From contig CAZIEY010000001.1 of assembly GCA_964538855.1 (NCBI GenBank), forward strand, positions 18,811-82,810: 64,000 nt of DNA, read 5' to 3'. This DNA comes from an uncultured Candidatus Saccharibacteria bacterium. Lineage in GTDB: Bacteria > Patescibacteriota > Minisyncoccia > Phycocordibacterales > JAACPR01. Numbering within the stretch: the first letter of the stretch is position 1; each line of letters begins with the position of its first letter. The notes under the pieces are model-generated. The model had not been told where the DNA came from. It saw nothing but the letters and a program-made list of their open reading frames with translations, and ran no database searches. Positions 1-64,000 of this stretch are shown here, piece after piece. A program made the translations under genes and the position numbers.

Positions 1-426
1 CACTATTCCCCTACCAGATTGTTCCGCTGCTTCATGTGCAATTTTCACGAGCCGATCTATGCGCACATTTTGTTTAATGGTGCGTTCCGTCATTATAGGC
101 ACAATCCGAGTAACACCGACTTCGACAGATTTTTGTACGACGGTTTCAAAGTTTTCTTTTTTCAAAACAGCGCAATATAGATTCACTTCGCGCTTTGGCT
201 CATTCTGATTTTTTATCTTGCCAGCAAGAGCAAGTTCAATACCATCATCTGTGATTTTCATTATCACAGCCTCTGATTCAAAACCACTACCGTTGCATAC
301 AACAATCTTCTCAGAAATCTTGAATCGCAAAACATTCACCCATTGATTGATGATTTCGGAGTTTGTGACAACCAAAGTCGATTGATCCAAATTAAAGGAG
401 GGATCGATAAAACGGTGTATTTTCAT
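1..426 (-). CDS. rsmE: 16S rRNA (uracil1498-N3)-methyltransferase RsmE, N-terminal part; the gene continues off the window edge
   Basis: Minus-strand translation from the ATG at 424-426 gives MKIHRFIDPSFNLDQSTLVVTNSEIINQWVNVLRFK...VQKSVEVGVTRIVPIMTERTIKQNVRIDRLVKIAHEAAEQSGRGIV. This matches the RsmE PUA-like N-terminus and the ELGV...SERS...AxEQSGR pattern. It was not in the ORF track because it is truncated by the edge. Confidence 0.7.
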   Translation of the reverse strand, partial: MKIHRFIDPSFNLDQSTLVVTNSEIINQWVNVLRFKISEKIVVCNGSGFESEAVIMKITDDGIELALAGKIKNQNEPKREVNLYCAVLKKENFETVVQKSVEVGVTRIVPIMTERTIKQNVRIDRLVKIAHEAAEQSGRGIV

Positions 427-465
427 GGTTTTTATTGTATCAAAAGATGGTGACCTCACAAGCTA

Positions 466-493
466 TTGACAAGTTCATAAGGGAGCGTATAAT
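466..493 (+). promoter_or_regulatory. Consensus sigma70 promoter TTGACA-16-TATAAT
   Basis: TTGACA at 466-471 and TATAAT at 488-493 are separated by 16 nt. The predicted transcription start is near 500. Confidence 0.55.
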
Positions 494-499
494 TTATAG

Positions 500-712
500 C
501 AGAGAGATATGAATGTTGCAGTTGAAAGGCTTTTGGCAAAGATTGTTTGATAATAGCTCGTTACAAAACGCCCTATTATCACTCATTTCTCTGTCACAAG
601 ACCCTTTCCTCACTTCTATCTCACCCACAGTCGCACCTCCCTGTTCTTTTTTCCCCGCGACTGTACCATTTTCAAACGCCCACCCCACCAGGTGCGCGTT
701 TTTATTTTTGTG
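500..712 (+). promoter_or_regulatory. Long pyrimidine/C-rich 5' leader ending in an intrinsic-terminator-like hairpin 20 nt before the cmk ATG; candidate attenuator or riboswitch-like leader
   Basis: The leader contains C-rich tracts (ccctttcctcacttctatctcacccacagtcgcacctccctgttcttttttcccc). The hairpin acgcccacc/ggtgcgcgt at about 677-699 is followed by a TTTTTATTTTT run. There is no room for another promoter before cmk. Confidence 0.4.
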
Positions 713-731
713 ATACTATTTCATTATCTAA

Positions 732-1325
732 ATGCCTAAAAAGACCATCATCAGCATCGCCGGAAAGCCAGGAAGTGGAAAATCAACCACAGGAAAACTG
801 CTCGCGCAACAACTTGGATACAAACACGAATCAACTGGTGATTTTATACGCATGCTCGCAGAAAAGCGCGGAATAACTTTGGACCAATTAACACACCTCG
901 CGGAAACTGACCCGGCATTTGATGAAGAGTTTGATCGCCACAATACAGAAGTTGGCAAGGGTGAAAAAATCGTAATTGACTCACGTCTCGGCTTTCATTT
1001 CATTCCAGATTCTTTTAAAGTATTTCTCGATATAGATAATACGGTCGCGGCGGAACGAATTCTTTCTAATATAAAAGTAAACCAGGCTCGAAAAAATGAA
1101 TCGCGATACAATTTTGATTCAATCAAAGATGTTGCCAGTTCCATTACCAAACGACTCGCGAGCGAACGGTTGCGATACAAAAAAATGTACAGCATACAAA
1201 ATCACACAGCACCAGAAAACTTTGACTTGGTTATTCACACAGATTCGCCAGAATTTAGCGGAAAAATTGAGGCAGTTGTTGAAAAAATTAAGAAAGAATA
1301 CGAAAATTGGCTCAATCTTCGATAA
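732..1325 (+). CDS. cmk: Cytidylate kinase
   Basis: P-loop GKPGSGKST is present, the length is 197 aa, and NMP-kinase-like blocks match cytidylate kinases. Confidence 0.8.
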   Translation: MPKKTIISIAGKPGSGKSTTGKLLAQQLGYKHESTGDFIRMLAEKRGITLDQLTHLAETDPAFDEEFDRHNTEVGKGEKIVIDSRLGFHFIPDSFKVFLDIDNTVAAERILSNIKVNQARKNESRYNFDSIKDVASSITKRLASERLRYKKMYSIQNHTAPENFDLVIHTDSPEFSGKIEAVVEKIKKEYENWLNLR

Positions 1326-1338
1326 ATTATACATACCT

Positions 1339-1366
1339 TGACATACAGAACCTGTATAGTATAATG
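1339..1366 (+). promoter_or_regulatory. Consensus sigma70 promoter TTGACA-16-TATAAT immediately downstream of cmk
   Basis: TTGACA at 1339-1344 and TATAAT at 1361-1366. Confidence 0.55.
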
Positions 1367-1372
1367 AATAAA

Positions 1373-1606
1373 GGTGCATCGGATCTGCTGATGCAACAAG
1401 GGTAATCCACCAGGAAATACCCTCACTACAGACGACAGATTAGTTGTTGCCTGACAAGAACAACTACTACCTGAGGCCAAATTTCTACGCGTCGAACTTA
1501 CATTCGACTAACGGCGTGCAGAACCGAGGTCTCCTGTCTACAGCCCAAACCAATCAAGAACGCAGCTCTGAGACTGTGTGAGATACGGTCGTGGGCTGTA
1601 TTTTTT
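1373..1606 (+). ncRNA. Unclassified ~230-nt non-coding transcript (candidate structured sRNA) running from the consensus promoter to an intrinsic terminator
   Basis: No credible ORF. Local hairpins include gcatc/gatgc, gggta/taccc, tagttgtt/aacaacta and gtcgaa/ttcgac. A terminal helix cagccca...tgggctg is followed by a T8 run at about 1596-1606. It could not be matched by eye to tmRNA, RNase P, SRP or 6S consensus. Confidence 0.35.
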
Positions 1607-2062
1607 TTATTTTCTCCACTTTCGAAACACCTCGATACGATTCATTTCTTTATCAATCAAGGCTTGGAATTTTGCAAAATCAATATCTGATTCAAATTCT
1701 TTTTCTTTTGCAATTTTAACAGCGCGAGCATGAGCTTCTTCAGCACGCTTTACATCAATGTCACTCGCCAGTTCTGATCGAGTCGCCAGAATAATCACTT
1801 CAGTTACCCGCTGTTTTTTAACCGAGCTTTCACGAACTTCAACAACACCAGATGAAATGGCGAGCGGAATAATTTCGTTGTGATCTGGTTTTTTGATGCG
1901 AATCTCCCCCGTCTGTATCATAGTTACAAGCGGACGATGATTTGGCAAAATGGTAATTTCACCCGTTTGAGTCGGCACACTAATTTCGGTAATGTTGTCC
2001 TCATATACCACGCGTTCCGGCGTTATGATTTTCAATTTAATTATGTGGAGTAATTCAGCCAT
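1607..2062 (-). CDS. atpC: F-type ATP synthase epsilon subunit
   Basis: 151 aa. Its position at the end of the ATP synthase operon and its sequence fit an epsilon-like beta-sandwich. Confidence 0.85.
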   Translation of the reverse strand: MAELLHIIKLKIITPERVVYEDNITEISVPTQTGEITILPNHRPLVTMIQTGEIRIKKPDHNEIIPLAISSGVVEVRESSVKKQRVTEVIILATRSELASDIDVKRAEEAHARAVKIAKEKEFESDIDFAKFQALIDKEMNRIEVFRKWRK

Positions 2063-2065
2063 GGA

Positions 2066-3475
<1,410 letters not shown>

Positions 3476-4387
3476 TTAACTGGTTTGTAATGCCTCTGCC
3501 CCCGCGATGATTTCTGCCACTTCTTGTGTAATGTTTGCCTGACGCGCTCGGTTATACGTCAGCACCAGCGAATCGACAATTTCGGTGGCGTTCTTTGTCG
3601 CATTCTGCATCGCAAACATTCGTGAGCAATGCTCTGATGCGCCAGCCTCGAGCATCATTTGGAACAAAAGTGTGGTGATAAAGTCCGGGATAATAGTGTC
3701 CAAAATGTGCTGCTCACTCGGCTCGAATATATATTCGGCCATACCTTTTTCGGTGGGTGTGAAGTTATCCTTGATACCATCAGAATCAAAAACGATTTCA
3801 CGAGACACCGCGGTTGTAACCGGCAAAATTTGTTTTACACAAGTCACATATGACATTTGGCTTATACATTCTGTGTAAGCCACTATGACGTGTTTGTATT
3901 TTTCACCTGTTCCGAAATTTGCAAGAATATGATTTTGCAACATCGTAATGTGCGCCGAATCAAAATCATCTTTGAACTCATTGAATCGTTCGATCACTGC
4001 AAGACCAAATCGACGTGCAATTTTTTCAGCTTGTTTACCAATAGTGATGCACTCAACAATTTCTCCAGGATGAGACTTGATATATTTATTCACCATCTTT
4101 GAGACATTCACATTGTATGAACCGCACAAACCTTTGTTCGAAGCGATAATCACCATGAGAGTTGCCGTGCCTTTTCCTTCTTCCATGAGCGGATGTGTGA
4201 TGTTTCGCTCGCTCACCAACGTCTTCAGGATTTCAAGTGCATATTTTGCATATTCACGAGATGCAGACGCGCGCGCAGTAGCTTTACGCATTTTGGCAAC
4301 CGACACCATTTCCATAGTGCGTGTAATTTTTCGGATGTTTTGCACCGAAACAATTTTTTGTTTGATTGTTTTAATTTGCGTCGCCAT
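3476..4387 (-). CDS. atpG: F-type ATP synthase gamma subunit
   Basis: 303 aa, located between the alpha and beta genes. The C-terminus AEIIAGAEALQ is gamma-like. Confidence 0.88.
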   Translation of the reverse strand: MATQIKTIKQKIVSVQNIRKITRTMEMVSVAKMRKATARASASREYAKYALEILKTLVSERNITHPLMEEGKGTATLMVIIASNKGLCGSYNVNVSKMVNKYIKSHPGEIVECITIGKQAEKIARRFGLAVIERFNEFKDDFDSAHITMLQNHILANFGTGEKYKHVIVAYTECISQMSYVTCVKQILPVTTAVSREIVFDSDGIKDNFTPTEKGMAEYIFEPSEQHILDTIIPDFITTLLFQMMLEAGASEHCSRMFAMQNATKNATEIVDSLVLTYNRARQANITQEVAEIIAGAEALQTS

Positions 4388-4390
4388 ACA

Positions 4391-5899
4391 TTATTTTACC
4401 GCCTCGTCAGCTCGACTCTTTTTAAATTCAGTGATTGCTTCCTTGAGTTGCGCTTTTACATCATCATTCCAATCTTTTTCGAGCGCGACAATCAAATCAC
4501 TTTTGCTTGTTTCCATAAAATGGTGCAAGTCTTTTTCGAATTTTTTGATGTCCGCCATCGCAACATCATCAGCGAAACCTTCGTTCACCGAGAAAATTGA
4601 AGCAACTTGTTTTGCCACACGAAGCGGTTTGTATTGATCTTGCTTCAAAATTTCAATTGTCTTTCTTCCGCGATCAATAGATTTTTTAGTTGTTGCGTCC
4701 AAATCGGAATCAAATTGCGCAAAGCTTTCCAATTCGCGGAATTGTGCAAGTGACAATTTCATTGGTCCCGCATTTTTCTTCATCGATTTTGTCTGGGCCG
4801 ATCCACCTACACGTGACACCGATAACCCAACGTTAATCGCCGGTCGCACGCCCTTGTAGAACAATGATGATTCGAGGAAAATTTGTCCGTCAGTAATTGA
4901 AATTACGTTTGTCGGAATATATGCGGAAATATCTCCACCCTGTGTTTCAATAATCGGCAAAGCAGTGATAGAACCGCCGCCCACTTCGGCACTTCGGCGA
5001 CACGCTCGTTCAAGCAATCGTGAGTGCAAATAGAACACGTCTCCAGGGTAAGCTTCGCGACCAGGCGGACGTCGAAGCAAAAGTGAAATTTCTCGATATG
5101 CATTCGCATGTTTTGTGAGGTCGTCATAAATAATCAAAACGTCTTCACCTTTTTCCATAAAATATTCGGCGATCGCAACACCGGCATACGGAGCGAGATA
5201 CAGAAGCGACGCATTATCAGAAGCTCCGGCCAAAACGACAGTTGTATACTCCATCGCACCGCGTTTTTCCAGTTCCTGAACTACGCGCATAACTTTTGAT
5301 TTCTTTTGACCGATTGCAACATACACACATTTCACGCCATTACCTTTCTGATTCACGATTGCATCGATTGCAAGCGCAGTTTTTCCTGTCTGACGATCAC
5401 CAATAATCAATTCGCGTTGACCGCGTCCAATCGGCACGAGACAGTCAATCACCTTGATACCGGTTTGCATCGGCACGTTTACAGACTGTCGATCCATCAC
5501 ACCTGGCGCAACTCGTTCAATCGGCATTTCTTTTTTGCCTTTGATCGGTTTACCACCATCAACCGGCGTCATGATCGGATCAACTACACGACCGAGCACA
5601 TCATCAGACACGAGAATAGAGAGCACTTTACCCGTTCGTTTAACACGGTCACCTTCTTTGACAGCGCTCGCATTACCAAGAATCACGGCACCGACGGTGT
5701 CTTCTTCCAAGTTAAGTGCGAGTGCGAAAAGTCCTTCACCAATTTCAAGCATTTCAGATGCCATACATCCAGAAAGCCCTGAAATTTTTGTGATACCGTC
5801 CGAAACAGACACCACATTTCCAAATTCAACCACATCAACGCTATGTTCGAATTTTTCTATTTTCCCTTGTAAGCTTTTGATAATTTCTGAGACGGCCAT
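4391..5899 (-). CDS. atpA: F-type ATP synthase alpha subunit
   Basis: [18 protein letters not shown] and the remaining alpha-subunit blocks are present. Confidence 0.95.
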
Positions 5900-5900
5900 A

Positions 5901-6290
5901 TTAGTGTGTAATTAATTGTGCTTGTAATCGTCGTAATTGATGTTTGATGCTCGCGTCATACTGAAACCCTCTGTATGTTGCAACGAATCCCCCGATAAGT
6001 TCTCTGTCTGTGTGAAGTTCTATATTCACCGCGTCATCGGCCCGCAACATTTTGGCAATGTCTCGTGTTACTGTTTGATCAATTGGTAACCCAGACATCA
6101 CATGAAGCGTCTCGAAACGCGCATCTCGCGACAGTGCATCGAGCGCAAATCGGAGAGCCCGAATTGCGAGCGTCTCTAACTTATGTTCGGCAATGTAATC
6201 AGTAAAGGCAGCAAGCACATGTTCGTGCGGATGCGTATTCTGTCGAAGTAATTGATACAGCGCTTTGCCAAGTTGTTGTGAAGAAATCAT
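5901..6290 (-). CDS. atpH: F-type ATP synthase delta (OSCP) subunit, short form
   Basis: 129 aa. The C-terminal [25 protein letters not shown] resembles the delta C-terminus, and the gene sits between atpF and atpA. Confidence 0.7.
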
Positions 6291-6775
6291 ACTTTTAATT
6301 TTTGAATGTAACTTTTTTGCATGTCTTCCGTCATGCTTTCTTTGAGAACTTTCTCAATACCAGAAATCACCATCGTGGCAGTTTCTTTTTCGAGCTGTTC
6401 TCGCATCGCTACTCGATCTGCCGCAGTTTTTTGTTCTGCCGCAGTTCTGATTTTATCGGCTTCTTGAATTGCCTTGGCTTCAGCAGCAGAGATAATTGTC
6501 TGCCCCTTTTCCGAAGCTTCGCCTACAATTTTGTTTGCTTGCAATTTCGCGTCACCAACTGTTTTATTACGAATTTCTTCGGCCATCATCACGTCAGTCG
6601 CAGCTTTTTCTGCATCAGCTAAACCCTTGGCAATTTTGTCTTGTCGTTCTGCGATGGCTTTTTTGAGCGGACCGAATGCAAACTTTTTCAAAATGAAAAA
6701 GATAATCAAAAAGTTGAACAAGTTCGCAAGTGCAACCTGCCAATCAAAACCAATTTTGCCGAGGATTTCTAACAT
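6287..6775 (-). CDS. atpF: F-type ATP synthase subunit b
   Basis: A single N-terminal transmembrane segment is followed by a long charged helix, and the gene sits in the operon position for subunit b. Confidence 0.8.
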   Translation of the reverse strand: MLEILGKIGFDWQVALANLFNFLIIFFILKKFAFGPLKKAIAERQDKIAKGLADAEKAATDVMMAEEIRNKTVGDAKLQANKIVGEASEKGQTIISAAEAKAIQEADKIRTAAEQKTAADRVAMREQLEKETATMVISGIEKVLKESMTEDMQKSYIQKLKV

Positions 6776-6802
6776 GAAGGTGGGTTAAACGATTTTAATA
6801 AA

Positions 6803-7024
6803 TTACAACATGAAGAACGCAACGAATGCGTAAATCGCTGTTGATTCCGCGAGCGCAGCACCAATAATCATTTTTGGAAAAATTGTTGCAGCTGCGTCTG
6901 GATTTCGACCCATTGCTTCCATCGCTTTTGCGATAATCCAACCTTGTGCAAATGCGGCTCCGGCTTGTGCAATCGTCATTGTGATTGCTTTTGCTATTAA
7001 TCGTACTGATTCTACGTGTTCCAT
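6803..7024 (-). CDS. atpE: F-type ATP synthase subunit c
   Basis: 73 aa. It has a two-helix hairpin with a conserved carboxylate context (GAALAESTAIYAFV). Confidence 0.88.
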   Translation of the reverse strand: MEHVESVRLIAKAITMTIAQAGAAFAQGWIIAKAMEAMGRNPDAAATIFPKMIIGAALAESTAIYAFVAFFML

Positions 7025-7115
7025 ATATTTTAAATTATTTTAATAATGTGCAAATACAATTTTGCAGTCTCGATTCTTCCCTCGCAATCCCTGGAACAAT
7101 CGACACCGCACAATT

Positions 7116-7949
7116 CTATTTGGCGGGTTCTGCTGTAGCAGATAATTCGTGATGATTGCCATGCGAAGCATCATCGCCCTCGCCTTTGGCTGCGAGCATA
7201 TAATACGACGTAATGAGCGAAGTAAACACAATCGCCTGCACCACACCGACCAAAATTGACATCGCTGTCCACGTCACCGGCAATACAAGAGCGAAAGCTC
7301 CCAAAATAAGTGTCGCTAAGACCTCGCCCGCATAAATATTACCAAAAAGACGAAGCGACATCGAAACAACTCGAGCGAGTTCACCGACGATATCCAAAAA
7401 GCCAATCGCAAAGTCGATAAGTGCGATGAAACCGTCGGCGATACTTTTCTTGAAGCCGTGGACGACTTCTTCGACTTTAATGTATTTATTAATGTATTTC
7501 CACACACCAAAATCTTTGATGGCTACAATTTGCAATGCAATCAATGTGGCGAATGCGAGCCCAAATGTAGTGTTAAAGTCAGAAGTTGAAGGTCGGAACA
7601 TGTGCATGTGATCATATTTAAATGACAAAATCCCTGGCACCATACCGAGCAGGTTTGCTGTCGCGATATACAAAAATACTGTTGCGAGTGTTGGCAATAA
7701 ATATGCCGCAGTTTTTTTACTTCCTGTAATTTGAGTGAGAAGTCCTTCAATTGCTTCTAAAATTGATTCAAAACCCGCCTGAATTTTTCCGGGGCGAATT
7801 TTATATGTTCGATACGCAGCCACACAGATGATTCCAAAGATAATTGTGATGAGTACAGAGAACAGGGTCGAGTCAGTAATTTTAAAGCCCGCTATTTCAA
7901 AAATCATATGTGGGTGAACTCCTAAAATTTCTCGGTGAAACTGAAACAT
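7116..7949 (-). CDS. atpB: F-type ATP synthase subunit a
   Basis: The LRLFGNIYAGEVL motif carrying the essential Arg is present in a polytopic membrane protein. Confidence 0.88.
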   Translation of the reverse strand: MFQFHREILGVHPHMIFEIAGFKITDSTLFSVLITIIFGIICVAAYRTYKIRPGKIQAGFESILEAIEGLLTQITGSKKTAAYLLPTLATVFLYIATANLLGMVPGILSFKYDHMHMFRPSTSDFNTTFGLAFATLIALQIVAIKDFGVWKYINKYIKVEEVVHGFKKSIADGFIALIDFAIGFLDIVGELARVVSMSLRLFGNIYAGEVLATLILGAFALVLPVTWTAMSILVGVVQAIVFTSLITSYYMLAAKGEGDDASHGNHHELSATAEPAK

Positions 7950-7953
7950 ACGT

Positions 7954-8319
7954 TTATGTCTGGTTAGATATAGATGTTACCACAGTTTTTGCAGCGAGAC
8001 GAGCTTGCTTTATTTGCTCATCCATTGTGCGCAATGTCACTAATTTTTTACGATATGCACGAATTGTAATGGCCCACGAACCGACAAAAGCAAAAAATAA
8101 AAGCACGAGCTGTATGCCCCGTGTTTCAAAAAATATATTAAGTCTTTTTCCTACAAACACTGCCAGAACTGCCGGGATTCCAAAGATGAAAATCGTATTG
8201 AAAGCTAGCCAGAAAAAGCCAGTTATGAAATCATCCCGTCTTTGTTCTAGTTCCTTAACAAGGTCCATAAAATACAAAAATACCCCGATATTATACACGA
8301 AAATGGTCCTTGTGGACAA
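7954..8319 (-). CDS. Small membrane protein heading the ATP synthase operon (AtpI/AtpZ-like); assignment tentative
   Basis: 121 aa with 3-4 transmembrane segments. It lies immediately upstream of atpB on the same strand. Confidence 0.4.
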   Translation of the reverse strand: MSTRTIFVYNIGVFLYFMDLVKELEQRRDDFITGFFWLAFNTIFIFGIPAVLAVFVGKRLNIFFETRGIQLVLLFFAFVGSWAITIRAYRKKLVTLRTMDEQIKQARLAAKTVVTSISNQT

Positions 8320-8495
8320 TGCTTGACAAAAAATGTGGGTGTGATAACGTATTTTGCAGAATTACTGAGTATCACAATTTATGGTCACACTAAACGCAAT
8401 CAAACTACCGACGTGCGTTGGATGTTTGGTCGCTGCCATTATTGAGTGATATTTGGTAATAGATAGAATCCCCAAACAGGATTCGGAAAGGTCAC

Positions 8496-9038
8496 ATGAA
8501 ACGCATCATCACGACGCTTATGACCATCGCCACGGGCTTGACCGCCTACACCGTGGAACCCCAGATCATCGGCACCATCTCCGACAAGGCGACGGGCATC
8601 CAGGATCTCAAGGGCAATCCCATCGTGGCCACCGCCTCGTCCTCGGCCCAGCTCGTGCTGGCCGGCGACAAGGAATCCTACCTGGTCCACCTGTCCATTC
8701 CCCTCAACAACCTGGGCATGGAGGAGGTCGGCCTGGTCTGCAAGGACACCAAGGACGGTGGCATCGCCATCACCGGCGCCATGAACAAGGAGAAGGGTCC
8801 CACCAAAGTGGAACTCAACTCCTACACCACGGACGGCGGATTGCAGATCGTGCTGATCAAGGGCGACACCAAGCAAACGCTGACCATTCCCGACCAGGGA
8901 GTGCGGCAGCAGATGGTGACGCAGCGCAACAAGGCCAGCGGCGAACTGAAATCCAACTTCGCGATCATGCTCGACATGAAGACGAAGTCAACCGCCAGCC
9001 TCGGCCCCGCACCCGCCGGCAATACCTCCGGCACGTAA
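8496..9038 (+). CDS. Hypothetical secreted protein encoded in a strongly GC-rich (about 62% GC) island
   Basis: A signal-peptide-like N-terminus MKRIITTLMTIATGLTAYT. The SD-like GGAAAGG lies 4 nt before the ATG. Codon usage is high-GC (ATC/GGC/ACC), unlike the neighbouring genes. A terminator follows. Confidence 0.55.
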   Translation: MKRIITTLMTIATGLTAYTVEPQIIGTISDKATGIQDLKGNPIVATASSSAQLVLAGDKESYLVHLSIPLNNLGMEEVGLVCKDTKDGGIAITGAMNKEKGPTKVELNSYTTDGGLQIVLIKGDTKQTLTIPDQGVRQQMVTQRNKASGELKSNFAIMLDMKTKSTASLGPAPAGNTSGT

Positions 9039-9039
9039 A

Positions 9040-9110
9040 GCATGGAAGCTCCCCCTAGAGGAGCTGCCCATCACCCCCAACCCTTAACCGGCGAGGGGGT
9101 CTTTTTTTAT
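9040..9110 (+). terminator. Rho-independent terminator after the GC-rich gene
   Basis: A GC stem (ccccc.../gggggtc) is followed by a T7 run at about 9098-9106. Confidence 0.5.
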
Positions 9111-9129
9111 AAAAACCATGTTTTCGACT

Positions 9130-9732
9130 TTACTTACACTCCCCCTCCTCCACATTCAAAACAACTTTTTCAAATCCAGCCATTGTAAACATTGCGGTTA
9201 ATTGCTTCTCCGCATTAGCACGCGCCACCATCAAAATCCCTGCGTCACACGCGGCTTGTCGAATTGAAATTTCAGCTGCGAGACGAGCTTCGGATTCAAG
9301 TTGAGGATCGCCTTTAGTAAAAATCCCGAGCTTGCGGTCATAGACACGAGTTTTTTCGTTGTCCAAACGGCTTACCAAAATTTCAGGGCTCGGCATGTCG
9401 ATTTCGAGGCTCGTGCCAGACACCTTTACATCGCCCGCCTCCAATTTCGCCAAATCAAAACCCGCAATCACATCCGCATGTGCAATGAGCAAAATCTTGT
9501 CGCCATATAAAATGTTTTGAAACGCGTTACCTTGGACGCCACCTTCAATAATTTTCTCGAGCGTAAATGACGCAGTTTCCAAACGATTGAACGACTTAAT
9601 TTCCTTGACCACGCTCGCCTGATTGAGCAAAATTCGCGATTCAGGTCCCGCAAAAAATGAATACAATTTGTAAGCTCCAAGCAAAAGAACAACGAACACA
9701 ATTATCGAGAGAATGTTTTTAAGAATTTTCAT
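9130..9732 (-). CDS. Membrane-anchored protein, DUF4230-like (tentative)
   Basis: 200 aa with an N-terminal transmembrane segment. The overall pattern is similar to DUF4230 proteins as recalled. No enzymatic motif was seen. Confidence 0.45.
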   Translation of the reverse strand: MKILKNILSIIVFVVLLLGAYKLYSFFAGPESRILLNQASVVKEIKSFNRLETASFTLEKIIEGGVQGNAFQNILYGDKILLIAHADVIAGFDLAKLEAGDVKVSGTSLEIDMPSPEILVSRLDNEKTRVYDRKLGIFTKGDPQLESEARLAAEISIRQAACDAGILMVARANAEKQLTAMFTMAGFEKVVLNVEEGECK

Positions 9733-9825
9733 ACTTTGTATTCTATCACAATTTCTTTGACAAAGACAGTTTATTGTTTTAAGGTGTTTACCAGGCGAAC
9801 AAACTCAACCAAAGGAGAGTCAGGC

Positions 9826-10083
9826 GTGAAAAAACCGAGTCCCAACGAGCGGGCACTGAAAATCGCAGAGAGAGCATGGCTGAAGACGCAAAAAGGAAGC
9901 CCGTCCGAAAGAAGGGCTTGGGCGTGTTGGCTGCGAATCTGCGAGACTGCGGATGAAATTGAAGAGGTAGGCGTCTTTGCATCCACTGTTGAACAGCAAC
10001 AGATGGTACTCAACCGCTTGTTGCAAATCACCAGGAAGCTGATGATTGAGCGAGATCTCCGGCACAATCCCCACAAACCATAG
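9826..10083 (+). CDS. Hypothetical 85-aa protein (GTG start) in a GC-elevated segment
   Basis: A strong SD, AAAGGAGAG, lies 6 nt before the GTG at 9826. It is in frame with track ORF 9736..10083, whose listed start is a TTG. A terminator hairpin follows. Confidence 0.45.
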   Translation: MKKPSPNERALKIAERAWLKTQKGSPSERRAWACWLRICETADEIEEVGVFASTVEQQQMVLNRLLQITRKLMIERDLRHNPHKP

Positions 10084-10105
10084 CCCTTGGAAAAAGGAGG
10101 TATGA

Positions 10106-10183
10106 ATGAACGGCCCCGCACCTGCTCGGCGGGCCGTTTTCTTTACACCACGCCCCACCCGCGTTACACTAATCTGCATATGA
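10106..10183 (+). CDS. Candidate 25-aa leader uORF (MNGPAPARRAVFFTPRPTRVTLICI) overlapping the downstream transporter start by ATGA
   Basis: GGAGG at 10096-10100 lies 5 nt before the ATG at 10106. The uORF spans the terminator hairpin at 10110-10136. Its TGA stop at 10181-10183 overlaps the ATG at 10180. Confidence 0.3.
   Translation: MNGPAPARRAVFFTPRPTRVTLICI
10108..10145 (+). terminator. Intrinsic terminator/attenuator hairpin
   Basis: The stem cggccc...gggccg is followed by TTTTCTTT. Confidence 0.5.
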
Positions 10184-11217
10184 ACAAGCAAAAATTGCAA
10201 GTATATTTTTTATTAGCTGCCCTAGTCGGATCCGCTATTATCTCTTTTTTGATCTTCAAACCCTTTATCTACGCACTCATCCTCGCCGTCGTCGTTGCTA
10301 CAATTTGTGCACCAATTCATGATCGGATTTTAGCCCGCATCAAACAAAGGAACGGAATGGCGGCAATCATTTCCACCCTACTCGTTTTAGTTATTGTCAT
10401 TATCCCTCTCTCGCTTCTCGGCACGCAAATTTTTAAGGAAGCAGGTTCAGTCTACATATACCTCACAAGTGACGAAGGTTCCCACATCATCGCATCTGGC
10501 ACCAATCACACCCTAGACGTATTACGCCAAACATTTCCTGCGCTACGCGACGTCACCATTAACGTCAATCAATACGCGCGAGATTTTTTGAGTTGGCTTT
10601 TACCATATTGGGGTTCACTCTTCTCAAACATTCTAAAGATTTTAATGAGCACATTCATATTCCTCCTCGCACTCTACTATCTATTCAAAGATGGTACAAA
10701 ATTACGTTCAAGTGTTACTTTGATCAGTCCGCTCGAAGACAAATACGACGCACTCATTTTTGCAAAAGTAGGACGAGCTATCAATTCGGTCGTGAAAGGA
10801 AATCTGATTGTTGCCATGATTCAAGGCGCACTCACTTGTATTGGCTTTCTCATTTTTGGAGTCCCGAGCGCCGTGTTATGGGGTAGCGTCGCAGTAGTCA
10901 CCGCAATCATCCCTGGAGTTGGAACAGCTCTTGTCGTCATCCCTGCGCTTGTCTATCTTTTCCTCTCTGGCCACATCATCGCATTTGTCGGTCTTTTGAT
11001 TTGGGGAATTGTGGCAGTCGGATTGGTTGATAATATTCTCGGACCACACCTCGTCGAAAAAGGAATTCAAATTCATCCGTTTCTCATTCTGCTTTCGGTG
11101 CTCGGAGGTCTCGCCCTCTTTGGCCCTCTCGGATTTTTGATGGGTCCGATTATTTTAAGTCTTCTCTTTACTCTTGCACAAATTTATTCTGACATCGTGA
11201 ACAAAGAAAACATATGA
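10180..11217 (+). CDS. AI-2E family transporter (PerM/YhhT-like, UPF0118)
   Basis: Polytopic membrane protein with AI-2E-like blocks. The track ORF begins at 10087 but its first 31 codons overlie the terminator and uORF, so the ATG at 10180 (MNKQKLQVYFLL) is chosen. Confidence 0.75.
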   Translation: MNKQKLQVYFLLAALVGSAIISFLIFKPFIYALILAVVVATICAPIHDRILARIKQRNGMAAIISTLLVLVIVIIPLSLLGTQIFKEAGSVYIYLTSDEGSHIIASGTNHTLDVLRQTFPALRDVTINVNQYARDFLSWLLPYWGSLFSNILKILMSTFIFLLALYYLFKDGTKLRSSVTLISPLEDKYDALIFAKVGRAINSVVKGNLIVAMIQGALTCIGFLIFGVPSAVLWGSVAVVTAIIPGVGTALVVIPALVYLFLSGHIIAFVGLLIWGIVAVGLVDNILGPHLVEKGIQIHPFLILLSVLGGLALFGPLGFLMGPIILSLLFTLAQIYSDIVNKENI

Positions 11218-11684
11218 AAACAAACATCACATGGGTAGTTGCACTTATTGTTATTATTCTCGGATTCTGGGCTTATTCAAAAAATCAACAAACGATCGTG
11301 GTCGAAGCTCCGACTGTGACCGAAACTACTACTGAAACTGCCACATCAACCAAAGATCTTTCCGATTTGATTGTTGTGACGACACCTGTTGCAAACGCCA
11401 CATCGAGCGTCACAAACCCAATGGAAATTACCGGCAAGGCTCGCGGTTTCTGGTTTTTTGAAGCTTCATTCCCTGCAAAAATTGTTGATGCGAACGGGGC
11501 CGAGCTCGCTGTCTTCTCGATCGAAACAACTGACGAATGGATGACGACTGAATTTGTGAATTTTAGCGTGGTAGTTCCGTTTGCGACTTCTACAACAGCG
11601 ACAGGCAGCCTGATTTTACAAAAGAGCAATCCAAGCGATTTGCCGGAAAATGCGGCGGAGTTGGTGATTCCAATTGTGTTTTAA
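11214..11684 (+). CDS. Gmad2 immunoglobulin-like domain protein
   Basis: N-terminal transmembrane segment. ITGKARGFWFFEASFPAKIVDANG matches the Gmad2 Ig-like domain pattern. The start overlaps the upstream gene's stop by ATGA. Confidence 0.55.
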   Translation: MKTNITWVVALIVIILGFWAYSKNQQTIVVEAPTVTETTTETATSTKDLSDLIVVTTPVANATSSVTNPMEITGKARGFWFFEASFPAKIVDANGAELAVFSIETTDEWMTTEFVNFSVVVPFATSTTATGSLILQKSNPSDLPENAAELVIPIVF

Positions 11685-11711
11685 TGAGAGTTTTTTAGTG
11701 TTATAAAATAA

Positions 11712-11897
11712 GTAGAGCGCTGAGGTGGCCGGCGCTAGAACTGACCCAGGCCCTGACTAGGAAAAGATTGTCTCCCACGCTCGCCCAACCAGGCACCGCG
11801 TACCAATCTTTCTTAGTTGCATTGAAGGAGACGACACATCTCCTTCAATGATATAATGCATCAAGGCCCGGCGGAAATTACACCGTCGGGCCTCTTT
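11712..11897 (+). ncRNA. Candidate structured RNA in GC-elevated intergenic DNA (unclassified)
   Basis: No ORF. There is a perfect hairpin cattgaaggaga...tctccttcaatg at 11820-11850. A terminator ggcccggcgg/ccgtcgggcc with a T-run lies at about 11863-11900. A possible -10 TATAAAAT lies upstream. Confidence 0.25.
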
Positions 11898-11903
11898 ATA
11901 TTT

Positions 11904-12620
11904 TTAGATAAACTCTAGAGTTAGATACCTCTTTCTCTCACTACTAGAAAACCTCTCTATTGCGTATCGCAACATTGTACGCGGCATGTTGTGTGCGTGC
12001 AGTTTCAAAAATGTAACGAGTGTTTTTTCTGACTTCTTGCCCACTTCGCGCAACATCCAACCGGTGGCTTTGTGAATTAAGTCGTGCGAATCGCGCAACA
12101 GAATTTTGGCGAGGCGAAGTGTGTCCTGATATTGTCCTTCACGAATTAAAGTTTGCGTCGCAACAATTGCCACGCGACGTTCCCAGATATTTTCAGAACG
12201 TACCAATTTATAGAGAATTTTTCGGTCGGCCAATTTTTTATCTACGAGCCACGCGCCGAGAATGTGTGGCGCAGATGTATCTACCAAATCCCAATTATTA
12301 ACGCGGTGTAAATTTTTTAAATAAAATTTAACGATGTTGCGGCGGCTCGAATCGTGAGGGGCGCGTTTGAATTGGATGGCTAGAATCTCGAGCGCGGTAA
12401 AACGATGCTCATGGATTTTGCTTTTTAAGAGAAGTGAAATATCAGCGAGCGATGCGTCTTGAAATTTTACAGCGATTTTCCGTTGTTCCGGCACCGTCAC
12501 ACCAATAAAAATATCACCCGCACCATATTGGCCTGGAGCGGTTTTGAAAAAGCGAGCACAATTGTGTGCTTTTTGTTTGCTCGATATATTCGATAGAGAT
12601 TTGACTATTTCCCGTACCAT
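11904..12620 (-). CDS. DNA alkylation repair enzyme, AlkD/AlkC-like HEAT-repeat glycosylase
   Basis: FFKTAPGQYGAGDIFIGVTVPEQRKIA and the helical-repeat architecture are typical of the DNA_alkylation (AlkD) family. Confidence 0.75.
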   Translation of the reverse strand: MVREIVKSLSNISSKQKAHNCARFFKTAPGQYGAGDIFIGVTVPEQRKIAVKFQDASLADISLLLKSKIHEHRFTALEILAIQFKRAPHDSSRRNIVKFYLKNLHRVNNWDLVDTSAPHILGAWLVDKKLADRKILYKLVRSENIWERRVAIVATQTLIREGQYQDTLRLAKILLRDSHDLIHKATGWMLREVGKKSEKTLVTFLKLHAHNMPRTMLRYAIERFSSSERKRYLTLEFI

Positions 12621-14110
12621 TATTTCATCAAACTCTCCCCTGTCATTACTTTTGGCTTTTTCAACCCCATCAATTCAAGCACAGTTGGAGCCAAATCTGA
12701 CAACGCACCATCACGCATTGTAATTCCTTCTTTTGTCACAATGCATGGCACAAGACTTAATGTATGCGCCGTATGTTTATCACCTGTCACCGGATCCACA
12801 TTCAATTCGGCGTTTCCATGATCAGCAGTAATCACCGCGACTCCTCCGTGCGCCAGCAGCGCTTCGACAAATCGTTTCAAGTTTACATCCATCACTTCAA
12901 TCGCCTTTTTAATCGCAGGCACATTCGCAGTATGACCGACCATGTCGGGATTTGCGTAATTAATAAAAACAAAATCAACGCCAGCTTCGAGTCGCTTAAT
13001 CGCCTCATCGGTAATTGCTTCGGCGCGCATTTCAGGCGCTTCATCATGAGTCTTCACGTCCTTTCGACTCGCGAGCATCACATGTTCCTCGCCTTTGTGA
13101 GGCTCTTCTTTTCCACCATTCAAAAAGTATGTCGCGTGTGGAAATTTTTCGGTCTCAGCAACGTGCGCCTGTGTTAAACCTGCAAGTGAAATTTCATTCG
13201 CAAGCGTCGTTTCAATCGAATTCGGCGTAAACACCACATGGCAATCAAACTTTTTATCATACTCGGTCAATGTTGCGACGCACAATTTTTTCTCAACTTT
13301 TTGTTCAAGCAATTTTGAAAGCAACATTCGCGCGCGGTCTGCCCGAAAATTCATCACGATGATGCCGTCATTGGCTGCGATTTCACTTCGAGCTATCACG
13401 AACGGTTCAATATGTTCGTCAGTCTTACCAGCTTCGTGCTGCTTTTTAATTTCAACAAGCGCATCAGTAGTCAATGCAGTTGTATCACCCACAGAAATCA
13501 ATTTCATAAACCGTTCCATTCGATCCCAATTATTATCACGATCCATCGCGTAATATCGTCCAGCAATTGTTGAAACGAATACATTACCTGTTGCAATTTT
13601 TTGAATTTCAGCCACCGCATGAAGTGCATCATACGGACCCGAATCGCGACCGTCTGTAAAAAGATGCAAAGCCACGCGAGCAATATTTTGTTCTTGAGCT
13701 AATTTTACCAGCGCCAAAAAGTGTTCCTGATGAGCATGAACACCACCTTGCCCCACCAACCCCATTACATGCAACGTTGAATTGTGTTGTTCGACATGTT
13801 TGAAGACTTTTTCAAATACAGGATTCGTATCAAATTCCCCATTTCGCACCGCTTTTGAAATTCGCACCAAATCCGTATCAATCGTTTTCCCAGCACCAAT
13901 TGTCATGTGACCAATTTCGCTGTTACCAACCTGACCCGCTGGCAAACCAACTGCCTCTTCGCCCGCCTTCAATAAACTGTGTGGATATTTTTTCCAGAGC
14001 GCATCAAAAAAATCCTTTTTCGAGGCAGCAACCGCGTTATGTGTCGTGTCTTCACGATATCCAAATCCGTCGAGAATTATTAAAGCTACTTGTGGTTTTT
14101 TTGCTGTCAT
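12620..14110 (-). CDS. gpmI: 2,3-bisphosphoglycerate-independent phosphoglycerate mutase
   Basis: 496 aa. N-terminal ALIILDGFGYRE... and metal-binding blocks match iPGM. Confidence 0.92.
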   Translation of the reverse strand: MTAKKPQVALIILDGFGYREDTTHNAVAASKKDFFDALWKKYPHSLLKAGEEAVGLPAGQVGNSEIGHMTIGAGKTIDTDLVRISKAVRNGEFDTNPVFEKVFKHVEQHNSTLHVMGLVGQGGVHAHQEHFLALVKLAQEQNIARVALHLFTDGRDSGPYDALHAVAEIQKIATGNVFVSTIAGRYYAMDRDNNWDRMERFMKLISVGDTTALTTDALVEIKKQHEAGKTDEHIEPFVIARSEIAANDGIIVMNFRADRARMLLSKLLEQKVEKKLCVATLTEYDKKFDCHVVFTPNSIETTLANEISLAGLTQAHVAETEKFPHATYFLNGGKEEPHKGEEHVMLASRKDVKTHDEAPEMRAEAITDEAIKRLEAGVDFVFINYANPDMVGHTANVPAIKKAIEVMDVNLKRFVEALLAHGGVAVITADHGNAELNVDPVTGDKHTAHTLSLVPCIVTKEGITMRDGALSDLAPTVLELMGLKKPKVMTGESLMK

Positions 14111-14147
14111 ATGATATGTATCATAGCAAATTCACAAAAATTAAAAA

Positions 14148-14176
14148 ACCGCGGGTGCCCATTCCGCGGTTGAAAC
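14148..14176. terminator. Bidirectional terminator hairpin
   Basis: aaccgcgg...ccgcggtt flanked by A and T runs. Confidence 0.5.
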
Positions 14177-14184
14177 CAGTGCCG

Positions 14185-14724
14185 TCATTTAGCAACGGTG
14201 GTTTGAGGTACTACAACCATCTCCAATTGCTTAACCAATGCTTTGATTGCAAAACGATTGAATGTTTCGTAATATGCCTCATCACCGGAATCTTTTATAG
14301 CATGCCACACATCCATGAAACTGGGCACAATCAAGTACACTTCGGGGTACTTATCTTTCTCTAGAGTGAACTGCGTCAAAGCAAATTGATTCGTGTGACG
14401 CACTTGAGAAAAACAGTACACTATTGGGTACTCGTACACATCTCGGACGCGCCATTCCAAATCTTTGTAGTAATTGGCAATGCCACGTGAATCTTGGCCA
14501 CGCAACCTATGCAAAATCCTTACGAGATGATTTGTGGCGAATTCTCCAATGTCTTCAACCTCATAATCATCACACGTAACCTCGTAATTGAAATTGATTG
14601 TGTGAATCTCGGAGCGTATTTTTTCAATACGATCTTGTGCTTTTTCGCATTTGTGATCCCAGAACGTGAAGGTGCCAAGAATCACGACAGCCGCAAGTAG
14701 CCATTTCGTCATTGACGGGTTCAT
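14185..14724 (-). CDS. Hypothetical membrane-anchored protein
   Basis: 179 aa with an N-terminal transmembrane segment. No recognisable domain. Confidence 0.5.
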   Translation of the reverse strand: MNPSMTKWLLAAVVILGTFTFWDHKCEKAQDRIEKIRSEIHTINFNYEVTCDDYEVEDIGEFATNHLVRILHRLRGQDSRGIANYYKDLEWRVRDVYEYPIVYCFSQVRHTNQFALTQFTLEKDKYPEVYLIVPSFMDVWHAIKDSGDEAYYETFNRFAIKALVKQLEMVVVPQTTVAK

Positions 14725-14817
14725 AAAGCCTTCCTCCTGATGTAAACGGACTTATTATGCTGGACCTCCCAGCATTTCAATTCTTATATTACAACGTATT
14801 TTAATATATGGCAAATA

Positions 14818-14848
14818 CTTGACATATATTCTATATATGATACAGTAT
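14818..14848 (+). promoter_or_regulatory. Promoter TTGACA-N16/17-(TG)ATACAGT
   Basis: TTGACA at 14818. The leader is followed by an SD and a micro-ORF. Confidence 0.35.
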
Positions 14849-14881
14849 CAGGTGAGTGTACCCCCAAAAAGGAGAAATTGG

Positions 14882-14938
14882 ATGAAAATCGTCCGCGACA
14901 AGATGAGTCAACCGCTCGTGCACTTATGTTGCCCGTAG
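14882..14938 (+). CDS. Micro-ORF, 18 aa (MKIVRDKMSQPLVHLCCP)
   Basis: GGAG lies 7 nt upstream of the ATG. The ORF is immediately followed by a bidirectional terminator. It has its own promoter. Confidence 0.3.
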   Translation: MKIVRDKMSQPLVHLCCP

Positions 14939-14944
14939 CGGAAA

Positions 14945-14990
14945 AACACCCCCGTGCATGGCGCAGCGGCAGGGTGTTTTTTTACTTTTT
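14945..14990. terminator. Bidirectional intrinsic terminator shared by the micro-ORF (plus) and eno (minus)
   Basis: acaccc...gggtgt stem with A5 on the 5' side and T7 on the 3' side. Confidence 0.55.
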
Positions 14991-15008
14991 ATAAACTCCA
15001 ACAAAAGA

Positions 15009-16307
<1,299 letters not shown>

Positions 16308-16363
16308 TTAATCCACTTTTTAATAAGTTCACATTATACACGAACGGAGGTATAATTTACAAT

Positions 16364-17131
16364 ATGACACTACTTTTAATTACACTTGCGTTTGCAGTGG
16401 GTTTTAATTTGCTTTTATTCATTCCTGCGTTTGCGTGTAAGACTGACAAACTGACCGACATTTCGTATGGCCTGACGTTTTTTGTAATTGCGCTTGCGTT
16501 ATGTTTCAAAGTCTCTGCTGGTTCTGCACATCAATTACTCGCGCTCATGGTAATGGTGTGGGCGGCGCGGCTCGGCATATTTTTACTCGTCAGAATTTTC
16601 CGTCAGAAAAAAGACAAACGCTTTGATGGTATGCGCGAGGATTTTGTGCGCTTTTTCCGTTTTTGGTTATTGCAAGGCATATCAGTCTGGGTAATTTTGC
16701 TGCCGACAATTTTATTTTTTACTCATATCGGAGAAACTGCAGGTGTTGCAGGACTCCTTTCAATACTTGGATTTGTGGTCTGGGGTGTTGGCTTAATCAT
16801 CGAAACTATTGCTGACATACAAAAATTCCTGTTCAATCGAAATCCAGAAAATCACGGCAAGTGGATTGCGACTGGATTATGGAAGCGTTCTCGTCACCCG
16901 AATTATCTCGGTGAAATTTTAGTCTGGATTGGTGTGTATATTTTTACATTCCCGCTTTTGTCTACATTACAAGCCATCATCGCGCTCGTCTCACCAATCT
17001 TCATATTTGTGCTGTTGCGATTTGTTACGGGCGTACCATTGCTCGAAAAATCTGCTGATGCAAAATGGGGCGCCGATCCTGCGTACATCGAATACAAGTC
17101 AAAATCTGGTATACTGATGTTCAAGCTTTAA
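16364..17131 (+). CDS. DUF1295 / steroid 5-alpha-reductase-like membrane protein
   Basis: The SRHPNYLGE motif is present in a polytopic membrane protein. The gene is leaderless, with TATAAT 7 nt before the ATG. Confidence 0.7.
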   Translation: MTLLLITLAFAVGFNLLLFIPAFACKTDKLTDISYGLTFFVIALALCFKVSAGSAHQLLALMVMVWAARLGIFLLVRIFRQKKDKRFDGMREDFVRFFRFWLLQGISVWVILLPTILFFTHIGETAGVAGLLSILGFVVWGVGLIIETIADIQKFLFNRNPENHGKWIATGLWKRSRHPNYLGEILVWIGVYIFTFPLLSTLQAIIALVSPIFIFVLLRFVTGVPLLEKSADAKWGADPAYIEYKSKSGILMFKL

Positions 17132-17146
17132 TACATTCATACACAT

Positions 17147-18043
17147 ATGACATTCAAAGAACATATTCAAAAACACATGTCGCAAGAAATTCAGGCTGCT
17201 ATCTCACTTGTGATTATTGTTGGATTGATATATGTCTGGTGGGATACGCGTGATATACAAAATACTGCGGCTCATAATGACGCACAGATTGCGTCACTTA
17301 CAGAAAAAGTTACAACTCTTGAAGAAAATTTCAAAGCGCTTTCTGAAGATAACATCAATTTGTCCAATGCGCTCCAAGAAGCCACTGATGTTGCTGACTC
17401 TGTAAAAAGTCAGCTTAAAAAAATCGACAACACTGTTGATGACCTAGAAAAATTATCGAAAATAGATCCACAATTGCTTCAAAAGTATTCTAAAGTGTAT
17501 TTCTTAAATGAACACTTTGTACCATCAGGACTTTCAAACATTGATCCGGAATTCACAGCTGGCGGAAAACAAATTCAAATACATAATAAGGTCGCAAAAC
17601 ACCTTAATAAACTACTCGAGGATGCAAAAGATGATGGTTTATCATTGCGCGTTATATCTGGATATCGGTCTTTTGATACACAAAAAAATCTCAAAACAAC
17701 CTATAGCGTAATATACGGTGCAGGAACAGCAAATACATTTTCTGCTGACCAGGGATATTCAGAACACCAACTAGGAACTACAGTTGATTTCACCACTCCA
17801 TCAATCATGGGCACCGAAACAACTTTTGATCAAACACCTGAATTTGCGTGGCTTCAAAAAAATGCCAATGAGTACGGTTTTACATTATCATATCCAAAAG
17901 GCAACCCGTATTACATGTACGAGCCGTGGCACTGGCGTTTCGTTAGTCGTGATTTAGCAGAAGAATTGTATGATCGCAAGAAAGGTTTTTACGATTTGGA
18001 TCAACGTGAGATTGATACATATTTAGCAGACTTTTTTGATTAA
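17147..18043 (+). CDS. D-alanyl-D-alanine carboxypeptidase, VanY/M15B family
   Basis: SGYRSFDTQ, SEHQLGTTVDF and WHWRF Zn-peptidase blocks are present. It has an N-terminal transmembrane segment and a coiled coil. Confidence 0.8.
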   Translation: MTFKEHIQKHMSQEIQAAISLVIIVGLIYVWWDTRDIQNTAAHNDAQIASLTEKVTTLEENFKALSEDNINLSNALQEATDVADSVKSQLKKIDNTVDDLEKLSKIDPQLLQKYSKVYFLNEHFVPSGLSNIDPEFTAGGKQIQIHNKVAKHLNKLLEDAKDDGLSLRVISGYRSFDTQKNLKTTYSVIYGAGTANTFSADQGYSEHQLGTTVDFTTPSIMGTETTFDQTPEFAWLQKNANEYGFTLSYPKGNPYYMYEPWHWRFVSRDLAEELYDRKKGFYDLDQREIDTYLADFFD

Positions 18044-18485
18044 TATGAAGCCTGAATTTGACCCAGAATTTAAACCGGACCTGACCCCACAACAAATGCT
18101 TGAGTTAGGTATTTTTGGAGGATTGTATATGTCTGATAAACCACAAGAGTTCCCTCGCTCGTGGTTTACAAAAGCAAAATTATCCCCGGACGGAAAACGA
18201 CACGCTGATTTAAACTTCTTTAAGGTGAATGCAAGTCAACCACTGTCAGTATGGCAAGCAAAGGGTTGGATTCATCCAGATGATCCGCGCGGATGGTTTG
18301 AATGGTATTGTAAATATTTTCTAGGACGTCGCCACGCGGATGATACACGACAAATCAAACGATGGAAAGCAATGAAACGACACATCGCACAAATTGCTCA
18401 CAATTGTCGTGTCGGTGACTTAAATTGCCGACGCCGACAGCGACAAGCGCTTTTGCACTGGGCGTACGATAGTAGAAAGTTTTAA
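18036..18485 (+). CDS. Conserved hypothetical protein
   Basis: 149 aa. Trp-rich blocks GWIHPDDPRGWFEWYCKYFLGRR are present. No family is confidently recalled. Confidence 0.5.
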   Translation: MINMKPEFDPEFKPDLTPQQMLELGIFGGLYMSDKPQEFPRSWFTKAKLSPDGKRHADLNFFKVNASQPLSVWQAKGWIHPDDPRGWFEWYCKYFLGRRHADDTRQIKRWKAMKRHIAQIAHNCRVGDLNCRRRQRQALLHWAYDSRKF

Positions 18486-18547
18486 AATTAAGAATCACGC
18501 CCGCCAAGACAATTATTGATAAGGTGTAATTTTATTGGTTGCTGTGT

Positions 18548-18585
18548 AATTAGTGGAAAAGTCGGTCCGGAAAAAACCAGACCGA
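18548..18585. terminator. Bidirectional terminator
   Basis: agtcggtc...gaccgact flanked by A and T runs. Confidence 0.5.
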
Positions 18586-18890
18586 CTTTTGAAGAAAAAA
18601 GGGTGGCTCTGTCGATCAACTTTGGCTTTTCTTGAGCGCCAATCGAAGAGCCCAAACAAAACATGCCAAAATACCAGCACACCCAAAAAGGAATACCTCG
18701 TCCTTCAGTAAGGCCTGGTAATATTTGTTCATGTACAATATTCCACCTGTGCATACCGAGAAAAAAGTACCGCCGATAAAGATCACCTTCACGCGAATCT
18801 CCTGATTTGGCACGAACCTCCATGGTACGTCCGTGTAATAAACTATCTGTTATACATTAGAATGTCAACACCTTACACTCAGATATTGAA

Positions 18891-19691
18891 CTAGCACAAT
18901 GATCCAGGGTGCTCTGCGCTCCATTTATACAACACCACCGCAGCACTCGCCGCCGCATTCAATGATTCACATTTTGGATGCATTGGAATCGATAGTAGTA
19001 CGTCGCACGCTTCTTTTGTTTTTTCGCGCAAACCGCGCCCTTCATTACCGAGCACAAATGCTGTCGCCTTTTCAAATTTTTCGGCGTTGAGACTTTGCTT
19101 TGATTCACCATCCAAACCGTATACCCAAAATCCGCGCTTTTTCAAATCTTCAATTGTGTTATTTACGTTGCCAATAGAGACGAGCGGAATTCGAAATGCC
19201 ATACCGACAGAGACTTTGACCACTGTGCCGTTTACCGGAGCTTGATTATGTTCAGGAATAAGCACCGCTGACACACCAAATGCAGCAGCCGATCGAATAA
19301 CCGCACCGACGTTATGAGGGTCTTCTACTTCGCCTAAGATTAATACCGAAGTGTCCGGTGTCACGGCGAGAGTTCCAATGAATGAATCATATGATACAAC
19401 GAGTTCGCTCGCAAGAATGCGCGCAGCCATACCTTGATGTGTTGCACCTGATGGCAAATTATTCAAAATAGTTTTCGTATCGACTGACACAATTTTGATT
19501 TTGTATTCGTGCGCAATCTTTTTAGCACGGATAATTTCATCCTTTGCATCCACGTCATTTTCAATCAGAAAAATTTCTTTGACTGATTTTGGTCGGTGAA
19601 TTAACGCTTCACTTACCGCATGCTTTCCGTATATAAAAATATTTTTGAGGTCGCGTGCCATACAATAATTATAATTTAAGTTCTTCGTCAA
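18891..19691 (-). CDS. rlmB: 23S rRNA (guanosine-2'-O)-methyltransferase, SpoU/TrmH family (RlmB-like)
   Basis: SpoU motifs are present (EDPHNVGAVIRSA, FVLGNEGRGL, ESLNAA). Confidence 0.8.
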   Translation of the reverse strand: MTKNLNYNYCMARDLKNIFIYGKHAVSEALIHRPKSVKEIFLIENDVDAKDEIIRAKKIAHEYKIKIVSVDTKTILNNLPSGATHQGMAARILASELVVSYDSFIGTLAVTPDTSVLILGEVEDPHNVGAVIRSAAAFGVSAVLIPEHNQAPVNGTVVKVSVGMAFRIPLVSIGNVNNTIEDLKKRGFWVYGLDGESKQSLNAEKFEKATAFVLGNEGRGLREKTKEACDVLLSIPMHPKCESLNAAASAAVVLYKWSAEHPGSLC

Positions 19692-21114
19692 TGCGAATTT
19701 GTTTCAAAAATTCAGGAACGTGGCTGACAATAATCATCGCGCCTTTGTAATCGTGGAGCGCTTTTGCAATCACTGGCAAGTGGCGGAAATTAATGTGGTT
19801 TGTTGGTTCATCCAAAATCAAAAGTCCTGGTTTCAAGAGCACGAGCTGCGCAAATGCAACGAGACCTTTTTGCCCTTCTGACAAATCCCCAATTTTATTA
19901 CTCATCAAATCACGCGTAATCAAAAATCCAGCCGCGGTTGAACGCAACGTGTGTTCATCAGGCTTTTTCATCACTTTTTCAAGTGCATGATATACAGTAT
20001 CTTCGAAATTGAGCGTCGAGAAGTCCTGACGATAATATCCGACAACTACACCAGGAGCGATTTTAGCGCCTTCTGATTTTCCATCAGCGAGAGTTTCGAG
20101 CAACGTTGTCTTGCCGATACCATTTGGACCAGACAACATAAGGTGTTGATTTTTTCTCAAAGAAATTTTTGCTTTCTTTTGAACTACCTTGTGATTCTGC
20201 ATAATTGAATACGAGCTAATATTCATAATCTCGACAGGCAAATTATCTTGAGCAGGAATTTGAAATTCGCGAATCGTATGATCGTCTTTACGTTCATCAA
20301 CTTTATTTTCTTCCATTTCTTCAATTTCGACACGCAATTTTTTCGCAATCAAACGCATCTTACCTCCCTTTGCAGCGAAAAAGTTTACCTTGTCTTTATT
20401 GTCTTGAATCTTTTTATCATATTGCGCGTTTTTACGCTTTTCTTTTTCGATTCGCACCGCAATTTGCTCTACCACATCGAAATAGTTTCCGACGTATTGC
20501 TCGACCTGTTTGTTATACACGTTCAAATATAAAACGCCGTCCGTAAATGTATTCAGAAAGTCCGCATCGTGAGAAATTACAATAACTGTCTTTTTATACC
20601 CAAGCAAAAATTGTGTGAGATGTTCGATACCAGCTTTGTCCAAGTTATTTGTCGGCTCGTCGAGCAACAACAAATCAGGATTTTGAATGAGCGCTGATGC
20701 GAGCAAAAGGCGCGCCTGTTGACCACCTGAAAATGTCTTTATGATTTTATCGTGATCGGCATGCAAATTTACAATTTCAAGAACTTCATCAATTCGCGGA
20801 TCGATGTCATATACTTTTGTATCAAAACATTTTTGAAAGAATTCACGAACCGTGAGTGTCATATCGTCACGCGGAATAACTTGGCGTGCCATCGCAATCG
20901 ATAAATTTGGAGCTCGATGAATCACACCGTCACCGATTTCATATTCGCCTGTAATCATTTTGAAGAGCGTCGATTTACCCGCACCGTTTTGACCCATGAG
21001 CGTAATTTTAGAACCGCGACGTACATTGAAATTCGCCTCCTTTAAAATAGGTCGGCCTTCACCGTGATCGAATGACACGTCTTGAAATTTGAGTATTGAT
21101 TCGTTGCTTGACAT
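19669..21114 (-). CDS. ABC-F family ATPase (two tandem ABC domains, no transmembrane domain)
   Basis: Two Walker A motifs (GQNGAGKST and GPNGIGKTT) and two LSGGQ-type signatures. Confidence 0.8.
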   Translation of the reverse strand: MSSNESILKFQDVSFDHGEGRPILKEANFNVRRGSKITLMGQNGAGKSTLFKMITGEYEIGDGVIHRAPNLSIAMARQVIPRDDMTLTVREFFQKCFDTKVYDIDPRIDEVLEIVNLHADHDKIIKTFSGGQQARLLLASALIQNPDLLLLDEPTNNLDKAGIEHLTQFLLGYKKTVIVISHDADFLNTFTDGVLYLNVYNKQVEQYVGNYFDVVEQIAVRIEKEKRKNAQYDKKIQDNKDKVNFFAAKGGKMRLIAKKLRVEIEEMEENKVDERKDDHTIREFQIPAQDNLPVEIMNISSYSIMQNHKVVQKKAKISLRKNQHLMLSGPNGIGKTTLLETLADGKSEGAKIAPGVVVGYYRQDFSTLNFEDTVYHALEKVMKKPDEHTLRSTAAGFLITRDLMSNKIGDLSEGQKGLVAFAQLVLLKPGLLILDEPTNHINFRHLPVIAKALHDYKGAMIIVSHVPEFLKQIRIDEELKL

Positions 21115-21186
21115 TGACCCTGTATTTTGTCATAATTTGCTCGATTTAGCAAGGGCTTTCGCCACATTGCGACTCTCACAGAAACC

Positions 21187-22449
21187 ATGCAACACAGCGA
21201 ACACTACGATACTATTGTTATTGGAGGCGGAGCATCAGGAATGATGGCTGCTGGCGTTTTGGCTATGCGAGGCAAAAAAGTACTTATTTTGGAGAAGAAT
21301 CGCAAAATTGGAGAAAAACTCGGCATTACTGGCGGAGGACGTTGCAATATCACGAACGCAGAATACGACATCCACGCTATGCTCGATAATTACGGAGCAG
21401 CAAAACCTTTTCTCTATTCCCCATTTTCACAATTTGGCGTCGAAAGCACTTTCAAGTTTTTTGAAGAGCGGAAATTGCCAATTGTTGTAGAAGCTCGCAA
21501 ACGAGCTTTTCCAAAATCTCAAAAGGCTACCGATGTAGTTAAGGTGATGCACAAATTCGCAAGCGGGAAAGAAACCAAACCATTTGGAAATGTCACAATT
21601 AAAACTGGCCATCCCGTCACTAAAATGATGACCGCGGACGGAAAAATCAGCGGAGTCAAATCTCATCGCGAAACTTTTACCGCTGACACATATGTGTTGT
21701 CCGTTGGTGGTGCATCTCGACCTGAAACTGGTTCAACCGGAGATGGATTCAAGTGGCTTGCTGATATTGGGCACACAGTCAAAACTCCTAGTCCAAATAT
21801 TGTCCCACTCCGAGTCAGCGACAGATGGGTTCATAACTTATCTGGAACATCCCTCTCATTTATGAAAATTACTTTCTTTTGCGACGGCAAGCGCGAATTT
21901 TCAAAAGAAGGAAAAATTCTCTTCACACATTTCGGATTATCGAGCCCACTCATTTTGAATTCGGCACGCGAAGTTGGCGAGCTTTTGAAATCTGGCGTCG
22001 TCACCGCAACTATCGACTGTTATCCAGACACTGATATAGGTGCGCTTGATAAAAAGATTTTGAAAATATTTGATGAAAATAAAAATCGAGATTTTAAAAA
22101 TGTGCTCGCAGACATAACTCCTATTGGTTTATCTGAGGTATTAATCGACCTGAAAGTTATCGCAGATCCAAACATCAAGGTTCATAGTATCTCAAAAGAG
22201 GATCGCAAAAGGATTGCGCACATATTGAAAGCACTTCCTCTCACAGTTGATGGGCTTATGGGCATGGATCGTGCGGTCGTTTCTGACGGAGGCGTTATTC
22301 TAGAAGAAGTAGACACTAAAACAATGCGATCGAAAGTTTTTCCTAACCTCTTTTTTACTGGTGATATTTTAAATATTAACCGACCATCGGGCGGTTTTTC
22401 TCTCCAATTATGTTGGACCACTGGTTGGGTGGCGGGACACAACGCTTAA
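21187..22449 (+). CDS. FAD-dependent oxidoreductase, HI0933/YhiN (aminoacetone oxidase-like) family
   Basis: N-terminal GGGASG dinucleotide-binding motif plus HI0933-like blocks. Confidence 0.8.
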   Translation: MQHSEHYDTIVIGGGASGMMAAGVLAMRGKKVLILEKNRKIGEKLGITGGGRCNITNAEYDIHAMLDNYGAAKPFLYSPFSQFGVESTFKFFEERKLPIVVEARKRAFPKSQKATDVVKVMHKFASGKETKPFGNVTIKTGHPVTKMMTADGKISGVKSHRETFTADTYVLSVGGASRPETGSTGDGFKWLADIGHTVKTPSPNIVPLRVSDRWVHNLSGTSLSFMKITFFCDGKREFSKEGKILFTHFGLSSPLILNSAREVGELLKSGVVTATIDCYPDTDIGALDKKILKIFDENKNRDFKNVLADITPIGLSEVLIDLKVIADPNIKVHSISKEDRKRIAHILKALPLTVDGLMGMDRAVVSDGGVILEEVDTKTMRSKVFPNLFFTGDILNINRPSGGFSLQLCWTTGWVAGHNA

Positions 22450-23132
22450 TTGCGCCGTTCTTTCGTAAAGAGTTCTTCGGCCTTAATCAAATCTTCTGGA
22501 GTCGTAATTTGAAACCACGTCCGCGATTCGACAGCTTGAATAGACATTTCATTCCGCGCAGACAAAATAGTTTGAGGTAATCCAAACTCCTTATCTGAAA
22601 TAGGAACCATTTCGTAAGAAAAGATTATTGGTGTAAGTGTATACATTCCTGCGCATACAAACCCAGGACTATTACCAGTATTCTTTTCCTGGATTTCAAG
22701 AATACGACCATCACTATCAGTTACTACCTTGGCCCTACCTAACATCGCCGGTACCGAATACACCAAAATCGAAAAGTCATTTTTGCAACACGCTTCAATA
22801 TCTTCGCGAGTATATATATCGTCCCCCATCATAACAATAAAGCGCTCGTTCAGATGTTGTTGACACAGAAATAAAGCGTGTGCTGTACCTCGCAGTTCAT
22901 CCTGAACCACATAAGTAATTTTTCTACCACGATAATTATTCCCAATTGTATTAATGATTTTTTCCTTAAGATATCCAACAACAATAATTACTTCTGAAAT
23001 CGTATCTGGCAAAGAATCAAGTTTATATTCGAGCAAAGTTTTTCCGAGCACCGTAAGCATAGGCTTTGGCACATCTTCTGACAACAACCCCATACGTGTT
23101 CCACGACCAGCAGCGAGTATAACGGCTTTCAT
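22446..23132 (-). CDS. Sugar-phosphate nucleotidyltransferase (NTP_transferase domain)
   Basis: MKAVILAAGRGTRMG...KPMLTVLGK is the hallmark N-terminus of nucleotidyltransferases. Confidence 0.8.
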   Translation of the reverse strand: MKAVILAAGRGTRMGLLSEDVPKPMLTVLGKTLLEYKLDSLPDTISEVIIVVGYLKEKIINTIGNNYRGRKITYVVQDELRGTAHALFLCQQHLNERFIVMMGDDIYTREDIEACCKNDFSILVYSVPAMLGRAKVVTDSDGRILEIQEKNTGNSPGFVCAGMYTLTPIIFSYEMVPISDKEFGLPQTILSARNEMSIQAVESRTWFQITTPEDLIKAEELFTKERRN

Positions 23133-23223
23133 TTGAAAATCTTATCATACCTGAATAAAACTCCAATATAAGCTTACACATCAATGCGGATGGGCTTTCC
23201 CACATATTACACGTTATTCACGA

Positions 23224-23252
23224 TTGACAAAATGATTCAAATAGTATATACT
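23224..23252 (+). promoter_or_regulatory. Promoter TTGACA-17-TATACT with a ~95-nt 5' UTR of the cold-shock gene
   Basis: TTGACA at 23224-23229 and TATACT at 23247-23252. Confidence 0.5.
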
Positions 23253-23345
23253 CTACAAATCAAATAAACTTGAGTTAAAGTGCTTCACGCGTTTAATCTT
23301 TAGGTTCATATTTGAGATTTATTCACGTAGTATTAAAGCATAAAA

Positions 23346-23549
23346 ATGAAACAAGGAACAATTGTAAGAATTATGGATAAGGGTTACGGTTTTATCAAAA
23401 CTGACGGAATGGAAAAAGATCTTTTCTTCCACTCTAACGAATTACAAAACGCTCGATTCGACGACCTTAAAGAAGGTATGAAAGTTGAATTCGAAGTTGC
23501 TGACGGCCAAAAAGGTCCACAAGCTGTAAAAGTTACTGTCCTTAGCTAA
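23346..23549 (+). CDS. Cold-shock protein (CspA family)
   Basis: 67 aa. GYGFI and FFH RNA-binding motifs are present. Confidence 0.95.
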   Translation: MKQGTIVRIMDKGYGFIKTDGMEKDLFFHSNELQNARFDDLKEGMKVEFEVADGQKGPQAVKVTVLS

Positions 23550-23561
23550 CTCTACAAACAA

Positions 23562-23596
23562 GAAGCCGCTCGAAAGGGCGGTTTTTTGTTTGTCCT
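23562..23596 (+). terminator. Terminator after csp
   Basis: A short GC stem ccgc...gcgg followed by T6. Confidence 0.45.
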
Positions 23597-23673
23597 CATG
23601 AAAATACAAAAGCCCGCTGCGACGAACTTTTGTATTTGTTCGGCGAGGGCGGGCTTAAAGACTGAAATCATCG

Positions 23674-23934
23674 TCAGGGTTGGGTTCCTTCCGATTCCTC
23701 CAGATGTGCGTTGTTTGCTCGGCAAACTGCCGGGACATCAATTCGGGCGACAGTGATAATTTCCGACTGCATTGACGGCATTCGACTCAACCGCTTACCG
23801 TGTTCTTCGGCGAGCCTATCGCACGCTTCCCGGTCTTTCCCTTCGAAGGTTTTCACTTCGTAGAGTTGACTTTGCTCACCATGCCGCCTGTTGTCAAAAC
23901 GGTACTCGTATCTCACATTGTCATCGGTAGGCAT
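23674..23934 (-). CDS. Hypothetical 86-aa protein in a GC-elevated segment
   Basis: SD GGAGAA lies 6 nt before the ATG. A long imperfect terminator hairpin follows at 23600-23650. Confidence 0.45.
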   Translation of the reverse strand: MPTDDNVRYEYRFDNRRHGEQSQLYEVKTFEGKDREACDRLAEEHGKRLSRMPSMQSEIITVARIDVPAVCRANNAHLEESEGTQP

Positions 23935-24064
23935 CTGGACTTCTCCGTGAGGGGTTTAGTCATAACGACAGCCTAAGGTGCTGTTCAAATGTACAATAAC
24001 ACTTTGTGTATCAAATGTAAATAATTCCCATATTTTGACTACTTCAACCAACAAATTTTGTATT

Positions 24065-24754
24065 TTATTTTTTCAACACCTGCTCCCTATCAAACAACCC
24101 ATCCGACAAATGCACGATCCGGTCCGTCTCCAAACCATACTCTTCTTCGTGCGTCACCATGATAATAGTCTGACCTTTTTTATTGAGTTCCTTCAAAACA
24201 TCGATCACTTTCCGAGCAGATTCCGCATCCAAGTTTGCAGTCGGCTCGTCGGAGAAAAGAATTTTTGGATTATGAGCAATTGCACGGACAATAGAAACAC
24301 GTTGTTGTTCACCGCCAGACATTTGGCTCGGTAAATTATATATTTGATGACCAAGACCCAATTCGTGCAATAATTTTTCAACACGGGCATACGCTTCTTT
24401 TTGCGGAACACCTTGCATCAAAAGAGGAATCGAAGCATTCTCAAGCGCGGTCAATTCTGGCATCAACGCATAATCCTGAAACACATACCCCATTTGGCTG
24501 AGGCGGAATTTTGTTTTTTCATCGCTCGATAATTTTAAAACATCACGGCCCTCAATATTAATTTCACCCGCGCTCGGATCATCGAGAAGACTTAATTGGT
24601 ACAAAAGTGTACTCTTACCTGCACCAGATCGACCCATAATAGAAAGAAATTCACCCTCCCGTACATTCAAATCAATACCCTTAAGTACATGTGTAACAAG
24701 CTCCCCATTTTGAAAACTTTTTTTAATATTTTTTGCTTGAATAATGTAGTTCAT
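24065..24754 (-). CDS. ABC transporter ATP-binding protein (MacB/LolD/FtsE-like)
   Basis: Walker A GRSGAGKST and the ABC signature LSGGEQQR. Confidence 0.9.
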   Translation of the reverse strand: MNYIIQAKNIKKSFQNGELVTHVLKGIDLNVREGEFLSIMGRSGAGKSTLLYQLSLLDDPSAGEINIEGRDVLKLSSDEKTKFRLSQMGYVFQDYALMPELTALENASIPLLMQGVPQKEAYARVEKLLHELGLGHQIYNLPSQMSGGEQQRVSIVRAIAHNPKILFSDEPTANLDAESARKVIDVLKELNKKGQTIIMVTHEEEYGLETDRIVHLSDGLFDREQVLKK

Positions 24755-24778
24755 AATTTTGTGTTTATGCCGCGGTTT

Positions 24779-26038
24779 TTATTCTCTTCCCAAAATAGAA
24801 TTGAGGGTATTTTTCTTTACTACGATGCGCGCTGGAATATATCCAGCGATTACTGTCGTCAAAATTAAAAGCGCAATTCGAATCGATGTGCCGATTGCCG
24901 GTGCCACCAGAATTCCATCGCTGAACGGAAAATCTATCGGGTGATTCTGGAAAAAAGGCACAAGTAACCCATACACCAAAAATATTCCTATAGTCGATCC
25001 GAGAAGCGCATAGATGAGTGACTGAAATACATATGACATTTCGATTGCAATTGCACTAACACCAATCCCCTTCATGATGCCGATATATTTTCGACGTGTA
25101 ATCGCGTTAATAAAGATCACGATAAAAATAGTGATAGAAGCCACAACAAGACCAATCGAGCTAATAATATTGCCGAGAAGCGCGAATGTATTTTTAATAT
25201 CAAGTAAAAACTTCGGCTGAGCATCTTCATATGTCTGAATCTTGCCGTCATTTTCAAATCCATTTTCTTGTAAGGTGGCTTTAACCGCAGTCGGACTCAC
25301 GTTTTGATCAAGTGACACTGCGATTTCAGAATAATTCGAATCGCTGCGCGATATCATAGAACGCAATTGGGAATCAACCATAAAAATACGTCGATCGACT
25401 TCATCAACTTTACCCTTTAAGATTCCTTTCACTCGAACTTCACGGGTAGTGTCTCCGATTTTAAGTCGAATGCGCGTACCGATTTCCACGTCATCGAGCA
25501 AAGCAAACCCCGGCGACTCAATCGGCAAATATTTTCGCAACAGAGAGGCTCCGACAAGAACCTCATCGAAATCAGTTCGCTCCAAATACACACCTTCCAC
25601 AATCAATTTTGATAGACCAGTAACAGTGTCTTCTTTAGCTGGATCAATACCGGCGATAATGGTGCCAACCACCTCTGGATCGGTTGTAAAATCAATACGA
25701 TCTTTGTAATTCGATTCGACACTACCGCTCGTCATATAACGCGGGCTCACATTTTTAACACCTTCTATCATCGCCAAATTAGAGACAATATTCTGACTGT
25801 TTTCAATATAAGCCTTATCTTTGTGATTTGAAATAAATAAATCGCCTGTATGATACGTACGAATTGCATACACAGAACCTTCGATCAGACCAACCAAAAG
25901 CCCCGACACCACGACAAGGTTCAGGAATGTGAGCACCATAATTGTGACAATTAATGCATTCGACCAAATCGAAGCACGTTTTAATTGCCTTATCGCCAGA
26001 AACCATCCGATTTTTATGACATTTACATCAAACCACAT
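24779..26038 (-). CDS. ABC transporter permease, FtsX/MacB-like
   Basis: 419 aa. N-terminal transmembrane segment, a large extracytoplasmic domain and C-terminal FtsX-like transmembrane helices. Confidence 0.8.
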   Translation of the reverse strand: MWFDVNVIKIGWFLAIRQLKRASIWSNALIVTIMVLTFLNLVVVSGLLVGLIEGSVYAIRTYHTGDLFISNHKDKAYIENSQNIVSNLAMIEGVKNVSPRYMTSGSVESNYKDRIDFTTDPEVVGTIIAGIDPAKEDTVTGLSKLIVEGVYLERTDFDEVLVGASLLRKYLPIESPGFALLDDVEIGTRIRLKIGDTTREVRVKGILKGKVDEVDRRIFMVDSQLRSMISRSDSNYSEIAVSLDQNVSPTAVKATLQENGFENDGKIQTYEDAQPKFLLDIKNTFALLGNIISSIGLVVASITIFIVIFINAITRRKYIGIMKGIGVSAIAIEMSYVFQSLIYALLGSTIGIFLVYGLLVPFFQNHPIDFPFSDGILVAPAIGTSIRIALLILTTVIAGYIPARIVVKKNTLNSILGRE

Positions 26039-26039
26039 A

Positions 26040-27479
26040 TTATTTTTCTAGCGCAATAATTTCGCCAATTGAAACCCCGGATTCGATGATAATAGACCCT
26101 TTACCATCTTTTTCACCTACAACCACTGCACGCTTTTCCAGACCCTTGCCTTTTTTCACATTCACAAATGTTTCACCGCCCTCCGATAGAACAAATTGAT
26201 TTGGCACAACAATCACATCGCTCATTTTATTTTTCACAATTTCAATATCCGCGGTCATACCAGGTTTCAAATCTTGATTCAGAGATGTAAAGTCAATAAG
26301 TGTTCGGTATGTGGTAATTCCTTCTTTTTCGGTTTCGCGAGGATCGATATGTGAAATAACTACATCAAAAGCACGATCTTCACCGAAAGCATCGAGATTT
26401 GCGGAGCCGTTATTACCAACCCGAATTCCTACAATACGGACCTCTGGAATAAAAGTTTCGATCTCAAGCCCAATTTCTCCCATCACTGAAATCACCTCAT
26501 CGCCAGATGTTGCAATTTCCCCTTTTTCAATATCGACACGTGTGACAATCCCATCAAATGGTGCCCTGATAATGTATTTCTCGTTTCGAGATGCAACCTT
26601 GTAAAGAGTCGATTGAGCATTTTGTACCTTGGCCTGTTGTACGGGAATTTCGGATTCAACACCGCGCACAGATTCAGCAGTTTGATTAATTTCGACAATT
26701 AAACCAGCAATTGTATTTCGAGCCTGGCTAATCATAGAAATGTATGCATCAATTTGAGCTTGGGTTACATCACCACTCGGAGAAAACTTGGCTGTGCCGG
26801 AAGAAATAGTAGCCAATAAACTCTCTACTATTTTTAAATTCTGAATGCTGTAATTCACATCAGCAGAAGTCACAGTTGCGGAAGAAAGTTTATTATTTTT
26901 TTCAAGCCATGCTTCAAAAACACTTTGAAGTGCGTAACGCTGTTTATTTATGTCTTGTCGTAAAAAATAATCACCGAGTGTACTATCTATTTCTGGAAAT
27001 CGATTATTTGGCTTTTCAAAAAAAGTATCAACTTTATTACGAACAACGTCATCGGCTACCACATACGATTTCTTCAAGGTGCTGAGCAATTCTTCGCGGT
27101 TATTATCTAATTTATTATTCAACCCACCAATCAAACTTTCTAAAGTTGATTTTTCGCTATTGAGTGTCGCCGAATATTCACCAATTTCGTTTGAAATTTC
27201 AGACGTGACGAGGCCAGCTAAAATATCCCCTTTTTTAACTTGGTCACCTGGTGCGACAAGTACAGTCGCAACTTCACCTGTTACTTCAAACGACAAGTTG
27301 GTTTCGAGCTTTGGAACAACTTTTCCAGAGATGACAACTGTTTTAGTAAAATCACCTCGATTAATTTCATGAACAACATAATCTGGACCTTTGAACAAAT
27401 TAAAGGCATACAAACAAATTACGACAACTGCAACCGCCCCGAGCACAATTTTCTTTTTTGTATTAAATATTTTTTTCAT
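26040..27479 (-). CDS. HlyD/MacA-family periplasmic adaptor (membrane fusion protein)
   Basis: Biotinyl/lipoyl-like hairpin blocks (GDQVKKGDILAGL) and a coiled coil. The start is moved to the ATG at 27479 (MKKIFNTKKK), which overlaps the upstream small ORF's stop by ATGA. Confidence 0.75.
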   Translation of the reverse strand: MKKIFNTKKKIVLGAVAVVVICLYAFNLFKGPDYVVHEINRGDFTKTVVISGKVVPKLETNLSFEVTGEVATVLVAPGDQVKKGDILAGLVTSEISNEIGEYSATLNSEKSTLESLIGGLNNKLDNNREELLSTLKKSYVVADDVVRNKVDTFFEKPNNRFPEIDSTLGDYFLRQDINKQRYALQSVFEAWLEKNNKLSSATVTSADVNYSIQNLKIVESLLATISSGTAKFSPSGDVTQAQIDAYISMISQARNTIAGLIVEINQTAESVRGVESEIPVQQAKVQNAQSTLYKVASRNEKYIIRAPFDGIVTRVDIEKGEIATSGDEVISVMGEIGLEIETFIPEVRIVGIRVGNNGSANLDAFGEDRAFDVVISHIDPRETEKEGITTYRTLIDFTSLNQDLKPGMTADIEIVKNKMSDVIVVPNQFVLSEGGETFVNVKKGKGLEKRAVVVGEKDGKGSIIIESGVSIGEIIALEK

Positions 27480-27706
27480 TTGTTTATTGTTGTTCCTGTA
27501 CCACTCGTCCAAATAATGCGATTTTTCCATAATTGATAAACCGACAATAGGAAGACGATGGCTATAACTGAGACTGTGATCGTTCCGACCGGACCGAGCA
27601 ATACCGCAATTACCAGCAACTCCTTATTCAAAATTAATAGTAAAGAACCCAAAATTGCGGCAACAACAGCCCATATCACATAAAAAAACTTTTTCATGTG
27701 TGTCAT
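27476..27706 (-). CDS. Small two-transmembrane-segment protein, translationally coupled between ackA and the HlyD gene
   Basis: 76 aa, hydrophobic. Its start overlaps ackA's stop by 1 nt. Its stop overlaps the HlyD start (ATGA). Confidence 0.45.
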   Translation of the reverse strand: MTHMKKFFYVIWAVVAAILGSLLLILNKELLVIAVLLGPVGTITVSVIAIVFLLSVYQLWKNRIIWTSGTGTTINK

Positions 27707-28887
27707 TATAACATTTCAATAGCTCTTCGCGCCATCTCGCCCATTTCGTCAGTTTCGATAATCTCAACGGAAATATCGCTCTTTGGTTCGTTAATGAACG
27801 CAAAACCATTCACATCATTTTGATTTAATTTCGCATCAAGCTTTACTCCGATCGCAGACAGACCCGCGCAAATTTTTGCACGCATTGGATGAGATCGTTC
27901 ACCAATTGTTCCCGTAAAAACAAGCAGATCGAGCCCGCCAAGAAGCATGAAGAAAGCCCCGATGTATTTTTGAATATGGTACGCGTAATTGTCGAGTGCA
28001 AGCGCCGAATCATGATCTCCGTGCGCCACATTATCGAGAAGCACACGCACATCGTCCGAGCTGTTGCTGATACCCTTGATACCACATTCGTAATACACAA
28101 AATCACGGATTTCTTTCACATTGAAATGCTCCAAATCTGTGATAGCGAGAAGTGCACCGGCGTCGATATCACCGACACGTGTCGACATAGTCAATCCTTC
28201 GAGGGGCGAATATCCCATTGTGGTGTCCAAACTTTGGCCGTTTTTGAGAGCAGTAATACTTGAACCGCCACCGAGATGGCACACAATGACACGAGACGGG
28301 ACTTTTCCGACTCGCTCCTTTATTTTATGCACCACCGAAGCGATTGAAATGCCGTGATATCCAAATCGATAGATATCGAATTCTTCGCGTACTTTTTTAG
28401 GAATGGCATAGATGCGCGCATATTCAGGAATCGTCTTGTGGAAACGACTATCAGAAATCGCGACGATACGGACGTCTGGCAAGCGCTTGTGGACTTGGTC
28501 AAATTCAGCCTTCATTTTATCAATGTGAAGTGGAGTTTGTTCATGAGCAATTTCGAGATTTTTCACAAATTCGCGATCAATGACACGATCGAATGTAAAG
28601 TAAGTTCCCGGCGCCACAACACGAAACACCGCAGCTTTAATATCGCTTTCTCGCATGACTTGTTTCTGAGTCACCATCAAATTAACTGCATGATCAAAAG
28701 CGTGCGCGTATTCGTTATCAGAAACTTTTGTTGTGCGTGCAACAGACTCACCCAGCTTTTCGTGAAGTTCGAACCCTTGCTCTGTTTTTTCATAATGAAA
28801 GGTAGCGATTTTTTTATCGCCTTCGTACAGCGCATATTTTTTCGACATACTACCACTGTTGATGATAATTATCTTTTCCATGTCCAT
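27706..28887 (-). CDS. ackA: Acetate (propionate/butyrate-family) kinase
   Basis: N-terminal IIINSGSMSKKYALY and HLGGGSSITA...EGLTMSTRVGDID blocks match ASKHA acetate kinases. Confidence 0.85.
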   Translation of the reverse strand: MDMEKIIIINSGSMSKKYALYEGDKKIATFHYEKTEQGFELHEKLGESVARTTKVSDNEYAHAFDHAVNLMVTQKQVMRESDIKAAVFRVVAPGTYFTFDRVIDREFVKNLEIAHEQTPLHIDKMKAEFDQVHKRLPDVRIVAISDSRFHKTIPEYARIYAIPKKVREEFDIYRFGYHGISIASVVHKIKERVGKVPSRVIVCHLGGGSSITALKNGQSLDTTMGYSPLEGLTMSTRVGDIDAGALLAITDLEHFNVKEIRDFVYYECGIKGISNSSDDVRVLLDNVAHGDHDSALALDNYAYHIQKYIGAFFMLLGGLDLLVFTGTIGERSHPMRAKICAGLSAIGVKLDAKLNQNDVNGFAFINEPKSDISVEIIETDEMGEMARRAIEML

Positions 28888-31241
28888 TCGTCGATTTCTT
28901 CCGGATCGACTCCGTTAACTTTGATAAACTCTCGATGTGCGACTAATTTCTGTTCGTATTTTGCGATGAGTGCAGCTGAAACTTTTTGATCAATCGTTTT
29001 GTGTTCGAGAAGCATTTTTGCAGCTTGAATTAACAAATCGTAACGGCTGGTGTGATTTCGCACATACATATCGAATGGTGTTGTTGTCGAACCGGATTCC
29101 TCGTAACCGTGCACAGAGAAACGAGATGGATGTTCTGCGTAATCAAACAAAATTTGTTTAATAGTTTGAGGATATCCGTGATAATTGATGATCACAGGTT
29201 TATCTTCTGTGAAATAATTTTTGAAATCGTTGTGACCAAGCACATTTCCACCCGAACCAAATCCCGACCATGACAAAGTCGTCACATTTACAAATCGACT
29301 ACGAACTTTTGGTAATTCTGTTTTAAGCAAATCGAGCGCGGCAAGTGCTTCTTTTGTCATATAATCTCCAATACCAACAAATACAATATCTGGTTTATCT
29401 TCGCTCGCAAATTTCCAGATTGCGAGACCTTCGTCAAGAGTTTTTTTGGCGAAATCAGTTGTGACCCAGCGAGGTTCCTGAGTTTTACCGGCGCAAATTA
29501 CATTGATTTGATTGTGTGACGAAAGTGTTTTTTCCAAAATAGCAAGCGTCGTGTTCCCGTCAGAAGGAAAATACACGTTGATGAAGTCACCTTCGCGTTG
29601 CAACATGTCATCCAAAAATCCTGGATTTTGATGAGAAAATCCGTTGTGTTCCTGACGCCAACCAGATGACGTCAAAATGTAGTTAAAAGAAGGCACAATT
29701 CCCCGCCACGAAATTTCCCGGGCCTGCTTCAGAAATTTCGCATATTGATCAGCCATGCTCGCCACAATTTGAATGAAAGCTTCGTACGAAGCAAACACAC
29801 CATGGCGTCCAGTCAATACGTAACCCTGCATTAAACCTTGTAACGAGTGTTCGCTAAGCATCTCCATAGAACGCCCGTTTGTTGCAATATCATTGTCCCA
29901 CTTTTCGAGAGGCCACATGAAAGCGCGCTTTGTCGTCTCGAAAATTTTATCGAGCTTGTTTGAATATGTTTCATCAGGTGAAAAAAATCTGAAGTTTTTA
30001 TTTTTCGCATTCAATTTGAATACGTCGTTCAGATAAGCACCTGCGCGAATCATTGAACTTGAGCCAATAGTACCTGGAACAAGCGCGTTTTCCTCGTGTT
30101 TTTCGAGCGCCGGTAATTCGAGAGGCTTCATAACGTCGGGTCCTCCGCGTGCATGTTTTGTTGCCCCCATCAAGTATCTGTCCTCTGGCAAGACAGACAA
30201 AATTTCCGCGATAAAGCCGTTTTTCCCGTCAAAAAGTTCTTCGAATTTATACGATTGTAGCCATTTCTCGAGAGCACGGCGTTCAATCGCATCAATGCGG
30301 GCTTCTTTGAGAGGGACCTGATGTGAATAATGATTTCCCTCCATTTTTTTACCGGCGACTTCTTTGACACCAGTCCATCCTTTTGGAGTGCGCAATACAA
30401 TCATCGGGAATCGGGGTTTTGTTGGACTACCAGTTTTGCTTTTTCGAGCAGTTGTTTGAATTGCACGAATTTCAGCATAGCAATTTTCGAGCGTCTCTTG
30501 CATTAATTTATAGATTCGGTCTTCGTCTTCTGGAGAACCATCAGTTTCGACAAAATGGGGTCTATATCCATAACCAGTAAAAAGATGAGTCAATTCCGTA
30601 TCATCCATACGAGCAAGCATTGTCGGGTTCGAAATTTTGTAACCATTCAAGTGCAAAATTGGTAAAACCGCGCCGTTTTCTGCCGGATCAACTAATTTAT
30701 TTAAGTGCCATGCCGTTGCGATTGGACCAGTTTCTGCTTCACCATCACCAATCATACAAGCAACAATCAAATCGGGATTATCGAGCACCGCTCCATACGA
30801 TGTAGAGAGAGAGTAGCCGAGTTCACCACCTTCCAAAATCACACCCGGAGCGGCTGGGCTCGAGTGGCTTGGATATCCATAAGGCCAACTGAATTTGTTC
30901 GCGATTTCTCTGATACCAGCATGAGTGCGTTGTGCCTGAGGATAAAATTTACCGAGAGTTCCTTCCAAAAAGAGGTTTGATTGAATAGCCGGAAAACCAT
31001 GACCAGGACCAAGCACAAACATCATATCAATTTTATGCTTCTTGATAAGATAGTTAAGATGTGCGTACACAAAGTTTATACCCGGACAAGTTCCCCAGTG
31101 ACCAAGTAAACGTTTTTTGATGTCATTCGACAATAAAGGTTTCTCTAGTAAGTAATTATCTTGTAAGAAAATTTGAATTGCGCTCAAGTAATTTGTTGCC
31201 CGGACGTACTTTTTAATGTTCTCTATATTTTTATCAATCAT
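28869..31241 (-). CDS. xfp: Xylulose-5-phosphate/fructose-6-phosphate phosphoketolase
   Basis: 790 aa. GHWGTCPG, EGGELGYS and GDGEAETGP thiamine-diphosphate phosphoketolase signature blocks. Confidence 0.93.
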   Translation of the reverse strand: MIDKNIENIKKYVRATNYLSAIQIFLQDNYLLEKPLLSNDIKKRLLGHWGTCPGINFVYAHLNYLIKKHKIDMMFVLGPGHGFPAIQSNLFLEGTLGKFYPQAQRTHAGIREIANKFSWPYGYPSHSSPAAPGVILEGGELGYSLSTSYGAVLDNPDLIVACMIGDGEAETGPIATAWHLNKLVDPAENGAVLPILHLNGYKISNPTMLARMDDTELTHLFTGYGYRPHFVETDGSPEDEDRIYKLMQETLENCYAEIRAIQTTARKSKTGSPTKPRFPMIVLRTPKGWTGVKEVAGKKMEGNHYSHQVPLKEARIDAIERRALEKWLQSYKFEELFDGKNGFIAEILSVLPEDRYLMGATKHARGGPDVMKPLELPALEKHEENALVPGTIGSSSMIRAGAYLNDVFKLNAKNKNFRFFSPDETYSNKLDKIFETTKRAFMWPLEKWDNDIATNGRSMEMLSEHSLQGLMQGYVLTGRHGVFASYEAFIQIVASMADQYAKFLKQAREISWRGIVPSFNYILTSSGWRQEHNGFSHQNPGFLDDMLQREGDFINVYFPSDGNTTLAILEKTLSSHNQINVICAGKTQEPRWVTTDFAKKTLDEGLAIWKFASEDKPDIVFVGIGDYMTKEALAALDLLKTELPKVRSRFVNVTTLSWSGFGSGGNVLGHNDFKNYFTEDKPVIINYHGYPQTIKQILFDYAEHPSRFSVHGYEESGSTTTPFDMYVRNHTSRYDLLIQAAKMLLEHKTIDQKVSAALIAKYEQKLVAHREFIKVNGVDPEEIDEWTWKR

Positions 31242-31590
31242 TTGGTCTTATTCTATCAAATATAAGCGAAACAAAGTCCAGTTTTCCCTACTTAGACAAT
31301 CAATTTGAAACTGTGAGACGTTTTAAAGTACGCCACAATTTTCTGCCAGCGAGATTTCCGAAGACCGAGGCGATTATTTCTATTTTGAAGATCTCTGAAC
31401 ATGTTTTTGTGAATTATTTTATTAATGATGAAATTCGATATTCGTACCCTTATTATATTCACAGGCTTTTCTTTGTCAAGTTTTCTAGTTTTATATGTAT
31501 GTGGATAACTCCTTTACAAATTCTAGAAAAGTACTACTATAAAGCTTAACCAAGGGGGTAGGAATAGAGATTAATTATTAAACACACACT

Positions 31591-32226
31591 ATGCACAAAA
31601 TTCAAGAAAATATTATTGAAATATTACAAAACAAAAATCTTAGCGGAATGACACTGCGCGAAATTGGCGAATTGGTTGGTGAAAAATTCCCTCAAAAAAT
31701 CAAACACCACTTGGATCAGCTAGTAAAACGTGGACTCATCAAAATCGACAAGACCACTAAAACTATTTCACGAGCAGCGGCAGGTGCAGTGAAAAATACA
31801 CAACTCATCTCCATCCCTATCGTCGGTATGGCAAACTGTGGACCCGCGACAATTTTTGCAAACGAAAACATCGAGGGGTATTTGCGCATCTCAAAAAGCA
31901 TTTTAAGAAAATTTAAAAACATCTTTGCTATTCGCGCTCAAGGAATTTCAATGAACCGCGCACAGGTGAACGGTCAAACTATCGAGGACGGCGACTACCT
32001 CCTCGTCGACAGTGAACAAACCGACCCTCGCAACGGCGACATTGTTCTCTCTGTCATTGACGACATGGCCAATATCAAAAAATACGTCTGGGATGAAGCC
32101 AACAATCAAATCGTACTCGTTTCTCAATCAACAAAAGACATTCCACCAATTTACATTCACGAGGACGACAGCTTTATGATTAACGGCAAGGTGATTCAGG
32201 TGATTAAAAAGCCTAAATTTTCATAG
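31591..32226 (+). CDS. lexA: LexA repressor (S24 peptidase)
   Basis: N-terminal winged HTH. AQGISM carries the catalytic Ser in the Ala-Gly cleavage context, and a downstream Lys is present (KVIQVIKK). Confidence 0.88.
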   Translation: MHKIQENIIEILQNKNLSGMTLREIGELVGEKFPQKIKHHLDQLVKRGLIKIDKTTKTISRAAAGAVKNTQLISIPIVGMANCGPATIFANENIEGYLRISKSILRKFKNIFAIRAQGISMNRAQVNGQTIEDGDYLLVDSEQTDPRNGDIVLSVIDDMANIKKYVWDEANNQIVLVSQSTKDIPPIYIHEDDSFMINGKVIQVIKKPKFS

Positions 32227-32252
32227 TTGACTAACCTGTGGAGAAATCTTGA

Positions 32253-32283
32253 CGTTTTTTGTGATTGGTGTATATTAGTCAGG
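32253..32283 (+). promoter_or_regulatory. Promoter TTGACG-16-TATATT driving the YGK micro-gene
   Basis: TTGACG at 32253. It is preceded by TGTGGAGA 4 nt upstream. Confidence 0.4.
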
Positions 32284-32393
32284 TACAGCACCGATGCTGA
32301 GTCGTTCTTTGCAGAGATTGAGCCTTGCTCGACCTCTATTTTGAATGCTTGGCAAAAGTGCGATGTGAAACGAACCCCCACACGGAGATGACG

Positions 32394-32468
32394 ATGAACA
32401 TCCAGTACAGCTACGGCAAGTACGGCAAGTACGGCAAGTACGGTCGCAACACCGCCGCCGGCTACTAA
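32394..32468 (+). CDS. 24-aa Tyr/Gly/Lys-repeat peptide MNIQYSYGKYGKYGKYGRNTAAGY (GC-rich micro-gene)
   Basis: GGAG at 32384-32387 lies 6 nt before the ATG at 32394. It contains three exact TACGGCAAG repeats. A terminator follows at 32506-32545. Confidence 0.4.
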   Translation: MNIQYSYGKYGKYGKYGRNTAAGY

Positions 32469-32505
32469 GCTGGCAAACCGTGAAGGTCGCAAAGACCATC
32501 ACGGT

Positions 32506-32545
32506 CAAGCCTCGGACGCGTACCCACGCGCCCGAGGCTTTTACT
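32506..32545 (+). terminator. Intrinsic terminator after the YGK peptide gene
   Basis: agcctcgg...ccgaggct followed by TTTT. Confidence 0.55.
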
Positions 32546-32585
32546 ATATTTTATTTATACTTTACTTTTTTGTTATACTATCCCT

Positions 32586-32978
32586 ATGAAAAACTTTATA
32601 AATGAATTTAAGTCTTTTGCCATCAAAGGCAACATGATTGATTTAGCAGTCGGTGTGATTATTGGTACGGCGTTTGGAAAAGTCGTCAGCTCGTTGGTGT
32701 CAGACATTATCATGCCACCACTCGGATGGATTACTGGCGGAATTGATTTTTCAGAGAAGGTTTGGAATTTGCCAACAATTTTGGGTGTCGGTTCACCAGT
32801 TGCTGTCAATTACGGATTGTTTTTAAATAGCCTCATAAACTTTATCATCGTGGCGTTTGCAATTTTTATGGTCATCAAACAAATTAATCGCTTTAAGAAA
32901 GTTGAGGAAGCAAAACCAGCAACGACACCAGAGGATATTATGTTGTTGCGAGAAATTCGAGACAGTTTGAAGAAATAG
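32586..32978 (+). CDS. mscL: Large-conductance mechanosensitive channel
   Basis: [40 protein letters not shown] is the canonical MscL N-terminus. Confidence 0.92.
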
Positions 32979-32984
32979 AGTAAA

Positions 32985-33017
32985 TAAAAAACTTCGCACG
33001 ATCGCGAAGTTTTTTAT
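32985..33017. terminator. Bidirectional terminator
   Basis: acttcgcacgatcgcgaagt hairpin flanked by A6 and T6. Confidence 0.55.
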
Positions 33018-33745
33018 TATCTTTTCACAAACTCTGCGCAAACTACAGAATTAGCGTCGGTGAAATTTGGATAATACTTTAAGAAAAAATCTCGATGCTT
33101 ATTTCTCCATTCTTCAATTGATGTGTCATTTTCTCCTTCTAATACAACGTAGTCAAAAGTTACATCTAAAAAAGGCTTTATTTCGACTTTTGTGTATTGA
33201 ATTATACATACACGATCACCTCGCATATCTACTATTTCACCATAATCACCGACGTGCTCTACTTCAGAATCTTGCTGATACAAACCCGTAGTAGCAGTTT
33301 TCCTACCTGAAAGCACTAGCTGATGCAGCTTATTTGCAAAAGTCTTATCATCACCGAAATTCCAGCGGTGCGAGATGAAAATATTCCCCGCCCTCTCGTA
33401 AGCTTCTTTTTCATATTTATTCTCTCTATACCCCCGTCGTAAGCTTTCAATTTCATACACAGCCAAAAATATAAGCGGGATGTGCATAAACTGTTCGACA
33501 TGAACAAGCTCATGTTCTTTGTCTTTCGGTAACGCGCGTGGCCCAAGCATTACAACATTACCTAATGCCATACCACGAACATATTTTGCTCCTGGAATCC
33601 AGGAATACCACCAAAACGACTTTATATGAAAGATGATTGCAAGAGGTGTATAAGAAGATTCAACTTTATGAGGTCTTGAGACGATCACCAGACATAGTGC
33701 AATCAATGTCCAAGGTAGATTCAAAATTAACGCAACAAATTTCAT
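33017..33745 (-). CDS. Fusion protein: N-terminal membrane-anchored HExxH metallopeptidase-like module plus C-terminal ASCH domain
   Basis: HELVHVEQ (HExxH) follows an N-terminal transmembrane segment. The C-terminal LSGRKTATTGL...EGE blocks are typical of the ASCH (PUA-like) fold. Confidence 0.6.
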   Translation of the reverse strand: MKFVALILNLPWTLIALCLVIVSRPHKVESSYTPLAIIFHIKSFWWYSWIPGAKYVRGMALGNVVMLGPRALPKDKEHELVHVEQFMHIPLIFLAVYEIESLRRGYRENKYEKEAYERAGNIFISHRWNFGDDKTFANKLHQLVLSGRKTATTGLYQQDSEVEHVGDYGEIVDMRGDRVCIIQYTKVEIKPFLDVTFDYVVLEGENDTSIEEWRNKHRDFFLKYYPNFTDANSVVCAEFVKR

Positions 33746-34711
33746 TTATTTAATCCGCTTCTTAAACTCTTCAATCATCGGCACCTGCTCGGGTTCAGTT
33801 CCATAAATTTTAGCGAGTTCAAGCGTCGTCCAGTCTGCGAGAATAATTGAGTTAAATATCTTTTCCATTTCGCTGTCACCTTCGAGGAAGAGCGAAGTCA
33901 CACCCATGCCCTTTTCCTGATAGAGTGCCTCTGTCGTTTTCATGCGCAATTCGATGCGCTGCGCATCTTTTGAATCATGAAGAAAAATAAAGTGCGTCGA
34001 TACCGAGAGGGCGCGGGTCGCGTCGACGTAATCAAAACCTTGCATTTCATTGTGATTTAGTTCTGGGAAACAATTGTAGAACGAAGGCACCTTACCAGTT
34101 TCATTCATCTTGATTTTCCAAATGTATGCAAGAGCGCGGTTTTGTAGTGAACTGTAAATGACCGGCATTTTACCCGAGAGTGTTTTTGCGATGTCACGAC
34201 CCAGGTCGTGCAACGCTTCTGGTTGTAATACGGAACGCATACTTTCTAATTCAAGAATTAATTCCGGAGCGCAGAGCGTAGCAAGCGCGAGTGACGCAAA
34301 GCCGAGCGCGGCGCGCGGCTGAATACCAGTGTCAGGAATGACGATGTACGGCAAGCCGTTTTCCTTGGCAAATTCAAGCAACTTTCCACCGGTTGTAATG
34401 ACTGCAACATCGTAACCTTTTGAATATGCGGCGTCGGCGAATTCGAGAGTCTCTTCGGTGTTGCCGGAATAAGAGCTCGCAATCAAAAGTGCATTTTGCA
34501 AAAATACGTCATCGTACGCCGGCAACCCATAGTCGCGATGAATATATAAATTGATGCCTGGCTTAAAAATATGAAAAAGTCCTCCAGCTAAATGCGAGCC
34601 GCCCATACCTCCGAGCACGAATGCTTCGTAATCATCTTTTAATCGGTCCCGATTTTGAATCTCGGGCTTGAAATCGAACTGTTCTGCGAATTTTAATATT
34701 GATTCTTCCAT
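33746..34711 (-). CDS. Bifunctional phosphoglucose/phosphomannose isomerase (SIS-domain PGI/PMI family)
   Basis: GGMGGSHLAG and SYSGNTEET SIS blocks. The start is set at the ATG at 34711 (MEESILKF), preceded by TATAAT-6 nt in a leaderless arrangement. The track start at 34729 is also possible. Confidence 0.8.
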   Translation of the reverse strand: MEESILKFAEQFDFKPEIQNRDRLKDDYEAFVLGGMGGSHLAGGLFHIFKPGINLYIHRDYGLPAYDDVFLQNALLIASSYSGNTEETLEFADAAYSKGYDVAVITTGGKLLEFAKENGLPYIVIPDTGIQPRAALGFASLALATLCAPELILELESMRSVLQPEALHDLGRDIAKTLSGKMPVIYSSLQNRALAYIWKIKMNETGKVPSFYNCFPELNHNEMQGFDYVDATRALSVSTHFIFLHDSKDAQRIELRMKTTEALYQEKGMGVTSLFLEGDSEMEKIFNSIILADWTTLELAKIYGTEPEQVPMIEEFKKRIK

Positions 34712-34741
34712 GAGGATATTATAGCGCATTTCTGCGCGGCG

Positions 34742-35377
34742 TTAGTTATCTTGTAAAAGCACCGCGCGTGCAGGCGCACCGTCAGCGTCGGCGATATTCA
34801 ACGGAAACGCCGCAAGAGTATATGAACCCTCGGCAACATCACGCAAATTAACACCTTCTAAAATTGCGATATTTTTATCGAGCAACGCCGTGTGAGGACG
34901 ATTGTCTTTGCTTCCCTTTTGTTTAATCGAAAGATAATCGATTCCGACGAGCACCACGCCGCGATTCGCCAAAAATTCCGCAGCATCGCCTGACACATAC
35001 ACGAAATCAGAATAGAACGAGTCGTATCCGCGAGCTGAATTTGAAGTCTTGAATAAAATACGATCACCCGCCTGAATATCTTTTGATTCGAGGTCCGCGA
35101 CTTTTACTGCATCACCAGGGGCAAGATGCGACATATCAAAAACTTTTGCAGGACCATAAAAATGCGAGAGCGGAAGCGACGCAACATCACCCGCATCAAG
35201 CATCGCATGTTTCGGAGCATCAACGTGCGTACCTGTGTGCGAACCAAAAGAAATTCGCGAGACGTCAGATGAAGCTCCCTCTGCAATTTTTGAAACTTGT
35301 TCAATCACGACTGCCGGATTGTTCGGATACACTGTCATGCCGGTGCGAACAGGAATTGAAATATCGAGGATTTTCAT
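34742..35377 (-). CDS. Cyclase-family protein (kynurenine formamidase-like)
   Basis: HTGTHVDAPKH motif. Confidence 0.8.
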   Translation of the reverse strand: MKILDISIPVRTGMTVYPNNPAVVIEQVSKIAEGASSDVSRISFGSHTGTHVDAPKHAMLDAGDVASLPLSHFYGPAKVFDMSHLAPGDAVKVADLESKDIQAGDRILFKTSNSARGYDSFYSDFVYVSGDAAEFLANRGVVLVGIDYLSIKQKGSKDNRPHTALLDKNIAILEGVNLRDVAEGSYTLAAFPLNIADADGAPARAVLLQDN

Positions 35378-35412
35378 AGGAATATTATATCAAATTTTTA
35401 TGAAGTTTTTGC

Positions 35413-35442
35413 TTGACTTTATCTTTTTCCAGCTGGTATAAT
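35413..35442 (+). promoter_or_regulatory. Near-consensus promoter TTGACT-18-(TGg)TATAAT
   Basis: TTGACT at 35413-35418. Extended -10 TGGTATAAT at 35434-35442. Confidence 0.5.
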
Positions 35443-35448
35443 CATTGG

Positions 35449-35506
35449 GTAGATTTAGCCACCGAAAAAGCACGGCTCTGGGTTTCGTCCCTTGGCAGTG
35501 TTTTTT
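35449..35506 (+). ncRNA. Candidate ~58-nt sRNA running from the promoter to the terminator
   Basis: No ATG. The hairpin cacggctctggg/cccttggcagtg at 35471-35500 is followed by T6. The same hairpin serves as the terminator of the convergent NYN gene. Confidence 0.35.
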
Positions 35507-35510
35507 CATT

Positions 35511-35999
35511 TTAGGAACGAGATATGTTATCCCTTAATTGTTCCATACTAAATATCTTTTCTTTTGCTTCAAATTTTAATAACCGAGAACATCTTTGTAT
35601 GCTTGGAGTAAAAACTATCTTTAACTTTTTTCGTCTATACAAAAACTTCACAGTCGAATAAAAATCTCCGTCGCTTGTAAGCAATATCGCTCCGTCATAA
35701 TTATGAATTTTAGAGGCAACATATAACACCATGTCAGCATCACAATTACCCTTGATTAGTATTGATGTATCATTCATAACGGGTTTAAAAATAAGAATGT
35801 AACCACACCTCCGGAGAAAATCGTAAAACAAAGTATTCTTTTCGATATAGCCAATAAAGACGAAAACTTTATTGACGGTGTATTTGTCGAGCAAATATAG
35901 CATCAGTTTACGCCAGTCCAAGTCCCACCCCAACCGACGGATACCCATCGTAACATTCTGAGCATCAATAAAAGCGAAATTCTTGGGCTTTTTTAGCAT
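35511..35999 (-). CDS. NYN-domain (LabA-like, PIN-fold) protein
   Basis: FIDAQNV...GNCDADMV...LTSDGDF matches NYN/PIN acidic-residue blocks. Confidence 0.75.
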   Translation of the reverse strand: MLKKPKNFAFIDAQNVTMGIRRLGWDLDWRKLMLYLLDKYTVNKVFVFIGYIEKNTLFYDFLRRCGYILIFKPVMNDTSILIKGNCDADMVLYVASKIHNYDGAILLTSDGDFYSTVKFLYRRKKLKIVFTPSIQRCSRLLKFEAKEKIFSMEQLRDNISRS

Positions 36000-36110
36000 G
36001 TATGCATTATACTGATGCGAGCTAAAATATTTTTAAAGAAAAATTAAAGAAAAAATCAAGAAATTCTAAAAATTGATTGATGTCATGCAACTTGCTATCC
36101 TTATCATCAA

Positions 36111-36947
36111 ATGCCACCAAAGACGCCGATTCCATTCGTCCATAACAAATGCCTCATGCAGGCCTGCAGAAATCTGCGGATTCCGTTCACGATTTTGGAG
36201 GAACATGGGAATTTTTTGAAGCTCGAGATACACAGCAAAATTTTGTTTTTTGTGAATTTCAATGTGCCATGGAATAATTCGGGTGCCGAAAAAATCGCGC
36301 GCGACAAGGGCTACTCGTATCAACTTCTTCACGAACACGTGCGCATGCCGAAATCGATCGCCTATTTTGATCCGCGCTACACCGACGCGAAATACGAAGT
36401 CTATCGAAAATTTAAGAACATTCCGGAAATTGTGCGAGATATTTGCACACAATTCACATTTCCTTTTGTCATTAAAATGAATAGTGGTTCAAAAGCTCGT
36501 AACATGTTCATTTGCCACGACGCAGAAAAAGTCACTCGGGCCTTGCGCTGTATCTTTAATAAAAAAAGCCGCCATTACGATTATGCGGCAACTGCACAGG
36601 AGCTCATCGACATCGCCGACGAATTCCGTGTCATCATGTTTCGAGGCGAAATTATGCTCGTCTACAAGAAAAATCCGGCACGAGTGACGAAAATTAAATC
36701 GAACGCCAAGGCCGAAATTGTAACCGACAAAAAGCTACTCGCGAAATTGCAAAATTTTGTTCGGCCGATTTATGACATATCAAATATTGAATATGTCGCG
36801 CTTGATGTGGCGATGAATAAACAGAGTGAGCTCTGTCTATTTGAATTAAACGTCGCACCCGGTTTCGATTATTTTGTGCGTCATAACGGCGAGCAACCGC
36901 TTGTGAAAATGTTTGAGAGGATTTTGGAGAAAGCGATGGAGAAGTGA
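36111..36947 (+). CDS. ATP-grasp domain protein (RimK-like ligase fold; substrate unknown)
   Basis: FPFVIKMNSGSKARNMF is an ATP-grasp central-domain pattern. Size is about 280 aa. Confidence 0.55.
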   Translation: MPPKTPIPFVHNKCLMQACRNLRIPFTILEEHGNFLKLEIHSKILFFVNFNVPWNNSGAEKIARDKGYSYQLLHEHVRMPKSIAYFDPRYTDAKYEVYRKFKNIPEIVRDICTQFTFPFVIKMNSGSKARNMFICHDAEKVTRALRCIFNKKSRHYDYAATAQELIDIADEFRVIMFRGEIMLVYKKNPARVTKIKSNAKAEIVTDKKLLAKLQNFVRPIYDISNIEYVALDVAMNKQSELCLFELNVAPGFDYFVRHNGEQPLVKMFERILEKAMEK

Positions 36948-36948
36948 A

Positions 36949-37848
36949 TTATTTCTCCCCCACATCATGCCCACCAAACTGATTTCGCAACGCCGAGACG
37001 ACTTTGCCAGTGTAGGTTGGATTGCCGGTTGATTTTTTGCGGAAGTCGAGAGAACCTTTGATGATCGGAGTTTTGACGCCGAACTTACGCGCCGCTTTGA
37101 CGGTCCACTCGCCTTCGCCACTGTGAGAAACTTCGCCAGAAATACCGTTCAATTCAGTTGTATTTTTTGCAAACGCCTGACCGAGCCAACCGACGAGACG
37201 TGATTCGATCACCGACCCGTGATTATAAATTCGCGCCACCTCCGCGAGATCAAAATTAAATTCGGACTTTTTGAGCACTTCGAATCCCTCACCAATCGCC
37301 TGCATCATGCCGTATTCGATGCCGTTGTGCACCATTTTTGCAAAGTGACCCGCGCCCGACGCGCCCATGTACGCAAAGCCCTGCGCAACCGACAAATCCG
37401 CAAAGAGCGGAGTCAATTCGTCGTAGAGAGCCCGTTCGCCACCAATCATGAGACACGCCCCGTTGCGCGCTCCACCCGGACCGCCCGAAGTACCGATGTC
37501 CATAAAGCGAATGCCTTTGCGAGTCAATTTTTTGGCACGCTTGACCGTTTCGGTGTACGGCGAGTTTCCTCCGTCAATCAAAATGTCGCCCTTCGACAAG
37601 AATGGCGCGACCCGTGCAATCATTTCATCGACTGCTTGCCATGGCACCATGAGCCAGACAATTTTGCGCTCGTTGCCGAACTTTTCAAAAATTTCTGCGA
37701 TGCTGTGCGCTGCGATTGCCCCGCGAGTCGCGAGCTGGTCCGCCTTTTCCGGACTGCGATTCCACGCAACCACCTCGTGCCCCTTTTCCAAAAGCCGCTC
37801 CGCCTGCCCCATCCCCATTTTCCCAAGTCCAATGTATGCAATTTTCAT
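36949..37848 (-). CDS. gnd: 6-phosphogluconate dehydrogenase (short, YqeC-like form)
   Basis: MKIAYIGLGKMG Rossmann motif plus 6PGDH-like blocks. The start is moved to the ATG at 37848, which has TATAAT 6 nt upstream. The track start at 37896 adds 16 residues. Confidence 0.8.
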   Translation of the reverse strand: MKIAYIGLGKMGMGQAERLLEKGHEVVAWNRSPEKADQLATRGAIAAHSIAEIFEKFGNERKIVWLMVPWQAVDEMIARVAPFLSKGDILIDGGNSPYTETVKRAKKLTRKGIRFMDIGTSGGPGGARNGACLMIGGERALYDELTPLFADLSVAQGFAYMGASGAGHFAKMVHNGIEYGMMQAIGEGFEVLKKSEFNFDLAEVARIYNHGSVIESRLVGWLGQAFAKNTTELNGISGEVSHSGEGEWTVKAARKFGVKTPIIKGSLDFRKKSTGNPTYTGKVVSALRNQFGGHDVGEK

Positions 37849-37883
37849 GAGGAGATTATAGCATTTTTGGGTTGAGGGATAAG

Positions 37884-37930
37884 GGTTTGTGGACACTTGA
37901 CTATACGTGTATATTATGCTATTATATATT
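37884..37930 (+). repeat. Promoter module R1, GGGTTTGTGGACACTTGACT-N17-TATTAT (copy 1 of 2)
   Basis: TTGACT at 37897-37902. It is nearly identical to the sequence at 39919-39963. Confidence 0.6.
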
Positions 37931-38060
37931 CATAGCCGAATCTTCAAATTCGGTGGACCACCCGAGAATCTGCTCAGGATTCTCATCATGTATCAATCGA
38001 ATATCTCGGTTGTGATGATCCCATTATGGGGAGCGGTAAATCTCTCGAAAGGAGATAAAA

Positions 38061-38408
38061 ATGAGCAACAAGGTAAGAGGAGTCATCGAAAACGCCATCG
38101 GGACAATGCAACTGCGACAAGTTGCATATCAATTCCGAGGAAGGCCCCGTTCGGAACTCCAAGATTTCGTCTTCAACGCAGTCCTTGCGACGACAGTCGC
38201 TCAGATGACTGGAGAAAAAATGGGGGAGCTCTTAGTATACCCTCTATCCCAGTACGAAAAGAGCCCTAGCGTAGGTAAGTTCAATCAGTACGTCACCTAC
38301 GTTGAAGGCGACTACCGTGGCTTCTTGAGGCGCGCGACCGCATTTTATCTCACGTTCAAAATCATGGAAATCATCCGTCCGATGACTGGAGACAATCCCG
38401 AGTCTTAA
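38061..38408 (+). CDS. Hypothetical 115-aa protein driven by promoter module R1
   Basis: GGAG lies 6 nt before the ATG. The 5' leader has two perfect hairpins (ccgaatcttcaaattcgg and gagaatctgctcaggattctc). A terminator lies at 38418-38465. Confidence 0.5.
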   Translation: MSNKVRGVIENAIGTMQLRQVAYQFRGRPRSELQDFVFNAVLATTVAQMTGEKMGELLVYPLSQYEKSPSVGKFNQYVTYVEGDYRGFLRRATAFYLTFKIMEIIRPMTGDNPES

Positions 38409-38417
38409 CTGGCTCAC

Positions 38418-38465
38418 CCACCCGCAAACGGAAAGCACTTTGCTTTCCAGCGGGTGTTTTCTTTT
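38418..38465 (+). terminator. Intrinsic terminator
   Basis: acccgc...gcgggt stem with an internal hairpin, followed by TTTTCTTTT. Confidence 0.5.
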
Positions 38466-38473
38466 GTCTAAAG

Positions 38474-39883
38474 TTACTTGAGTCTTTTCACTGCTTCCAC
38501 CTCACTCCCCCTCTCATACACGCCGAGCTTCACTTTTTTCACGGCTTCCATCACTTTTGAAATCAGGCGCCACTGCAAAGCGACTTCTTCGGTGCTCGTG
38601 AACAATGTTTGATCGCCGAGAATGCAGTCGTAGAGAACTTTTTCATACGCGTCGGACAGCATCGACATGCCGGACTCATATTTGAATGAGAGCGTTTTTT
38701 CTTCGAGCCCAAATGCGAGCCCAGGAGTTTTCTTCCAAAACGAAACGGAGATATTTTCTTCGGGCTGAACGTTGATAGTGATTGTGTTGCCATAGTGACA
38801 AATGTCGTCGACTGGGCAGACGCAACTTTCTTCCTCGCGGAATGTGATTTTTATTTGCACCAGATTTTTAGAAAGCGCCTTGCCATAGGTAATCAAAAAC
38901 GGCACGTTTTTCCAGCGGCGGTTTGCGACGTTCAATTTGAGCTCGAAAAATGTTTCGGTCGTCGAGTCTGGTTTAACGCCGGCTTCGTTCGTGTAGCCTG
39001 CATATTGTGCCACACGAATAAATTCGTCGGGAGTGCGGCTGGCTGGGACAATGTCCGCCAAAACTCGTGCGCGCGCTGTGCGGATTTTGTCGGCGGTGAT
39101 TCCCTGTGGATCTTCCATCGCGATCAAGGCGAGCATTTGCAAAATGTGATTTTGTCCGACGTCACGGAGGGCCCCGATTGGATCATAAAAATTCCCACGC
39201 TCTGACACCGTGTTTGTCTCGAGAAAATTAATTTCGACGCGATCAATCAAATCACGATTCCAAATCGGCCCAAAAATCGGATTCGCAAAACGAAACGCGA
39301 TGATGTTTTGGAGAGCTTCTTTTGCTAAATAATGATCAATGCGGAACACTTGGTTTTCATCGAACAATTTCCCGAGCAATTTATCGAGCCGAAGCGCACC
39401 TTCTGGGTCGCTGCCGAATGGTTTTTCTACGAGCACGCGTGTCCACGTCCCCTCTGCATGTTTGTCGCACGGCGTCACCAAATTCGCCTCGTCGATGTGC
39501 GTGAAGACCGGCTCATACAAATGCGGTGGCACTGCGAGATAGAAGAGTTTGTTCGTGCAGACGCCGATTCGTTCGTCCGTCTTTTTCAAGTACGCACCGA
39601 GATTGTCGTAACTCTCAGTTGTGTTGATGTCGCCTTGGACGTAGCGGAAATTTTCAACAAAAGTTTTCATAAGACTCGCGTCGATGTTTGGTCGCTTTTT
39701 CAAAAGCGAATCAGTCACGAATTTTTGATAGTCGGCGTCCGACAGCGGTTTACGCGAAAATCCAACAATAGTCACTGTGCTCGGCAAAAGATGCTTGGAA
39801 TATAAATCAAAAAGCGCCGAAAAAATCTTGTTCTGCGCGAGGTCGCCTGTGCCGCCGAAGATGACGAATGTGATGGGTTTCAT
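38474..39883 (-). CDS. zwf: Glucose-6-phosphate dehydrogenase
   Basis: N-terminal FVIFGGTGDLA NADP motif, plus the RIDHYLGKE-like block (DHYLAKE). The start is at the ATG at 39883 (MKPITF), with TACAAT 8 nt upstream. The track ORF extends to 39994. Confidence 0.88.
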   Translation of the reverse strand: MKPITFVIFGGTGDLAQNKIFSALFDLYSKHLLPSTVTIVGFSRKPLSDADYQKFVTDSLLKKRPNIDASLMKTFVENFRYVQGDINTTESYDNLGAYLKKTDERIGVCTNKLFYLAVPPHLYEPVFTHIDEANLVTPCDKHAEGTWTRVLVEKPFGSDPEGALRLDKLLGKLFDENQVFRIDHYLAKEALQNIIAFRFANPIFGPIWNRDLIDRVEINFLETNTVSERGNFYDPIGALRDVGQNHILQMLALIAMEDPQGITADKIRTARARVLADIVPASRTPDEFIRVAQYAGYTNEAGVKPDSTTETFFELKLNVANRRWKNVPFLITYGKALSKNLVQIKITFREEESCVCPVDDICHYGNTITINVQPEENISVSFWKKTPGLAFGLEEKTLSFKYESGMSMLSDAYEKVLYDCILGDQTLFTSTEEVALQWRLISKVMEAVKKVKLGVYERGSEVEAVKRLK

Positions 39884-39918
39884 ATGGGAATATTGTAGCA
39901 TTTTGATGCTTATTTTTA

Positions 39919-39963
39919 AGGGTTTATGGACACTTGACTTTATAGATATATATGCTATTATAA
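39919..39963 (+). repeat. Promoter module R2, GGGTTTATGGACACTTGACT-N16-TATTAT (copy 2 of 2)
   Basis: TTGACT at 39934-39939. It is back-to-back with the zwf promoter. Confidence 0.6.
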
Positions 39964-40032
39964 GAACAAGGGAGTTTCGCTTACTCCACAACAAGGTCCA
40001 CAGACCGCAAAAGCGAGAAAGGAGAATAAACC

Positions 40033-40152
40033 ATGAAAAGACTCATCTGCGCTGTTGCTATCATCGCCACAATGGCGAGTTGCAGCGCCCCGCGCGGGGA
40101 GAAAATCCCCGGGATGGTGTGGGAGAAATCCCATGTCCCGTCGATGCCGTAG
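40033..40152 (+). CDS. 39-aa putative secreted or lipo-peptide (MKRLICAVAIIATMASC...) driven by module R2
   Basis: AAAGGAG SD lies 8 nt before the ATG. A signal-peptide-like N-terminus has a Cys after the hydrophobic core. GC-rich. A double-hairpin terminator follows at 40153-40206. Confidence 0.35.
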   Translation: MKRLICAVAIIATMASCSAPRGEKIPGMVWEKSHVPSMP

Positions 40153-40206
40153 AACCCCCACGGGGGTCTTACGTCAGCGCCCTGATCACTCGGGGCGTTT
40201 TTTATT
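40153..40206 (+). terminator. Intrinsic terminator (two GC hairpins plus T6)
   Basis: cccccacggggg and gcgccc...ggggcg followed by TTTTTT. Confidence 0.5.
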
Positions 40207-40223
40207 TAAAATACAAGAATCAA

Positions 40224-40973
40224 TTACTTTTCCTTCCTCGTCTCCAACACCCGCGTCATACAATACGCACAATGTTCGCACGTTTTGCTGCGCGCCGGAA
40301 TTTTTGGAGAGTCCAATAGTTTTTTAATATCGACGATTATTGCTTCAACCCAATCAGGATTACCTGTGTACGGATGAAGTGTCAATTCAAAATCGAGCCG
40401 CTCTGCGAATTCATCTCGATTCACGAGCGCGTTTGCATACACAAAATATCCGGTGTCGGCGACCTTGAAACCTTTTTGTCGCAACAACCATTGATAAATT
40501 TCCATTTGGCGTTTGTAGCCGTCTTTCCAGGTGTCGTCCATATTAACCCCCTCTTCTTTGCTGGTGGCTTTGTAATCCACGATGATGAGCTCGCCCGCGG
40601 GATTCACCCACAAATCATCGACTGCGCCCGACACGACCAAGCCGGTCGGTTTATGCACAATTTGCACGCCTTCGAAATTTTCGCGCCACGTCGCCAATTC
40701 TTTGTGAGCAAATGGTACTGCATCGACACCGTGCTCAACCATTATTGGATGAGGTTTTTGCGCCGCGCGATATGTATCGAATTCTTTTTTCAATAACATG
40801 TCGACAGCATTGTTGATATTAAACGGAGGCATCGACGGACGGCGAATTCCCATTTTATTATCCAAATAGAAACAGCGCGGACATTCCAAAAACATCGCGA
40901 TTTTCGAGCGACTCAATTTCCAATTCGAACCGCCATAATTCCAGCCGGGGTGGCGCTTTTTGTATTCTTGCAT
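40224..40973 (-). CDS. PD-(D/E)XK nuclease superfamily protein, Cas4-like, with a four-Cys cluster
   Basis: N-terminal CPRCFY and C-terminal CEHCAYC Cys pairs, as in Cas4/AddB Fe-S nucleases. IVDYK fits D-x(n)-(D/E)xK. Confidence 0.65.
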   Translation of the reverse strand: MQEYKKRHPGWNYGGSNWKLSRSKIAMFLECPRCFYLDNKMGIRRPSMPPFNINNAVDMLLKKEFDTYRAAQKPHPIMVEHGVDAVPFAHKELATWRENFEGVQIVHKPTGLVVSGAVDDLWVNPAGELIIVDYKATSKEEGVNMDDTWKDGYKRQMEIYQWLLRQKGFKVADTGYFVYANALVNRDEFAERLDFELTLHPYTGNPDWVEAIIVDIKKLLDSPKIPARSKTCEHCAYCMTRVLETRKEK

Positions 40974-40980
40974 GCAGATA

Positions 40981-42126
40981 TTATATCATCAATCTTTTGT
41001 AAATTTGATTGACGAGACGTAGGGCATTCACCGCACTTGCGACCTGTGTACCTGCTCCTCCAATCATCGCGGTATGTGTACCAATTTTTAAGATTGGTAA
41101 TGTTTTGTTAGAAAGCGAATATGGAGCAGACCAACCATACTCAAAATCAATTTCTTGACCGAAAATTTTATCAGCGTATTTCTGAATACTGTGCATATGT
41201 CTTTCTTTGTGTGACATATCATAATTTCTGGAAGTAGTTTTAATGTCTCCAAACCCCATTAATAAACGAAAATCTTTGGTTATTTTTGAATAATAGAAAT
41301 CATGATCTGGATTATTATCGCTCACAAGCATATCCTTATCCGACATGTGGTGAGCTTTCCAGAAATTTTGATGGTATGGTTTTGAAATACAAATTGTTGT
41401 AACGTAATTTTCTAAATTTTTGTCTTTTTGGAAAACTCCGCTCGCGTCGATAATAAAATTACTTGTAACTGAACCAGATTCCGTTACAATCACTTTACCC
41501 TTTTGATTAACAACTGGTGTTTTTTCAAAAATTCGCACACCTTGTTCGCGCAACACATCAGCTAATCCCTGCGCAAAAGCGAGCGGATTCACCGATAATC
41601 CCTTATTTAACAATTCAACTTCTTTTACGTGCTGCAATCGAATTTCATTACGTGCTTGTACAGGAGACAAAATAGCAGATTTGATATGCAATTCTTTCCT
41701 CAATTTATAATCATGCAATTCTGACATCCGCCAATTAAAACCTTCGCCTATTGCCAAAAAATCTTGCCACTCAGGATCACAATCTATTTTATGTTTTTGA
41801 ATAATAGTCGAAATTTGTTGCAACATCTGAACATTCTCTTTCATATATTGCTGTGCCTCCGTAATACCAAGCATATCGATGAGGTTTTGCCATGACGCAG
41901 TTTCGATATCAGAAACCAACATTCCCGCAGAATGTCCGGTAGACCCCGAACCAACAATATTTCTTTCTAGGATTACAATATCTTTAACACCCTTTTCCCA
42001 TAAAAAATATGCGGCAGACAAACCGGATATGCCACCACCAATAATAACCACATTTGCTGATACAGCTTGTTTCAGGACTGGACCGATTTTATAAGATGGA
42101 TTTTTCCAAAAGACTTCGTGCTTCAT
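40981..42126 (-). CDS. FAD-dependent oxidoreductase (DAO family)
   Basis: N-terminal VVIIGGGISGLSAA Rossmann motif. Length 381 aa. Confidence 0.75.
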   Translation of the reverse strand: MKHEVFWKNPSYKIGPVLKQAVSANVVIIGGGISGLSAAYFLWEKGVKDIVILERNIVGSGSTGHSAGMLVSDIETASWQNLIDMLGITEAQQYMKENVQMLQQISTIIQKHKIDCDPEWQDFLAIGEGFNWRMSELHDYKLRKELHIKSAILSPVQARNEIRLQHVKEVELLNKGLSVNPLAFAQGLADVLREQGVRIFEKTPVVNQKGKVIVTESGSVTSNFIIDASGVFQKDKNLENYVTTICISKPYHQNFWKAHHMSDKDMLVSDNNPDHDFYYSKITKDFRLLMGFGDIKTTSRNYDMSHKERHMHSIQKYADKIFGQEIDFEYGWSAPYSLSNKTLPILKIGTHTAMIGGAGTQVASAVNALRLVNQIYKRLMI

Positions 42127-42135
42127 ATTGACATA

Positions 42136-43488
42136 TTATAACCCATTCACCGCATTTTTGAACGCGCGACCTACTTCCTCGAAGTTTTTCATATGAAAGA
42201 CGTGACCGCCACCTGGAGACAACAACACAACGTCGCCATCCGTGGCAATTGCACGAACGCGTTGCATTACATCATAAAAGTTTTGAACACGTGATGTTTC
42301 AATATCGTGTGCATCAGCGACTTTTTTAATACGCTCTAAAGTGGATTCGTAACCTTCTAATAAAATAACGTGTTTGACGTATTGATTGAAATGGTCGGAG
42401 ACTGAATTAAAAGTTCCACCTTTGTCAGAGCCGCCAGCAAGCAATACAATATTTTTATGATCACCGAGAGCTTCGAGAGCCACACGCATTGCATCAGCGC
42501 TTGTTGATTTAGAATCGTTGATGTAACGTACACCATTCAATTCCCTGACAAATTCAAGACGATGTTCGAGTCCTGCATAGGTACGAATCGCTTCTACAAT
42601 CTGACTATCGATCTTGATGTTAAGTTTTTTGAGGACTTCAACCACCATCGCAATGTTATATAAATTATGTTCACCTTTGAGGGCGCGTCGTGTCGGATCA
42701 ATAAATTGCTGTGCCTCGCTGGATAAGTCAGAGAGTGAGATTGCTTGGACCATCTTTTTATTTACTTTCGGAAGAATATATTTCTGCGTACCTGCATCAT
42801 CTGCAACCAAAATCAAGTTCGTTTTATCAGGATGTGCGATCTTTAATTTCGCATCGGCATACAATTGCATCTTGCCCTCGTATCGATCAAGGTGATTTTC
42901 TGTGAGATTTGTGATAACAGCAATACCGACGTAATCATCATTCTTAAAAAGCTCTAACTGATAACTGGAGAGTTCAGAAATAACTATTGTTCCATCCTGA
43001 TGTTCTCTGAGCAAATCAGCGAGCGGAGAATTTCCAATATTACCAACTAAAATATTTGGTTGGCCAATCGTATTTAACACGTGATGAAGGAGTGACACAG
43101 TTGTACTTTTTCCATTTGAACCAGTCACGCCAACAATCGGACCAATTTTGCGCCACTCTTTCAAAAAATAGGTGATGTCGTTATGCACCATAATGTTGTT
43201 TTTCAAAGCGGCCTGAATTGAAGGGTGTGTAATTGGACACCCAGGACTCGCCATGACCATTTCGAAATCAGAAATATTTTCAATTACATCAGATCCGAAA
43301 TGTATAGTAACTCCTGGCAACCTAAAAAAACCCGTCAAAATGTTTTTGGAAAAAGCCTCTTCGGCCTGCCTTTCAAAGACATGAATTTCTTTGACGCCGA
43401 TTTGAGAAAAGTATCGAATTGCCGCTTGTCCCGTAATTCCAAAACCGAGAATCGCGATTTTATTATATTTTATCTGCGTATCTCTCAT
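42136..43488 (-). CDS. murD: UDP-N-acetylmuramoyl-L-alanine--D-glutamate ligase
   Basis: Mur ligase P-loop GSNGKSTT with a MurD-like N-terminus. Confidence 0.88.
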   Translation of the reverse strand: MRDTQIKYNKIAILGFGITGQAAIRYFSQIGVKEIHVFERQAEEAFSKNILTGFFRLPGVTIHFGSDVIENISDFEMVMASPGCPITHPSIQAALKNNIMVHNDITYFLKEWRKIGPIVGVTGSNGKSTTVSLLHHVLNTIGQPNILVGNIGNSPLADLLREHQDGTIVISELSSYQLELFKNDDYVGIAVITNLTENHLDRYEGKMQLYADAKLKIAHPDKTNLILVADDAGTQKYILPKVNKKMVQAISLSDLSSEAQQFIDPTRRALKGEHNLYNIAMVVEVLKKLNIKIDSQIVEAIRTYAGLEHRLEFVRELNGVRYINDSKSTSADAMRVALEALGDHKNIVLLAGGSDKGGTFNSVSDHFNQYVKHVILLEGYESTLERIKKVADAHDIETSRVQNFYDVMQRVRAIATDGDVVLLSPGGGHVFHMKNFEEVGRAFKNAVNGL

Positions 43489-43508
43489 AGTTTATTTATT
43501 ATACACAA

Positions 43509-44249
43509 TTACTTGTCTGAAATCCTGGTCCGTTTTAGTTTATAAAGGCAGGCAGGAATTTTGAGTTTCATTCCTAATTCATGGGCCAAACCGCGAATAT
43601 AAGTACCAGATGAAACATGGAATTGCACACGGGCAATCAAAAAATTATGACCTCTCAAATTATTCAATAGTCGTTCCCATTCGGCTACAATTTCACCTTG
43701 TCTAAAATCACCACGTACCAGCAAAATACTAGATTTGATATAACCAAGCACATCATCCGCCGAAATTGATTCAAGTGCAATTAATTTCACCTTTTTGATT
43801 GCAATTTTTCTTTTAGGCAAAGTGATTTGATCGATTTGACCGGATTTCTTCCATTCAAAAAGCGGACGACCTTGCACGGTCTTTGAGGAAAATTCTGGAT
43901 AGACCTGTGTTTTCTTTTTGAGAAATCCCGTTACAATAGTTTTAATCTTTTTCTGTTGGGCCGCTGTTATCGCACTGTCTTTATGATCAATTACGAGACC
44001 AAGCATATCGTGCGTATCAGTAGCAAAACCCAATAGAATGTCCGCCTCGTATTCTTTATCAAAACCAAGATATTTTTGGCGATTTTTATTTTCTTCTTCA
44101 CCGATCAAGATAAGCATTTCACCCTCAGCCATAGGATCAAGACGTCCGGCGTATGACATTACTTCGCCTTGTAATTTTGGATTATCGCGGCGGATTTCGT
44201 CAATGACGTCGAGCGGTGTTTGTCCGACCTGTTTATACACTTTGAGCAT
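43509..44249 (-). CDS. truB: tRNA pseudouridine(55) synthase
   Basis: GRLDPMAEG carries the catalytic Asp motif. The start is set at the ATG at 44249 (MLKVYKQ), with TACACT 6 nt upstream. The track ORF extends to 44297. Confidence 0.85.
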   Translation of the reverse strand: MLKVYKQVGQTPLDVIDEIRRDNPKLQGEVMSYAGRLDPMAEGEMLILIGEEENKNRQKYLGFDKEYEADILLGFATDTHDMLGLVIDHKDSAITAAQQKKIKTIVTGFLKKKTQVYPEFSSKTVQGRPLFEWKKSGQIDQITLPKRKIAIKKVKLIALESISADDVLGYIKSSILLVRGDFRQGEIVAEWERLLNNLRGHNFLIARVQFHVSSGTYIRGLAHELGMKLKIPACLYKLKRTRISDK

Positions 44250-44375
44250 GAGTCGAGTGTAAACGTAACAGAGCAAAATAGCAAGCCGAATCTTCATGTT
44301 TTCTTTAGGACTTCTTCATTATTTCTTGATACTTTTTTAAATGGTTCTTCATAACGAATCCGTATACTATGTGGC

Positions 44376-45746
44376 ATGTATAAAAAAATATTTTTTGTAG
44401 GGGTTGGTGGAAAGGGCTTAAACGGTATCGCAAAAATTTGTCTTGAGCAAGGTTTCGAAGTCAGTGGTGTTGACACAAATCCAAAACCAGAAACAGTAGA
44501 ATTGGAAAATTCAGGTGCAAAAATATATTACACGCACAGCGCTAACAATATTTCGGCGGATGTTGATTTAGTGGTATATTCGTCAATCACTCACAACGCT
44601 CCTGAAATCAAACGAGCCAAAGAAATAGGAATTCATATCATGAAACGTTCCCGATTTCTCGCATTCATCACGCGCGAAAGTTTCAGAATATGCGTGTGTG
44701 GTAGTCATGGCAAAAGCACCACCACAGCCCTTCTCGGAATTGGTGCAATGCGTGGCGGTGTCGACGCCACTATTTTTGGAGGAGCTTATACCCGCGAATT
44801 TGCTGGGTACAATCACCTCGGAAAATCTTCATACGCCATCATCGAAGCATGTGAGTACGACAGATCTTTTCATGATTTCATCGGCGACACCACTATTGTT
44901 ACTTCAGTTGAAAAAAGTCACCTTGAATATTACAAAAACGAGCGCGAAATGATCGATTCATTCAAACATTTTATTTCGCAACACAAACCAACCGCACTTG
45001 TAATTGCAAATGGCGACAGTCTGAAAGTGCGTGAAGTTACAGGAGTTGCACAATGCCCCGTGCTTTATTTCGGATTCAATCAGGCCAATCACTACGCAAT
45101 TTGTGATGTGCGAAAAAATGAACACGAATCCATATTTTCTATCATATTCAACGGAAAAATAATTATCGAGAATATGCACATTAAAATTCCTGGTGACTAC
45201 AACATATTAAACTATGTCGCGGTGGTAGCAACGCTACATCAACTTGGTATTCCACTCCATGGAATCATCGAAACTGCAGCGGAATTCACTGGAGTCGCGA
45301 GAAGATTTGAAATTAAAACCGCTCCGAGCGGACAAATCTTCATTGACGATTTTGCCCATCATCCAACCCAAGTCAAAAACTTTTTCTACGGCGTTCGGCA
45401 ATTTTATCCAAAAAAACCAGTCTGTGCAGTATTCCAACCTCGGCAGTTTAATCTCATTAAAAATTTCCTGCGAGAATATGGATCAGCATTTGACTTGGCA
45501 GATGAAATAATTTTGACTGATATCTTGCCGGCACTCAATGACACCCCCAAAGATGTTGCGAGTCTCACCACGACCGACGTCGCCAATTCCATAAAAGTCT
45601 ATTCGCGTAAACCCGTAAAAATGATAAATAGTTTTGAGGAAATCAGCGCATATATTCAGAAAAAATATGGTCCGGACTCTATAATTGCTACAATTGGTGC
45701 AGGAAACGTCTATAAAGTGCGGGATATGATGTTACAAAAAAACTAA
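44376..45746 (+). CDS. murC: UDP-N-acetylmuramate--L-alanine ligase
   Basis: FFVGVGGKGLNGIA and GSHGKSTTT. Leaderless, with TATACT 7 nt before the ATG. Confidence 0.9.
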   Translation: MYKKIFFVGVGGKGLNGIAKICLEQGFEVSGVDTNPKPETVELENSGAKIYYTHSANNISADVDLVVYSSITHNAPEIKRAKEIGIHIMKRSRFLAFITRESFRICVCGSHGKSTTTALLGIGAMRGGVDATIFGGAYTREFAGYNHLGKSSYAIIEACEYDRSFHDFIGDTTIVTSVEKSHLEYYKNEREMIDSFKHFISQHKPTALVIANGDSLKVREVTGVAQCPVLYFGFNQANHYAICDVRKNEHESIFSIIFNGKIIIENMHIKIPGDYNILNYVAVVATLHQLGIPLHGIIETAAEFTGVARRFEIKTAPSGQIFIDDFAHHPTQVKNFFYGVRQFYPKKPVCAVFQPRQFNLIKNFLREYGSAFDLADEIILTDILPALNDTPKDVASLTTTDVANSIKVYSRKPVKMINSFEEISAYIQKKYGPDSIIATIGAGNVYKVRDMMLQKN

Positions 45747-45747
45747 T

Positions 45748-46242
45748 ATGTATTATCTACTCAACATTGCAAAATGGCTTCGCAAAATATGGTTGTATAA
45801 AATTCTTAAACGTCACACTCATGGTGTACGTGTAATTCTGCGCGATGGTGAAAAGATTCTTCTTGTAAAACACCCTTACGATAATTTTTGGGTATTCCCA
45901 GGAGGTATGGTGGAAGAAAATGAACAAGCCGACGTGGCCGCGCGGCGCGAAGTTCAGGAAGAAACCCCGTACATCATTTCCGGTGAAATGAAGTTATTCG
46001 GTTATTACGCAAATCATACTGGCGGAAAAAATGATTCCATCACCCTGTATCTCGCAGAAGAGTACAAACCTCAGGACATGAAAAAGCGCAAAAAATCTCA
46101 ACGAATCATCGACAAAATCGAGATCCAAAAATGTCAGTGGTTTCATCTACATCAACTACCAACAATTTCGACTGCAACTCAAAAAAGAGTTGACGAGCTC
46201 TTGCGTCACGAAATTTCATCTATACCGAGAGAATGGGCCTAA
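45748..46242 (+). CDS. NUDIX hydrolase
   Basis: Nudix box GGMVEENEQADVAARREVQEETP. Confidence 0.8.
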   Translation: MYYLLNIAKWLRKIWLYKILKRHTHGVRVILRDGEKILLVKHPYDNFWVFPGGMVEENEQADVAARREVQEETPYIISGEMKLFGYYANHTGGKNDSITLYLAEEYKPQDMKKRKKSQRIIDKIEIQKCQWFHLHQLPTISTATQKRVDELLRHEISSIPREWA

Positions 46243-48029
46243 GCCTTGGCTCCCGCTTTCTTTCGATCGGATTCCTTAAGTAATTTCTTTCGCAAACGAA
46301 CCTGAGTTGGAGTAATTTCCAAATATTCATCTTCGTTCATCATACCCATCGCTCGTTCCAAAGTGAGATCGAAGTGTGGAGTAAGCATAATACATCCATC
46401 AGAACCAGAAGCTCGCATGTTTGTTAACTGCTTACCTTTTGTTGGGTTAACTGTCATGTCGTCACCCTTTACTGTATACCCAATTACCATACCTTCGTAG
46501 ACCTGCGTCGTTGGTGGAATATATAAAACTCCGCGGTTTTGTAAGTTATCGAGTGAGAACGCGAGTGCTTTTCCGTCGGCCATAGAAATCATAGAACCAT
46601 ATTCAGTCTTTTTCACTGGACCAGCGTATGGCATAAAATCATGGAACACAGTTGTCATAATTCCCTCACCTTTTGTATCAACTACGAATTCATTTCGATA
46701 ACCAATGAGACCTCGAGTCGGCACAAGCATCGTGATTTTCTGATTCACGTTTTCTTGCGCCATATTTGTGATAATACCTTTTCGATTACCAAGTTTCGCA
46801 ATGACGCTTCCAGCAAATTCGTCTGGCACAATCAAAGTTACTTCTTCGAAAGGTTCCATTTTCACCCCGTTAACTTCTTTAACGATAACTTCTGGTTGAG
46901 AAACGGCAAGTTCAAATCCTTCACGTCGCATATTTTCAATCAAAATTGCGAGGTGCAATTCACCGCGACCGTACACCTTGAAATACGAACCGGCGCTGAG
47001 ATCGATTTTGAGACCGACGTTAATTTCGAGCTCTTTTTCCAATCGCTCGCGAATTTGTCGAGATGTCAAAAACTTTCCCTCTTTCCCACCAAACGGCGAG
47101 TCGTTTACATACATGTTCAATGACATTGTAGGTTCGTCGACGTGAATCGAAGGTAACGCTTCTGTTGCTTCGTTATCAACCAAAGTTTGACCGATATAAA
47201 TTTCAGGAATTCCAGCGATCAAAACGATGTCACCAGTAAACGCCTCATCAACGTCTTTTCTAGAGAGACCTTCGAATGTAGAAAGTTTCGTCAATTTTCC
47301 AGAGAAAGTTTTTCCATCAGGAGTTTTTACGAATAAATTTTGCCCAGCTTTAATCGAACCAGAATAAATTCGGCAAATACCCATACGACCGAGGAAGTTG
47401 TCGAACGCAAGATTGAATACCTGTGCGGTGAGTGGCATGTTTTTCTTTTTCTCCTCAGACGCCTGTGGAACTTTTTCCAAAACCAAATCCAAGAGTGGTG
47501 ACAAATCTTTGAATTCGTCTTCCATTTTTCGTTTCGCGACACCTTGTCGGCCAATCGCATAAATAGTTTCGAAATTTAATTGTTCGTCATTTGCACCGAG
47601 GTTAAAGAATAATTCGTACACTTCGTCATGTGCGCGTTTGACATCAGCACCCGGCTTGTCGATTTTATTGAGCACAAGAATTGGTTTAAGACCAAGTTCG
47701 AGCGACTTCTTCAAAACGAATTTAGTTTGTGGCATTGGACCCTCAGACGCATCAACAATCAAAAGTACAGAGTCAATCGAACGCAAAACTCGCTCTACTT
47801 CGGAACCGAAATCGGCGTGACCTGGCGTATCCAAAATATTAATTTTAGTGCCTTTGTAAAACACTGAAGTGTTTTTCGCATAAATAGTAATGCCTCGCTC
47901 TTTTTCGAGGTCGTTACTGTCCATTGAGACATCTTCGTGCACCATTCCCGTTTGTTTGAGAATTGCGTCAGTCAAAGTTGTCTTTCCATGGTCAACGTGT
48001 GCAATGATTGCAATATTTCTGATTTCCAT
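46239..48029 (-). CDS. typA: Translational GTPase TypA/BipA
   Basis: AIIAHVDHGKTTL and DTPGHADF GTPase motifs. Length 596 aa. Confidence 0.93.
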   Translation of the reverse strand: MEIRNIAIIAHVDHGKTTLTDAILKQTGMVHEDVSMDSNDLEKERGITIYAKNTSVFYKGTKINILDTPGHADFGSEVERVLRSIDSVLLIVDASEGPMPQTKFVLKKSLELGLKPILVLNKIDKPGADVKRAHDEVYELFFNLGANDEQLNFETIYAIGRQGVAKRKMEDEFKDLSPLLDLVLEKVPQASEEKKKNMPLTAQVFNLAFDNFLGRMGICRIYSGSIKAGQNLFVKTPDGKTFSGKLTKLSTFEGLSRKDVDEAFTGDIVLIAGIPEIYIGQTLVDNEATEALPSIHVDEPTMSLNMYVNDSPFGGKEGKFLTSRQIRERLEKELEINVGLKIDLSAGSYFKVYGRGELHLAILIENMRREGFELAVSQPEVIVKEVNGVKMEPFEEVTLIVPDEFAGSVIAKLGNRKGIITNMAQENVNQKITMLVPTRGLIGYRNEFVVDTKGEGIMTTVFHDFMPYAGPVKKTEYGSMISMADGKALAFSLDNLQNRGVLYIPPTTQVYEGMVIGYTVKGDDMTVNPTKGKQLTNMRASGSDGCIMLTPHFDLTLERAMGMMNEDEYLEITPTQVRLRKKLLKESDRKKAGAKA

Positions 48030-48053
48030 AAATGTCGTGAATTAATTTCTGAA

Positions 48054-49670
48054 TTATTTTTGATTGATAAATGTGAGAGCCTTACCTTTTTTGTTACCGC
48101 GACCTGTTCGACCAATTCGATGAACGTAATCATCGTAACTTTCTGGGATGTCAAAGTTTATCACATGTGAGACGTTTGGAATATCGAGTCCGCGCGCAGC
48201 AACGTCAGTTGCAACTAAAATCTTTGCATTATGCTCTTTGAAAGCTCGCAATGATCGCTGTCGTTGGCTATGTGATTTATCACCGTGAATCGATTCGGCT
48301 TTGAAACCTCGTCGCACCAAATCGCGCGACAAATTTTCCACACCATGCTTTGTACGGCCGAAAATAATGACTTTTTCGAAATCCGGTTGAATGAGCAAGT
48401 TATGAAGCGTGTCGATTTTATCTTCTTTTGTATTAAATCGAACCACGTCCTGATCGACATTTTTAGAAGTGTCTCCTGTTTTTACAGAAATTGAAATTGG
48501 ATTCTTTAAGAAATCTCCAATCAATTTTTGAATTTCTGGAGACATAGTTGCAGAGAAAAACAATGTTTGTCGTTCCTTTGCCATGAGTCCCATGACATAT
48601 CGCATATCATTGATGAATCCCATGTCTAACATGCGGTCAGCTTCGTCAAGAACTACGCTTTTGAATTTCGCGAGATTAATTCGTTTTCGTTCAATCAAGT
48701 CCTTCAAACGACCCGGTGTTCCAATAATAAAATGATGATGCTTTCGTAATTGTGAAATTTGCAAACCAATTCCCATACCACCCACACAAACGACTGAATG
48801 AATGTAGAGGCCTTTTGTAAATCCTCGCAACTCTTCTTCAATTTGAATCGCAAGTTCACGAGTCGGAACAATAATCAAAACTTGTTCGCGGGGATCAAGC
48901 ATGATTTTGTTAATCAGCGGAATCAAAAATGCACCAGTTTTTCCTGTACCAGTGTTTGCGATTCCGACAACATCTGCACCCTTCAAGATGTGCGGGATCG
49001 TCTTGTCTTGAATTGGAGTTGGTGTCTCATAACCTTTTGCAATAATCGCCTCTTTCAGTTTTGGTGTAACCAAAAAATCCGCAAATTTGTGTTCTGGAAC
49101 GAATTTTTCAACAATCAAAGTTTCGACTGCCTTATTAATGAAACGATTGATGTTAATTTTTTCACCTGGATTTGGTCGGCCGTTTTTTCCACCACGTCCA
49201 ATCCCTCCTCGATTACCTCCTCGGCCACGTCCGCCTGAAAATCCGCCACGTGATGCACCGCCACTAAAACCTCCGGCAAAACCGCCACGAGAAAATCGAG
49301 GTGCTGATGCCGGTCGTGCGCTATATGTGCTTGGTGCAGACGATGTGCTTCGTGAATAACTTGAACCACCTACTGAACCAGTTGAAGTTGTCGATGATGA
49401 AGAATTTCTCCATCGGAAAGTTGCGCCGCTCGGACGAGGTGTGCTGTATGATGAACTTCGGGCAGATCCGTATGATGAAGATACCGAAGGAGAATACCCG
49501 CCCGCATAGCTTTTTTTAAATGGTGTTACTCGACCACCTGAAGACCGATGTGGTCGACCAGTTGATGAGCCGAATGTACGTCGTGCGCCGCCTCCGTGCG
49601 AAGGACGTGACGAGTGAGATGAAGCACTTCTATTAAACCCACCTCCATGAGAGGCATTATTTATATTCAT
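48054..49670 (-). CDS. DEAD-box ATP-dependent RNA helicase with a ~180-aa N-terminal Ser/Gly/Arg-rich low-complexity extension
   Basis: TGTGKT (motif I), DEAD, SAT and HRIGRTGR. The N-terminus is rich in RGG, SS and GG repeats. Confidence 0.88.
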   Translation of the reverse strand: MNINNASHGGGFNRSASSHSSRPSHGGGARRTFGSSTGRPHRSSGGRVTPFKKSYAGGYSPSVSSSYGSARSSSYSTPRPSGATFRWRNSSSSTTSTGSVGGSSYSRSTSSAPSTYSARPASAPRFSRGGFAGGFSGGASRGGFSGGRGRGGNRGGIGRGGKNGRPNPGEKININRFINKAVETLIVEKFVPEHKFADFLVTPKLKEAIIAKGYETPTPIQDKTIPHILKGADVVGIANTGTGKTGAFLIPLINKIMLDPREQVLIIVPTRELAIQIEEELRGFTKGLYIHSVVCVGGMGIGLQISQLRKHHHFIIGTPGRLKDLIERKRINLAKFKSVVLDEADRMLDMGFINDMRYVMGLMAKERQTLFFSATMSPEIQKLIGDFLKNPISISVKTGDTSKNVDQDVVRFNTKEDKIDTLHNLLIQPDFEKVIIFGRTKHGVENLSRDLVRRGFKAESIHGDKSHSQRQRSLRAFKEHNAKILVATDVAARGLDIPNVSHVINFDIPESYDDYVHRIGRTGRGNKKGKALTFINQK

Positions 49671-49849
49671 ATGTTTGTATATTTAAAGGCAAGAGCCTTG
49701 ATAACTCGTCCGATCTGTTATTAATGATATGCGTATTTCGCACGATCAGTCGTTTCTCCGAGTTTCAAGATCACCTTCTAAATAAGGGCCAAAACCAATG
49801 AGATTTAGTTATTGCTGGTTATAATAGCGCGAAAGAGGTGGTTTGTCAA

Positions 49850-50809
49850 CTAACCCCGTTTTAAGAACTTCCTATTCAACCACAACGTCCCATACCCTAC
49901 CGCAATCACCACAAAGCCAATAAAAATGAGGGCGACTGGCCAACCAATAGAATCCGCAAAATATTCCACAGTCAATTTTCCGATATGAATCATGAGAAAA
50001 AGTGCCGAAAGTAAAAGCACTCCTCGACTCTTCAAAAAGATACTTCCGTAAAAGCCCGCAAACAGTACGGCAATGTAGAGAACATCAAAAAATCCGCCGA
50101 AAGAAATTCCGGCAAGTAAAATAGAGAATGCACCAACTGCATATAAAATACCGGCCACTGCATTATTCTCTACACTAATAACCTCACTGTCTTTTGTAGC
50201 AAAACCACGTGCCATTAAAATATAGGCGGCGCCAGCAACAATCGCGGCCCATTTCAAAATATCTCCATCGAACAGACTCGATTCAAATGTTTTTGCAAGC
50301 ACTGCATAATATGCCCACGACCCGAATCCAACAGTGATAAGCACTAAAATATTTTTCCGAGTTGCCCAATATGCGACTCCATATACAACCGCCAGTATGA
50401 ATGCGAGCACTACATTAGTAGTTAACGACATTGTCATATCTGCCTCGTCGATTAATACCAAAGATCCAATTGGAGCGAGTACTGCCGAAATGAAAAACAT
50501 AACTTGAGACAATTTATTTTGATGCGGAGCGCACAATACAAAACCGGCAACAAATGTTGCAAGTGAAATTCCAAGTGTCACTGCGATGCGACCGACAAAA
50601 CCAATCTCGTTCCAATTCTGAGCAATCAAAATAATCACACCAACAATGGCAATAATGGCGCCAATTGTATACAGCACACTCACCATTTTATGAGGAGCAC
50701 TGTCGATATCTGCGCTAGACGTCGACGTTAGTGCGACTAACTCCGATTTTGTGATCAAGCCTTCCTGTAATTGCTGTTTCAATTCTGCGAGTAATTGTTG
50801 TTTTTCCAT
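49850..50809 (-). CDS. Polytopic membrane protein, DUF2157-like (tentative)
   Basis: 319 aa, about 9 transmembrane segments, with an N-terminal soluble helix. Confidence 0.5.
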   Translation of the reverse strand: MEKQQLLAELKQQLQEGLITKSELVALTSTSSADIDSAPHKMVSVLYTIGAIIAIVGVIILIAQNWNEIGFVGRIAVTLGISLATFVAGFVLCAPHQNKLSQVMFFISAVLAPIGSLVLIDEADMTMSLTTNVVLAFILAVVYGVAYWATRKNILVLITVGFGSWAYYAVLAKTFESSLFDGDILKWAAIVAGAAYILMARGFATKDSEVISVENNAVAGILYAVGAFSILLAGISFGGFFDVLYIAVLFAGFYGSIFLKSRGVLLLSALFLMIHIGKLTVEYFADSIGWPVALIFIGFVVIAVGYGTLWLNRKFLKRG

Positions 50810-50813
50810 GTTG

Positions 50814-51341
50814 TTATTTTATCCAGCCAATAAACATCATGTCGTCGCTCCAGCGATCAGCTGTTGGAATTGCAATTTTCCTGTCACCGTTGCCTTTTGA
50901 AATTACATAACCACGGCTCGAGTCATCTGAACCAAAAATTTCAAAAATACCGTTGTGTCCATATTCGTAACGTACTACATATCCATCCGGCGAACTTGGA
51001 CCAGCATCAAGTGAGAGTTTAGACGCTTCTTCAAATGAAATTTTACGAGAAGTGTCTTTTTCTACATCGTAGATAAACAAATCTGGATCATATGTAGTTG
51101 CATTCGTGTCAGAGCGAAGTACGGCTTTTTTCAAGGTCAAAGTATCATTCTCTACAATATATTGATTTGGCACCATTTCAATATAGTAGCCATTGTAATG
51201 AGGCTGCGAACGCATTGCGTATACAAAATCGTGTTCTGGTTGAATCGAAGCTCTTGCGGTAAAAATGTAAATTGAAATTGCGATGATGAAAATAACTGGT
51301 AATGCGATGCCGATAATGATTGGTATGTGTTGCTTGTTCAT
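50814..51341 (-). CDS. Membrane-anchored protein, possibly a GDYXXLXY-domain partner of DUF2157 (tentative)
   Basis: The start is set at MNKQHIPIIIG (an N-terminal transmembrane segment). A DGYVVRYEY segment loosely resembles the GDYxxLxY motif. The track ORF extends to 51497. Confidence 0.4.
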   Translation of the reverse strand: MNKQHIPIIIGIALPVIFIIAISIYIFTARASIQPEHDFVYAMRSQPHYNGYYIEMVPNQYIVENDTLTLKKAVLRSDTNATTYDPDLFIYDVEKDTSRKISFEEASKLSLDAGPSSPDGYVVRYEYGHNGIFEIFGSDDSSRGYVISKGNGDRKIAIPTADRWSDDMMFIGWIK

Positions 51342-51451
51342 GCTCTTTATTTTAGCATGTTTTAAGAATTGAAAAGCCCGATGAGACAAAAAAGTTAAAT
51401 CAACAGCACCACACTGAATTTTATGAATATGAAATACAAAAATAAGTGGTA

Positions 51452-51502
51452 TAAAAAAATCCTCGGCATTACTACCGAGGACTCTTCCGCAAACCACGGA
51501 AG
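51452..51502 (-). terminator. Terminator (two hairpins) after the small minus-strand gene
   Basis: cttccg...cggaag and cctcggta...tgccgagg followed by T7 on the minus strand. Confidence 0.5.
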
Positions 51503-51506
51503 ATAT

Positions 51507-51680
51507 TCAGCCGATGGCGATGTCCACCAAGATCATTGCTCCGCACAACGCTCCAAGGGCCATCATCGGCAACGACTTCACCGCTTTCCACAGCGTGACC
51601 TCAGGGTCGACGCGAGGGGCGGCTCGATAGCGCATGAGTCCTAGCGCTATCGCATAAACTCCCAGACAAAGAGCAGTCAT
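51507..51680 (-). CDS. 57-aa hydrophobic peptide (MTALCLGVYAIALGLMRYRAAPRVDPEVTLWKAVKSLPMMALGALCGAMILVDIAIG), GC-rich micro-gene
   Basis: GGAGG lies 5 nt before the ATG. A TTGACA-17-ATAATA promoter is upstream and a terminator downstream. It is absent from the ORF track because it is under 60 aa. Confidence 0.4.
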   Translation of the reverse strand: MTALCLGVYAIALGLMRYRAAPRVDPEVTLWKAVKSLPMMALGALCGAMILVDIAIG

Positions 51681-51780
51681 AAACACCTCCGGTTACCTCT
51701 ACTCCAATAATTTTGAAGTTTATGAGGTTGATAATATTATATATCATATAGCGATATTGTCAAGTATCTCAATGAGTTGC

Positions 51781-51808
51781 AATAAACCTTTATTTATAAA
51801 GGTTTATT
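51781..51808. promoter_or_regulatory. Perfect 12-bp inverted repeat aataaaccttta-N4-taaaggtttatt (candidate operator) in a divergent promoter region
   Basis: Exact palindrome arms, lying between the micro-gene promoter and the PAP2 gene. Confidence 0.35.
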
Positions 51809-51860
51809 GGATATCCTCACAATATACTAAACATACCAAATTTTCTGCTACAATATTTCC

Positions 51861-52343
51861 ATGCACGGCTTTCTCATCACTACTTCATATTGGATTCATG
51901 AATTTTTTACTACCATAGCACTCATTGGTGCAGGTGGTTTAATTGTCTCGCACATGTACATTAAAAAAGAACTACGGCAAATTATTGCACTTATTGGCGG
52001 ACTCATAACGACCGGCGGAGCAGTTTACGTGCTCAAAAACATTTTCCAAGTACCCCGCCCCATCGACGCGTACATTTTGGAAACGGGTTATGCGATGCCG
52101 AGCGGACATGCGAGCTTTAGCTTTTTCTTAGCAACGTTTTTAATTTATTACATCATCAAACAGCCAGACAATCGATTCACAGAATTTCTCAGTTGCATTA
52201 TTATCGGCGCTATTGCAGTCATAATCACCGCGAGCCGCGTTTTTCTGCACGTTCACACCATTACCCAGGTTCTCTGCGGAGCGCTTCTCGGGATACTTAT
52301 CGCATACATTGCAATACTTTACACACGCCATAAAAAATCGTAG
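51861..52343 (+). CDS. PAP2-family phosphatase (undecaprenyl-diphosphatase-like)
   Basis: PSGH and SRVFLHVHT PAP2 motifs in a membrane protein. Leaderless, with TACAAT 6 nt before the ATG. Confidence 0.8.
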   Translation: MHGFLITTSYWIHEFFTTIALIGAGGLIVSHMYIKKELRQIIALIGGLITTGGAVYVLKNIFQVPRPIDAYILETGYAMPSGHASFSFFLATFLIYYIIKQPDNRFTEFLSCIIIGAIAVIITASRVFLHVHTITQVLCGALLGILIAYIAILYTRHKKS

Positions 52344-52355
52344 TATCATTTCCCT

Positions 52356-52937
52356 ATGCATCATCACCACGCAAAATATTTCAAAGCCTTTCTCGTCGTC
52401 TATTTAATCTTTTCTATATATATGTTGTCGGAACACAATTTCGGCAACTTGATGGGAATGCTCGGAATTGGGCTCGGTCTTTTGGTTGCGGTACTTGCCC
52501 ACTCTCGTTATGGATATTTAACAATCGGACTTTTGCTCGTGCACATGTTTATCGAATGGAGCGAACACGGCATGCATTGGGCCGGCTATTCACACGGTGA
52601 AATTGCAATGAATGTGATTCACATTGCGCTCGACTTTATTTTCTTGTATCAAGAATTGCGCGTTCACGCAGCCCGATATTTCAAGCCAATTTTTTCTGGC
52701 GTCATTATCGCACTCTGTCTCACTTTCGCACACGGCGCATATATAGGGCATCACGAACATGACACGCATGAAGCCGAAGCAGTTCATCACGAGGAGGAAC
52801 ATGCGGATAAACACGAGGGAGAAGAACATGCTCATGAAGGCTCACTCATCGAAGCATTCGTTGTTGGCGGTATGTTTGGTTGCATCCTATCGCACCTTTT
52901 CAGACGAAAGGATGAGTGCGGGGAAAGACACGATTAA
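52356..52937 (+). CDS. His-rich membrane protein with a C-terminal His/Glu/Asp-rich metal-binding-like tail
   Basis: MHHHH N-terminus, four transmembrane helices, and the tail HHEHDTHEAEAVHHEEEHADKHEGEEHAHEG. Confidence 0.55.
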   Translation: MHHHHAKYFKAFLVVYLIFSIYMLSEHNFGNLMGMLGIGLGLLVAVLAHSRYGYLTIGLLLVHMFIEWSEHGMHWAGYSHGEIAMNVIHIALDFIFLYQELRVHAARYFKPIFSGVIIALCLTFAHGAYIGHHEHDTHEAEAVHHEEEHADKHEGEEHAHEGSLIEAFVVGGMFGCILSHLFRRKDECGERHD

Positions 52938-53050
52938 AAATAAAAACTCCCAATTTTAAAAGTCTGGTTGAGCATCAACACAAAACGTACATCCATTATC
53001 GAATGTACGTGATGCGACCCGAGGACTTTAAAATTGGGAGTTTTTATTTT
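52938..53050. repeat. Long-hairpin element E1 (copy 1), a bidirectional terminator between convergent genes
   Basis: The outer stem aaaaactcccaattttaaaagtc/gactttaaaattgggagttttt continues into inner stems gcatca/tgatgc and cgtacat/atgtacg, flanked by A and T runs. It has a homologue at 59367-59490. Confidence 0.6.
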
Positions 53051-54463
53051 TTAATCTTTCTTCTGTGCTTTCACACTTAAACCCAAATCGGTTAATTGAT
53101 CAATTGATGCAACAGACGGTGCATTCATCATCAAGTCACGACCTTCACCAGTCTTTGGGAAGGCAATAACTTCACGAATGTTAGGCTCACCCATCATGAG
53201 CATCACAATTCGATCGATTCCAGGCGCAAACCCACCGTGTGGAGGCGCACCATATTTAAAGGCTTCTAACATGTGACCAAATTTTTGTTGTTGTACTTCT
53301 GGACTGATATTCAGCAACTCAAATACTTTTTGTTGCATATCAGATTTATGAATTCGAATACTTCCTGATGACAATTCATATCCGTTCAAAACAAGATCGT
53401 ATGATTTTGCACGAATAGACATCAAATCCTCGCCTTTCATAAATTTATCCATATCCTCGTCATTAATAGAACAGAATGGATGGTGCGCCGCTTGAATTCC
53501 TCCTTCTGGAAGTTTTTCAAACATTGGGAAATCTACAACCCACGCAAATGCAAGTTCGTTTGGATTGTTTTTATCCTTTCGCATATCAGGCTTATCGCTG
53601 CCATATTTTGCCATTGATTCAGCATACGTGATTCGCGGGAAAGGAATTTGAGTGATTGTTTTCTCTGGGAACAATTTTGTCACCATTTCGATAAACATTG
53701 GTTCGGTAAAACTCAAAATGTCTTCTTGATCAACGAATGACATTTCGAAGTCGAGCTGAGTAAATTCTGGTTGTCGATCACCTCGCAAATCTTCATCACG
53801 CATACATCGCGCAATTTGGAAATATCGTTCAAACCCACCAATCATACTGAGTTGTTTAAATTGTTGTGGTGATTGAGGAAGCGCATAAAACTTTCCTTTT
53901 TCAATTCGTGATGGCACTAAATATTCTCGTGAACCTTCTGGAGTTCCCTTCATCAAAATCGGAGTTTCGATTTCGACGAATTTATTTTTGTGCATATAAT
54001 CTCGGAAGAATGAAATGATTGCATCACGTGTACGAATATTTTTCTGCAAACGTGGTCGTCGCAAATCCAAATAACGATATTTGAGGCGAACTTCTTCACC
54101 AATTTCCTTGCCATCACCTCGCACATCGATTGGCGGAGTTTCAGCTTCATTCAAAACTTTAATACCTAAAATTTCAAGTTCAATATCGCCGTTTTGCTTG
54201 TCGGCTTGAACATTTTTTGGAGGACGAGCATTAACTTTTCCAGACACTTCAACAACCCACTCTGGTCGCAAAGTTTCTCCGACAGCTTTTGCTTCTGTCG
54301 CGCCCGGCAATACAACACCTTGTACATATCCTGACATGTCACGAAAATCTAGGAAAATGAGTTTTCCTTGATCTCGACGTACATCAACCCAACCGAGAAT
54401 TGTAACCTCGGTACCAATATGATTCTTTAACTCTTCAATAAAAATTCTTTTTTTCATAAGCAT
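53051..54463 (-). CDS. aspS: Aspartate--tRNA ligase (short form lacking the GAD insertion)
   Basis: FYALPQSPQQFKQLSMIGGFERYFQIARCMRDED (motif 2) and GGFAPGIDRIVML (motif 3). N-terminal OB fold. 470 aa. Confidence 0.9.
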   Translation of the reverse strand: MLMKKRIFIEELKNHIGTEVTILGWVDVRRDQGKLIFLDFRDMSGYVQGVVLPGATEAKAVGETLRPEWVVEVSGKVNARPPKNVQADKQNGDIELEILGIKVLNEAETPPIDVRGDGKEIGEEVRLKYRYLDLRRPRLQKNIRTRDAIISFFRDYMHKNKFVEIETPILMKGTPEGSREYLVPSRIEKGKFYALPQSPQQFKQLSMIGGFERYFQIARCMRDEDLRGDRQPEFTQLDFEMSFVDQEDILSFTEPMFIEMVTKLFPEKTITQIPFPRITYAESMAKYGSDKPDMRKDKNNPNELAFAWVVDFPMFEKLPEGGIQAAHHPFCSINDEDMDKFMKGEDLMSIRAKSYDLVLNGYELSSGSIRIHKSDMQQKVFELLNISPEVQQQKFGHMLEAFKYGAPPHGGFAPGIDRIVMLMMGEPNIREVIAFPKTGEGRDLMMNAPSVASIDQLTDLGLSVKAQKKD

Positions 54464-54499
54464 TCGCGAGTCTCCCCGCGTTTATTTTTTATAGAAGTC

Positions 54500-54690
54500 G
54501 GAGAAACAAAAAGCCCCTCCGAATTCATGTTGATAAATTCGCAGGGGCGATTTTGTCGCGGTGCCACCCTGTTTGTTGCTCATTATGACGTCTTTCGGGC
54601 GTCCAGTTCCGAGGGCTTCTACGTGCGCCGCACATTGCAAACGCATTTCCTGCCCCGTATCTCGCCGGTGTCTGCCGGGTCATTGATATA
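54500..54690 (-). promoter_or_regulatory. T-box riboswitch leader upstream of aspS
   Basis: The minus strand carries AACAGGGTGGCACCGCGA, which matches the T-box core AGGGTGGNACCGCG. The terminator gcccctgcgaat/attcggaggggc plus a T-run lies just upstream of the aspS SD. A candidate specifier GAC sits in the loop ccggcaGACAccgg. A TTGCAT-N16-TATACT promoter is upstream. Confidence 0.65.
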
Positions 54691-54721
54691 TACAGTATAC
54701 GGAAGTGAGAGCGAAATGCAA

Positions 54722-55888
54722 CTAGAATTTATCTGCTGCGTCTTCTGCCAATTCTTGAGCCTCTTCAGCAGCATCAATTGCATCCTCATAATCTTCATCA
54801 TCGAATGCCTCTTCAGCTTCATCAAGAGCATCTCGTGCATCGTCGAGTAATTCTTCTGCTTCATCAATATCATCTTCATCTTCATCATTATCCTTTGCAT
54901 CGTCAATTGCCTCCTCCGCATCATCAATTGCATCTTTTGCATCATCAATTGCATCTTCGGCTTCGTCCGCTTCATCATTTTCACCAATTGCGTCTTCGGC
55001 ATCTTTAGCTAAATCTTCCGCTTCCTCGGCAAGATCGATGGCCTCTTCATAATCTTCATTATCCATTGCCTCTTCAGCTTCTTCTAATTTTTGCTCTGCT
55101 TCATCAAGCAACTCTTCCGCCTGGTCAACATCTTCATCATTATTATCTGCGTCTTCTATTTTTTGCTCCGCAGCATCAATTCTATCTTCGGCTTTATCAA
55201 TTGCATTATCTGCTTCATCTTCATCAGTTTCACCACCTGCGTCTTCGTATGCATCAACTGCATTATCATACGCATCTTCAGCAGATTTCAATGCATCTGC
55301 ATAATCTTTCGAGAAATACGCATCGATTGCATCGAACAAATCAGTTCGCGCATCGTCAAGATTATCATCAGCTACATTTGTATCCTCACCATCGTCTTGG
55401 GCATCATCAATTTGCTCATCTGCATCTTCGACTGCTTTAATTGCCTTTTTAATCATTGCCTCAGCATCTCTTTGTTGAAAAGATATCACAGGAGAAGTGT
55501 TCGATACTGGAGGTGGAGTAACTACAACCGGAGCAGTTGAAGTAACAGGAGAAGCAGTTGCCGTATTCAAACTTGCAAATTTTGCACGAGACAACGGGCC
55601 GAAAGTCCCTGTGGCAGGAGAAATACCTTTCGCAATTTGCCATTTTTGAACCGCAACGCGTGTAAGTGGTCCGAATTTATTTGTCTCTGCTCCAGCAGAT
55701 CCAGGGCCTGTGCTTGTAATCACATATCCATTACTATTCAAATATTTTTGAAGGCAACGAACTTCTTCGCTCACAACCCCCTCTTCTAAATCAAGTGTAA
55801 AAACACAAGACGCCGCTGACGCTGGTGTCGCCACAAATGCCACCATCACCAGTGAACCCGCGATAATAATTTGTTTATATGCTTTCAT
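54722..55888 (-). CDS. Secreted peptidoglycan-binding-domain protein with a ~250-aa poly-acidic (Asp/Glu/Ala) repetitive tail
   Basis: A signal peptide MKAYKQIIIAGSLVMVAFVATPASA is taken as the start; the track ORF extends to 55939. The PG_binding_1-like block is LQKYLNSNGY...FGPLTRVAVQKWQ. The rest is D/E/A repeats such as DEAEEAIDDAKDAIDDAEEAIDDAKD. Confidence 0.65.
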   Translation of the reverse strand: MKAYKQIIIAGSLVMVAFVATPASAASCVFTLDLEEGVVSEEVRCLQKYLNSNGYVITSTGPGSAGAETNKFGPLTRVAVQKWQIAKGISPATGTFGPLSRAKFASLNTATASPVTSTAPVVVTPPPVSNTSPVISFQQRDAEAMIKKAIKAVEDADEQIDDAQDDGEDTNVADDNLDDARTDLFDAIDAYFSKDYADALKSAEDAYDNAVDAYEDAGGETDEDEADNAIDKAEDRIDAAEQKIEDADNNDEDVDQAEELLDEAEQKLEEAEEAMDNEDYEEAIDLAEEAEDLAKDAEDAIGENDEADEAEDAIDDAKDAIDDAEEAIDDAKDNDEDEDDIDEAEELLDDARDALDEAEEAFDDEDYEDAIDAAEEAQELAEDAADKF

Positions 55889-55954
55889 GATAATGCTATT
55901 AATGATTAATGTAGATATTATACCCCGATAAAGATACACGAGTCGTGAGTTTTC

Positions 55955-56896
55955 CTAACTATATAGCACTGCAAAATTAAACAAGACATTGAATTGCTTA
56001 CACCACACGAGTGCGTACGGATATTCACGAGGATCAATGCCGGCAGGAATTTCATAATTCACGTTTCCTTCGGTGGCTTTGACTGGGCCGAGGTTTACAA
56101 AGTCGGTCGCATTGATGTCTTTTGATAGGTACACGAAAATATCTGGGCCGTTTACCGTTTTAAAATTCTCGTAGCGCAAAAAATGTGCGAGGCCAGATTG
56201 TACAACGCGCACAGTACCAGACGCAGGATGCAGCGGAGTATCGATTAATTGTTTCGGTGATGTTTCGTAGTTGATTGCCGCGACATTATCTTCTGCGACA
56301 GTAGAGGTGGCATTCTGTACAGAGGCAACAGGAAGCGCTTCATCCACGCGAATATTGATGAAGAGTGGCGAAATTGTGTAGTACAAGAACCAGGCGATTA
56401 ATAGGACAATGACTCCAGCAATTAATTGTTTTATTTTTCTGATACACATATAACGTTTGAGGTCTTTAAATACAGCGCTCGGTTTCATATATTCATCAGC
56501 AGCCGTTGCAATTAATACATTATCACCGACATCAAATGATTGTGAGCTGATATTCCCAGGATTTGGCGCATGTGGTCCACATTCATCTTGTAACTGCACC
56601 GCGACTGGCACGTGGGAAATATTATGTGCGTGCATTACTTGTATGCGATGATTGCCGGTTTCCAATCGATATTTTTTATTTTTAAGTCCTACTCGTACGA
56701 TAAGCGGCTCAAACATTCCATTAGTGATCAAATCAATCCATAATTTCTCAAAGTCGACCATATCACCATTCATCAAATCAGTATACGGCTCGACATCAGT
56801 GCCACGAATTTTCATAACCCACTCGATCGGAATCAACTCGACAAATCCTTGTTTATAGAGAACGTGTTTTTTCCAATGTGGTTGTATCCTATTCAT
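55955..56896 (-). CDS. Fusion protein: ParB/Srx-like nuclease N-domain, transmembrane helix, and C-terminal DM13 domain
   Basis: The N-terminus has the ParB N-domain pattern (PLIVRVGLKNKKYRLETGNHRIQV). A single transmembrane segment, IAGVIVLLIAWFLYY, follows. The C-terminus GPDIFVYLSKD...YPYALVWCKQFNVLFNFA matches DM13. Confidence 0.55.
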   Translation of the reverse strand: MNRIQPHWKKHVLYKQGFVELIPIEWVMKIRGTDVEPYTDLMNGDMVDFEKLWIDLITNGMFEPLIVRVGLKNKKYRLETGNHRIQVMHAHNISHVPVAVQLQDECGPHAPNPGNISSQSFDVGDNVLIATAADEYMKPSAVFKDLKRYMCIRKIKQLIAGVIVLLIAWFLYYTISPLFINIRVDEALPVASVQNATSTVAEDNVAAINYETSPKQLIDTPLHPASGTVRVVQSGLAHFLRYENFKTVNGPDIFVYLSKDINATDFVNLGPVKATEGNVNYEIPAGIDPREYPYALVWCKQFNVLFNFAVLYS

Positions 56897-57098
56897 GTGA
56901 TTTTTTCCGCTGTGCTTTATTCCATTGTATCAAACTATTGCCTTTGGATTTTTTACCAACATATGTGCCGCCCCGCTTTTTATATAATGTCACCGCGTGT
57001 TGCATCGCGCGTGCAGAAAATTTTCCCATTTTAAATACTGCTTCTTTTTTACAAGCTTCCCATAATTCGGGGTTGGTGCGAGTAGTAGGCGTTGACAT
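56889..57098 (-). CDS. Small conserved hypothetical protein (69 aa)
   Basis: NPELWEACKKEA...GKFSARAMQHAVTLYKKRGG pattern. It overlaps the downstream gene start by 8 nt. Confidence 0.45.
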   Translation of the reverse strand: MSTPTTRTNPELWEACKKEAVFKMGKFSARAMQHAVTLYKKRGGTYVGKKSKGNSLIQWNKAQRKKSHE

Positions 57099-57101
57099 AC
57101 G

Positions 57102-57542
57102 TTAGTTATACAGTACGTATGATTTAGTCAATGAATTTACTGCGTCAGTTGGGCCGTACAACAACGCACCTAAATATTCTAACTCTGCATCACTTTTCGA
57201 TTGAATAGACTGAACCAACTCATCGTCGTGCCGAGTATCCAACATGTCGCGTGGAAAATCGATCAAAGTAAGACCGGCAGTCGAACGAGCTTTTGAAATA
57301 GTTTCGGCGATATGCGACACAGTCCCCTTTTTAATAATAAAACCAAAACGTGCGATGCCTTTGTGGATAACACCGTCTTTATCGAGCAACACATCTCGCC
57401 CCATCAACATGTCGTCCTTGTGTGCCCCAAGCGAAACCGCCATATGTCCAAGCACATTCATAGCTTGCCATGGTTCGAGATTTTCTGAAATAATTGCGAC
57501 GATTTTGTGGGATTTGTAGTCGTATGTCATATTACTGTGCAA
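57102..57542 (-). CDS. DUF2000-like protein (tentative)
   Basis: 146 aa. KIVAIISENLEPWQAMNVLGHMAVSLG pattern. Confidence 0.45.
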   Translation of the reverse strand: MHSNMTYDYKSHKIVAIISENLEPWQAMNVLGHMAVSLGAHKDDMLMGRDVLLDKDGVIHKGIARFGFIIKKGTVSHIAETISKARSTAGLTLIDFPRDMLDTRHDDELVQSIQSKSDAELEYLGALLYGPTDAVNSLTKSYVLYN

Positions 57543-58407
57543 GAATAGTCTTAATCACCGCCTCCAACCCCGCCAAATTTTGCTCGAATTCAACTGTCTC
57601 GTGAGTTTTTAATTCGACACCAATTGATGGAATACCGACAGTTGAAAGCCAATCGCTCGCGTCGCCTGTCACTACATACTGACTAAAGGTGTCGTTCATG
57701 GGATATCCAGACGCAGTCGAGTACGCAGACATGAACGCACGTGTTGAAGCTGCAATTGGCGCATTACAGCCCGCACCAAATACTCCGTTTGAAGCGCTAT
57801 GAGCAAAGATAACAACTCGAGGCATTCGAGCCGTCACCCAATCACGAAACCCCGCCGTTTCAGGTTCGGAAAATGCAGCAGTACCAGCACTAACTTTTTT
57901 GTTTTGCCACACACCTTTGGCTTGCCAATTACAATCGAAATTACGATTCAAATCCACCCCATGTGCATTAAATCGTCCAGGTGCAGTACCCATCACATCG
58001 GGAATCGTTGCAAGATTCACAAAACGATCCGTTGTTCCTGTGATTTTGAAATATCCATCAGGATTCAATGTAGGAATAATTGTTACTTTGAGATGCGCAG
58101 GGATAATGGCCCGATTCACATCAAAATAATCCATCAAACGATACGCGAGTAACACGGTATTCCACTCATATCCGCCATGAATACCTCCAACAAACACAAT
58201 TTCATTCGGTCCACTTCCGTATGTATGAGCTTCGATCGAACGCCCTTCTACCGAAGTCGCCACCGTTGATGTTGTGTAGGTTTCAACAATTGGCAGTGTA
58301 GGAACTTCGACTACAGGCGCGTCGGTGAAAAATTCTCCACGAAACAAGAAAAGCCCGACACCAATCAGGATGATTGCAAAAATGACGAGCAAACTTTTCT
58401 TGTTCAT
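57532..58407 (-). CDS. Secreted M14-family zinc carboxypeptidase-like protein (paralogue 1, ligands intact)
   Basis: N-terminal transmembrane/signal segment. IHGGYEW (His...Glu), the M14 hallmark GVDLNRNF, a later FAHSAS His, and GVELKTHE Glu. Confidence 0.75.
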   Translation of the reverse strand: MNKKSLLVIFAIILIGVGLFLFRGEFFTDAPVVEVPTLPIVETYTTSTVATSVEGRSIEAHTYGSGPNEIVFVGGIHGGYEWNTVLLAYRLMDYFDVNRAIIPAHLKVTIIPTLNPDGYFKITGTTDRFVNLATIPDVMGTAPGRFNAHGVDLNRNFDCNWQAKGVWQNKKVSAGTAAFSEPETAGFRDWVTARMPRVVIFAHSASNGVFGAGCNAPIAASTRAFMSAYSTASGYPMNDTFSQYVVTGDASDWLSTVGIPSIGVELKTHETVEFEQNLAGLEAVIKTILAQ

Positions 58408-58416
58408 AACCGATTT

Positions 58417-59307
58417 TTATTTAGAGAATTCTGCGAGAACTGCCTGAATACCCTTTAGATTTTTATCCCATTCAACTTGGCTGTGTGTTGCGAGAATTAC
58501 TCCGACTGCTGGAATATTCATCTTTGAAAGCCAGTCGCTCATGTCGCCCGTGATTGAATAGTCTTCGAATGAGTCATGACCTGGGTAACCAGATGCTTTG
58601 GCATACGTGCTCACAAGTGCCTTTGTTGCTGCAGAAATACTGCCACATCCAGATGCATACACACCGTTTGCTGCGCTGTACCAAGAAATTACCGCCGCAG
58701 GAGTATTCGCTGTTACATAGTCACGAAATGCAGCTGCTTCTGGTTCTGAAAAAGCAGATGTTCCCGCACTAATAGTTTTGCTCTGCCATGTAGCATCCGC
58801 CTTCCAATTACAATCAAAGTTTCGGTTCAAATCCACATTGTGTGCATTAAATCGTCCTGAAATAGTTGCTGGAGTTTCAGGAATGTTGCTGAGATCGATA
58901 TCTGCAGTCGTAGTACCCATAATTTTATAAAATCCATCCGGGTTCAAAAGAGGAATCACTGTGACTTTCAAATTTTCAGGAACGACAGTTGGATTAGCTT
59001 CCAAATAATCCATCAAACGATACGCAAGAAGCGCTGTGTTCCAAGAATATCCTCCGTGCACACCTCCAACAAAAAGAATTTCTTTGTCGCCGTTTCCGTA
59101 TGAATGCGCCATAATGTCACGACCTTCAACAGATTTTCCAATGACACCAGTTGGAGTTTCCTCTACGACAGGCGCTGTAGTTGTGGAAGTTGTTGTGGTA
59201 GTGGTAGTCGTGGTTATTGTAGGAGCCTCGACTTGGTCTTTGTTAAAAAATGCAAATCCTGCCCACGCAATCAAAACCACTGCAATAATAGTAACGAGAT
59301 ATTTCAT
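58417..59307 (-). CDS. M14 carboxypeptidase-like paralogue 2 with substitutions at the presumptive Zn-ligand and catalytic positions (likely pseudo-enzyme) and a poly-Thr linker
   Basis: It aligns colinearly with paralogue 1. At the aligned positions VHGGYSW has Ser for Glu, SWYSAA has Tyr for His, and GVILATHS has Ile for Glu, while DLNRNF is retained. A T9-S-T3 linker follows the transmembrane segment. Confidence 0.7.
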   Translation of the reverse strand: MKYLVTIIAVVLIAWAGFAFFNKDQVEAPTITTTTTTTTTSTTTAPVVEETPTGVIGKSVEGRDIMAHSYGNGDKEILFVGGVHGGYSWNTALLAYRLMDYLEANPTVVPENLKVTVIPLLNPDGFYKIMGTTTADIDLSNIPETPATISGRFNAHNVDLNRNFDCNWKADATWQSKTISAGTSAFSEPEAAAFRDYVTANTPAAVISWYSAANGVYASGCGSISAATKALVSTYAKASGYPGHDSFEDYSITGDMSDWLSKMNIPAVGVILATHSQVEWDKNLKGIQAVLAEFSK

Positions 59308-59366
59308 GTTTTTATGAATTAAGCTTGTAAAACCTGAATGAGCTATTGCCTATAGTATAGCACGAA

Positions 59367-59490
59367 GCCCCAATTACAAAAACCCTCGATTTTAAAGTCC
59401 TCGGGTCACATCACGTGAGTTCTACAATAGAAATACGTTTATATTGATGCTCAACCAGACTTTTAAAATCGAGGGTTTGTGTAATTGGGG
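59367..59490. repeat. Long-hairpin element E2 (inverted copy of E1)
   Basis: Its reverse complement shares two exact core blocks with E1: TTTTAAAAGTCTGGTTGAGCATCAA (25 nt) and a 28-nt block that differs only at one C/T position. The outer stem shows compensatory changes (ccctcgatt/aatcgaggg here versus ctcccaatt/aattgggag in E1). Confidence 0.6.
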
Positions 59491-59648
59491 TAAGACCCAA
59501 GTTATGCTTTTGCTTTCGGTTTTTTCTTTACTTCTTTTCTACGTGAATTGTTGCCTTTTGCCATGATGTTTGGTTATATTGGTAATGGGGATATTATATA
59601 TCAAAATGATTGTAATTTTAAATACTTATCAAATTTGTAGGCGTAATA

Positions 59649-60365
59649 TTACGAGCGCCAAGCTTCTTTTATTTTTTCTGACATTTTTCTAAAGTACTTA
59701 TCATTCGTGAGCGTGTTATCTAAAAAGGTTTGTTCATCGGCTGTAATTGTGTGGGCGACTGACTTTTTAAGCGCTAGTAATTTAAGCCGTTCAAATCTGT
59801 ATGTCTCGGTATCAGCTTCAAAATGTGGTTTTGAATTCGCATATGGACCGCGCACAACTTTCATAGAAGCCGCGTCAAATCGCGTATCTATTTCGTTAGG
59901 ATATTTTTCCAGCGACGAGAGAAACGTGTAAATATCATCCAGGCTCATTTCAATACCAATTTCACGTAAATCTGAGTCTGACTCTACGTCCATAATATGT
60001 GTCTTCCAAGCCACATACTCATCTGCCAAATCAATTGCGCGTCTCTTTTCTATAAATTCTTGGAGTGCGGGATGTCCGTCCATTTCCTGCTCTATCTTCG
60101 CTTTAGCTTCATCTGAAGCGTTGGGATTTATATATTCAAAATATCGACGCAGAAACAACATACGAACACGTATTGATTCTGTCTGCGCCTCAGTAGCACG
60201 ACGAAGATATTCTTGCAATTCCTGCTTTTCTTCCTCAGAAACGGTGATTTGTAAAATTTGAGGAAACGTCGCCTTGAGAAAAATAAGAGCCAGTTTCTCC
60301 AAGAGTGCTTCATTGAGCGGCTCATTCGATTCAAAATCTGGTTCTCCTGGTTCCGTGAATGGCAT
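59649..60365 (-). CDS. Hypothetical protein
   Basis: 238 aa, acidic and helical. No recognisable motif. Confidence 0.5.
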   Translation of the reverse strand: MPFTEPGEPDFESNEPLNEALLEKLALIFLKATFPQILQITVSEEEKQELQEYLRRATEAQTESIRVRMLFLRRYFEYINPNASDEAKAKIEQEMDGHPALQEFIEKRRAIDLADEYVAWKTHIMDVESDSDLREIGIEMSLDDIYTFLSSLEKYPNEIDTRFDAASMKVVRGPYANSKPHFEADTETYRFERLKLLALKKSVAHTITADEQTFLDNTLTNDKYFRKMSEKIKEAWRS

Positions 60366-60417
60366 GTAATTTATATTAATTAGCTTAGTATTAGTCTTCT
60401 AAATTTTAGTAAATAAA

Positions 60418-61422
60418 TTAAGAAGCCAAGTTAATAAGCATTTTTTCATACTCTCTATCAAGCTCAATATCAGTATCATCGGTCACACCAATTTTCTTTT
60501 CGAGATTTCGATCACCGGGCACCTGGACTCTATCAACTCCCTTCTTTGGTTTTTGTGCACGAATTTCCTCGTTGATAATTTTCACGGAAGTATCATATTT
60601 TTTGCGACTAGTGACTTTATCAATATCAATCGCAATAATAAATCCGCCATGTTCAGTTTCGATGTAGGCGTCACTCATTTCAGAACTGATTCGTGCACCA
60701 ATGAGGGCGCTTGTCATAATCTCAATCAAGTAATTAATATTATAGCCCTTGTAGTTTCCACCCATTGGGAGCAGATTGGAAACTTCCTTTGCATCGAGCG
60801 CCTTGGCCGCATCAGTAGTCAATTCGCCCTCGCCATCAACCGCAGTATTTTCTGGCAAAGGAGTTTGATCTTTTTTAGCGCCTACTATTTTAAAGTATGG
60901 AATTTCTGATGTCGCCATATCAATCACAATGTCGCCCTTGTCGCCTGGGAAAGCATATGTCATGGGATTTGTTCCGAAAATTCCTCTGGTTCCATTAATT
61001 GGTACAACCGCATCTGGTCCACCATTCCAAGCACCAAGCGCGAAAAGTCCGCGTTTTGCTAAGCCCTGTGTCCAAAGATGCATTGTATGCATACCTCCGG
61101 AATTAATAATACTTACCATCGAAATTCCATTTATTTTCGCTTTCTGAACTAATTCATCATGAATTTCTTTAATTTTCAGAGACGGGCCTTTACCCTCGAA
61201 ATCATATTGAGTATAGCCTGGCAAATCAATCGACTTTTTTAGTGTTGGATTTTTACCTTCCCAAGATTTAATATCTTCGATTAGACCTGAGCTATATTTC
61301 TTGCGTGGTGGCTTTCGAATATCGGTTTCAACTATTTCCTCCGCGAAATATTCAGCCTCTTTTGGACTAACATATTTCCCAACAGCTTTAATGAGCAATT
61401 TTTTGATTTCTAATATTTTCAT
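60418..61422 (-). CDS. Ldh_2 family (malate/L-lactate/sulfolactate dehydrogenase type 2) oxidoreductase
   Basis: FGTNPMTYAFPG and IDMATS blocks are characteristic of the Ldh_2 family. Confidence 0.7.
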   Translation of the reverse strand: MKILEIKKLLIKAVGKYVSPKEAEYFAEEIVETDIRKPPRKKYSSGLIEDIKSWEGKNPTLKKSIDLPGYTQYDFEGKGPSLKIKEIHDELVQKAKINGISMVSIINSGGMHTMHLWTQGLAKRGLFALGAWNGGPDAVVPINGTRGIFGTNPMTYAFPGDKGDIVIDMATSEIPYFKIVGAKKDQTPLPENTAVDGEGELTTDAAKALDAKEVSNLLPMGGNYKGYNINYLIEIMTSALIGARISSEMSDAYIETEHGGFIIAIDIDKVTSRKKYDTSVKIINEEIRAQKPKKGVDRVQVPGDRNLEKKIGVTDDTDIELDREYEKMLINLAS

Positions 61423-61425
61423 AAA

Positions 61426-61959
61426 TTAAATTTCTTTAAATGATACGTTAGCCGGCACCGTAAACTTCCCCTCATCCGCAGACCATGCCTCGCAATTATA
61501 ATCGCCGATTTGCTGTGCATTCCATGAATATGAAGCTGACATTGCAGCGCCAGTGTTTACTGCGGCGTTCTCAACGACTTTTGCTTTGAAGCCCGCGGTT
61601 GGCGCCATCGAAGTCCATGTGTACGAATATCCGTCGCGCACGATCAGATTTGTTGCGATGTTCATACCCGCGGTTTGTGTAGCATATTCCCCGCGAATTC
61701 GTCCACCGTCGATGTAGGTGGTGCCGACAGTGTCAGTACCCGCGATGCTTTGATTGACGGTGCATTTGTATGAGCCGCCTTGTTTCAAAAAGTCCGCAAA
61801 TGCCATTTTCTTGCCGGATTCGGTTGGAGCTGAAGCCTGCGGTTGTGGTGCTGCATATTCCTGCACGATATCTGCCGGAGTCTTATTCATTTTCAAATAT
61901 GCAAAGCCTGCGACTGCGGCGAGCACGACGATTATTGAGCCAATTGTTTTGATGTTCAT
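61426..61959 (-). CDS. Hypothetical secreted or membrane-anchored protein
   Basis: An N-terminal transmembrane/signal segment, with two Cys in the mature part. Confidence 0.5.
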   Translation of the reverse strand: MNIKTIGSIIVVLAAVAGFAYLKMNKTPADIVQEYAAPQPQASAPTESGKKMAFADFLKQGGSYKCTVNQSIAGTDTVGTTYIDGGRIRGEYATQTAGMNIATNLIVRDGYSYTWTSMAPTAGFKAKVVENAAVNTGAAMSASYSWNAQQIGDYNCEAWSADEGKFTVPANVSFKEI

Positions 61960-62004
61960 ATAGTAATTTTCGCAGAAATGGAGAGGGTTGGCAAATTATC
62001 CAAC

Positions 62005-62373
62005 TCATCTTCGTATAAATATGCTATAAAAATGCTTCAAACCATTCCCAACTTGTCTGATTACAACCGTAATTTCTTTTCCAGATATAACAACAGTCAA
62101 GCCCCAATATTGAATTTTACTTGTTTCAATTGGTACAATTCTATATTCAATAGAAGCATTTGCTGATTGTATGATGATATCTGCATGTTTTAAAAGCGTG
62201 AGGCGACTCATAATCTCGGAATGTTTTCGAGGCCTCATACCTTTCCAAATCAAATGTTTAAATCCGACATCATTAAAATGAACAATACTATTGCCTATTG
62301 CGGGACAAATAACGTCCTCCAACTTTTTATATCTTTCATGATGGTATCTAAGTATTCTTTTGTAATTATGCAC
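62005..62373 (-). CDS. Hypothetical protein
   Basis: 122 aa. No motif recognised. Confidence 0.4.
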   Translation of the reverse strand: MHNYKRILRYHHERYKKLEDVICPAIGNSIVHFNDVGFKHLIWKGMRPRKHSEIMSRLTLLKHADIIIQSANASIEYRIVPIETSKIQYWGLTVVISGKEITVVIRQVGNGLKHFYSIFIRR

Positions 62374-62526
62374 ATTAAAACCATAGCAAAACAGGTATGA
62401 AGAACACTTAAAGAAAACCTCAAGAAATTCTAAAGTTTCTGCTTGACTTTTTTATGCAAAACACTAATATAAATATATAGCTTGTGGGGCTCACGCTCCG
62501 ATCGGCTCAAGCTGATAGCAAGCCTA

Positions 62527-62556
62527 CAAAAACCCCTCGCGGGGTTTTTGTTTTTA
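62527..62556. terminator. Bidirectional terminator
   Basis: aaaaacccctcgcggggtttttgttttt. Confidence 0.55.
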
Positions 62557-62566
62557 TATACCTCTC

Positions 62567-63121
62567 CTAAAGTTTCTTAAACCCCATCGTAAACATCCCC
62601 GGCGACTCAACTATTTCGGATTTGTCGAGGATTTCTCGCAAAAACTCGGCAATGAGTTCCTTTGTTGCGACGACTTGGCTTTTATCTTCGACCGGAATTT
62701 CGACCTCGAGAAAATATCGCATCTCTGGAGAGTGATCGAATTTCACGCTGTCGATAGTGAGACTGATCGGCGTCCCCTGATATGACCCACTAAACCACTC
62801 GCGGTCTTTTTTGATGGCAAGAGCGTGTGAAAATTCGGCGACTGCAGATTCAAATTGCTCTTTTGAAACTTCGTGCTGATCTTCTTTACGGAAAGGTCGG
62901 CCTTCAATCAACTCCCACACTTTTTCGGTATAGATATATTCGTCGCCCTCATGTCGATATCGCTTCAAATCAAAACCTCCGTGCGGAGATTCTTTGGCTT
63001 CAATATAAAAATCATTTTGAGGAGTCATCCCGCGGAACGCGAAATTCTGCACTTTGAAAACTTCGAGCAATTTTTGCTTTTCTGAGAAAGTGAGCTCGAC
63101 TTTTGTTTCGATTTCGTACAT
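62567..63121 (-). CDS. CYTH-domain protein (triphosphate tunnel metalloenzyme / class IV adenylyl cyclase-like)
   Basis: The N-terminus MYEIETKVEL gives the ExExK signature. The start is set at the ATG at 63121. The track start at 63163 is a TTG. Confidence 0.65.
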   Translation of the reverse strand: MYEIETKVELTFSEKQKLLEVFKVQNFAFRGMTPQNDFYIEAKESPHGGFDLKRYRHEGDEYIYTEKVWELIEGRPFRKEDQHEVSKEQFESAVAEFSHALAIKKDREWFSGSYQGTPISLTIDSVKFDHSPEMRYFLEVEIPVEDKSQVVATKELIAEFLREILDKSEIVESPGMFTMGFKKL

Positions 63122-63180
63122 GGGTGTAAAATAGACCACTGAACAAATCTTTACATTTTTCAAATTAAACTACAGACATA

Positions 63181-63468
63181 CTATACGATTTTCAAATTGC
63201 TCCATGTTCGACCGGCTGACTCAGTAACTAAAATTTCAGCAGTTTTTCCACGCACAACTTTAACTGCATCTTTAGCAAAACCAAGTACCTGATCTCTGGT
63301 ATAGCTTCCTACTATATTATATTCAGCAGACGGAAGCTGATAAATGATTCCATCGTTGGATTCAATAGTTCTGCTAAACCCCAACTGCTCCATCTTCAAA
63401 TGTAGATTATCATAATCTGATTCAGATGAACTTCCTCTTAATAAAATTCTTGTTGTAAATGATGCCAT
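63181..63468 (-). CDS. Conserved hypothetical small protein (95 aa)
   Basis: SDYDNLHLKMEQLGFSRTIESNDGIIYQLPSAEYN resembles a widespread small-protein family (possibly DUF2622 from memory; uncertain). Confidence 0.45.
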   Translation of the reverse strand: MASFTTRILLRGSSSESDYDNLHLKMEQLGFSRTIESNDGIIYQLPSAEYNIVGSYTRDQVLGFAKDAVKVVRGKTAEILVTESAGRTWSNLKIV

Positions 63469-63493
63469 ATATTTTTATATTTAATAGATTATA

Positions 63494-63838
63494 TCACTTC
63501 AAATAAGAATTCTTAGCTCTCAAAAGGTCTATTTGTTTCTGCACATTAGACGCCTTATCATCGACTTCCATAAGTTTATCATACAAACCACCGTAAACTG
63601 AATCTTCGTGTCGAGTTGATAAAATAACTTCAACTGCCACAGTTACCACTATCAAAACAAAGGCAAAAATAACCGCATAAAAAGCGTTCTGATTTTTAGA
63701 TTCTTGCCTATCATTATTATGTTCCTGTCTTTCAACTATTTTTTCGACTTTGACAACTCTTTCAGAAAGGTCCTGTGTAGTTTGAGACTGTGCCACAACC
63801 AAATCAAGAACTTTTTGATCTTTTGGAGCTTTACTCAT
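63494..63838 (-). CDS. Hypothetical membrane-anchored coiled-coil protein
   Basis: One transmembrane segment (AFYAVIFAFVLIVVTVAV). The start is moved to MSKAPKD to avoid overlapping the upstream gene. Confidence 0.4.
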   Translation of the reverse strand: MSKAPKDQKVLDLVVAQSQTTQDLSERVVKVEKIVERQEHNNDRQESKNQNAFYAVIFAFVLIVVTVAVEVILSTRHEDSVYGGLYDKLMEVDDKASNVQKQIDLLRAKNSYLK

Positions 63839-63848
63839 ATCAGTCAGA

Positions 63849-64000
63849 ATAAAAACCTGCAATTTTTAATGGACCTTCACTGTTATTTTGAAGATCAATT
63901 GCTATTGCTCGACTCTTATATAAATGAAAATCTATACCGCCATAGACAACCCCTTTTTGAAATTTGAAACCTGCATCATAAATCGTTGAACCTACTTCAA
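63849..64000 (-). CDS. Hypothetical protein, C-terminal fragment; the gene continues off the window
   Basis: An open minus-strand frame ending ...GPLKIAGFYSD with a TGA at 63849-63851. It is not in the ORF track. Confidence 0.35.

What the first reader, a model, noticed from the sequence alone, without database searches (positions are those of the whole stretch)
1339..1606. Perfect-consensus promoter followed by a ~230-nt ORF-less, hairpin-rich transcript ending in a terminator (candidate novel ncRNA) downstream of cmk
TTGACA-16-TATAAT at 1339-1366 is followed by about 230 nt with no plausible ORF and multiple local hairpins. A terminal helix (cagccca...tgggctg) is followed by T8 just before the convergent atpC end. 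The size fits a 6S-like or other regulatory RNA, but no consensus for tmRNA, SRP, RNase P or 6S could be recognised by eye.
Basis: seen in the sequence. Interest (0 to 1): 0.55.

Follow-up and report, generated by a model that had tools for sequence, protein, structure and literature searches.

The report
Lineage-restricted small RNA gene after cmk
Between the cytidylate-kinase-like gene and the end of the ATP-synthase operon of an uncultivated Patescibacteria (CPR) bacterium sits a strongly promoted, terminator-ended, non-coding and well-folded ~237-nt unit that matches no known RNA family. It is kept under selection in the one close relative found, so it is a credible but narrowly distributed new small RNA of unknown role.

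Summary
A 12/12 TTGACA-16-TATAAT promoter lies at 1338-1365 (+). It is followed by ~237 nt (about 1372-1608) with no conserved ORF. The fold z-score is -4.4 to -4.7, against a window background of -0.36 +/- 1.4. A 9-bp basal helix (1539-1547/1592-1600) plus T8 abuts the atpC stop codon.

No Rfam family matches, even at E<=10, and ARAGORN finds nothing, so this is not 6S, SRP, RNase P or tmRNA.

Only one homolog was found, in a relative with 85% identical cmk. The RNA is 81% identical there, against ~50% at four-fold degenerate sites. The promoter hexamers are kept, the indels are 1-2 nt, and a few base pairs show compensatory changes.

The element is absent from the same junction in the other clade members that cover it. 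Two of those carry unrelated promoter-bearing spacers instead.

Structure statistics do not settle the strand, since the minus strand scores slightly better. The promoter and terminator favour the plus strand.

Best reading: a young, lineage-specific sRNA gene that shares its terminator with cmk. Its function is unknown. It is a new family of a known kind, and interest is modest.

A more widely conserved sibling RNA lies upstream of cmk (about 500-712).

The parts
1338..1365 (+). Sigma-70-type promoter, TTGACA-16 nt-TATAAT, 12/12 matches
   Evidence: In the relative L005 it reads TTGACT-16-TATAAT. The hexamers are kept (11/12) while 4 of 16 spacer positions and the flanks (about 50% identity) have changed.
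1372..1608 (+). Predicted transcript 'RNA B', about 237 nt. The start is inferred as roughly 7 nt after the -10 box; the end is the U tract.
   Evidence: Start and end are inferred from the promoter and terminator. The region is 81% identical to L005:948-1187. There is no conserved ORF.
1375..1395 (+). Hairpin H1 (GCAUCGG/CUGAUGC)
   Evidence: MFE; present in both sequences.
1399..1423 (+). Hairpin H2 (GGGUA.UCC-ACCA-GGA..UACCC). It is kept as a hairpin in L005 through several changes and a shift of register.
   Evidence: Only 64% identical, yet a hairpin forms in both.
1441..1466 (+). Hairpin H3, an 8-bp stem (UAGUUGUU/AACAACUA) with a 10-nt loop GCCUGACAAG
   Evidence: I4. One compensatory pair, U-A to C-G. 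The loop segment CCUGACAAGA is identical in L005.
1473..1533 (+). Domain H4: outer helix GAGGCC/GGUCUC, middle helix UUCU/AGAA, inner helix CGCGUCG/CGGCGUG, and a 17-nt apical loop. The inner part can alternatively form GUCGAA/UUCGAC.
   Evidence: C-G to A-U compensatory, G-U to G-C, U-A to U-G. The 21-nt run GCGTCGAACTTACATTCGACT is identical in L005.
1539..1600 (+). Terminator domain T: a 9-bp basal helix UACAGCCCA/UGGGCUGUA that encloses a 44-nt structured interior
   Evidence: I3. 90% identical to L005.
1601..1608 (+). U8 tract of the intrinsic terminator; overlaps the atpC stop codon

Best explanation
The region is an independently transcribed small non-coding RNA gene on the + strand, which I call RNA B, spanning about 1372-1608. 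A very strong consensus promoter sits 12 nt after the cmk stop codon. The gene ends at an intrinsic terminator, which is also the only terminator available to cmk.

The RNA folds into five hairpin domains (H1-H4 and a long terminator arm). It belongs to no described RNA family and is restricted to a very narrow lineage of a Paceibacteria-like CPR clade.

Most likely it acts as a regulatory RNA whose invariant single-stranded segments are the recognition surfaces for mRNAs or a protein, while the helices serve as scaffold. Those segments are the H3 loop CCUGACAAG, the H4 apical loop AACUUACAUUCGACUAA, and the interior of the terminator arm AAACCAAUCAA.

Shown here: promoter, terminator, non-coding nature, fold stability, purifying selection, and absence of any family match. 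Inferred: that it is transcribed at all, which strand is functional, that it acts in trans, and what it targets.
For: - Promoter: 12/12 match, against 0.02 perfect sites expected per window. The hexamers are conserved in L005 while the spacer and flanks drift.
- Terminator: a 9-bp helix plus U8.
- Fold: z = -4.4 to -4.7 against a background of -0.36 +/- 1.4. L005 folds at z = -6.4.
- Homolog: L005:948-1187, nhmmer E = 6e-42.
- Selection: 81% identity over 240 columns. This compares with 62% (cmk, n=69) and 31% (atpC, n=45) at four-fold degenerate sites and about 50% in the flanking non-hexamer spacers. Paired columns are 90% identical and unpaired columns 75.5%.
- Base pairs: four pairs change on both sides and stay paired, and three change G-U to A-U or G-C.
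- Non-coding: indels of 1-2 nt and no shared ORF or Shine-Dalgarno sequence.
- GC content: 48.7% against 42.1% for the window.
- G-U pairs in H4 and in the inner terminator hairpin exist only on the + strand.
Against: - Only two genomes carry it, so covariation is anecdotal.
- Consensus-structure statistics are slightly better for the minus strand: z = -6.4, SCI 0.72, against z = -4.8, SCI 0.64. One helix inside the terminator arm is kept by G-U pairs only on the minus strand.
- It is absent from the same junction in L087 (127-nt gap), L088/L089 (4-nt gap), and L004 and L086 (IMPDH inserted, 57-nt gap).
- There are no transcript data.
- No target was found: the only long k-mer match in the window is a same-sense identity, not a complement.
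Confidence: 0.5

Rival explanations
1. The region is mainly a shared, convergent 3'-end region. The structured sequence would be the 3' UTR and terminator of cmk on the + strand and a stabilising 3' hairpin region of the atp operon mRNA on the - strand. Selection would act on mRNA 3'-end structure on both strands, and the promoter would add little beyond antisense or insulating transcription.
For: - cmk has no terminator of its own before 1601.
- The minus strand gives the better consensus fold.
- An inner helix of the terminator arm is maintained by two transitions only if read on the minus strand.
- The terminator arm is the most conserved part, at 90%.
- L087 keeps only a terminator there.
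Against: - A 3' UTR does not need a 12/12 promoter whose hexamers are conserved.
- Relatives manage with 4-nt or 57-nt gaps, so no conserved 3' UTR is required.
- H1-H4, 160 nt upstream of the terminator, are also conserved and structured.
- The minus-strand hairpin has no U tract.
Confidence: 0.2
2. The region is a cis-antisense or transcription-collision unit. A strong promoter would fire against the end of the atp operon. Its transcript would pair with atp read-through RNA, or its polymerase would block that read-through and so protect cmk from antisense transcription. In this reading the position matters more than the sequence.
For: - L003 and L002 carry unrelated sequences at the atpC end with a 12/12 and an 11/12 promoter in the same orientation, and with T-runs at the atpC stop.
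- No convincing atp terminator lies directly after atpC. The only minus-strand candidate is at 1321-1301, inside cmk.
Against: - 81% sequence conservation with conserved loops is not needed for a purely positional role.
- Half of the clade lacks any such unit.
- The L003 unit is not significantly structured, z = -0.8.
- The L002 gap is also the 5' region of IMPDH.
Confidence: 0.12
3. The region is a decaying remnant of a lost gene or of a small mobile insertion, with a fortuitous or left-over promoter and no present function.
For: - The distribution is patchy, and the junction is variable: IMPDH and a 305-aa gene are inserted in some relatives.
- GC content is higher than in the genome.
- L087 shows only a weak partial resemblance, 18/24 around the H3 motif, and a CM score of 6.2 bits with E = 0.23.
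Against: - tblastn finds no remnant of IMPDH or of the 305-aa protein.
- No phage, plasmid or viral match, and no flanking or internal repeats.
- Conservation far above the synonymous-site level argues for selection.
Confidence: 0.1
4. The region is a highly diverged housekeeping RNA (6S, SRP, RNase P or tmRNA) that the family models miss.
For: The size is roughly right for 6S or a large SRP RNA, and CPR RNAs can be atypical.
Against: - No Rfam match even at E<=10, and none in the relatives.
- ARAGORN is negative.
- The architecture is multi-hairpin, not a rod.
- It is missing at this junction in most of the clade.
- The CM finds no relocated copy in the parts of related genomes held here, about 0.5 Mb of loci.
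Confidence: 0.03
5. The region is a small-protein gene, or a guide-RNA array of the TIGR or CRISPR type.
For: - Other strong-promoter, GC-rich mini-units in this window do encode small proteins.
- TIGR arrays occur in CPR bacteria and end in terminators (PMC12045711).
Against: - No ORF or Shine-Dalgarno sequence is shared with L005, and the indels shift the frame. A protein search with the 45-aa ORF found nothing real.
- No tandem or alternating repeats and no ~36-nt periodicity.
- The neighbours are cmk and atpC, not a tas or cas gene.
Confidence: 0.02

Closest known systems
Generic bacterial sRNA genes with their own sigma-70 promoter and intrinsic terminator, in particular 3'-UTR-type sRNAs that share the terminator of the upstream mRNA (such as MicL and DapZ; from my own knowledge)
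   Same: - Its own strong promoter, a terminator with a U tract, no ORF, and a size of 100-300 nt.
- It shares the terminator with the upstream gene (cmk).
- It is lineage-specific and turns over quickly between relatives.
   Different: - The promoter lies just after the stop codon, not inside the coding sequence.
- It is longer and more structured than typical base-pairing sRNAs.
- No seed or target has been identified.
- The host is a CPR bacterium, for which the paper searches run here turned up no sRNA work.
6S RNA (Rfam RF00013 and 6S-like families)
   Same: Similar length, a strong promoter, and non-coding.
   Different: - No Rfam match.
- No 5'-3' closing stem or central bubble: the 3' end is an independent terminator hairpin.
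- It is not conserved across the clade.
The neighbouring 'RNA A' upstream of cmk (window about 500-712), itself undescribed
   Same: The same perfect promoter with a 16-nt spacer, the same orientation, a similar length, a terminator, no Rfam match, and restriction to the same clade.
   Different: - No sequence or CM similarity to RNA B.
- RNA A is a long rod hairpin followed by a C/U-rich hairpin.
- RNA A is found in 7 genomes, against 2 for RNA B.
- RNA A lies where a leader or attenuator of cmk would lie.
TIGR arrays (tandem interspaced guide RNA; PMC12045711)
   Same: Found in CPR bacteria, hairpin-rich, non-coding, and ending in a rho-independent terminator.
   Different: No alternating 8-12-nt repeats, no ~36-nt units, and no adjacent Nop-domain (tas) gene.

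Membership tests
6S RNA | Match to the Rfam 6S covariance models | tested here: not met
   No match at the gathering threshold or at E<=10 on 380-1700.
6S RNA | Rod-like fold: a closing stem formed by the 5' and 3' ends, a large central bubble, and a terminal stem | tested here: not met
   The MFE and the two-sequence consensus give five separate hairpin domains. The 3' end is a self-contained terminator hairpin.
6S RNA | Binding to the sigma-70 holoenzyme and pRNA synthesis | not testable with these tools
   This needs biochemistry.
SRP RNA (bacterial small or large) | Domain IV (helix 8) motif recognised by the Rfam SRP models | tested here: not met
   no match.
RNase P RNA | Conserved P4 and core regions recognised by the Rfam RNase P models | tested here: not met
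   no match. At about 237 nt it is also shorter than typical bacterial RNase P RNAs (my own knowledge).
tmRNA | tRNA-like domain plus tag reading frame | tested here: not met
   ARAGORN found 0 genes in the window. Rfam found none.
Independent bacterial sRNA gene (generic kind) | Own promoter | tested here: met
   12/12 consensus, with the hexamers conserved in L005. This is a sequence prediction only.
Independent bacterial sRNA gene (generic kind) | Intrinsic terminator at the 3' end | tested here: met
   A 9-bp helix plus U8.
Independent bacterial sRNA gene (generic kind) | Non-coding | tested here: met
   No ORF or Shine-Dalgarno sequence shared with L005, and frame-shifting indels.
Independent bacterial sRNA gene (generic kind) | Conservation above the neutral rate | tested here: met
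   81% identity against about 50% at four-fold sites. This rests on a single comparison.
Independent bacterial sRNA gene (generic kind) | A discrete transcript is detected | not testable with these tools
   No RNA-seq data are available here.
Cis-antisense RNA | Overlap with a gene or transcript on the opposite strand | tested here: inconclusive
   The overlap with the atpC ORF is only 2 nt (1607-1608). Overlap with atp read-through RNA is possible, because no U-tract terminator follows atpC on the - strand, but this is unproven.
TIGR / CRISPR-type guide array | Tandem units of alternating short repeats and spacers (about 36-nt period), or direct repeats | tested here: not met
   No tandem repeats. 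The only direct repeat is one 11-nt pair. The definition is taken from PMC12045711.
TIGR / CRISPR-type guide array | An adjacent tas (Nop-domain) or cas gene | tested here: not met
   The neighbours are rsmE, cmk and the atp operon. The rest of the window was not scanned for Nop domains.

The most novel reading that the evidence does not exclude
RNA B, together with RNA A upstream of cmk, could be part of an undescribed RNA-based control layer in a Paceibacteria clade. Very strong 16-nt-spacer consensus promoters would drive structured, fast-turning-over non-coding RNAs that bracket cmk and converge on the ATP-synthase operon. RNA B would be a new class of structured regulatory RNA, either binding a protein or acting on the atp operon, rather than an ordinary base-pairing sRNA.
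Probability: 0.12. Interest if true: 0.55.

Novelty: new member of a known kind. Interest (0 to 1): 0.3.

Why it matters
My four literature searches of the held paper library returned no paper describing small RNAs or 6S RNA in CPR/Patescibacteria bacteria. A well-delimited sRNA candidate under selection, with a more widely conserved partner next to it, gives a concrete target for metatranscriptome mapping in this group. It also shows that perfect-consensus promoters are a usable beacon for small genes in these genomes. However, it is known from only two genomes and has no functional lead, so on present evidence it is a modest addition, not a surprise.

Tried and rejected
1. Known RNA families. 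Rfam at the gathering threshold on the whole window, at E<=10 on 380-1700, and on six related loci gave nothing for this element. ARAGORN was negative.

2. More homologs.
- A cmk-anchored scan of GTDB genomes gave one irrelevant locus.
- A metagenome scan gave 80 loci, and protein-anchored look-ups gave more.
- nhmmer and a covariance model R1 found only L005.

3. Homology of the L003 and L002 spacers to RNA B. nhmmer found none. The CM found none at or below E = 0.1: the best score was 7.1 bits at E = 0.11, at the atpC end of the L002 spacer. MAFFT similarity is limited to short motifs such as TGACAAGA. I rejected them as orthologs because RNA A, which evolves faster (69% against 81% identity), is still detectable in L003.

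4. Pseudogene remnant. tblastn with IMPDH and the 305-aa neighbour gave only noise.

5. Mobile or phage origin. There were no exact conserved 21-22-mers in viral contigs, and no blastn match in phages or plasmids.

6. Spurious-ORF trick. A search of 1.8 billion proteins with the 45-aa ORF gave one marginal low-complexity hit.

7. Target search. Complementary 11-mers in the window gave only a same-sense 14-mer inside a gene. RNAduplex against RNA A and the cmk 5' region was not above shuffles.

8. TIGR or CRISPR-like array. No repeats were found.

9. Strand assignment from structure. This stayed inconclusive.

10. An early note of mine gave 88% identity. The correct figure is 81%.

Full report
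**Observation**

The window's first 2 kb reads as follows:
- rsmE (minus strand, 1-426);
- a 300-nt spacer;
- a cytidylate-kinase-family gene (732-1325, +);
- a 281-nt spacer;
- the convergent atpC (1607-2062, -), followed by the rest of the atp operon.

In the second spacer the scan finds TTGACA-16-TATAAT with 12/12 matches at 1338-1365. Such perfect sites occur four times in the window against 0.02 expected.

Downstream there is no credible ORF. The sequence 1372-1614 folds at -78.9 kcal/mol, z = -4.36. In a control of 47 other 243-nt pieces of the window the mean z was -0.36 (sd 1.4). Only one piece was at or below -3, and the element scored -4.7.

The 3' end is a 9-bp helix, UACAGCCCA/UGGGCUGUA (1539-1547/1592-1600). 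It encloses a 44-nt structured interior and is followed by T8 (1601-1608), which overlaps the atpC stop codon.

**Known families**

Rfam 15 gives no match in the whole window at gathering thresholds. Between 380 and 1700 at E<=10 there are only two meaningless hits. ARAGORN finds no tRNA or tmRNA. Six related loci also give nothing for this spacer.

The fold is a string of hairpin domains:
- H1, 1375-1395;
- H2, 1399-1423;
- H3, 1441-1466;
- H4, 1473-1533;
- the terminator arm, 1539-1600.

It is not the closed rod with a central bubble that defines 6S RNA. There are no tandem or alternating repeats, so it is not a CRISPR array or a TIGR array as defined in PMC12045711.

**Organism and relatives**

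The cmk protein's relatives are annotated as Patescibacteria, Paceibacterota or Nomurabacteria. The arrangement rsmE / spacer / cmk / (...) / atpC exists only in the clade with cmk at or above about 57% identity.

The GTDB scan gave nothing useful. The metagenome scan and protein-anchored look-ups gave 90 loci.

In these loci, nhmmer finds exactly one homolog of the element. It is L005:948-1187, E = 6e-42, in the closest relative (cmk 85% identical). A covariance model built from the two sequences finds nothing else, either in 0.5 Mb of loci or elsewhere in the window.

**Selection**

Window and L005 are 81% identical over the RNA (195 of 240 columns). For comparison:
- four-fold degenerate sites are 62% identical in cmk (n=69) and 31% in atpC (n=45), about 50% pooled;
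- the short spacers around the promoter hexamers are about 50% identical;
- the -35 and -10 hexamers are 5/6 and 6/6 identical, while 4 of the 16 spacer bases differ.

Indels are 1-2 nt. The 45-aa TTG ORF of the window is cut to 14 aa in L005, and nothing has a Shine-Dalgarno sequence.

Paired columns are 90% identical and unpaired columns 75.5%. Four pairs change on both sides and remain paired (one each in H2, H3 and H4, plus one in a three-pair long-range helix that I dropped from the structural model). Three further pairs switch between G-U and A-U or G-C. H2 and the outer helix of H4 are rebuilt with shifted registers.

Runs of 21 and 22 identical bases cover the H4 inner stem and apical loop, and the 5' arm and interior of the terminator arm.

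This is good evidence for a functional non-coding element. With only two sequences, however, it is not statistical proof of a particular structure.

**Distribution**

At the same junction the other clade members show the following:
- L087 (cmk 76%) has 127 nt with only a terminator. It shows a weak partial resemblance around the H3 motif (18/24), and the CM gives 6.2 bits with E = 0.23.
- L088/L089 have 4 nt.
- L004 and L086 have IMPDH inserted, with 57 nt next to atpC.
- L006 and L007 have IMPDH directly after cmk.
- L003 has a 267-nt spacer of unrelated sequence. It has its own 12/12 promoter and a T-run, but an unremarkable fold, z = -0.8.
- L002 has a 414-nt spacer with an 11/12 promoter. 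That spacer is also the 5' region of IMPDH.

RNA A, the unit upstream of cmk, is only 69% identical between window and L005, yet it is still detected in L003, L004 and L002. An ortholog of the slower-evolving RNA B would therefore have been seen. The L003 and L002 units are replacements, not diverged copies.

So the element was gained in, or retained only by, the window/L005 lineage. A housekeeping role is unlikely.

**Strand**

The promoter and the U tract point to the + strand. Several helices (the H4 inner and outer helices and the inner terminator hairpin) contain G-U pairs that would be A·C mismatches on the minus strand.

Against this, the minus strand folds at least as well in single sequences. 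It also has the better two-sequence consensus: -65.2 kcal/mol, z = -6.4, SCI 0.72, against -52.5 kcal/mol, z = -4.8, SCI 0.64. One 5-bp helix inside the terminator arm is preserved through two transitions only when read on the minus strand.

I conclude that the structure signals do not decide the strand. The terminator arm may be under selection on both strands, since it is also the first structure after the atpC stop codon.

**Mechanism**

*Shown:* a consensus promoter, an intrinsic terminator, no coding capacity, a stable fold, and purifying selection.

*Inferred:* the unit makes an abundant ~237-nt RNA. cmk transcripts have no other terminator, so they end at the same site and would carry the element as their 3' UTR.

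I consider a regulatory sRNA the most likely function (confidence about 0.5 for a real + strand ncRNA). It would be trans-acting and use its invariant loops. Whether it pairs with mRNAs or binds a protein is open. A crude search of the window found no complementary target.

The rivals are:
- a dual-use convergent 3'-end region (0.2);
- a cis-antisense or collision unit aimed at atp read-through (0.12), which would explain why unrelated promoter-bearing units occupy the same place in L003 and L002;
- a decaying remnant (0.1);
- a diverged housekeeping RNA (0.03);
- a small-protein gene or guide-RNA array (0.02).

tblastn found no gene remnant. No viral, phage or plasmid similarity exists.

**Novelty and score**

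No described family fits. In kind, it is an ordinary promoter-to-terminator sRNA gene, so I class it as a new member of a known kind. It is known from two metagenome-derived genomes and lacks any functional lead.

Interest is 0.3. The more novel reading is that RNA A and RNA B form a clade-specific RNA control layer around cmk and the atp operon, or that RNA B is a new structured RNA class. The evidence does not exclude this, and I give it a probability of about 0.12.

Noticed in passing
window 466-712 (+): A second unit, 'RNA A', lies upstream of cmk. It has a perfect TTGACA-16-TATAAT promoter at 466-493, then about 210 nt that fold into a long rod hairpin, a hairpin with a C/U-rich loop (CACCUCCC...UUUUUUCCCC), and a terminator that ends 20 nt before the cmk ATG. 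The fold z-score is -6.9. A covariance model finds it in 7 genomes of the clade (window, L005, L008, L088/L089, L003, L004, L002), with invariant motifs AGGGAGAUA, CUUCUGACA and CUGUCACAAGACCC, and a covarying basal stem. There is no Rfam match. cmk has no promoter of its own, so this may be a leader or attenuator for cmk, or an sRNA with read-through.
   Followed up: partly
window 466-493, 1338-1365 (+); 31479-31452, 51763-51736 (-): All four perfect-consensus promoters in the window have a 16-nt spacer, as do those of the L003, L002 and L005 units. None drives an ordinary long gene directly.
   Followed up: partly
window 51763-51440 (-): A perfect promoter is followed by a GGAGG Shine-Dalgarno sequence, a GC-rich 58-aa hydrophobic ORF (51680-51507, MTALCLGVYAIALGLMRY...), and a clean terminator. 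It is possibly a small membrane protein or a toxin-like peptide.
   Followed up: no
window 31479-31242 (-): A perfect promoter is followed by about 200 nt of leader, with a possible 36-aa ORF, ahead of a 790-aa ORF (31241-28869) whose N-terminus looks like phosphoketolase. That identification is by eye only and was not checked with a search.
   Followed up: no
window 32249-32545 (+): This is the most stably folded 243-nt piece outside the finding (z = -7.35). It is a GC-rich mini-unit with promoter TTGACG-16-TATATT, a Shine-Dalgarno sequence plus a 24-aa ORF MNIQYSYGKYGKYGKYGRNTAAGY (32395-32469), two hairpins and a terminator, upstream of a gene that starts at 32586.
   Followed up: no
L003 1031-1126 (+): A SAM-I riboswitch (RF00162, 44.6 bits, just above the gathering score) is present in a related CPR contig.
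   Followed up: no
cmk/atpC junction in L002, L004, L006, L007, L086 versus window, L005, L087, L088, L003: The junction is a variable spot in this clade. An IMPDH-family gene, and in L002 also a 305-aa gene without Pfam hits, is inserted between cmk and atpC in some genomes and absent in others. No IMPDH is present anywhere in the 64-kb window.
   Followed up: partly
window 1421-1431 and 1533-1543: An 11-nt direct repeat inside RNA B, CCUCACUACAG / CCUGUCUACAG. Each copy follows a hairpin domain. CUACAG is conserved in L005. Its meaning is unknown and it may be chance.
   Followed up: no

Follow-up and report, generated by a model that had tools for sequence, protein, structure and literature searches.

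Leadered small-gene cassettes with Shine-Dalgarno sites among putatively leaderless conserved genes of a Patescibacteria/Parcubacteria chromosome

Conserved genes and small accessory genes carry different expression signals in the window analyzed here, a stretch of 64,000 nucleotides that appears to be part of a Patescibacteria/Parcubacteria chromosome from a bacterium with a tiny genome; named homologues of its zwf (~50% identity) come from Parcubacteria, Paceibacteria or Taylorbacteria. At least eight monocistronic leadered units are scattered among the conserved genes, each built of a sigma70 -35/-10 promoter, a 5' UTR of 20-130 nt, a GGAG-type Shine-Dalgarno (SD) site 5-8 nt ahead of the start, a short ORF of 18-180 codons and a Rho-independent terminator. 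We consider it probable that a leaderless core coexists with a class of fast-turnover, SD-led small-gene cassettes, in which the GC content of third codon positions (GC3) is maintained in place and which bear no imprint of a recent high-GC donor. The cassettes would then be real, moron-like accessory small-protein genes that are exchanged at intergenic hotspots.

A first-pass annotation of the window had listed seven small ORFs (s1 to s7), all of which proved to be intact ORFs at their coordinates. At least two more cassettes share the same build, one of them with normal GC. The features are as follows, with sigma70-like promoter matches in brackets.

8442-9109, plus strand: s1 cassette, promoter TTGAGT-16-TAGAAT at 8442-8469 (9/12), ~20-nt leader, weak SD GAAAGG
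8496-9038, plus strand: s1 ORF, 180 aa, predicted Sec-type signal peptide, followed by hairpin 9073-9100 and a T-run
9757-10145, plus strand: s2 cassette, TTGACA (9757) with a weak -10, SD AAGGAG (9812)
9826-10083, plus strand: s2 ORF, GTG start, 85 aa, basic, predicted soluble, terminator hairpin 10108-10139
14111-14814, minus strand: leadered SD gene outside the first-pass annotation, promoter 14814-14786, SD AGGAGG, GC 0.42
14724-14185, minus strand: 179-aa orphan ORF of this gene, without a Pfam family, with a T-run consistent with a terminator (hairpin not folded) just upstream of the iPGM promoter
14819-14985, plus strand: cassette of an 18-codon ORF, also outside the first-pass annotation, TTGACA-16-TACAGT (TG), SD AAAGGAG
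14882-14938, plus strand: the 18-codon ORF (MKIVRDKMSQPLVHLCCP), terminator 14946-14977 and T-run
23600-24021, minus strand: s3 cassette, promoter TTTACA-17-TATTGT at 24021-23993 (9/12, TG), SD GGAGAA
23934-23674, minus strand: s3 ORF, 86 aa, acidic/basic, predicted soluble, terminator 23657-23611 and U-run
32249-32558, plus strand: s4 cassette, TTGACG-16-TATATT at 32249-32276 (10/12), ~110-nt leader, SD GGAGAT
32394-32468, plus strand: s4 ORF (MNIQYSYGKYGKYGKYGRNTAAGY), 24 codons, GC3 0.92
32477-32505 and 32507-32540, plus strand: s4 terminators, two hairpins, then a U-run
37847-37925, both strands: divergent promoter module upstream of gnd, with the putatively leaderless TGCTATAAT promoter of gnd on the minus strand and TTGACT-17-TATTAT on the plus strand
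37897-38466, plus strand: s5 cassette, opposite to zwf and gnd, promoter 37897-37925 (10/12, TG), ~130-nt leader, SD AAGGAG
38061-38408, plus strand: s5 ORF, 115 aa, predicted helical, terminator 38419-38456 and T-run
39934-40206, plus strand: s6 cassette, TTGACT-16-TATTAT at 39934-39961 (10/12, TG), ~65-nt leader, SD AAGGAG
40033-40152, plus strand: s6 ORF, 39 aa, predicted lipoprotein-type signal ending ...TMASC, terminator 40176-40199 and T-run
51453-51763, minus strand: s7 cassette, perfect promoter TTGACA-16-TATAAT at 51763-51736 (12/12), SD GGAGGT
51680-51507, minus strand: s7 ORF, 57 aa, two predicted hydrophobic helices, terminator 51482-51460 and T7

Syntenic resident genes lie on both sides of the cassettes: the atp operon and perM, gnd/zwf, lexA/mscL, cspA and an ABC transporter. 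The neighbours of s3 are a MacB-type ABC transporter operon and the convergent cspA (23346-23549). The gnd promoter module has a paralogous copy upstream of zwf (39884-39961; 68 nt, 72% identical), and the 22-mer AAGGGTTTRTGGACACTTGACT is present twice, with 0 occurrences expected.

Each cassette had been credited with its own promoter, SD site and terminator. Sigma70-like -35/-10 pairs in the correct orientation precede six of the seven ORFs, and s2 has a perfect TTGACA with only a weak TAAGGT, so that the promoter claim stands for all seven with this qualification for s2. A GGAG/GAGG core lies 5-8 nt ahead of the start in six ORFs, s1 having only the weaker GAAAGG, and a GC-rich hairpin followed by a U-run closes all seven units. 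Overlapping the s2 terminator is a micro-ORF of 25 codons (10106-10183), which is preceded by the strongest SD of the window (AAAGGAGGT, 10093). In resident genes, the SD core is found at the control rate (7 of 63), whereas a TANNNT box 4-10 nt upstream of the ATG is found in 33 of 63, compared with 0-10% of internal controls; residents are thus SD-poor as had been described, and about half of them have -10-proximal starts. The difference in SD use between cassettes (6/7) and residents (7/63) gives a Fisher p of 8e-5, a value that is inflated because the cassettes were probably chosen partly by these same signals. SD sites are essentially confined to the small accessory cassettes, with the residents at background. 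The conserved genes would be expressed as leaderless mRNAs, from an extended -10 that precedes the ATG by 5-9 nt, or would be internal operon genes that lack an SD.

The GC contents of s1 to s7 are, in order, 0.611, 0.519, 0.521, 0.560, 0.494, 0.583 and 0.580, compared with 0.421 for the whole window, and rank at the 96.9th-100th percentile among segments of equal length from the rest of the stretch. GC3 is 0.54-0.92 in these ORFs and 0.39 +/- 0.07 in 60 resident genes. The GC enrichment of the small genes was therefore confirmed (49-61% versus 42% overall), being only moderate in s2, s3 and s5. GC is also raised in gnd (0.53) and zwf (0.47). Given the moderate values of these three ORFs, the elevated gnd and zwf and the two additional cassettes (14819-14985, and 14185-14724 with its normal GC), the class is better defined by architecture than by GC.

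We compared the junctions of s1, s2 and s4 to s7 with related genomes (L003, L004, L005, L006, L007, L008, L009 and L011). Four cassettes, s2, s4, s6 and s7, are missing at the same junctions in relatives, with flanks that are 77-93% identical. The region 9780-10137 around s2 is replaced by ~9 nt in L008 (flanks 74-86% identical), L003, L004 and L011 have no part of the s4 unit between lexA and mscL, and the ~480-nt s7 unit is missing between a PAP2 gene and its neighbour in L003. In the s6 slot, what follows the conserved promoter varies: in the window it is the lipoprotein ORF, in L005 a different ORF of 60 aa for a membrane peptide with two transmembrane segments, and in L003 no ORF but only a short hairpin. 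In L006, L009 and L011 the gap there measures 3-36 nt. The divergent gnd module is kept in L003, L005 and L009. In the s5 slot of L009, identity is 88-90% across the promoter, the leader and the first 3 codons; homology then collapses, and the 112-aa ORF found there (GC3 0.70) is probably a very diverged counterpart of s5; L003 has an unrelated 127-aa ORF there, and L011 and L006 have none. The slots of s1 and s5 are conserved, but the ORFs that follow the conserved promoter and leader in them are hyperdiverged or unrelated. Relatives also have cassettes of this architecture that are private to them (L003 19204-19497 and 11610-11993; L011 2815-3162 and 5021-5437), and SD sites at the best spacing recur in relatives' cassettes.

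Such differences may be deletions in the relatives. However, the outgroups L011 and L006 favour insertion for s4-s6, because their junctions are compact (PDDEXK-zwf-gnd-pgl-pgi and lexA-mscL in L011, PDDEXK-zwf in L006). The cassettes would have been inserted at junctions that were compact in the ancestor, and then gained, lost or replaced within the clade. The sharp homology boundaries suggest that exchange is most probably recombinational and uses the conserved flanks and the conserved promoter/leader; recombination signatures, target-site duplications and mobility genes were not found.

Searching all of 1.84 billion representatives with HMMER gave one true homologue of s1, P0128 in L007, which occupies the same atpZ/DUF4230 slot with 36% identity over the full length and a GC3 of 0.93. 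L008 has a different ORF of 62% GC in this slot; BLASTP shows no similarity between the ORFs of L007 and L008, despite flanks with 90-95% identity. The three alleles have GC3 values of 0.86-0.93 (third-position C 0.55-0.60, G 0.30-0.34) and GC1 and GC2 like those of resident genes. In s1 (GC1/2/3 of 0.52/0.43/0.88) and s4 the GC excess is confined to third codon positions, with GC1/GC2 of 0.36-0.52 and GC3 of 0.88-0.92, whereas genes of a true locus of 70% GC, whose GC3 is similar, have a GC1 of ~0.73. This pattern argues against ancestry in a high-GC genome and makes s1 unlike a fresh actinobacterial or proteobacterial import. On these sequence grounds s1 is a real coding sequence, because the codon-position signal coincides with a full-length syntenic homologue. 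A same-locus relative of similar composition is found for s1, which counts against the first-pass proposal for this gene, and s5 likewise has its very diverged counterpart at the same place, preceded by a leader of ~90% identity.

The first-pass annotation had suggested horizontal acquisition, possibly from a high-GC donor such as a host or partner. On this reading each cassette would have come recently from, for example, an actinobacterium or proteobacterium and would still have the donor's promoter, SD site, terminator and codon usage. The atypical GC and GC3, an SD use foreign to the resident genes and the absence of four cassettes from close relatives agree with such an origin, as does an upward GC shift of SD-led orphans in a 33%-GC relative, and a pool of SD-using, higher-GC bacteria would explain the joint signal simply. 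However, s1 to s7 had no match at or near threshold in Pfam, PHROGs, NCBIfam or PADLOC (four weak matches at E 0.01-0.045) and none in phage, plasmid or IMG/VR collections; no donor was found, and the searches for s2-s7 are weak enough that one may be missed. The sole homologue of s1 is syntenic in a related Parcubacteria genome, s1 and s4 have resident-like GC1/GC2, promoters and leaders are kept within the clade while ORFs change, and the s1-slot alleles keep their high GC3 at no more than 36% protein identity, which implies that GC3 is maintained in place or else that one spot received three insertions independently. Hence, we regard a high-GC donor as unlikely: the cassettes are self-contained, as had been proposed, and most are accessory, and the part of the proposal that concerns a high-GC donor or host is unsupported.

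Less likely still is that the units are small regulatory RNAs or cis-regulatory leaders, with ORFs that are a by-product of GC-rich sequence lacking AT-rich stop codons. Open frames do occur on both strands within the GC-rich segments of the window, the s6 slot of L003 has a promoter followed by a hairpin terminator only, and the s5 leader is much better conserved than the s5 ORF. Another GC-rich intergenic segment, a T-box-like leader at 54540-54692, is RNA-like. No Rfam family matched even at E <= 1, the sole overlap being a chance-level hit on the s6 terminator, and RNA genes would not account for strong SD sites at the optimal spacing in six of seven units and in relatives' cassettes, the clear codon-position signal of s1 and s4, the protein homologue of s1 or the canonical signal, lipobox or transmembrane features predicted for s1, s6 and s7. 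For s2, s3, s4, s6 and s7, the weak searches gave no homologue that backs coding. Chimeric joins or contaminating high-GC reads in a low-GC contig, which abrupt local GC jumps could suggest, are refuted for practical purposes by independent assemblies: in a Logan assembly of SRR13208906, the 19,732 nt that span s1 and s2 match at 100% identity and s3 is present too, the record at NCBI is a contig of 388 kb, GC-rich genes occupy the same s1 slot in relatives from other samples and syntenic resident genes flank the cassettes.

With in-place maintenance in leadered accessory cassettes as the preferred reading, the GC excess would mainly be a GC3 property of this gene class that persists through selection at the mRNA or codon level or through GC-biased conversion at the recombination hotspots; eno, atpA and atpD, which are expected to be highly expressed, have no extreme GC3. 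The ORFs are predicted to encode a beta-rich protein that is secreted, a mini-lipoprotein, a membrane peptide with two helices, a peptide of Tyr-Gly-Lys repeats and small soluble proteins. The products would be lineage-specific, with probable roles at the cell surface or in interactions with hosts or competitors, and may be under diversifying selection.

The window resembles GeneMarkS-2 'group C' (Mycobacterium, Deinococcus; PMC6028130), in which a Pribnow box lies 6-8 nt before the start of first genes, a minority of leadered SD genes coexists and other genes, including internal operon genes, carry ribosome-binding sites. Leaderless first genes and a minority leadered SD class would be common to both; in the window, however, SD sites of residents are only at background and are essentially found in the small cassettes. 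Parcubacteria are not mentioned in PMC6028130, and a literature search gave no paper combining these taxa with leaderless initiation. Phage 'morons' (Juhala/Hendrix; PMC3594210) carry a promoter and a terminator of their own, are inserted between genes that lie side by side in related genomes, differ in GC from their neighbours and often encode small membrane, lipo- or secreted proteins. The cassettes are alike in all these respects, but their context is not a prophage, they have no PHROG, phage or IMG/VR matches, and their GC deviation is upward and, in the most extreme members, confined to synonymous sites.

In accessory-gene integration hotspots or 'flexible genomic islets', one core gene pair brackets different, unrelated or absent accessory ORFs; Oliveira et al. 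reportedly described an example in 2017. The s1, s5 and s6 slots are similar, with the same core pair and varied or absent ORFs, but each contains just one micro-gene (75-545 bp), which follows a conserved promoter/leader, and no integrase, tRNA or repeat marks the sites. ORFans and recently acquired atypical genes, said to have been treated by Daubin & Ochman in 2004, share with the cassettes a short length, fast evolution, a restricted phylogenetic distribution and an atypical composition. Atypical genes are usually more AT-rich than the genome (PMC6028130), whereas the cassettes are GC-enriched, with resident-like GC1 and GC2.

The seven small GC-rich ORFs picked out by the first-pass annotation are real: the reading frame is unbroken in all seven, their GC content is 0.49–0.61 against 0.42 (42.1%) for the window, and they rank in the 96.9th–100th percentile of same-length windows elsewhere in it. 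The ORFs, here called cassettes s1–s7, and their sigma70-like promoters, all in the orientation matching their ORF, are as follows.

8496–9038: s1, GC 0.611; promoter 8442–8469, 9/12
9826–10083: s2, GC 0.519; weak promoter, perfect TTGACA with a poor -10
23674–23934: s3, GC 0.521; promoter 24021–23993, 9/12, TG
32394–32468: s4, GC 0.560; promoter 32249–32276, 10/12
38061–38408: s5, GC 0.494; promoter 37897–37925, 10/12, TG
40033–40152: s6, GC 0.583; promoter 39934–39961, 10/12, TG
51507–51680: s7, GC 0.580; promoter 51763–51736, 12/12

A promoter, Shine–Dalgarno sequence (SD) and terminator had been claimed for every one of these genes. The terminators stand throughout, as a stable hairpin and then a U-run at the 3' side of all seven units, and so do the promoters apart from the weak one of s2; a GGAG/GAGG core lies 5–8 nt 5' of the start in six of the seven ORFs, and s1 has only GAAAGG. 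Promoter-like matches show no overall enrichment across the whole window, and 5 of the approximately 33 matches of at least 10/12 fall within 140 nt 5' of eight small ORFs, where we infer that about 0.3 would be expected. The companion claim, that the resident genes are mostly leaderless and lack an SD, is borne out: a TANNNT box precedes the ATG by 4–10 nt in 33 of 63 resident genes versus 0–10% of internal control positions, an SD core is found in 7 of 63, which is the control rate (5–10%), and the upstream regions of internal atp operon genes are A-rich and SD-less. The contrast in SD (6/7 versus 7/63) gives p = 8e-5 in a test that is biased, given that the first-pass annotation probably selected on these signals.

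An unbiased scan of the window for SD hexamers returned the same seven units and two others of like build.

14819–14985: unit with an 18-codon ORF
14185–14724: unit with a 179-aa orphan, of ordinary GC

Because the scan adds a unit of normal GC, the class is better defined by architecture than by GC. Within 10093–10183 (+), the strongest SD of the window (AAAGGAGGT) is followed by an ATG at 10106 and a 25-codon ORF (10106–10183; MNGPAPARRAVFFTPRPTRVTLICI) that crosses the s2 terminator and stops at the leaderless start of perM, for which the true start is probably the ATG at 10180 rather than the gene-caller TTG at 10087 or ATG at 10102. Only s1 and s5 are present in NCBI protein sets, s2, s3 and s7 are known solely from Logan gene calls, and no protein collection has s4 or s6, so most of this gene class is missed by standard annotation. 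An account of the GC-rich segments as tRNA, tmRNA or Rfam RNA was rejected for want of a supporting match: the window contains no tRNA gene and no Rfam family at gathering thresholds, and the sole cassette overlap at E <= 1 is a 24-bit ncS54 match on the s6 terminator.

Judged by best-hit names rather than phylogeny, the source genome is that of a CPR/Parcubacteria bacterium, as the zwf product has thousands of homologues, of which the named ones (approximately 50% identity) belong to Candidatus Paceibacteria, the Parcubacteria group, Taylorbacteria and the Patescibacteria group. At 90% identity every protein cluster of the organism is a singleton, ATP synthase beta and enolase included. Over 19,732 nt spanning s1 and s2, an independent Logan assembly matches the window at 100% identity, and it also carries s3, so the assembly is sound and chimerism, a concern raised at first pass, is excluded. 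The following syntenic loci of relatives were compared with the window.

L003 and L004: zwf 97% aa identity; flanks 77–93% nt
L009: zwf 85% aa
L005 and L006: zwf 72–73% aa
L011: zwf 57% aa; from a 33%-GC genome
L007 and L008: atp/DUF4230/perM junction; flanks 78–86% nt; L008 recovered by a degenerate DNA pattern for the conserved peptide MFTMAGFEK

The cassettes had been described as self-contained insertions, which closely related genomes might lack at the same junctions. With their own signals they are indeed self-contained and accessory, and s2, s4, s6 and s7, as well as s5 relative to L011, are inserted where relatives have the two neighbouring genes side by side; the expectation of absence fails for s1 and probably for s5, whose slots in relatives hold diverged homologues. 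Window positions 9780–10137, containing s2, shrink to approximately 9 nt in L008 with DUF4230 and perM kept on both sides and a doubtful TTTAC microhomology at the border. In L003, L004 and L011 the stretch from lexA to the leaderless promoter of mscL lacks the entire 330-nt s4 unit, and L003 also lacks the approximately 480-nt s7 unit. At the s6 slot both L003 and L005 have the promoter, which in L003 leads only to a short hairpin and in L005 to a different ORF, for a two-helix membrane peptide of 60 aa; L006, L009 and L011 have gaps of 3–36 nt. The L003 segment (9950–10080) reads TTGACT-N17-TATAAT, then approximately 75 nt with a terminator hairpin and no ORF, and in this closest relative may be either an sRNA or what is left of a lost cassette. 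The s3 unit has a MacB-type ABC operon on one side and, on the other, a convergent cspA gene (23346–23549). The start codon of this cspA gene is preceded by an AT-rich leader of approximately 12 nt with no SD, and the cspA thermoregulator model matches 23322–23590 (+) below threshold (23.5 bits, E = 0.052). Relatives also carry private cassettes of the same build that are absent from the window.

L003 19204–19497: private cassette between ASCH and mscL
L011 2815–3162: private cassette, SD-led and GC-shifted
L011 5021–5437: private cassette, SD-led and GC-shifted

The genes of L011 other than its cassettes are leaderless.

The two occupied slots show how far the alleles have diverged. For s1, HMMER against 1.84 billion representatives gave a single true homologue, P0128 (E = 7e-14, 36% identical from end to end, GC3 0.93). 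It lies on the 1-kb contig L007 between an atpZ-like gene on its upstream side and the C-terminal part of DUF4230 on its downstream side, which is the slot of s1. L007 and L008 are 90–95% identical in the flanks of this slot, yet BLASTP found no similarity to P0128 in the L008 ORF (62% GC, GC3 0.86, SD-led), which has a similar signal peptide. For s5, identity to L009 is 88–90% from the promoter through the 130-nt leader and the SD to the third codon, after which similarity is lost: the L009 ORF (112 aa, GC3 0.70) has 19% identity to s5 over 63 aa and has in common with it only MSN..., ...YV[TS]Y.E... and R.MT..ES*. L003 has an unrelated 127-aa ORF behind the s5 promoter; L011 has neither s5 nor any ORF in its slot and instead a compact PDDEXK-zwf-gnd-pgl-pgi operon, and in L006 the PDDEXK-zwf gap is 36 nt and an NYN-domain gene lies between zwf and gnd.

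The predicted products are a Sec-type secreted protein of approximately 155 aa when mature (s1), a 39-aa lipoprotein precursor (s6), a 57-aa two-helix membrane peptide (s7) and three small soluble proteins (s2, s3 and s5); s4 encodes a (YGK)3 repeat peptide. The AlphaFold2 model of s1 is a beta-meander with a C-terminal helix (pLDDT 61), for which Foldseek against PDB found nothing below E = 0.3 and only weak PH-like matches, and a single-sequence model of s5 is helical at low confidence. No protein of s1–s7 matches Pfam, PHROG, NCBIfam or PADLOC at or near a family threshold, the four family-library matches at E 0.01–0.045 being far below curated cut-offs.

An origin of the cassettes from a high-GC donor, such as a host or partner among the Actinobacteria or Proteobacteria, had been proposed from their composition. 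The evidence does not support this origin and, in the case of s1 and s4, contradicts it. The search of the 1.84 billion representatives with s1 returned only the syntenic Parcubacteria homologue and none from candidate donor taxa, and the proteins of s1–s7 had no match in phage genomes, plasmids or IMG/VR contigs. GC3 is 0.54–0.92 in s1–s7 versus 0.39 +/- 0.07 in resident genes (n = 60), and in the most extreme pair, s1 and s4, the excess lies wholly at synonymous sites: GC1/2/3 is 0.52/0.43/0.88 in s1 and 0.36/0.40/0.92 in s4, compared with a resident mean of 0.51/0.35/0.39. Genes of a high-GC donor are expected to be shifted at all three positions, as are the ORFs of L002, a 70%-GC Acidimicrobiia locus used as a high-GC codon-position control (mean 0.73/0.49/0.89), and s1 and s4 do not show this shift. 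A correlation between codon positions was reportedly described by Muto & Osawa in 1987, and the high GC1 of L002 agrees with it. Residents such as gnd, zwf, PDDEXK and PGI are GC-elevated too, in the window and in L003, so GC by itself is not diagnostic of foreign origin here. GC3 in the gnd, zwf and PDDEXK genes (window 36949–40973; L003 9194–13034) and in the bact-PGI gene (33746–34729 in the window) is elevated in both genomes, at 0.48–0.59. The gnd and zwf genes share 91–93% nt identity between the window and L003, most neighbours 77–83%, which suggests that this block either was recently exchanged or is under unusually strong constraint.

Third positions in the three alleles of the s1 slot (window, L007 and L008) are approximately 55–60% C and 30–34% G, at no more than 36% shared protein identity and with flanks 5–22% diverged. 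The bias of a decaying relic should have eroded across these alleles, and fresh imports would need three independent insertions, so maintenance of GC3 in place is the more economical reading. Because eno, atpA and atpD, presumed to be well-expressed residents, do not have the bias, ordinary translational selection is no obvious cause; candidate causes are mRNA-level selection and GC-biased conversion at recombination hotspots.

Homology boundaries are sharp, at the start codon in s5 and just past the promoter in s1 and s6, and together with the conserved flanks they suggest allele exchange by recombination at the cassette slots. Monocistronic, leadered, SD-dependent units would be inserted between leaderless core genes, and alleles would be exchanged, lost or gained through the flanks and the promoter/leader; a repeat search found no repeat family or target-site duplication linking the cassette borders. 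A 68-nt bidirectional promoter module containing AAGGGTTTRTGGACACTTGACT occurs in two copies, conserved in L003 and L009, each facing a variable ORF.

37847–37914: module copy upstream of gnd
39884–39951: module copy upstream of zwf

The module could be a shared operator of the oxidative pentose-phosphate genes that also supplies the -35 of the divergent cassette promoters. The cassette products may plausibly act at the surface, in host interaction or in competition, under diversifying selection. A broader reading, which we consider rather unlikely as a whole, is that two regimes coexist in this Parcubacteria clade: conserved genes under AT-rich, leaderless, SD-less expression, and hypervariable genes for secreted, membrane and small proteins in fixed intergenic slots that are leadered, SD-dependent and GC3-enriched. 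A GC3 of approximately 0.9 with normal GC1 and GC2 would then be actively maintained across deeply diverged alleles by selection on mRNA stability, a specialised translation mode or GC-biased conversion at hotspots, and the loci would serve an episymbiont as a dedicated system of 'interaction genes' with rapid exchange.

The genomes of Patescibacteria (CPR) are tiny, and to our knowledge little is known about their interactions with hosts or competitors. A promoter, leader, SD, micro-ORF and terminator among leaderless core genes offer a simple marker, readable from sequence, for fast-turnover accessory genes, whose shortness lets part of them escape standard annotation. The cassettes are also a natural test case for SD-dependent and leaderless initiation side by side in one cell, and for what holds synonymous sites at approximately 90% GC in a 42%-GC genome. 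Local GC excess should not be taken as proof of transfer from a high-GC donor.

Several other features of the window were recorded.

54540–54692 (-): GC-rich leader upstream of a class II aminoacyl-tRNA synthetase gene (53051–54463; Pfam tRNA-synt_2)
466–710 (+): unit of approximately 210–240 nt, promoter 466–493, terminator at about 690–705
1338–1606 (+): unit of the same size range, promoter 1338–1365, terminator at about 1580–1604
11685–11903: 48%-GC intergenic segment between Gmad2 and a DNA-alkylation-repair gene
52925–53062 and 59368–59490: intergenic regions with copies of a palindromic element, 6.3 kb apart
54722–55939 (-): gene with 21-nt periodic internal repeats, at least 15 copies
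57532–58407 and 58417–59307 (-): tandem paralogues

The GC-rich leader matches the T-box over the full model below threshold (26.8 bits, E = 0.055; gathering score 93), closes with a terminator-like hairpin and is probably a divergent T-box riboswitch. Both units at the start of the window have perfect 12/12 sigma70 promoters (TTGACA-16-TATAAT) and no convincing ORF, and are candidate unannotated small RNAs without an Rfam match. The 48%-GC segment contains a strong terminator (11864–11893) and a palindrome around 11825–11845 (TGAAGGAGA...TCTCCTTCA). The palindromic element (AAACTCCCAATTTTAAAAGTCTGGTTGAGCATCA...; approximately 60–100 nt, arms 81–97% complementary) may be a MITE-like repeat, or else a bidirectional terminator that the two regions share. 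The product of the repeat-bearing gene is an acidic protein of heptad repeats in which PG_binding_1 and DUF4398 domains occur, and the gene is odd in its codon-position profile (GC1 0.65, GC3 0.25); the paralogues are 70–74% identical over blocks of 150–225 nt at 879-nt spacing, with unusually high GC2 (0.45–0.47).

Among known systems, the integron gene cassette, a promoterless ORF that ends in an attC site and stands in an array beside intI/attI, was rejected as a model: here every unit brings a promoter of its own, the units are scattered singly over 43 kb, and a repeat search found no 3' repeat that they have in common. Type I toxin–antitoxin systems pair a hydrophobic peptide of under 60 aa with an overlapping antisense RNA; s7 (57 aa, two hydrophobic helices) and the 60-aa ORF of L005 fit as regards the peptide, and the other cassettes do not fit. 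The start-signal pattern of the window, with a box before the ATG in 33 of 63 residents, resembles GeneMarkS-2 group C, a leaderless and SD genome class in which the remaining and internal operon genes have an SD-type ribosome binding site (PMC6028130); in the window, however, SDs are essentially confined to the accessory cassettes and residents are at background. Our literature search found no paper tying Patescibacteria or Parcubacteria to leaderless initiation. The cassette loci also resemble pangenome integration hotspots. By analogy, the closest functional counterpart is the phage moron, which has its own promoter and terminator and deviant GC and is placed between genes that are adjacent in relatives (PMC3594210). 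The cassettes differ in being flanked by housekeeping genes, with no prophage and no PHROG, phage or IMG/VR match. Like morons, they are independent transcription units with promoter-like sites and hairpin/U-run terminators in all, deviate in GC from their neighbours (0.49–0.61 versus 0.42) and, for s2, s4, s6 and s7 (and s5 versus L011), lie between genes adjacent in relatives. The initial interpretation is thus supported in part: the cassettes are accessory, and they prove moron-like.

Follow-up and report, generated by a model that had tools for sequence, protein, structure and literature searches.

Comparison of the element located between lexA and mscL with the corresponding region of related genomes suggests, on balance, that it is an autonomous small-protein gene lodged in a hypervariable cassette slot of a Paceibacteria (CPR) species group. 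Judging from these sequences, the Tyr-Gly-Lys gene found here belongs to a whole range of interchangeable GC-rich mini-genes standing behind one conserved predicted promoter in related uncultured Paceibacteria. The host of the 64,000-nt stretch that we analyzed (hereafter, the window) is an AT-rich CPR bacterium with a genome of 42% GC, and the genes surrounding the element are xfp, ackA, lexA, mscL, pgi and zwf. Pfam identified the two flanking genes as an S24/LexA-type repressor (31591-32226) and MscL, in agreement with an initial annotation that had placed the element next to the SOS repressor gene.

Organization of the micro-gene

The initial annotation described a stand-alone unit with its own promoter, a leader of ~110 nt containing a palindrome, a Shine-Dalgarno (SD) sequence at the proper distance from a micro-ORF, a perfect Tyr-Gly-Lys array and a strong terminator. 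All of these features were found again in the sequence, with slightly corrected coordinates, as follows.

32237-32245, + strand: TGTGGAGAA box, separated by 3 nt from the -35 hexamer that follows; also present at the lexA promoter and at a third site, 8311
32249-32276, + strand: promoter-like site of the sigma-70 type, TTGACG-16-TATATT, 10/12 consensus matches
32283-32393, + strand: structured leader of ~110 nt, its start placed from the -10 hexamer; contains GTTCTTT (32304-32310) and ACCCCCACACGGAGA with the SD GGAGA (32384-32388)
32286-32299, + strand: predicted 5'-terminal RNA hairpin P1 (CAGCA-ccga-TGCTG), previously described as the palindrome CAGCAccgaTGCTG
32394 (ATG) to 32466-32468 (TAA), + strand: micro-ORF of 24 codons plus TAA, encoding MNIQYSYGKYGKYGKYGRNTAAGY
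32412-32443, + strand: perfect 9-bp tandem repeat TACGGCAAG, 3.6 copies (Tyr-Gly-Lys), TRF score 64
32477-32505, + strand: predicted 3' hairpin 1, ACCGTGAAGGTC / GACCATCACGGT
32507-32545, + strand: predicted intrinsic terminator, a 15-bp GC-rich hairpin (32507-32540) followed by TTTT

The copies of the TACGGCAAG array (period 9) were 100% identical, it was the sole perfect repeat with at least three copies that TRF reported within the window, and an exact 32-nt run of period 9 far exceeds the chance expectation. The SD lies 5 nt upstream of the ATG. SD-led translation is rare in the host genome, where an SD-like motif was seen in 8 of 60 genes. The encoded peptide (2.7 kDa, pI 9.7) is predicted to be disordered and hydrophilic (GRAVY -1.17), without a TM segment, and no export signal was found in it. 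The element was 100% identical in two other assemblies of the same strain that came from independent sequencing runs. A MITE or transposon reading was rejected, as the element has neither terminal inverted repeats nor a target duplication. If the predicted signals are used, the transcript would start ~7 nt past TATATT, begin with a protective 5' stem-loop, be translated from GGAGA-N5-ATG and end at the double hairpin.

Coding signal and base composition

The Tyr-Gly-Lys gene of 24 codons is real and most likely translated. In the window micro-ORF, G or C occupied 23 of the 24 third codon positions versus 19 of the 48 first and second positions (Fisher p = 2e-6), and 16 of the 17 independent codons ended in G or C when each repeat unit was counted once. 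The repeat itself contributes part of the micro-ORF periodicity. Position-3 GC was 94-100% in the Tyr-Gly ORFs versus ~40-58% at positions 1 and 2 pooled, and across all cargo ORFs of the slot (described below) GC3 ranged from 0.83 to 1.00, the first two codon positions having ~0.45 (p = 5e-3 to 8e-9). No three-base periodicity was detected in the leader or the 3' UTR. This codon-position signal marks the micro-ORF as a coding frame. Because GC3 is ~0.40 in host genes (0.25-0.60) and the UTRs lack periodicity, the cargo ORFs are taken to be both coding and foreign in composition. The element also proved GC-rich relative to its neighbors, as had been claimed (local GC 0.53-0.60 against 0.25-0.40 in the flanks). 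A 98-aa ORF on the minus strand (32196-32492) was rejected as the mirror image of the GC3-rich frame; it has no SD, and its position-1 GC would be 0.96.

These data bear on the alternative that the element is a structured non-coding sRNA of ~260 nt, in which the GC-rich island reflects RNA structure and the ORF is incidental. Such islands are typical of structured RNAs in AT-rich genomes, the 271-nt transcript gave a fold z score of -6.2 relative to shuffled sequences (-5.0 for the opposite strand), its 5' and 3' hairpins stay paired despite sequence change, and a 24-codon ORF is not improbable by chance (P ~0.4 in a sequence of 56% GC). We nevertheless consider an sRNA unlikely, given that the strong three-base periodicity is restricted to the ORF, that GGAGA-N5-8-ATG is kept in 9 of 9 alleles, and that the ORF is the most variable part of the cassette and not the most conserved. 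Moreover, the box pattern is followed by clearly protein-coding ORFs of 136 codons in another allele of the slot and of 180 codons at 8496, and Rfam 15 gave no match to the element at E <= 1 locally, at the gathering score or at E <= 0.05 window-wide. ARAGORN detected no tmRNA.

A fixed promoter and exchangeable cargo between lexA and mscL

In ~20 relatives, the spacer between lexA and mscL measures 20-110 nt and carries no element; nhmmer and blastn found no homologue of the element in 46 lexA loci recovered from GTDB genomes (species representatives). Two lineages with 92% LexA identity (L244 and L245) have an empty 48-nt spacer. In nine lineages whose LexA proteins are at least 94% identical, the slot is filled with differing cargo behind the same 43-nt promoter. 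The cargo ORFs of the nine alleles comprise 18, 23, 24, 29, 37, 39, 41, 43 and 136 codons; cargo is unrelated even between lineages with 99% identical LexA, and one slot (L242) contains two modules. The 43-nt stretch from the box to the -10 hexamer is 73-95% identical among alleles, even with ~50% of the lexA fourfold-degenerate sites differing; synonymous sites are near saturation between lineages, and the promoter is conserved well above the neutral expectation. By contrast with a promoter identity of 0.73-0.95, ORFs and 3' UTRs drop to the shuffle baseline between allele groups, and the leaders, 67-83% identical within groups, are near that baseline between them. A nhmmer profile of the 75-nt 5' module matched at the lexA-mscL slot only. 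At the sequence level, the predicted promoter, with its TGTGGAnAA box abutting the -35 hexamer, is fixed at the slot, and what follows it is a lineage-specific GC-rich unit with a predicted leader, SD, ORF and terminator.

The window allele and the L238 and L239 alleles encode a predicted Tyr-Gly(-Lys) repeat peptide that is evolving fast, and the sequences indicate that its length shifts by in-frame gain or loss of 9-bp and 24-bp repeat units. Homologous Tyr-Gly-rich ORFs of L238 and L239 (29 and 18 codons) start at the same ATG, so that the ORF and not merely the nucleotide repeat is conserved; the peptides of these two lineages are MTIQYGKYGKNRYGKYGKNR... and MTIPYGAPYGATGYTAGY, and their lexA genes show ~90% nucleotide identity. 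Only 20% of the lexA fourfold-degenerate sites differ between L238 and L239, yet their cassettes are 50-67% identical. The window allele has its 3' UTR in common with L239 (84%) and its YGK core in common with L238. The L239 peptide contains no Lys, the C-terminus is AGY in one allele and NAPA in another, and two of the three Tyr-Gly alleles are cationic. Because the composition is foreign and the allele phylogeny is at odds with the flanking genes, cassettes may have been exchanged among lineages, the plausible donors being high-GC Paceibacteria relatives. Relatives of this kind with the same lexA box do occur (L025; 63% GC, GC3 0.82-0.88).

A non-functional, recently acquired foreign fragment that resembles a gene could also explain why none of the related lexA loci retrieved from GTDB species representatives contains the element, why both its composition and its SD-led mode of translation initiation are foreign to this host, and why protein searches returned no homologues. 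We regard this reading as quite unlikely, however. The promoter is conserved well above neutrality across lineages with near-saturated synonymous sites, the hairpins show compensatory changes, and the Tyr-Gly allele has been kept, with no decay of GC3 or start context, by three lineages whose fourfold-degenerate sites have diverged by 20-42%. An integron cassette was likewise considered and rejected: the Pfam lists of the window genes contain no integrase, and no conserved 3' recombination site was found among the alleles.

A box in common with the lexA promoter

The TGTGGAnAA box was found in 9 of 9 cassette alleles; the lexA promoters of the whole clade have conserved it as well, the lexA copy in the window being TGTGGATAA (31500-31508). 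The pattern TGTGGANAA-N3-5-TTKAC occurs three times in the window versus 0.06 expected, and among the 46 lexA loci taken from GTDB genomes the lexA promoter is its only location. The spacing between box and -35 hexamer is 1 nt shorter in the cassette than at lexA, and the TTCTAGAAAA elements of the lexA promoter are missing from the cassettes. The box pattern at 8311 precedes a 180-aa ORFan (8496-9038), in which Pfam found no domain and for which AlphaFold2 gave a pLDDT of 39. This ORFan (GC3 0.89) and the YGK ORF (0.96) are the only two GC3 outliers within the window, and both come after the box pattern.

The initial annotation had raised the possibility of damage-inducible expression, with the leader palindrome as a candidate LexA box. 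The palindrome had to be abandoned in this role: it appears from the sequences to be a 5' RNA hairpin and not an operator, its stem covarying between alleles. What stands of the proposed lexA link is the putative regulatory box that precedes the -35 hexamer by 3-5 nt and is shared with the clade-wide lexA promoter. Since no other non-promoter element of the clade's lexA promoter is as well conserved as this box, co-regulation of the cassette with lexA is probable. A LexA-like repressor or DnaA would act as the regulator, and the signal would then be DNA damage or replication status. The link to LexA may be wrong, because the box is non-palindromic and corresponds to the DnaA-box complement. 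It is conceivable, although we regard it as doubtful, that the lexA-mscL gap is a dedicated expression slot for a single cassette (two modules in L242), whose fixed promoter would sense replication or DNA damage via the TGTGGAnAA/DnaA-box-like element, while lineages swap GC3-rich ORFan mini-genes with an actively maintained codon bias; this would amount to an integrase-less, integron-like system for strain-specific stress effectors in CPR, with a second unit at 8311-9110.

Structure of the leader and the 3' region

RNAalifold returned no consensus for eight leaders, as alignment across allele groups was poor, and we therefore checked the hairpins sequence by sequence. P1 was predicted 10 nt after the -10 hexamer in six of the eight alleles; in L242 and L250, GGC/GCC arms were seen by eye at the P1 position, where the predicted fold took another pairing. 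The stems vary (CAGCA/TGCTG, CAGTG/CACTG, CGGCA/TGCTG, GGC/GCC and GGCU/GGCC), and GTTCYTT and ACCCCA..GGAGA were found again in every allele. An A.A mismatch in 3' hairpin 1 is a G-C pair in L239, with changes on both sides. The terminator of the window allele is retained with changes in L239, and those of the other alleles are unrelated to it.

With its position just ahead of mscL on the same strand, and with a terminator coming after a series of repeated codons, the element has an arrangement that would also suit a leader peptide or ribosome-dependent attenuator in control of mscL. Such a role is nonetheless extremely improbable. The ~20 relatives without the element regulate mscL without it, another allele has a 136-codon ORF in this position, and the very stable pair of 3' hairpins (together ~-43 kcal/mol) has no evident antiterminator. 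In addition, mscL possesses its own TGnTATACT promoter 6 nt from the ATG, which suggests a leaderless transcript.

Homology searches and the nature of the peptide

A protein search with a 47-aa ORF gave no candidates, and a 30-aa query had no match among 1.84 billion representatives. Searches of the cargo peptides with NCBIfam and PADLOC returned nothing, BLAST against phages and plasmids gave just chance matches of 27-42 nt, and the exact 21-mer of the 3' hairpin had no match in viral contigs. When metagenome and viral contigs were searched with the degenerate YGKYGKYG pattern, the matches listed included BY-kinase tails and microsatellite-like noise; among the matches listed in ORFs of more than 190 aa from public contigs, YGKYGKYG was mostly found in kinase tails, after ...LNKVD or ...NGIDM....

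The peptide motif is the same as that of the C-terminal (YGX)n tyrosine cluster of BY-kinases (CpsD, CapB and Wzc); the (YGX)4 repeat of CpsD is an autophosphorylation site (PMC4574921). Unlike these tails, the peptide is free-standing: no kinase domain was found upstream or elsewhere in the window, and tblastn with 16 kinase sequences aligned the repeat only. A decayed kinase 3' end was rejected, as there is no similarity upstream of the repeat. The resemblance is of low complexity and may be convergent.

The proposal that the peptide is a RiPP-like precursor or a substrate for Tyr cross-linking found no support in these data. A RiPP or cofactor precursor in the style of triceptides, PqqA or MftA would suit the size of the Tyr-Gly peptides (18-29 aa, within the RiPP range), their repeated aromatic-X-basic motifs and the Gly-Tyr end of two of the three alleles. 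On the other hand, Pfam analysis of the called genes across ~60 kb revealed no radical-SAM, P450, protease or dedicated exporter gene adjoining the micro-gene; the nearest ATP-grasp gene (36111-36947) is 3.6 kb off, with unrelated genes between, and a MacB-type pump is 5-8 kb distant. The Lys residues and the C-terminus vary between alleles, and sister lineages carry unrelated cargo in the slot instead of the peptide. The searches turned up neither a maturase or kinase nor an Rfam family or protein homologue, which leaves the RiPP idea unsupported, and we regard it as very improbable. The adhesive or antimicrobial roles that the initial annotation also suggested are speculative. Our guess, offered with low confidence, is that the peptide could be a strain-specific stress-induced effector: a tyrosine-cluster mimic, a nucleic acid binder or an antimicrobial-like peptide.

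Likeness to known systems

The SOS-induced type I toxin mRNAs tisB and dinQ combine a stress-type promoter, a long structured 5' UTR, a short ORF and a strong terminator. Most of this layout recurs in the cassettes, with their predicted structured 5' UTR, ORFs of 18-43 codons and strong terminator, but the peptides encoded at this slot are hydrophilic and, unlike those toxins, not transmembrane. No antisense RNA was identified in the element, the sole promoter-like site on the minus strand being weak (9/12).

Morons are autonomous promoter-gene-terminator units found between adjacent genes of temperate phages (PMC4378225). The element resembles them in being a single ORF with its own predicted promoter and intrinsic terminator, lodged between genes that lie side by side in relatives, and in having a composition unlike that of its neighbors (GC3 0.96 versus 0.25-0.60). 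It differs from them in lying outside any phage or prophage, among housekeeping genes and with no phage similarity found by BLAST, and in that here the promoter is the conserved, slot-resident part and the cargo is swapped.

YneA, SosA, ChiZ and DivS are small, poorly conserved SOS cell-division inhibitors encoded beside lexA (PMC6851548). Like these, the micro-gene is small, adjoins lexA and shows little or no sequence conservation between lineages, and its predicted promoter has a conserved box in common with that of lexA. Members of the YneA/SosA class, however, are membrane proteins transcribed divergently from lexA and kept throughout a genus, whereas the micro-gene lies downstream of lexA on the same strand, its peptide is devoid of TM segments and unrelated cargo takes its place even between lineages with 99% identical LexA. 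Short peptides rich in Tyr and Gly repeats are also known from nematodes, whose NLP/caenacin antimicrobial peptides (YGGYG motifs) are stress-induced and rapidly diversifying, although direct activity tests are lacking for them according to a review (PMC6780910). Two of the three Tyr-Gly alleles share their cationic character; unlike the eukaryotic peptides, which are secreted with signal peptides, the Tyr-Gly peptide carries no export signal.

Significance

CPR genomes are tiny, contain little non-coding DNA and have almost no characterized small proteins or regulatory logic. Here, comparative data back a micro-protein family that offers a clear test case for metagenomic peptidomics or Ribo-seq, and the slot is a concrete instance of cassettes turning over rapidly between two conserved genes in lineages whose LexA proteins are 94-99% identical. 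A further, puzzling feature is the GC3 maintained at ~0.9 in genes of a 42% GC genome. The box in common with lexA could mark out a regulon of Paceibacteria that responds to replication or damage and, if the cargo genes encode strain-specific effectors, the slot would bear on how episymbiotic CPR bacteria interact with their hosts or competitors.

The YGK unit in the lexA–mscL gap

The spacer between lexA and mscL is 359 nt long in the window and holds the Tyr-Gly-Lys (YGK) micro-gene. The initial annotation had described a GC-rich unit with its own promoter, leader, Shine-Dalgarno sequence (SD), repeat ORF and terminator. All of these features were confirmed, with the ATG position corrected to 32394 and an upstream box added.

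Features of the lexA–mscL region
31591-32226, +, S24/LexA-type repressor gene (Pfam)
32249-32276, +, promoter-like TTGACG-16-TATATT (sequence match)
32286-32299, +, small hairpin CAGCAccgaTGCTG
between promoter and ATG, +, leader of ~110 nt
32384-32388, +, GGAGA (SD)
32394 (ATG) to 32466-32468 (TAA), +, 24-codon ORF MNIQYSYGKYGKYGKYGRNTAAGY
32412-32443, +, perfect tandem array TACGGCAAG x3.6, inside the ORF
32477-32505 and 32507-32540, +, two strong 3′ hairpins, TTTT after the second
32586-32978, +, mscL (Pfam)

GC content reaches 0.53-0.60 around the element, against 0.25-0.40 in flanking DNA, and the predicted fold of the transcript is much stronger than that of shuffled sequences (z = -6.2). 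Three assemblies, built from separate sequencing runs, contain the YGK-bearing strain, and the two that were aligned are 100% identical over the element. Rfam returned no family for the element, whether searched locally at E <= 1, with the gathering score as cut-off or across the window at E <= 0.05, and a known RNA family was therefore rejected. ARAGORN detected neither a tRNA nor a tmRNA in the whole window, comparison of the element with phages and plasmids revealed no similarity, and the element has neither terminal inverted repeats nor target-site duplications. An attenuator of mscL, a type I toxin and an integron cassette were also rejected as identities of the unit.

The spacer is hypervariable among close relatives

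Using the window LexA protein as query, we collected 46 lexA loci from GTDB genomes, the closer ones mostly from Paceibacteria or Parcubacteria-type CPR MAGs. The gene order xfp(-), lexA(+), mscL(+) is conserved, and in 19 relatives with a same-strand mscL the spacer is merely ~20-110 nt; the element was found in none of the 46 loci. In the closest GTDB representatives (LexA 85%) mscL is inverted. The gap of one GTDB locus, L001 (4633-4796), contains an unrelated ~160-nt element with a perfect inverted repeat of 22 nt at its ends (CATCATAAATAAAATACCCGTA...). In another, L025, from a 63% GC Paceibacteria genome, a 22-aa Ala/Pro/Arg-rich C-terminal LexA extension replaces the spacer (4633-4702), and mscL stands at 68% to that of the window versus 50-61% for most lower-GC relatives.

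Contigs of closer relatives were taken from a LexA search of a protein collection, for matches at 92-99% amino-acid identity. These lineages are not clones, since their lexA genes are 81-94% identical in nucleotide sequence and 0.20-0.69 apart at fourfold-degenerate sites. Among them the lexA–mscL spacer is hypervariable.

Spacer contents in close relatives (LexA identity to the window in brackets)
L244, L245 (92%): empty spacer, 48 nt
L238, L240 (99%): MTIQYGKYGKNRYGKYGKNRYGKYGNAPA, 29 aa; ORF seen in L238, L240 sequence stopping inside the leader
L239 (99%): MTIPYGAPYGATGYTAGY, 18 aa
L251 (99%): MNTSKHLRPESTDRPTMPVAAHRNVCDMPVASDVLAT, 37 aa
L250 (94%): MNIKHLRPESTGQPTMLVGIVDN, 23 aa
L246 (95%): basic peptide, 39 aa
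L247 (95%): basic peptide, 41 aa, homologue of that of L246
L242 (94%): peptide, 43 aa
L249 (94%): 136-aa protein with signal peptide
L241 3137-3365, also first module of L242 (3137-3310) and L243 (94%): different promoter, then 5-codon mini-ORFs

The mini-ORF modules of L241, L242 and L243 have a strong AAGGAGG and encode MRSFS or MKIDY, each ending in a stop codon; GC-rich hairpins and a terminator come after them. In cassettes of the L250 (1100-1200) and L251 (1490-1560) type, the first ORF is separated from the terminator by another tiny ORF with an SD of its own (MRARDSPNDTPPIPT and MMRARDRP, each with a stop codon).

A common 43-nt promoter, running from the box through the -10 hexamer, opens all occupied slots except that of L241 and is 73-95% identical in every pair, even those in which synonymous sites approach saturation. 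Leaders are 67-83% identical inside allele groups and, save for short motifs, fall to the shuffle baseline across groups, where cargo ORFs and 3′ UTRs show no relationship. With a profile built on the 75-nt 5′ module, only the lexA–mscL slot was matched, in close-relative lineages. Given this variability behind a shared promoter, the YGK gene represents one among several alleles of a variable, promoter-anchored cassette. Its allele group (the window, L238 and L239) retains M-[NT]-I-[QP]-Y and 4-6 Tyr-Gly units, Lys being lost in L239. The window allele is a mosaic, with its YGK core in common with L238, and its C-terminus and both 3′ hairpins in common with L239 (3′ UTR 84% identical).

Coding signal and RNA structure

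A 24-codon ORF within 56% GC sequence is by itself not improbable. In the frame of the conserved ATG, however, GC at position 3 is 0.83-1.00 in every allele versus ~0.45 at the first two positions (Fisher p 5e-3 to 8e-9), and G or C ends 16/17 independent codons of the window ORF when the repeat unit is taken once; no three-base periodicity was seen in the window's leader and 3′ UTR. The same SD-ATG context starts the protein-sized 136-codon ORF in the slot, and every length difference among the Tyr-Gly alleles is in frame. (A box-pattern site at 8311 also precedes a 180-codon ORF, but there the leader diverges and the motif, GAAAGG, is weaker.) The codon signature, the shared SD-ATG context and the in-frame changes make it very likely that the YGK ORF is translated, now or very recently; across its allele group it is conserved as an ORF, and the YGK gene is a real micro-gene.

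A 5′ hairpin is predicted 10 nt past the -10 hexamer in 6/8 alleles, with differing stems (CAGCA/TGCTG, CAGTG/CACTG, CGGCA/TGCTG, GGC/GCC, GGCU/GGCC); L242 and L250 have GGC/GCC arms at this position, and their predicted folds pair otherwise. The 3′ hairpins of the window and L239 differ by compensatory substitutions; the RNA of the unit keeps structure as its sequence changes. The leader palindrome, proposed earlier as a possible LexA operator, is thus a 5′-terminal RNA stem-loop and, its sequence not being conserved, not a DNA operator. By analogy with the 5′ structures of the ompA and aprE leaders, it probably stabilises the mRNA.

A box shared with the lexA promoter

Alignment of the lexA upstream regions of 26 relatives revealed TGTGGA[TA]AAC, 7 nt 5′ of the lexA -35, as the best-conserved non-hexamer element. 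In the cassette promoter, TGTGGAGAA stands 3 nt 5′ of the -35; the majority of the other alleles carry TGTGGAAAA. The window contains the pattern TGTGGANAA-N3-5-TTKAC 3 times, where 0.06 would be expected: once each at the lexA promoter, the cassette and position 8311, the last 5′ of a GC-rich 180-aa ORFan. In the 46 GTDB loci the pattern is confined to lexA promoters. The common box and the specificity of the pattern support co-regulation of the cassette with lexA.

At the lexA promoter, TGTGGATAA (31500-31508) sits between the divergent promoters of xfp and lexA and is kept 7 nt 5′ of the lexA -35 across the clade (L001-L043); it matches the complement of the DnaA-box consensus TTATCCACA exactly. 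Its flanks carry direct TTTTCTAG / TTCTAGAAAA elements in one subclade and TTGTCAA repeats in a second. In one subclade TGTGGAAAACTTTTTGACA forms an imperfect 19-bp palindrome that overlaps the -35 and would suit a dimeric repressor. The published Patescibacteria LexA motif is described, in a paper that cites it, as a direct repeat. The TTCTAGAAAA elements are present at the lexA promoter and absent from cassettes. With either candidate regulator, LexA or DnaA, expression would depend on DNA damage or on replication status; this agrees in outline with the earlier suggestion of damage-inducible expression, though by way of the shared box and not of the leader palindrome.

Foreign composition and probable cassette exchange

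GC3 is 0.25-0.60 in the window's host genes, ATP synthase and enolase included, and exceeds this range in two genes only, the YGK ORF (0.96) and the 180-aa ORFan (8496-9038, +; 0.89). Start-codon contexts of just 8/60 window genes contain an SD-like motif, and many genes have a TATAAT-like hexamer 5-8 nt 5′ of the ATG, abutting the start codon (mscL too: TGTTATACTatccctATG), which suggests that leaderless mRNAs are widespread in the source organism. The long leader and SD of the YGK unit are thus atypical for the genome. High-GC lineages are plausible donors of cassettes: L025, inside the clade, has 63% GC, GC3 of 0.82-0.88 and the same lexA-promoter box. Between L238 and L239, 20% of lexA fourfold-degenerate sites differ, yet their cassettes are just 50-67% identical; cassette history is therefore at odds with that of the flanking genes and suggests that lineages exchange alleles. 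GC3 of at least 0.94 is kept in three lineages 0.20-0.42 apart in neutral divergence, suggesting selection or repeated replacement.

The unit at 8311-9110 (+; 60-68% GC) comprises a promoter-like site TGTGGACAA-TGC-TTGACA, a leader of ~170 nt, the ORFan and a terminator, ACCCCC...GGGGGTCTTTTTTT. The N-terminus of the ORFan is hydrophobic; a search of 5.8 billion proteins gave no homologue, Pfam, NCBIfam and PADLOC gave no family, and the AF2 model has pLDDT 39. Another GC-rich mini-gene (39930-40210, +), with a TTGACT-17-TATTAT promoter, AAGGAGA, a terminator and an upstream box-like TATGGACAC, encodes a 39-aa putative lipoprotein, MKRLICAVAIIATMASCSAPRGEKIPGMVWEKSHVPSMP. Of two GC-rich intergenic islands, at ~51440-51700 (-) and 54519-54708, one contains a membrane-like ORF of 57 aa, together with AGGAGG and a terminator; the other is a 190-nt GC-rich stretch without an assigned ORF or an Rfam match. 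The 388-aa gene at 54722-55888 (-) includes ~8 copies of a 21-bp tandem repeat (54792-54958; 65% matches). A 6-phosphogluconate dehydrogenase-like gene (36949-37848, -; GC island up to 65%, GC3 0.60) and the G6PD gene (38474-39901, -; GC3 0.57) are markedly GC-richer than the remaining genome and may have been acquired horizontally.

The peptide and its relation to known systems

The YGK peptide (2.75 kDa, pI 9.7, GRAVY -1.17) has no predicted signal peptide or transmembrane segment. A word-indexed search of 5.8 billion proteins gave zero candidates and an exhaustive HMMER search of 1.84 billion representatives 0 hits. In long ORFs (>190 aa) of public contigs, YGKYGKYG fell, among the matches listed, mostly in BY-kinase C-terminal tyrosine clusters; the (YGX)4 repeat of CpsD is the autophosphorylation site (PMC4574921). 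No kinase domain was found in the window, and we regard the likeness to these tails as resemblance, not membership. A RiPP precursor or a substrate for Tyr cross-linking, as first proposed, found no backing in the neighbourhood: among the window genes, none for a RiPP maturase, a P450, a protease or a dedicated exporter adjoins the element, the nearest ATP-grasp gene being 3.6 kb off and a MacB-type pump 5-8 kb off.

By structure the unit qualifies as a moron (PMC4378225): it brings a promoter and a terminator for its one ORF, is inserted between genes that adjoin each other in relatives, and deviates in composition from its neighbours. Unlike morons, it lies outside a phage and its promoter is the resident part of the slot. 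It is also like the small non-homologous SOS genes adjoining lexA in Gram-positive bacteria (PMC6851548), but differs from them in orientation, is hydrophilic and turns over between near-identical lineages.

Since sister lineages carry unrelated cargo in the slot, its alleles are united by regulation rather than biochemistry. Our guess, held with low confidence, is that the YGK peptide is a strain-specific stress-induced effector, which might act through tyrosine-cluster mimicry, nucleic-acid binding or antimicrobial-like activity. Judged from the comparisons among relatives, the YGK unit is one of the alleles found in a hypervariable cassette slot of foreign composition, and the promoter of this slot has a conserved box in common with lexA. 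We consider it unlikely that the lexA–mscL gap serves CPR bacteria as a slot dedicated to cassettes under stress control.
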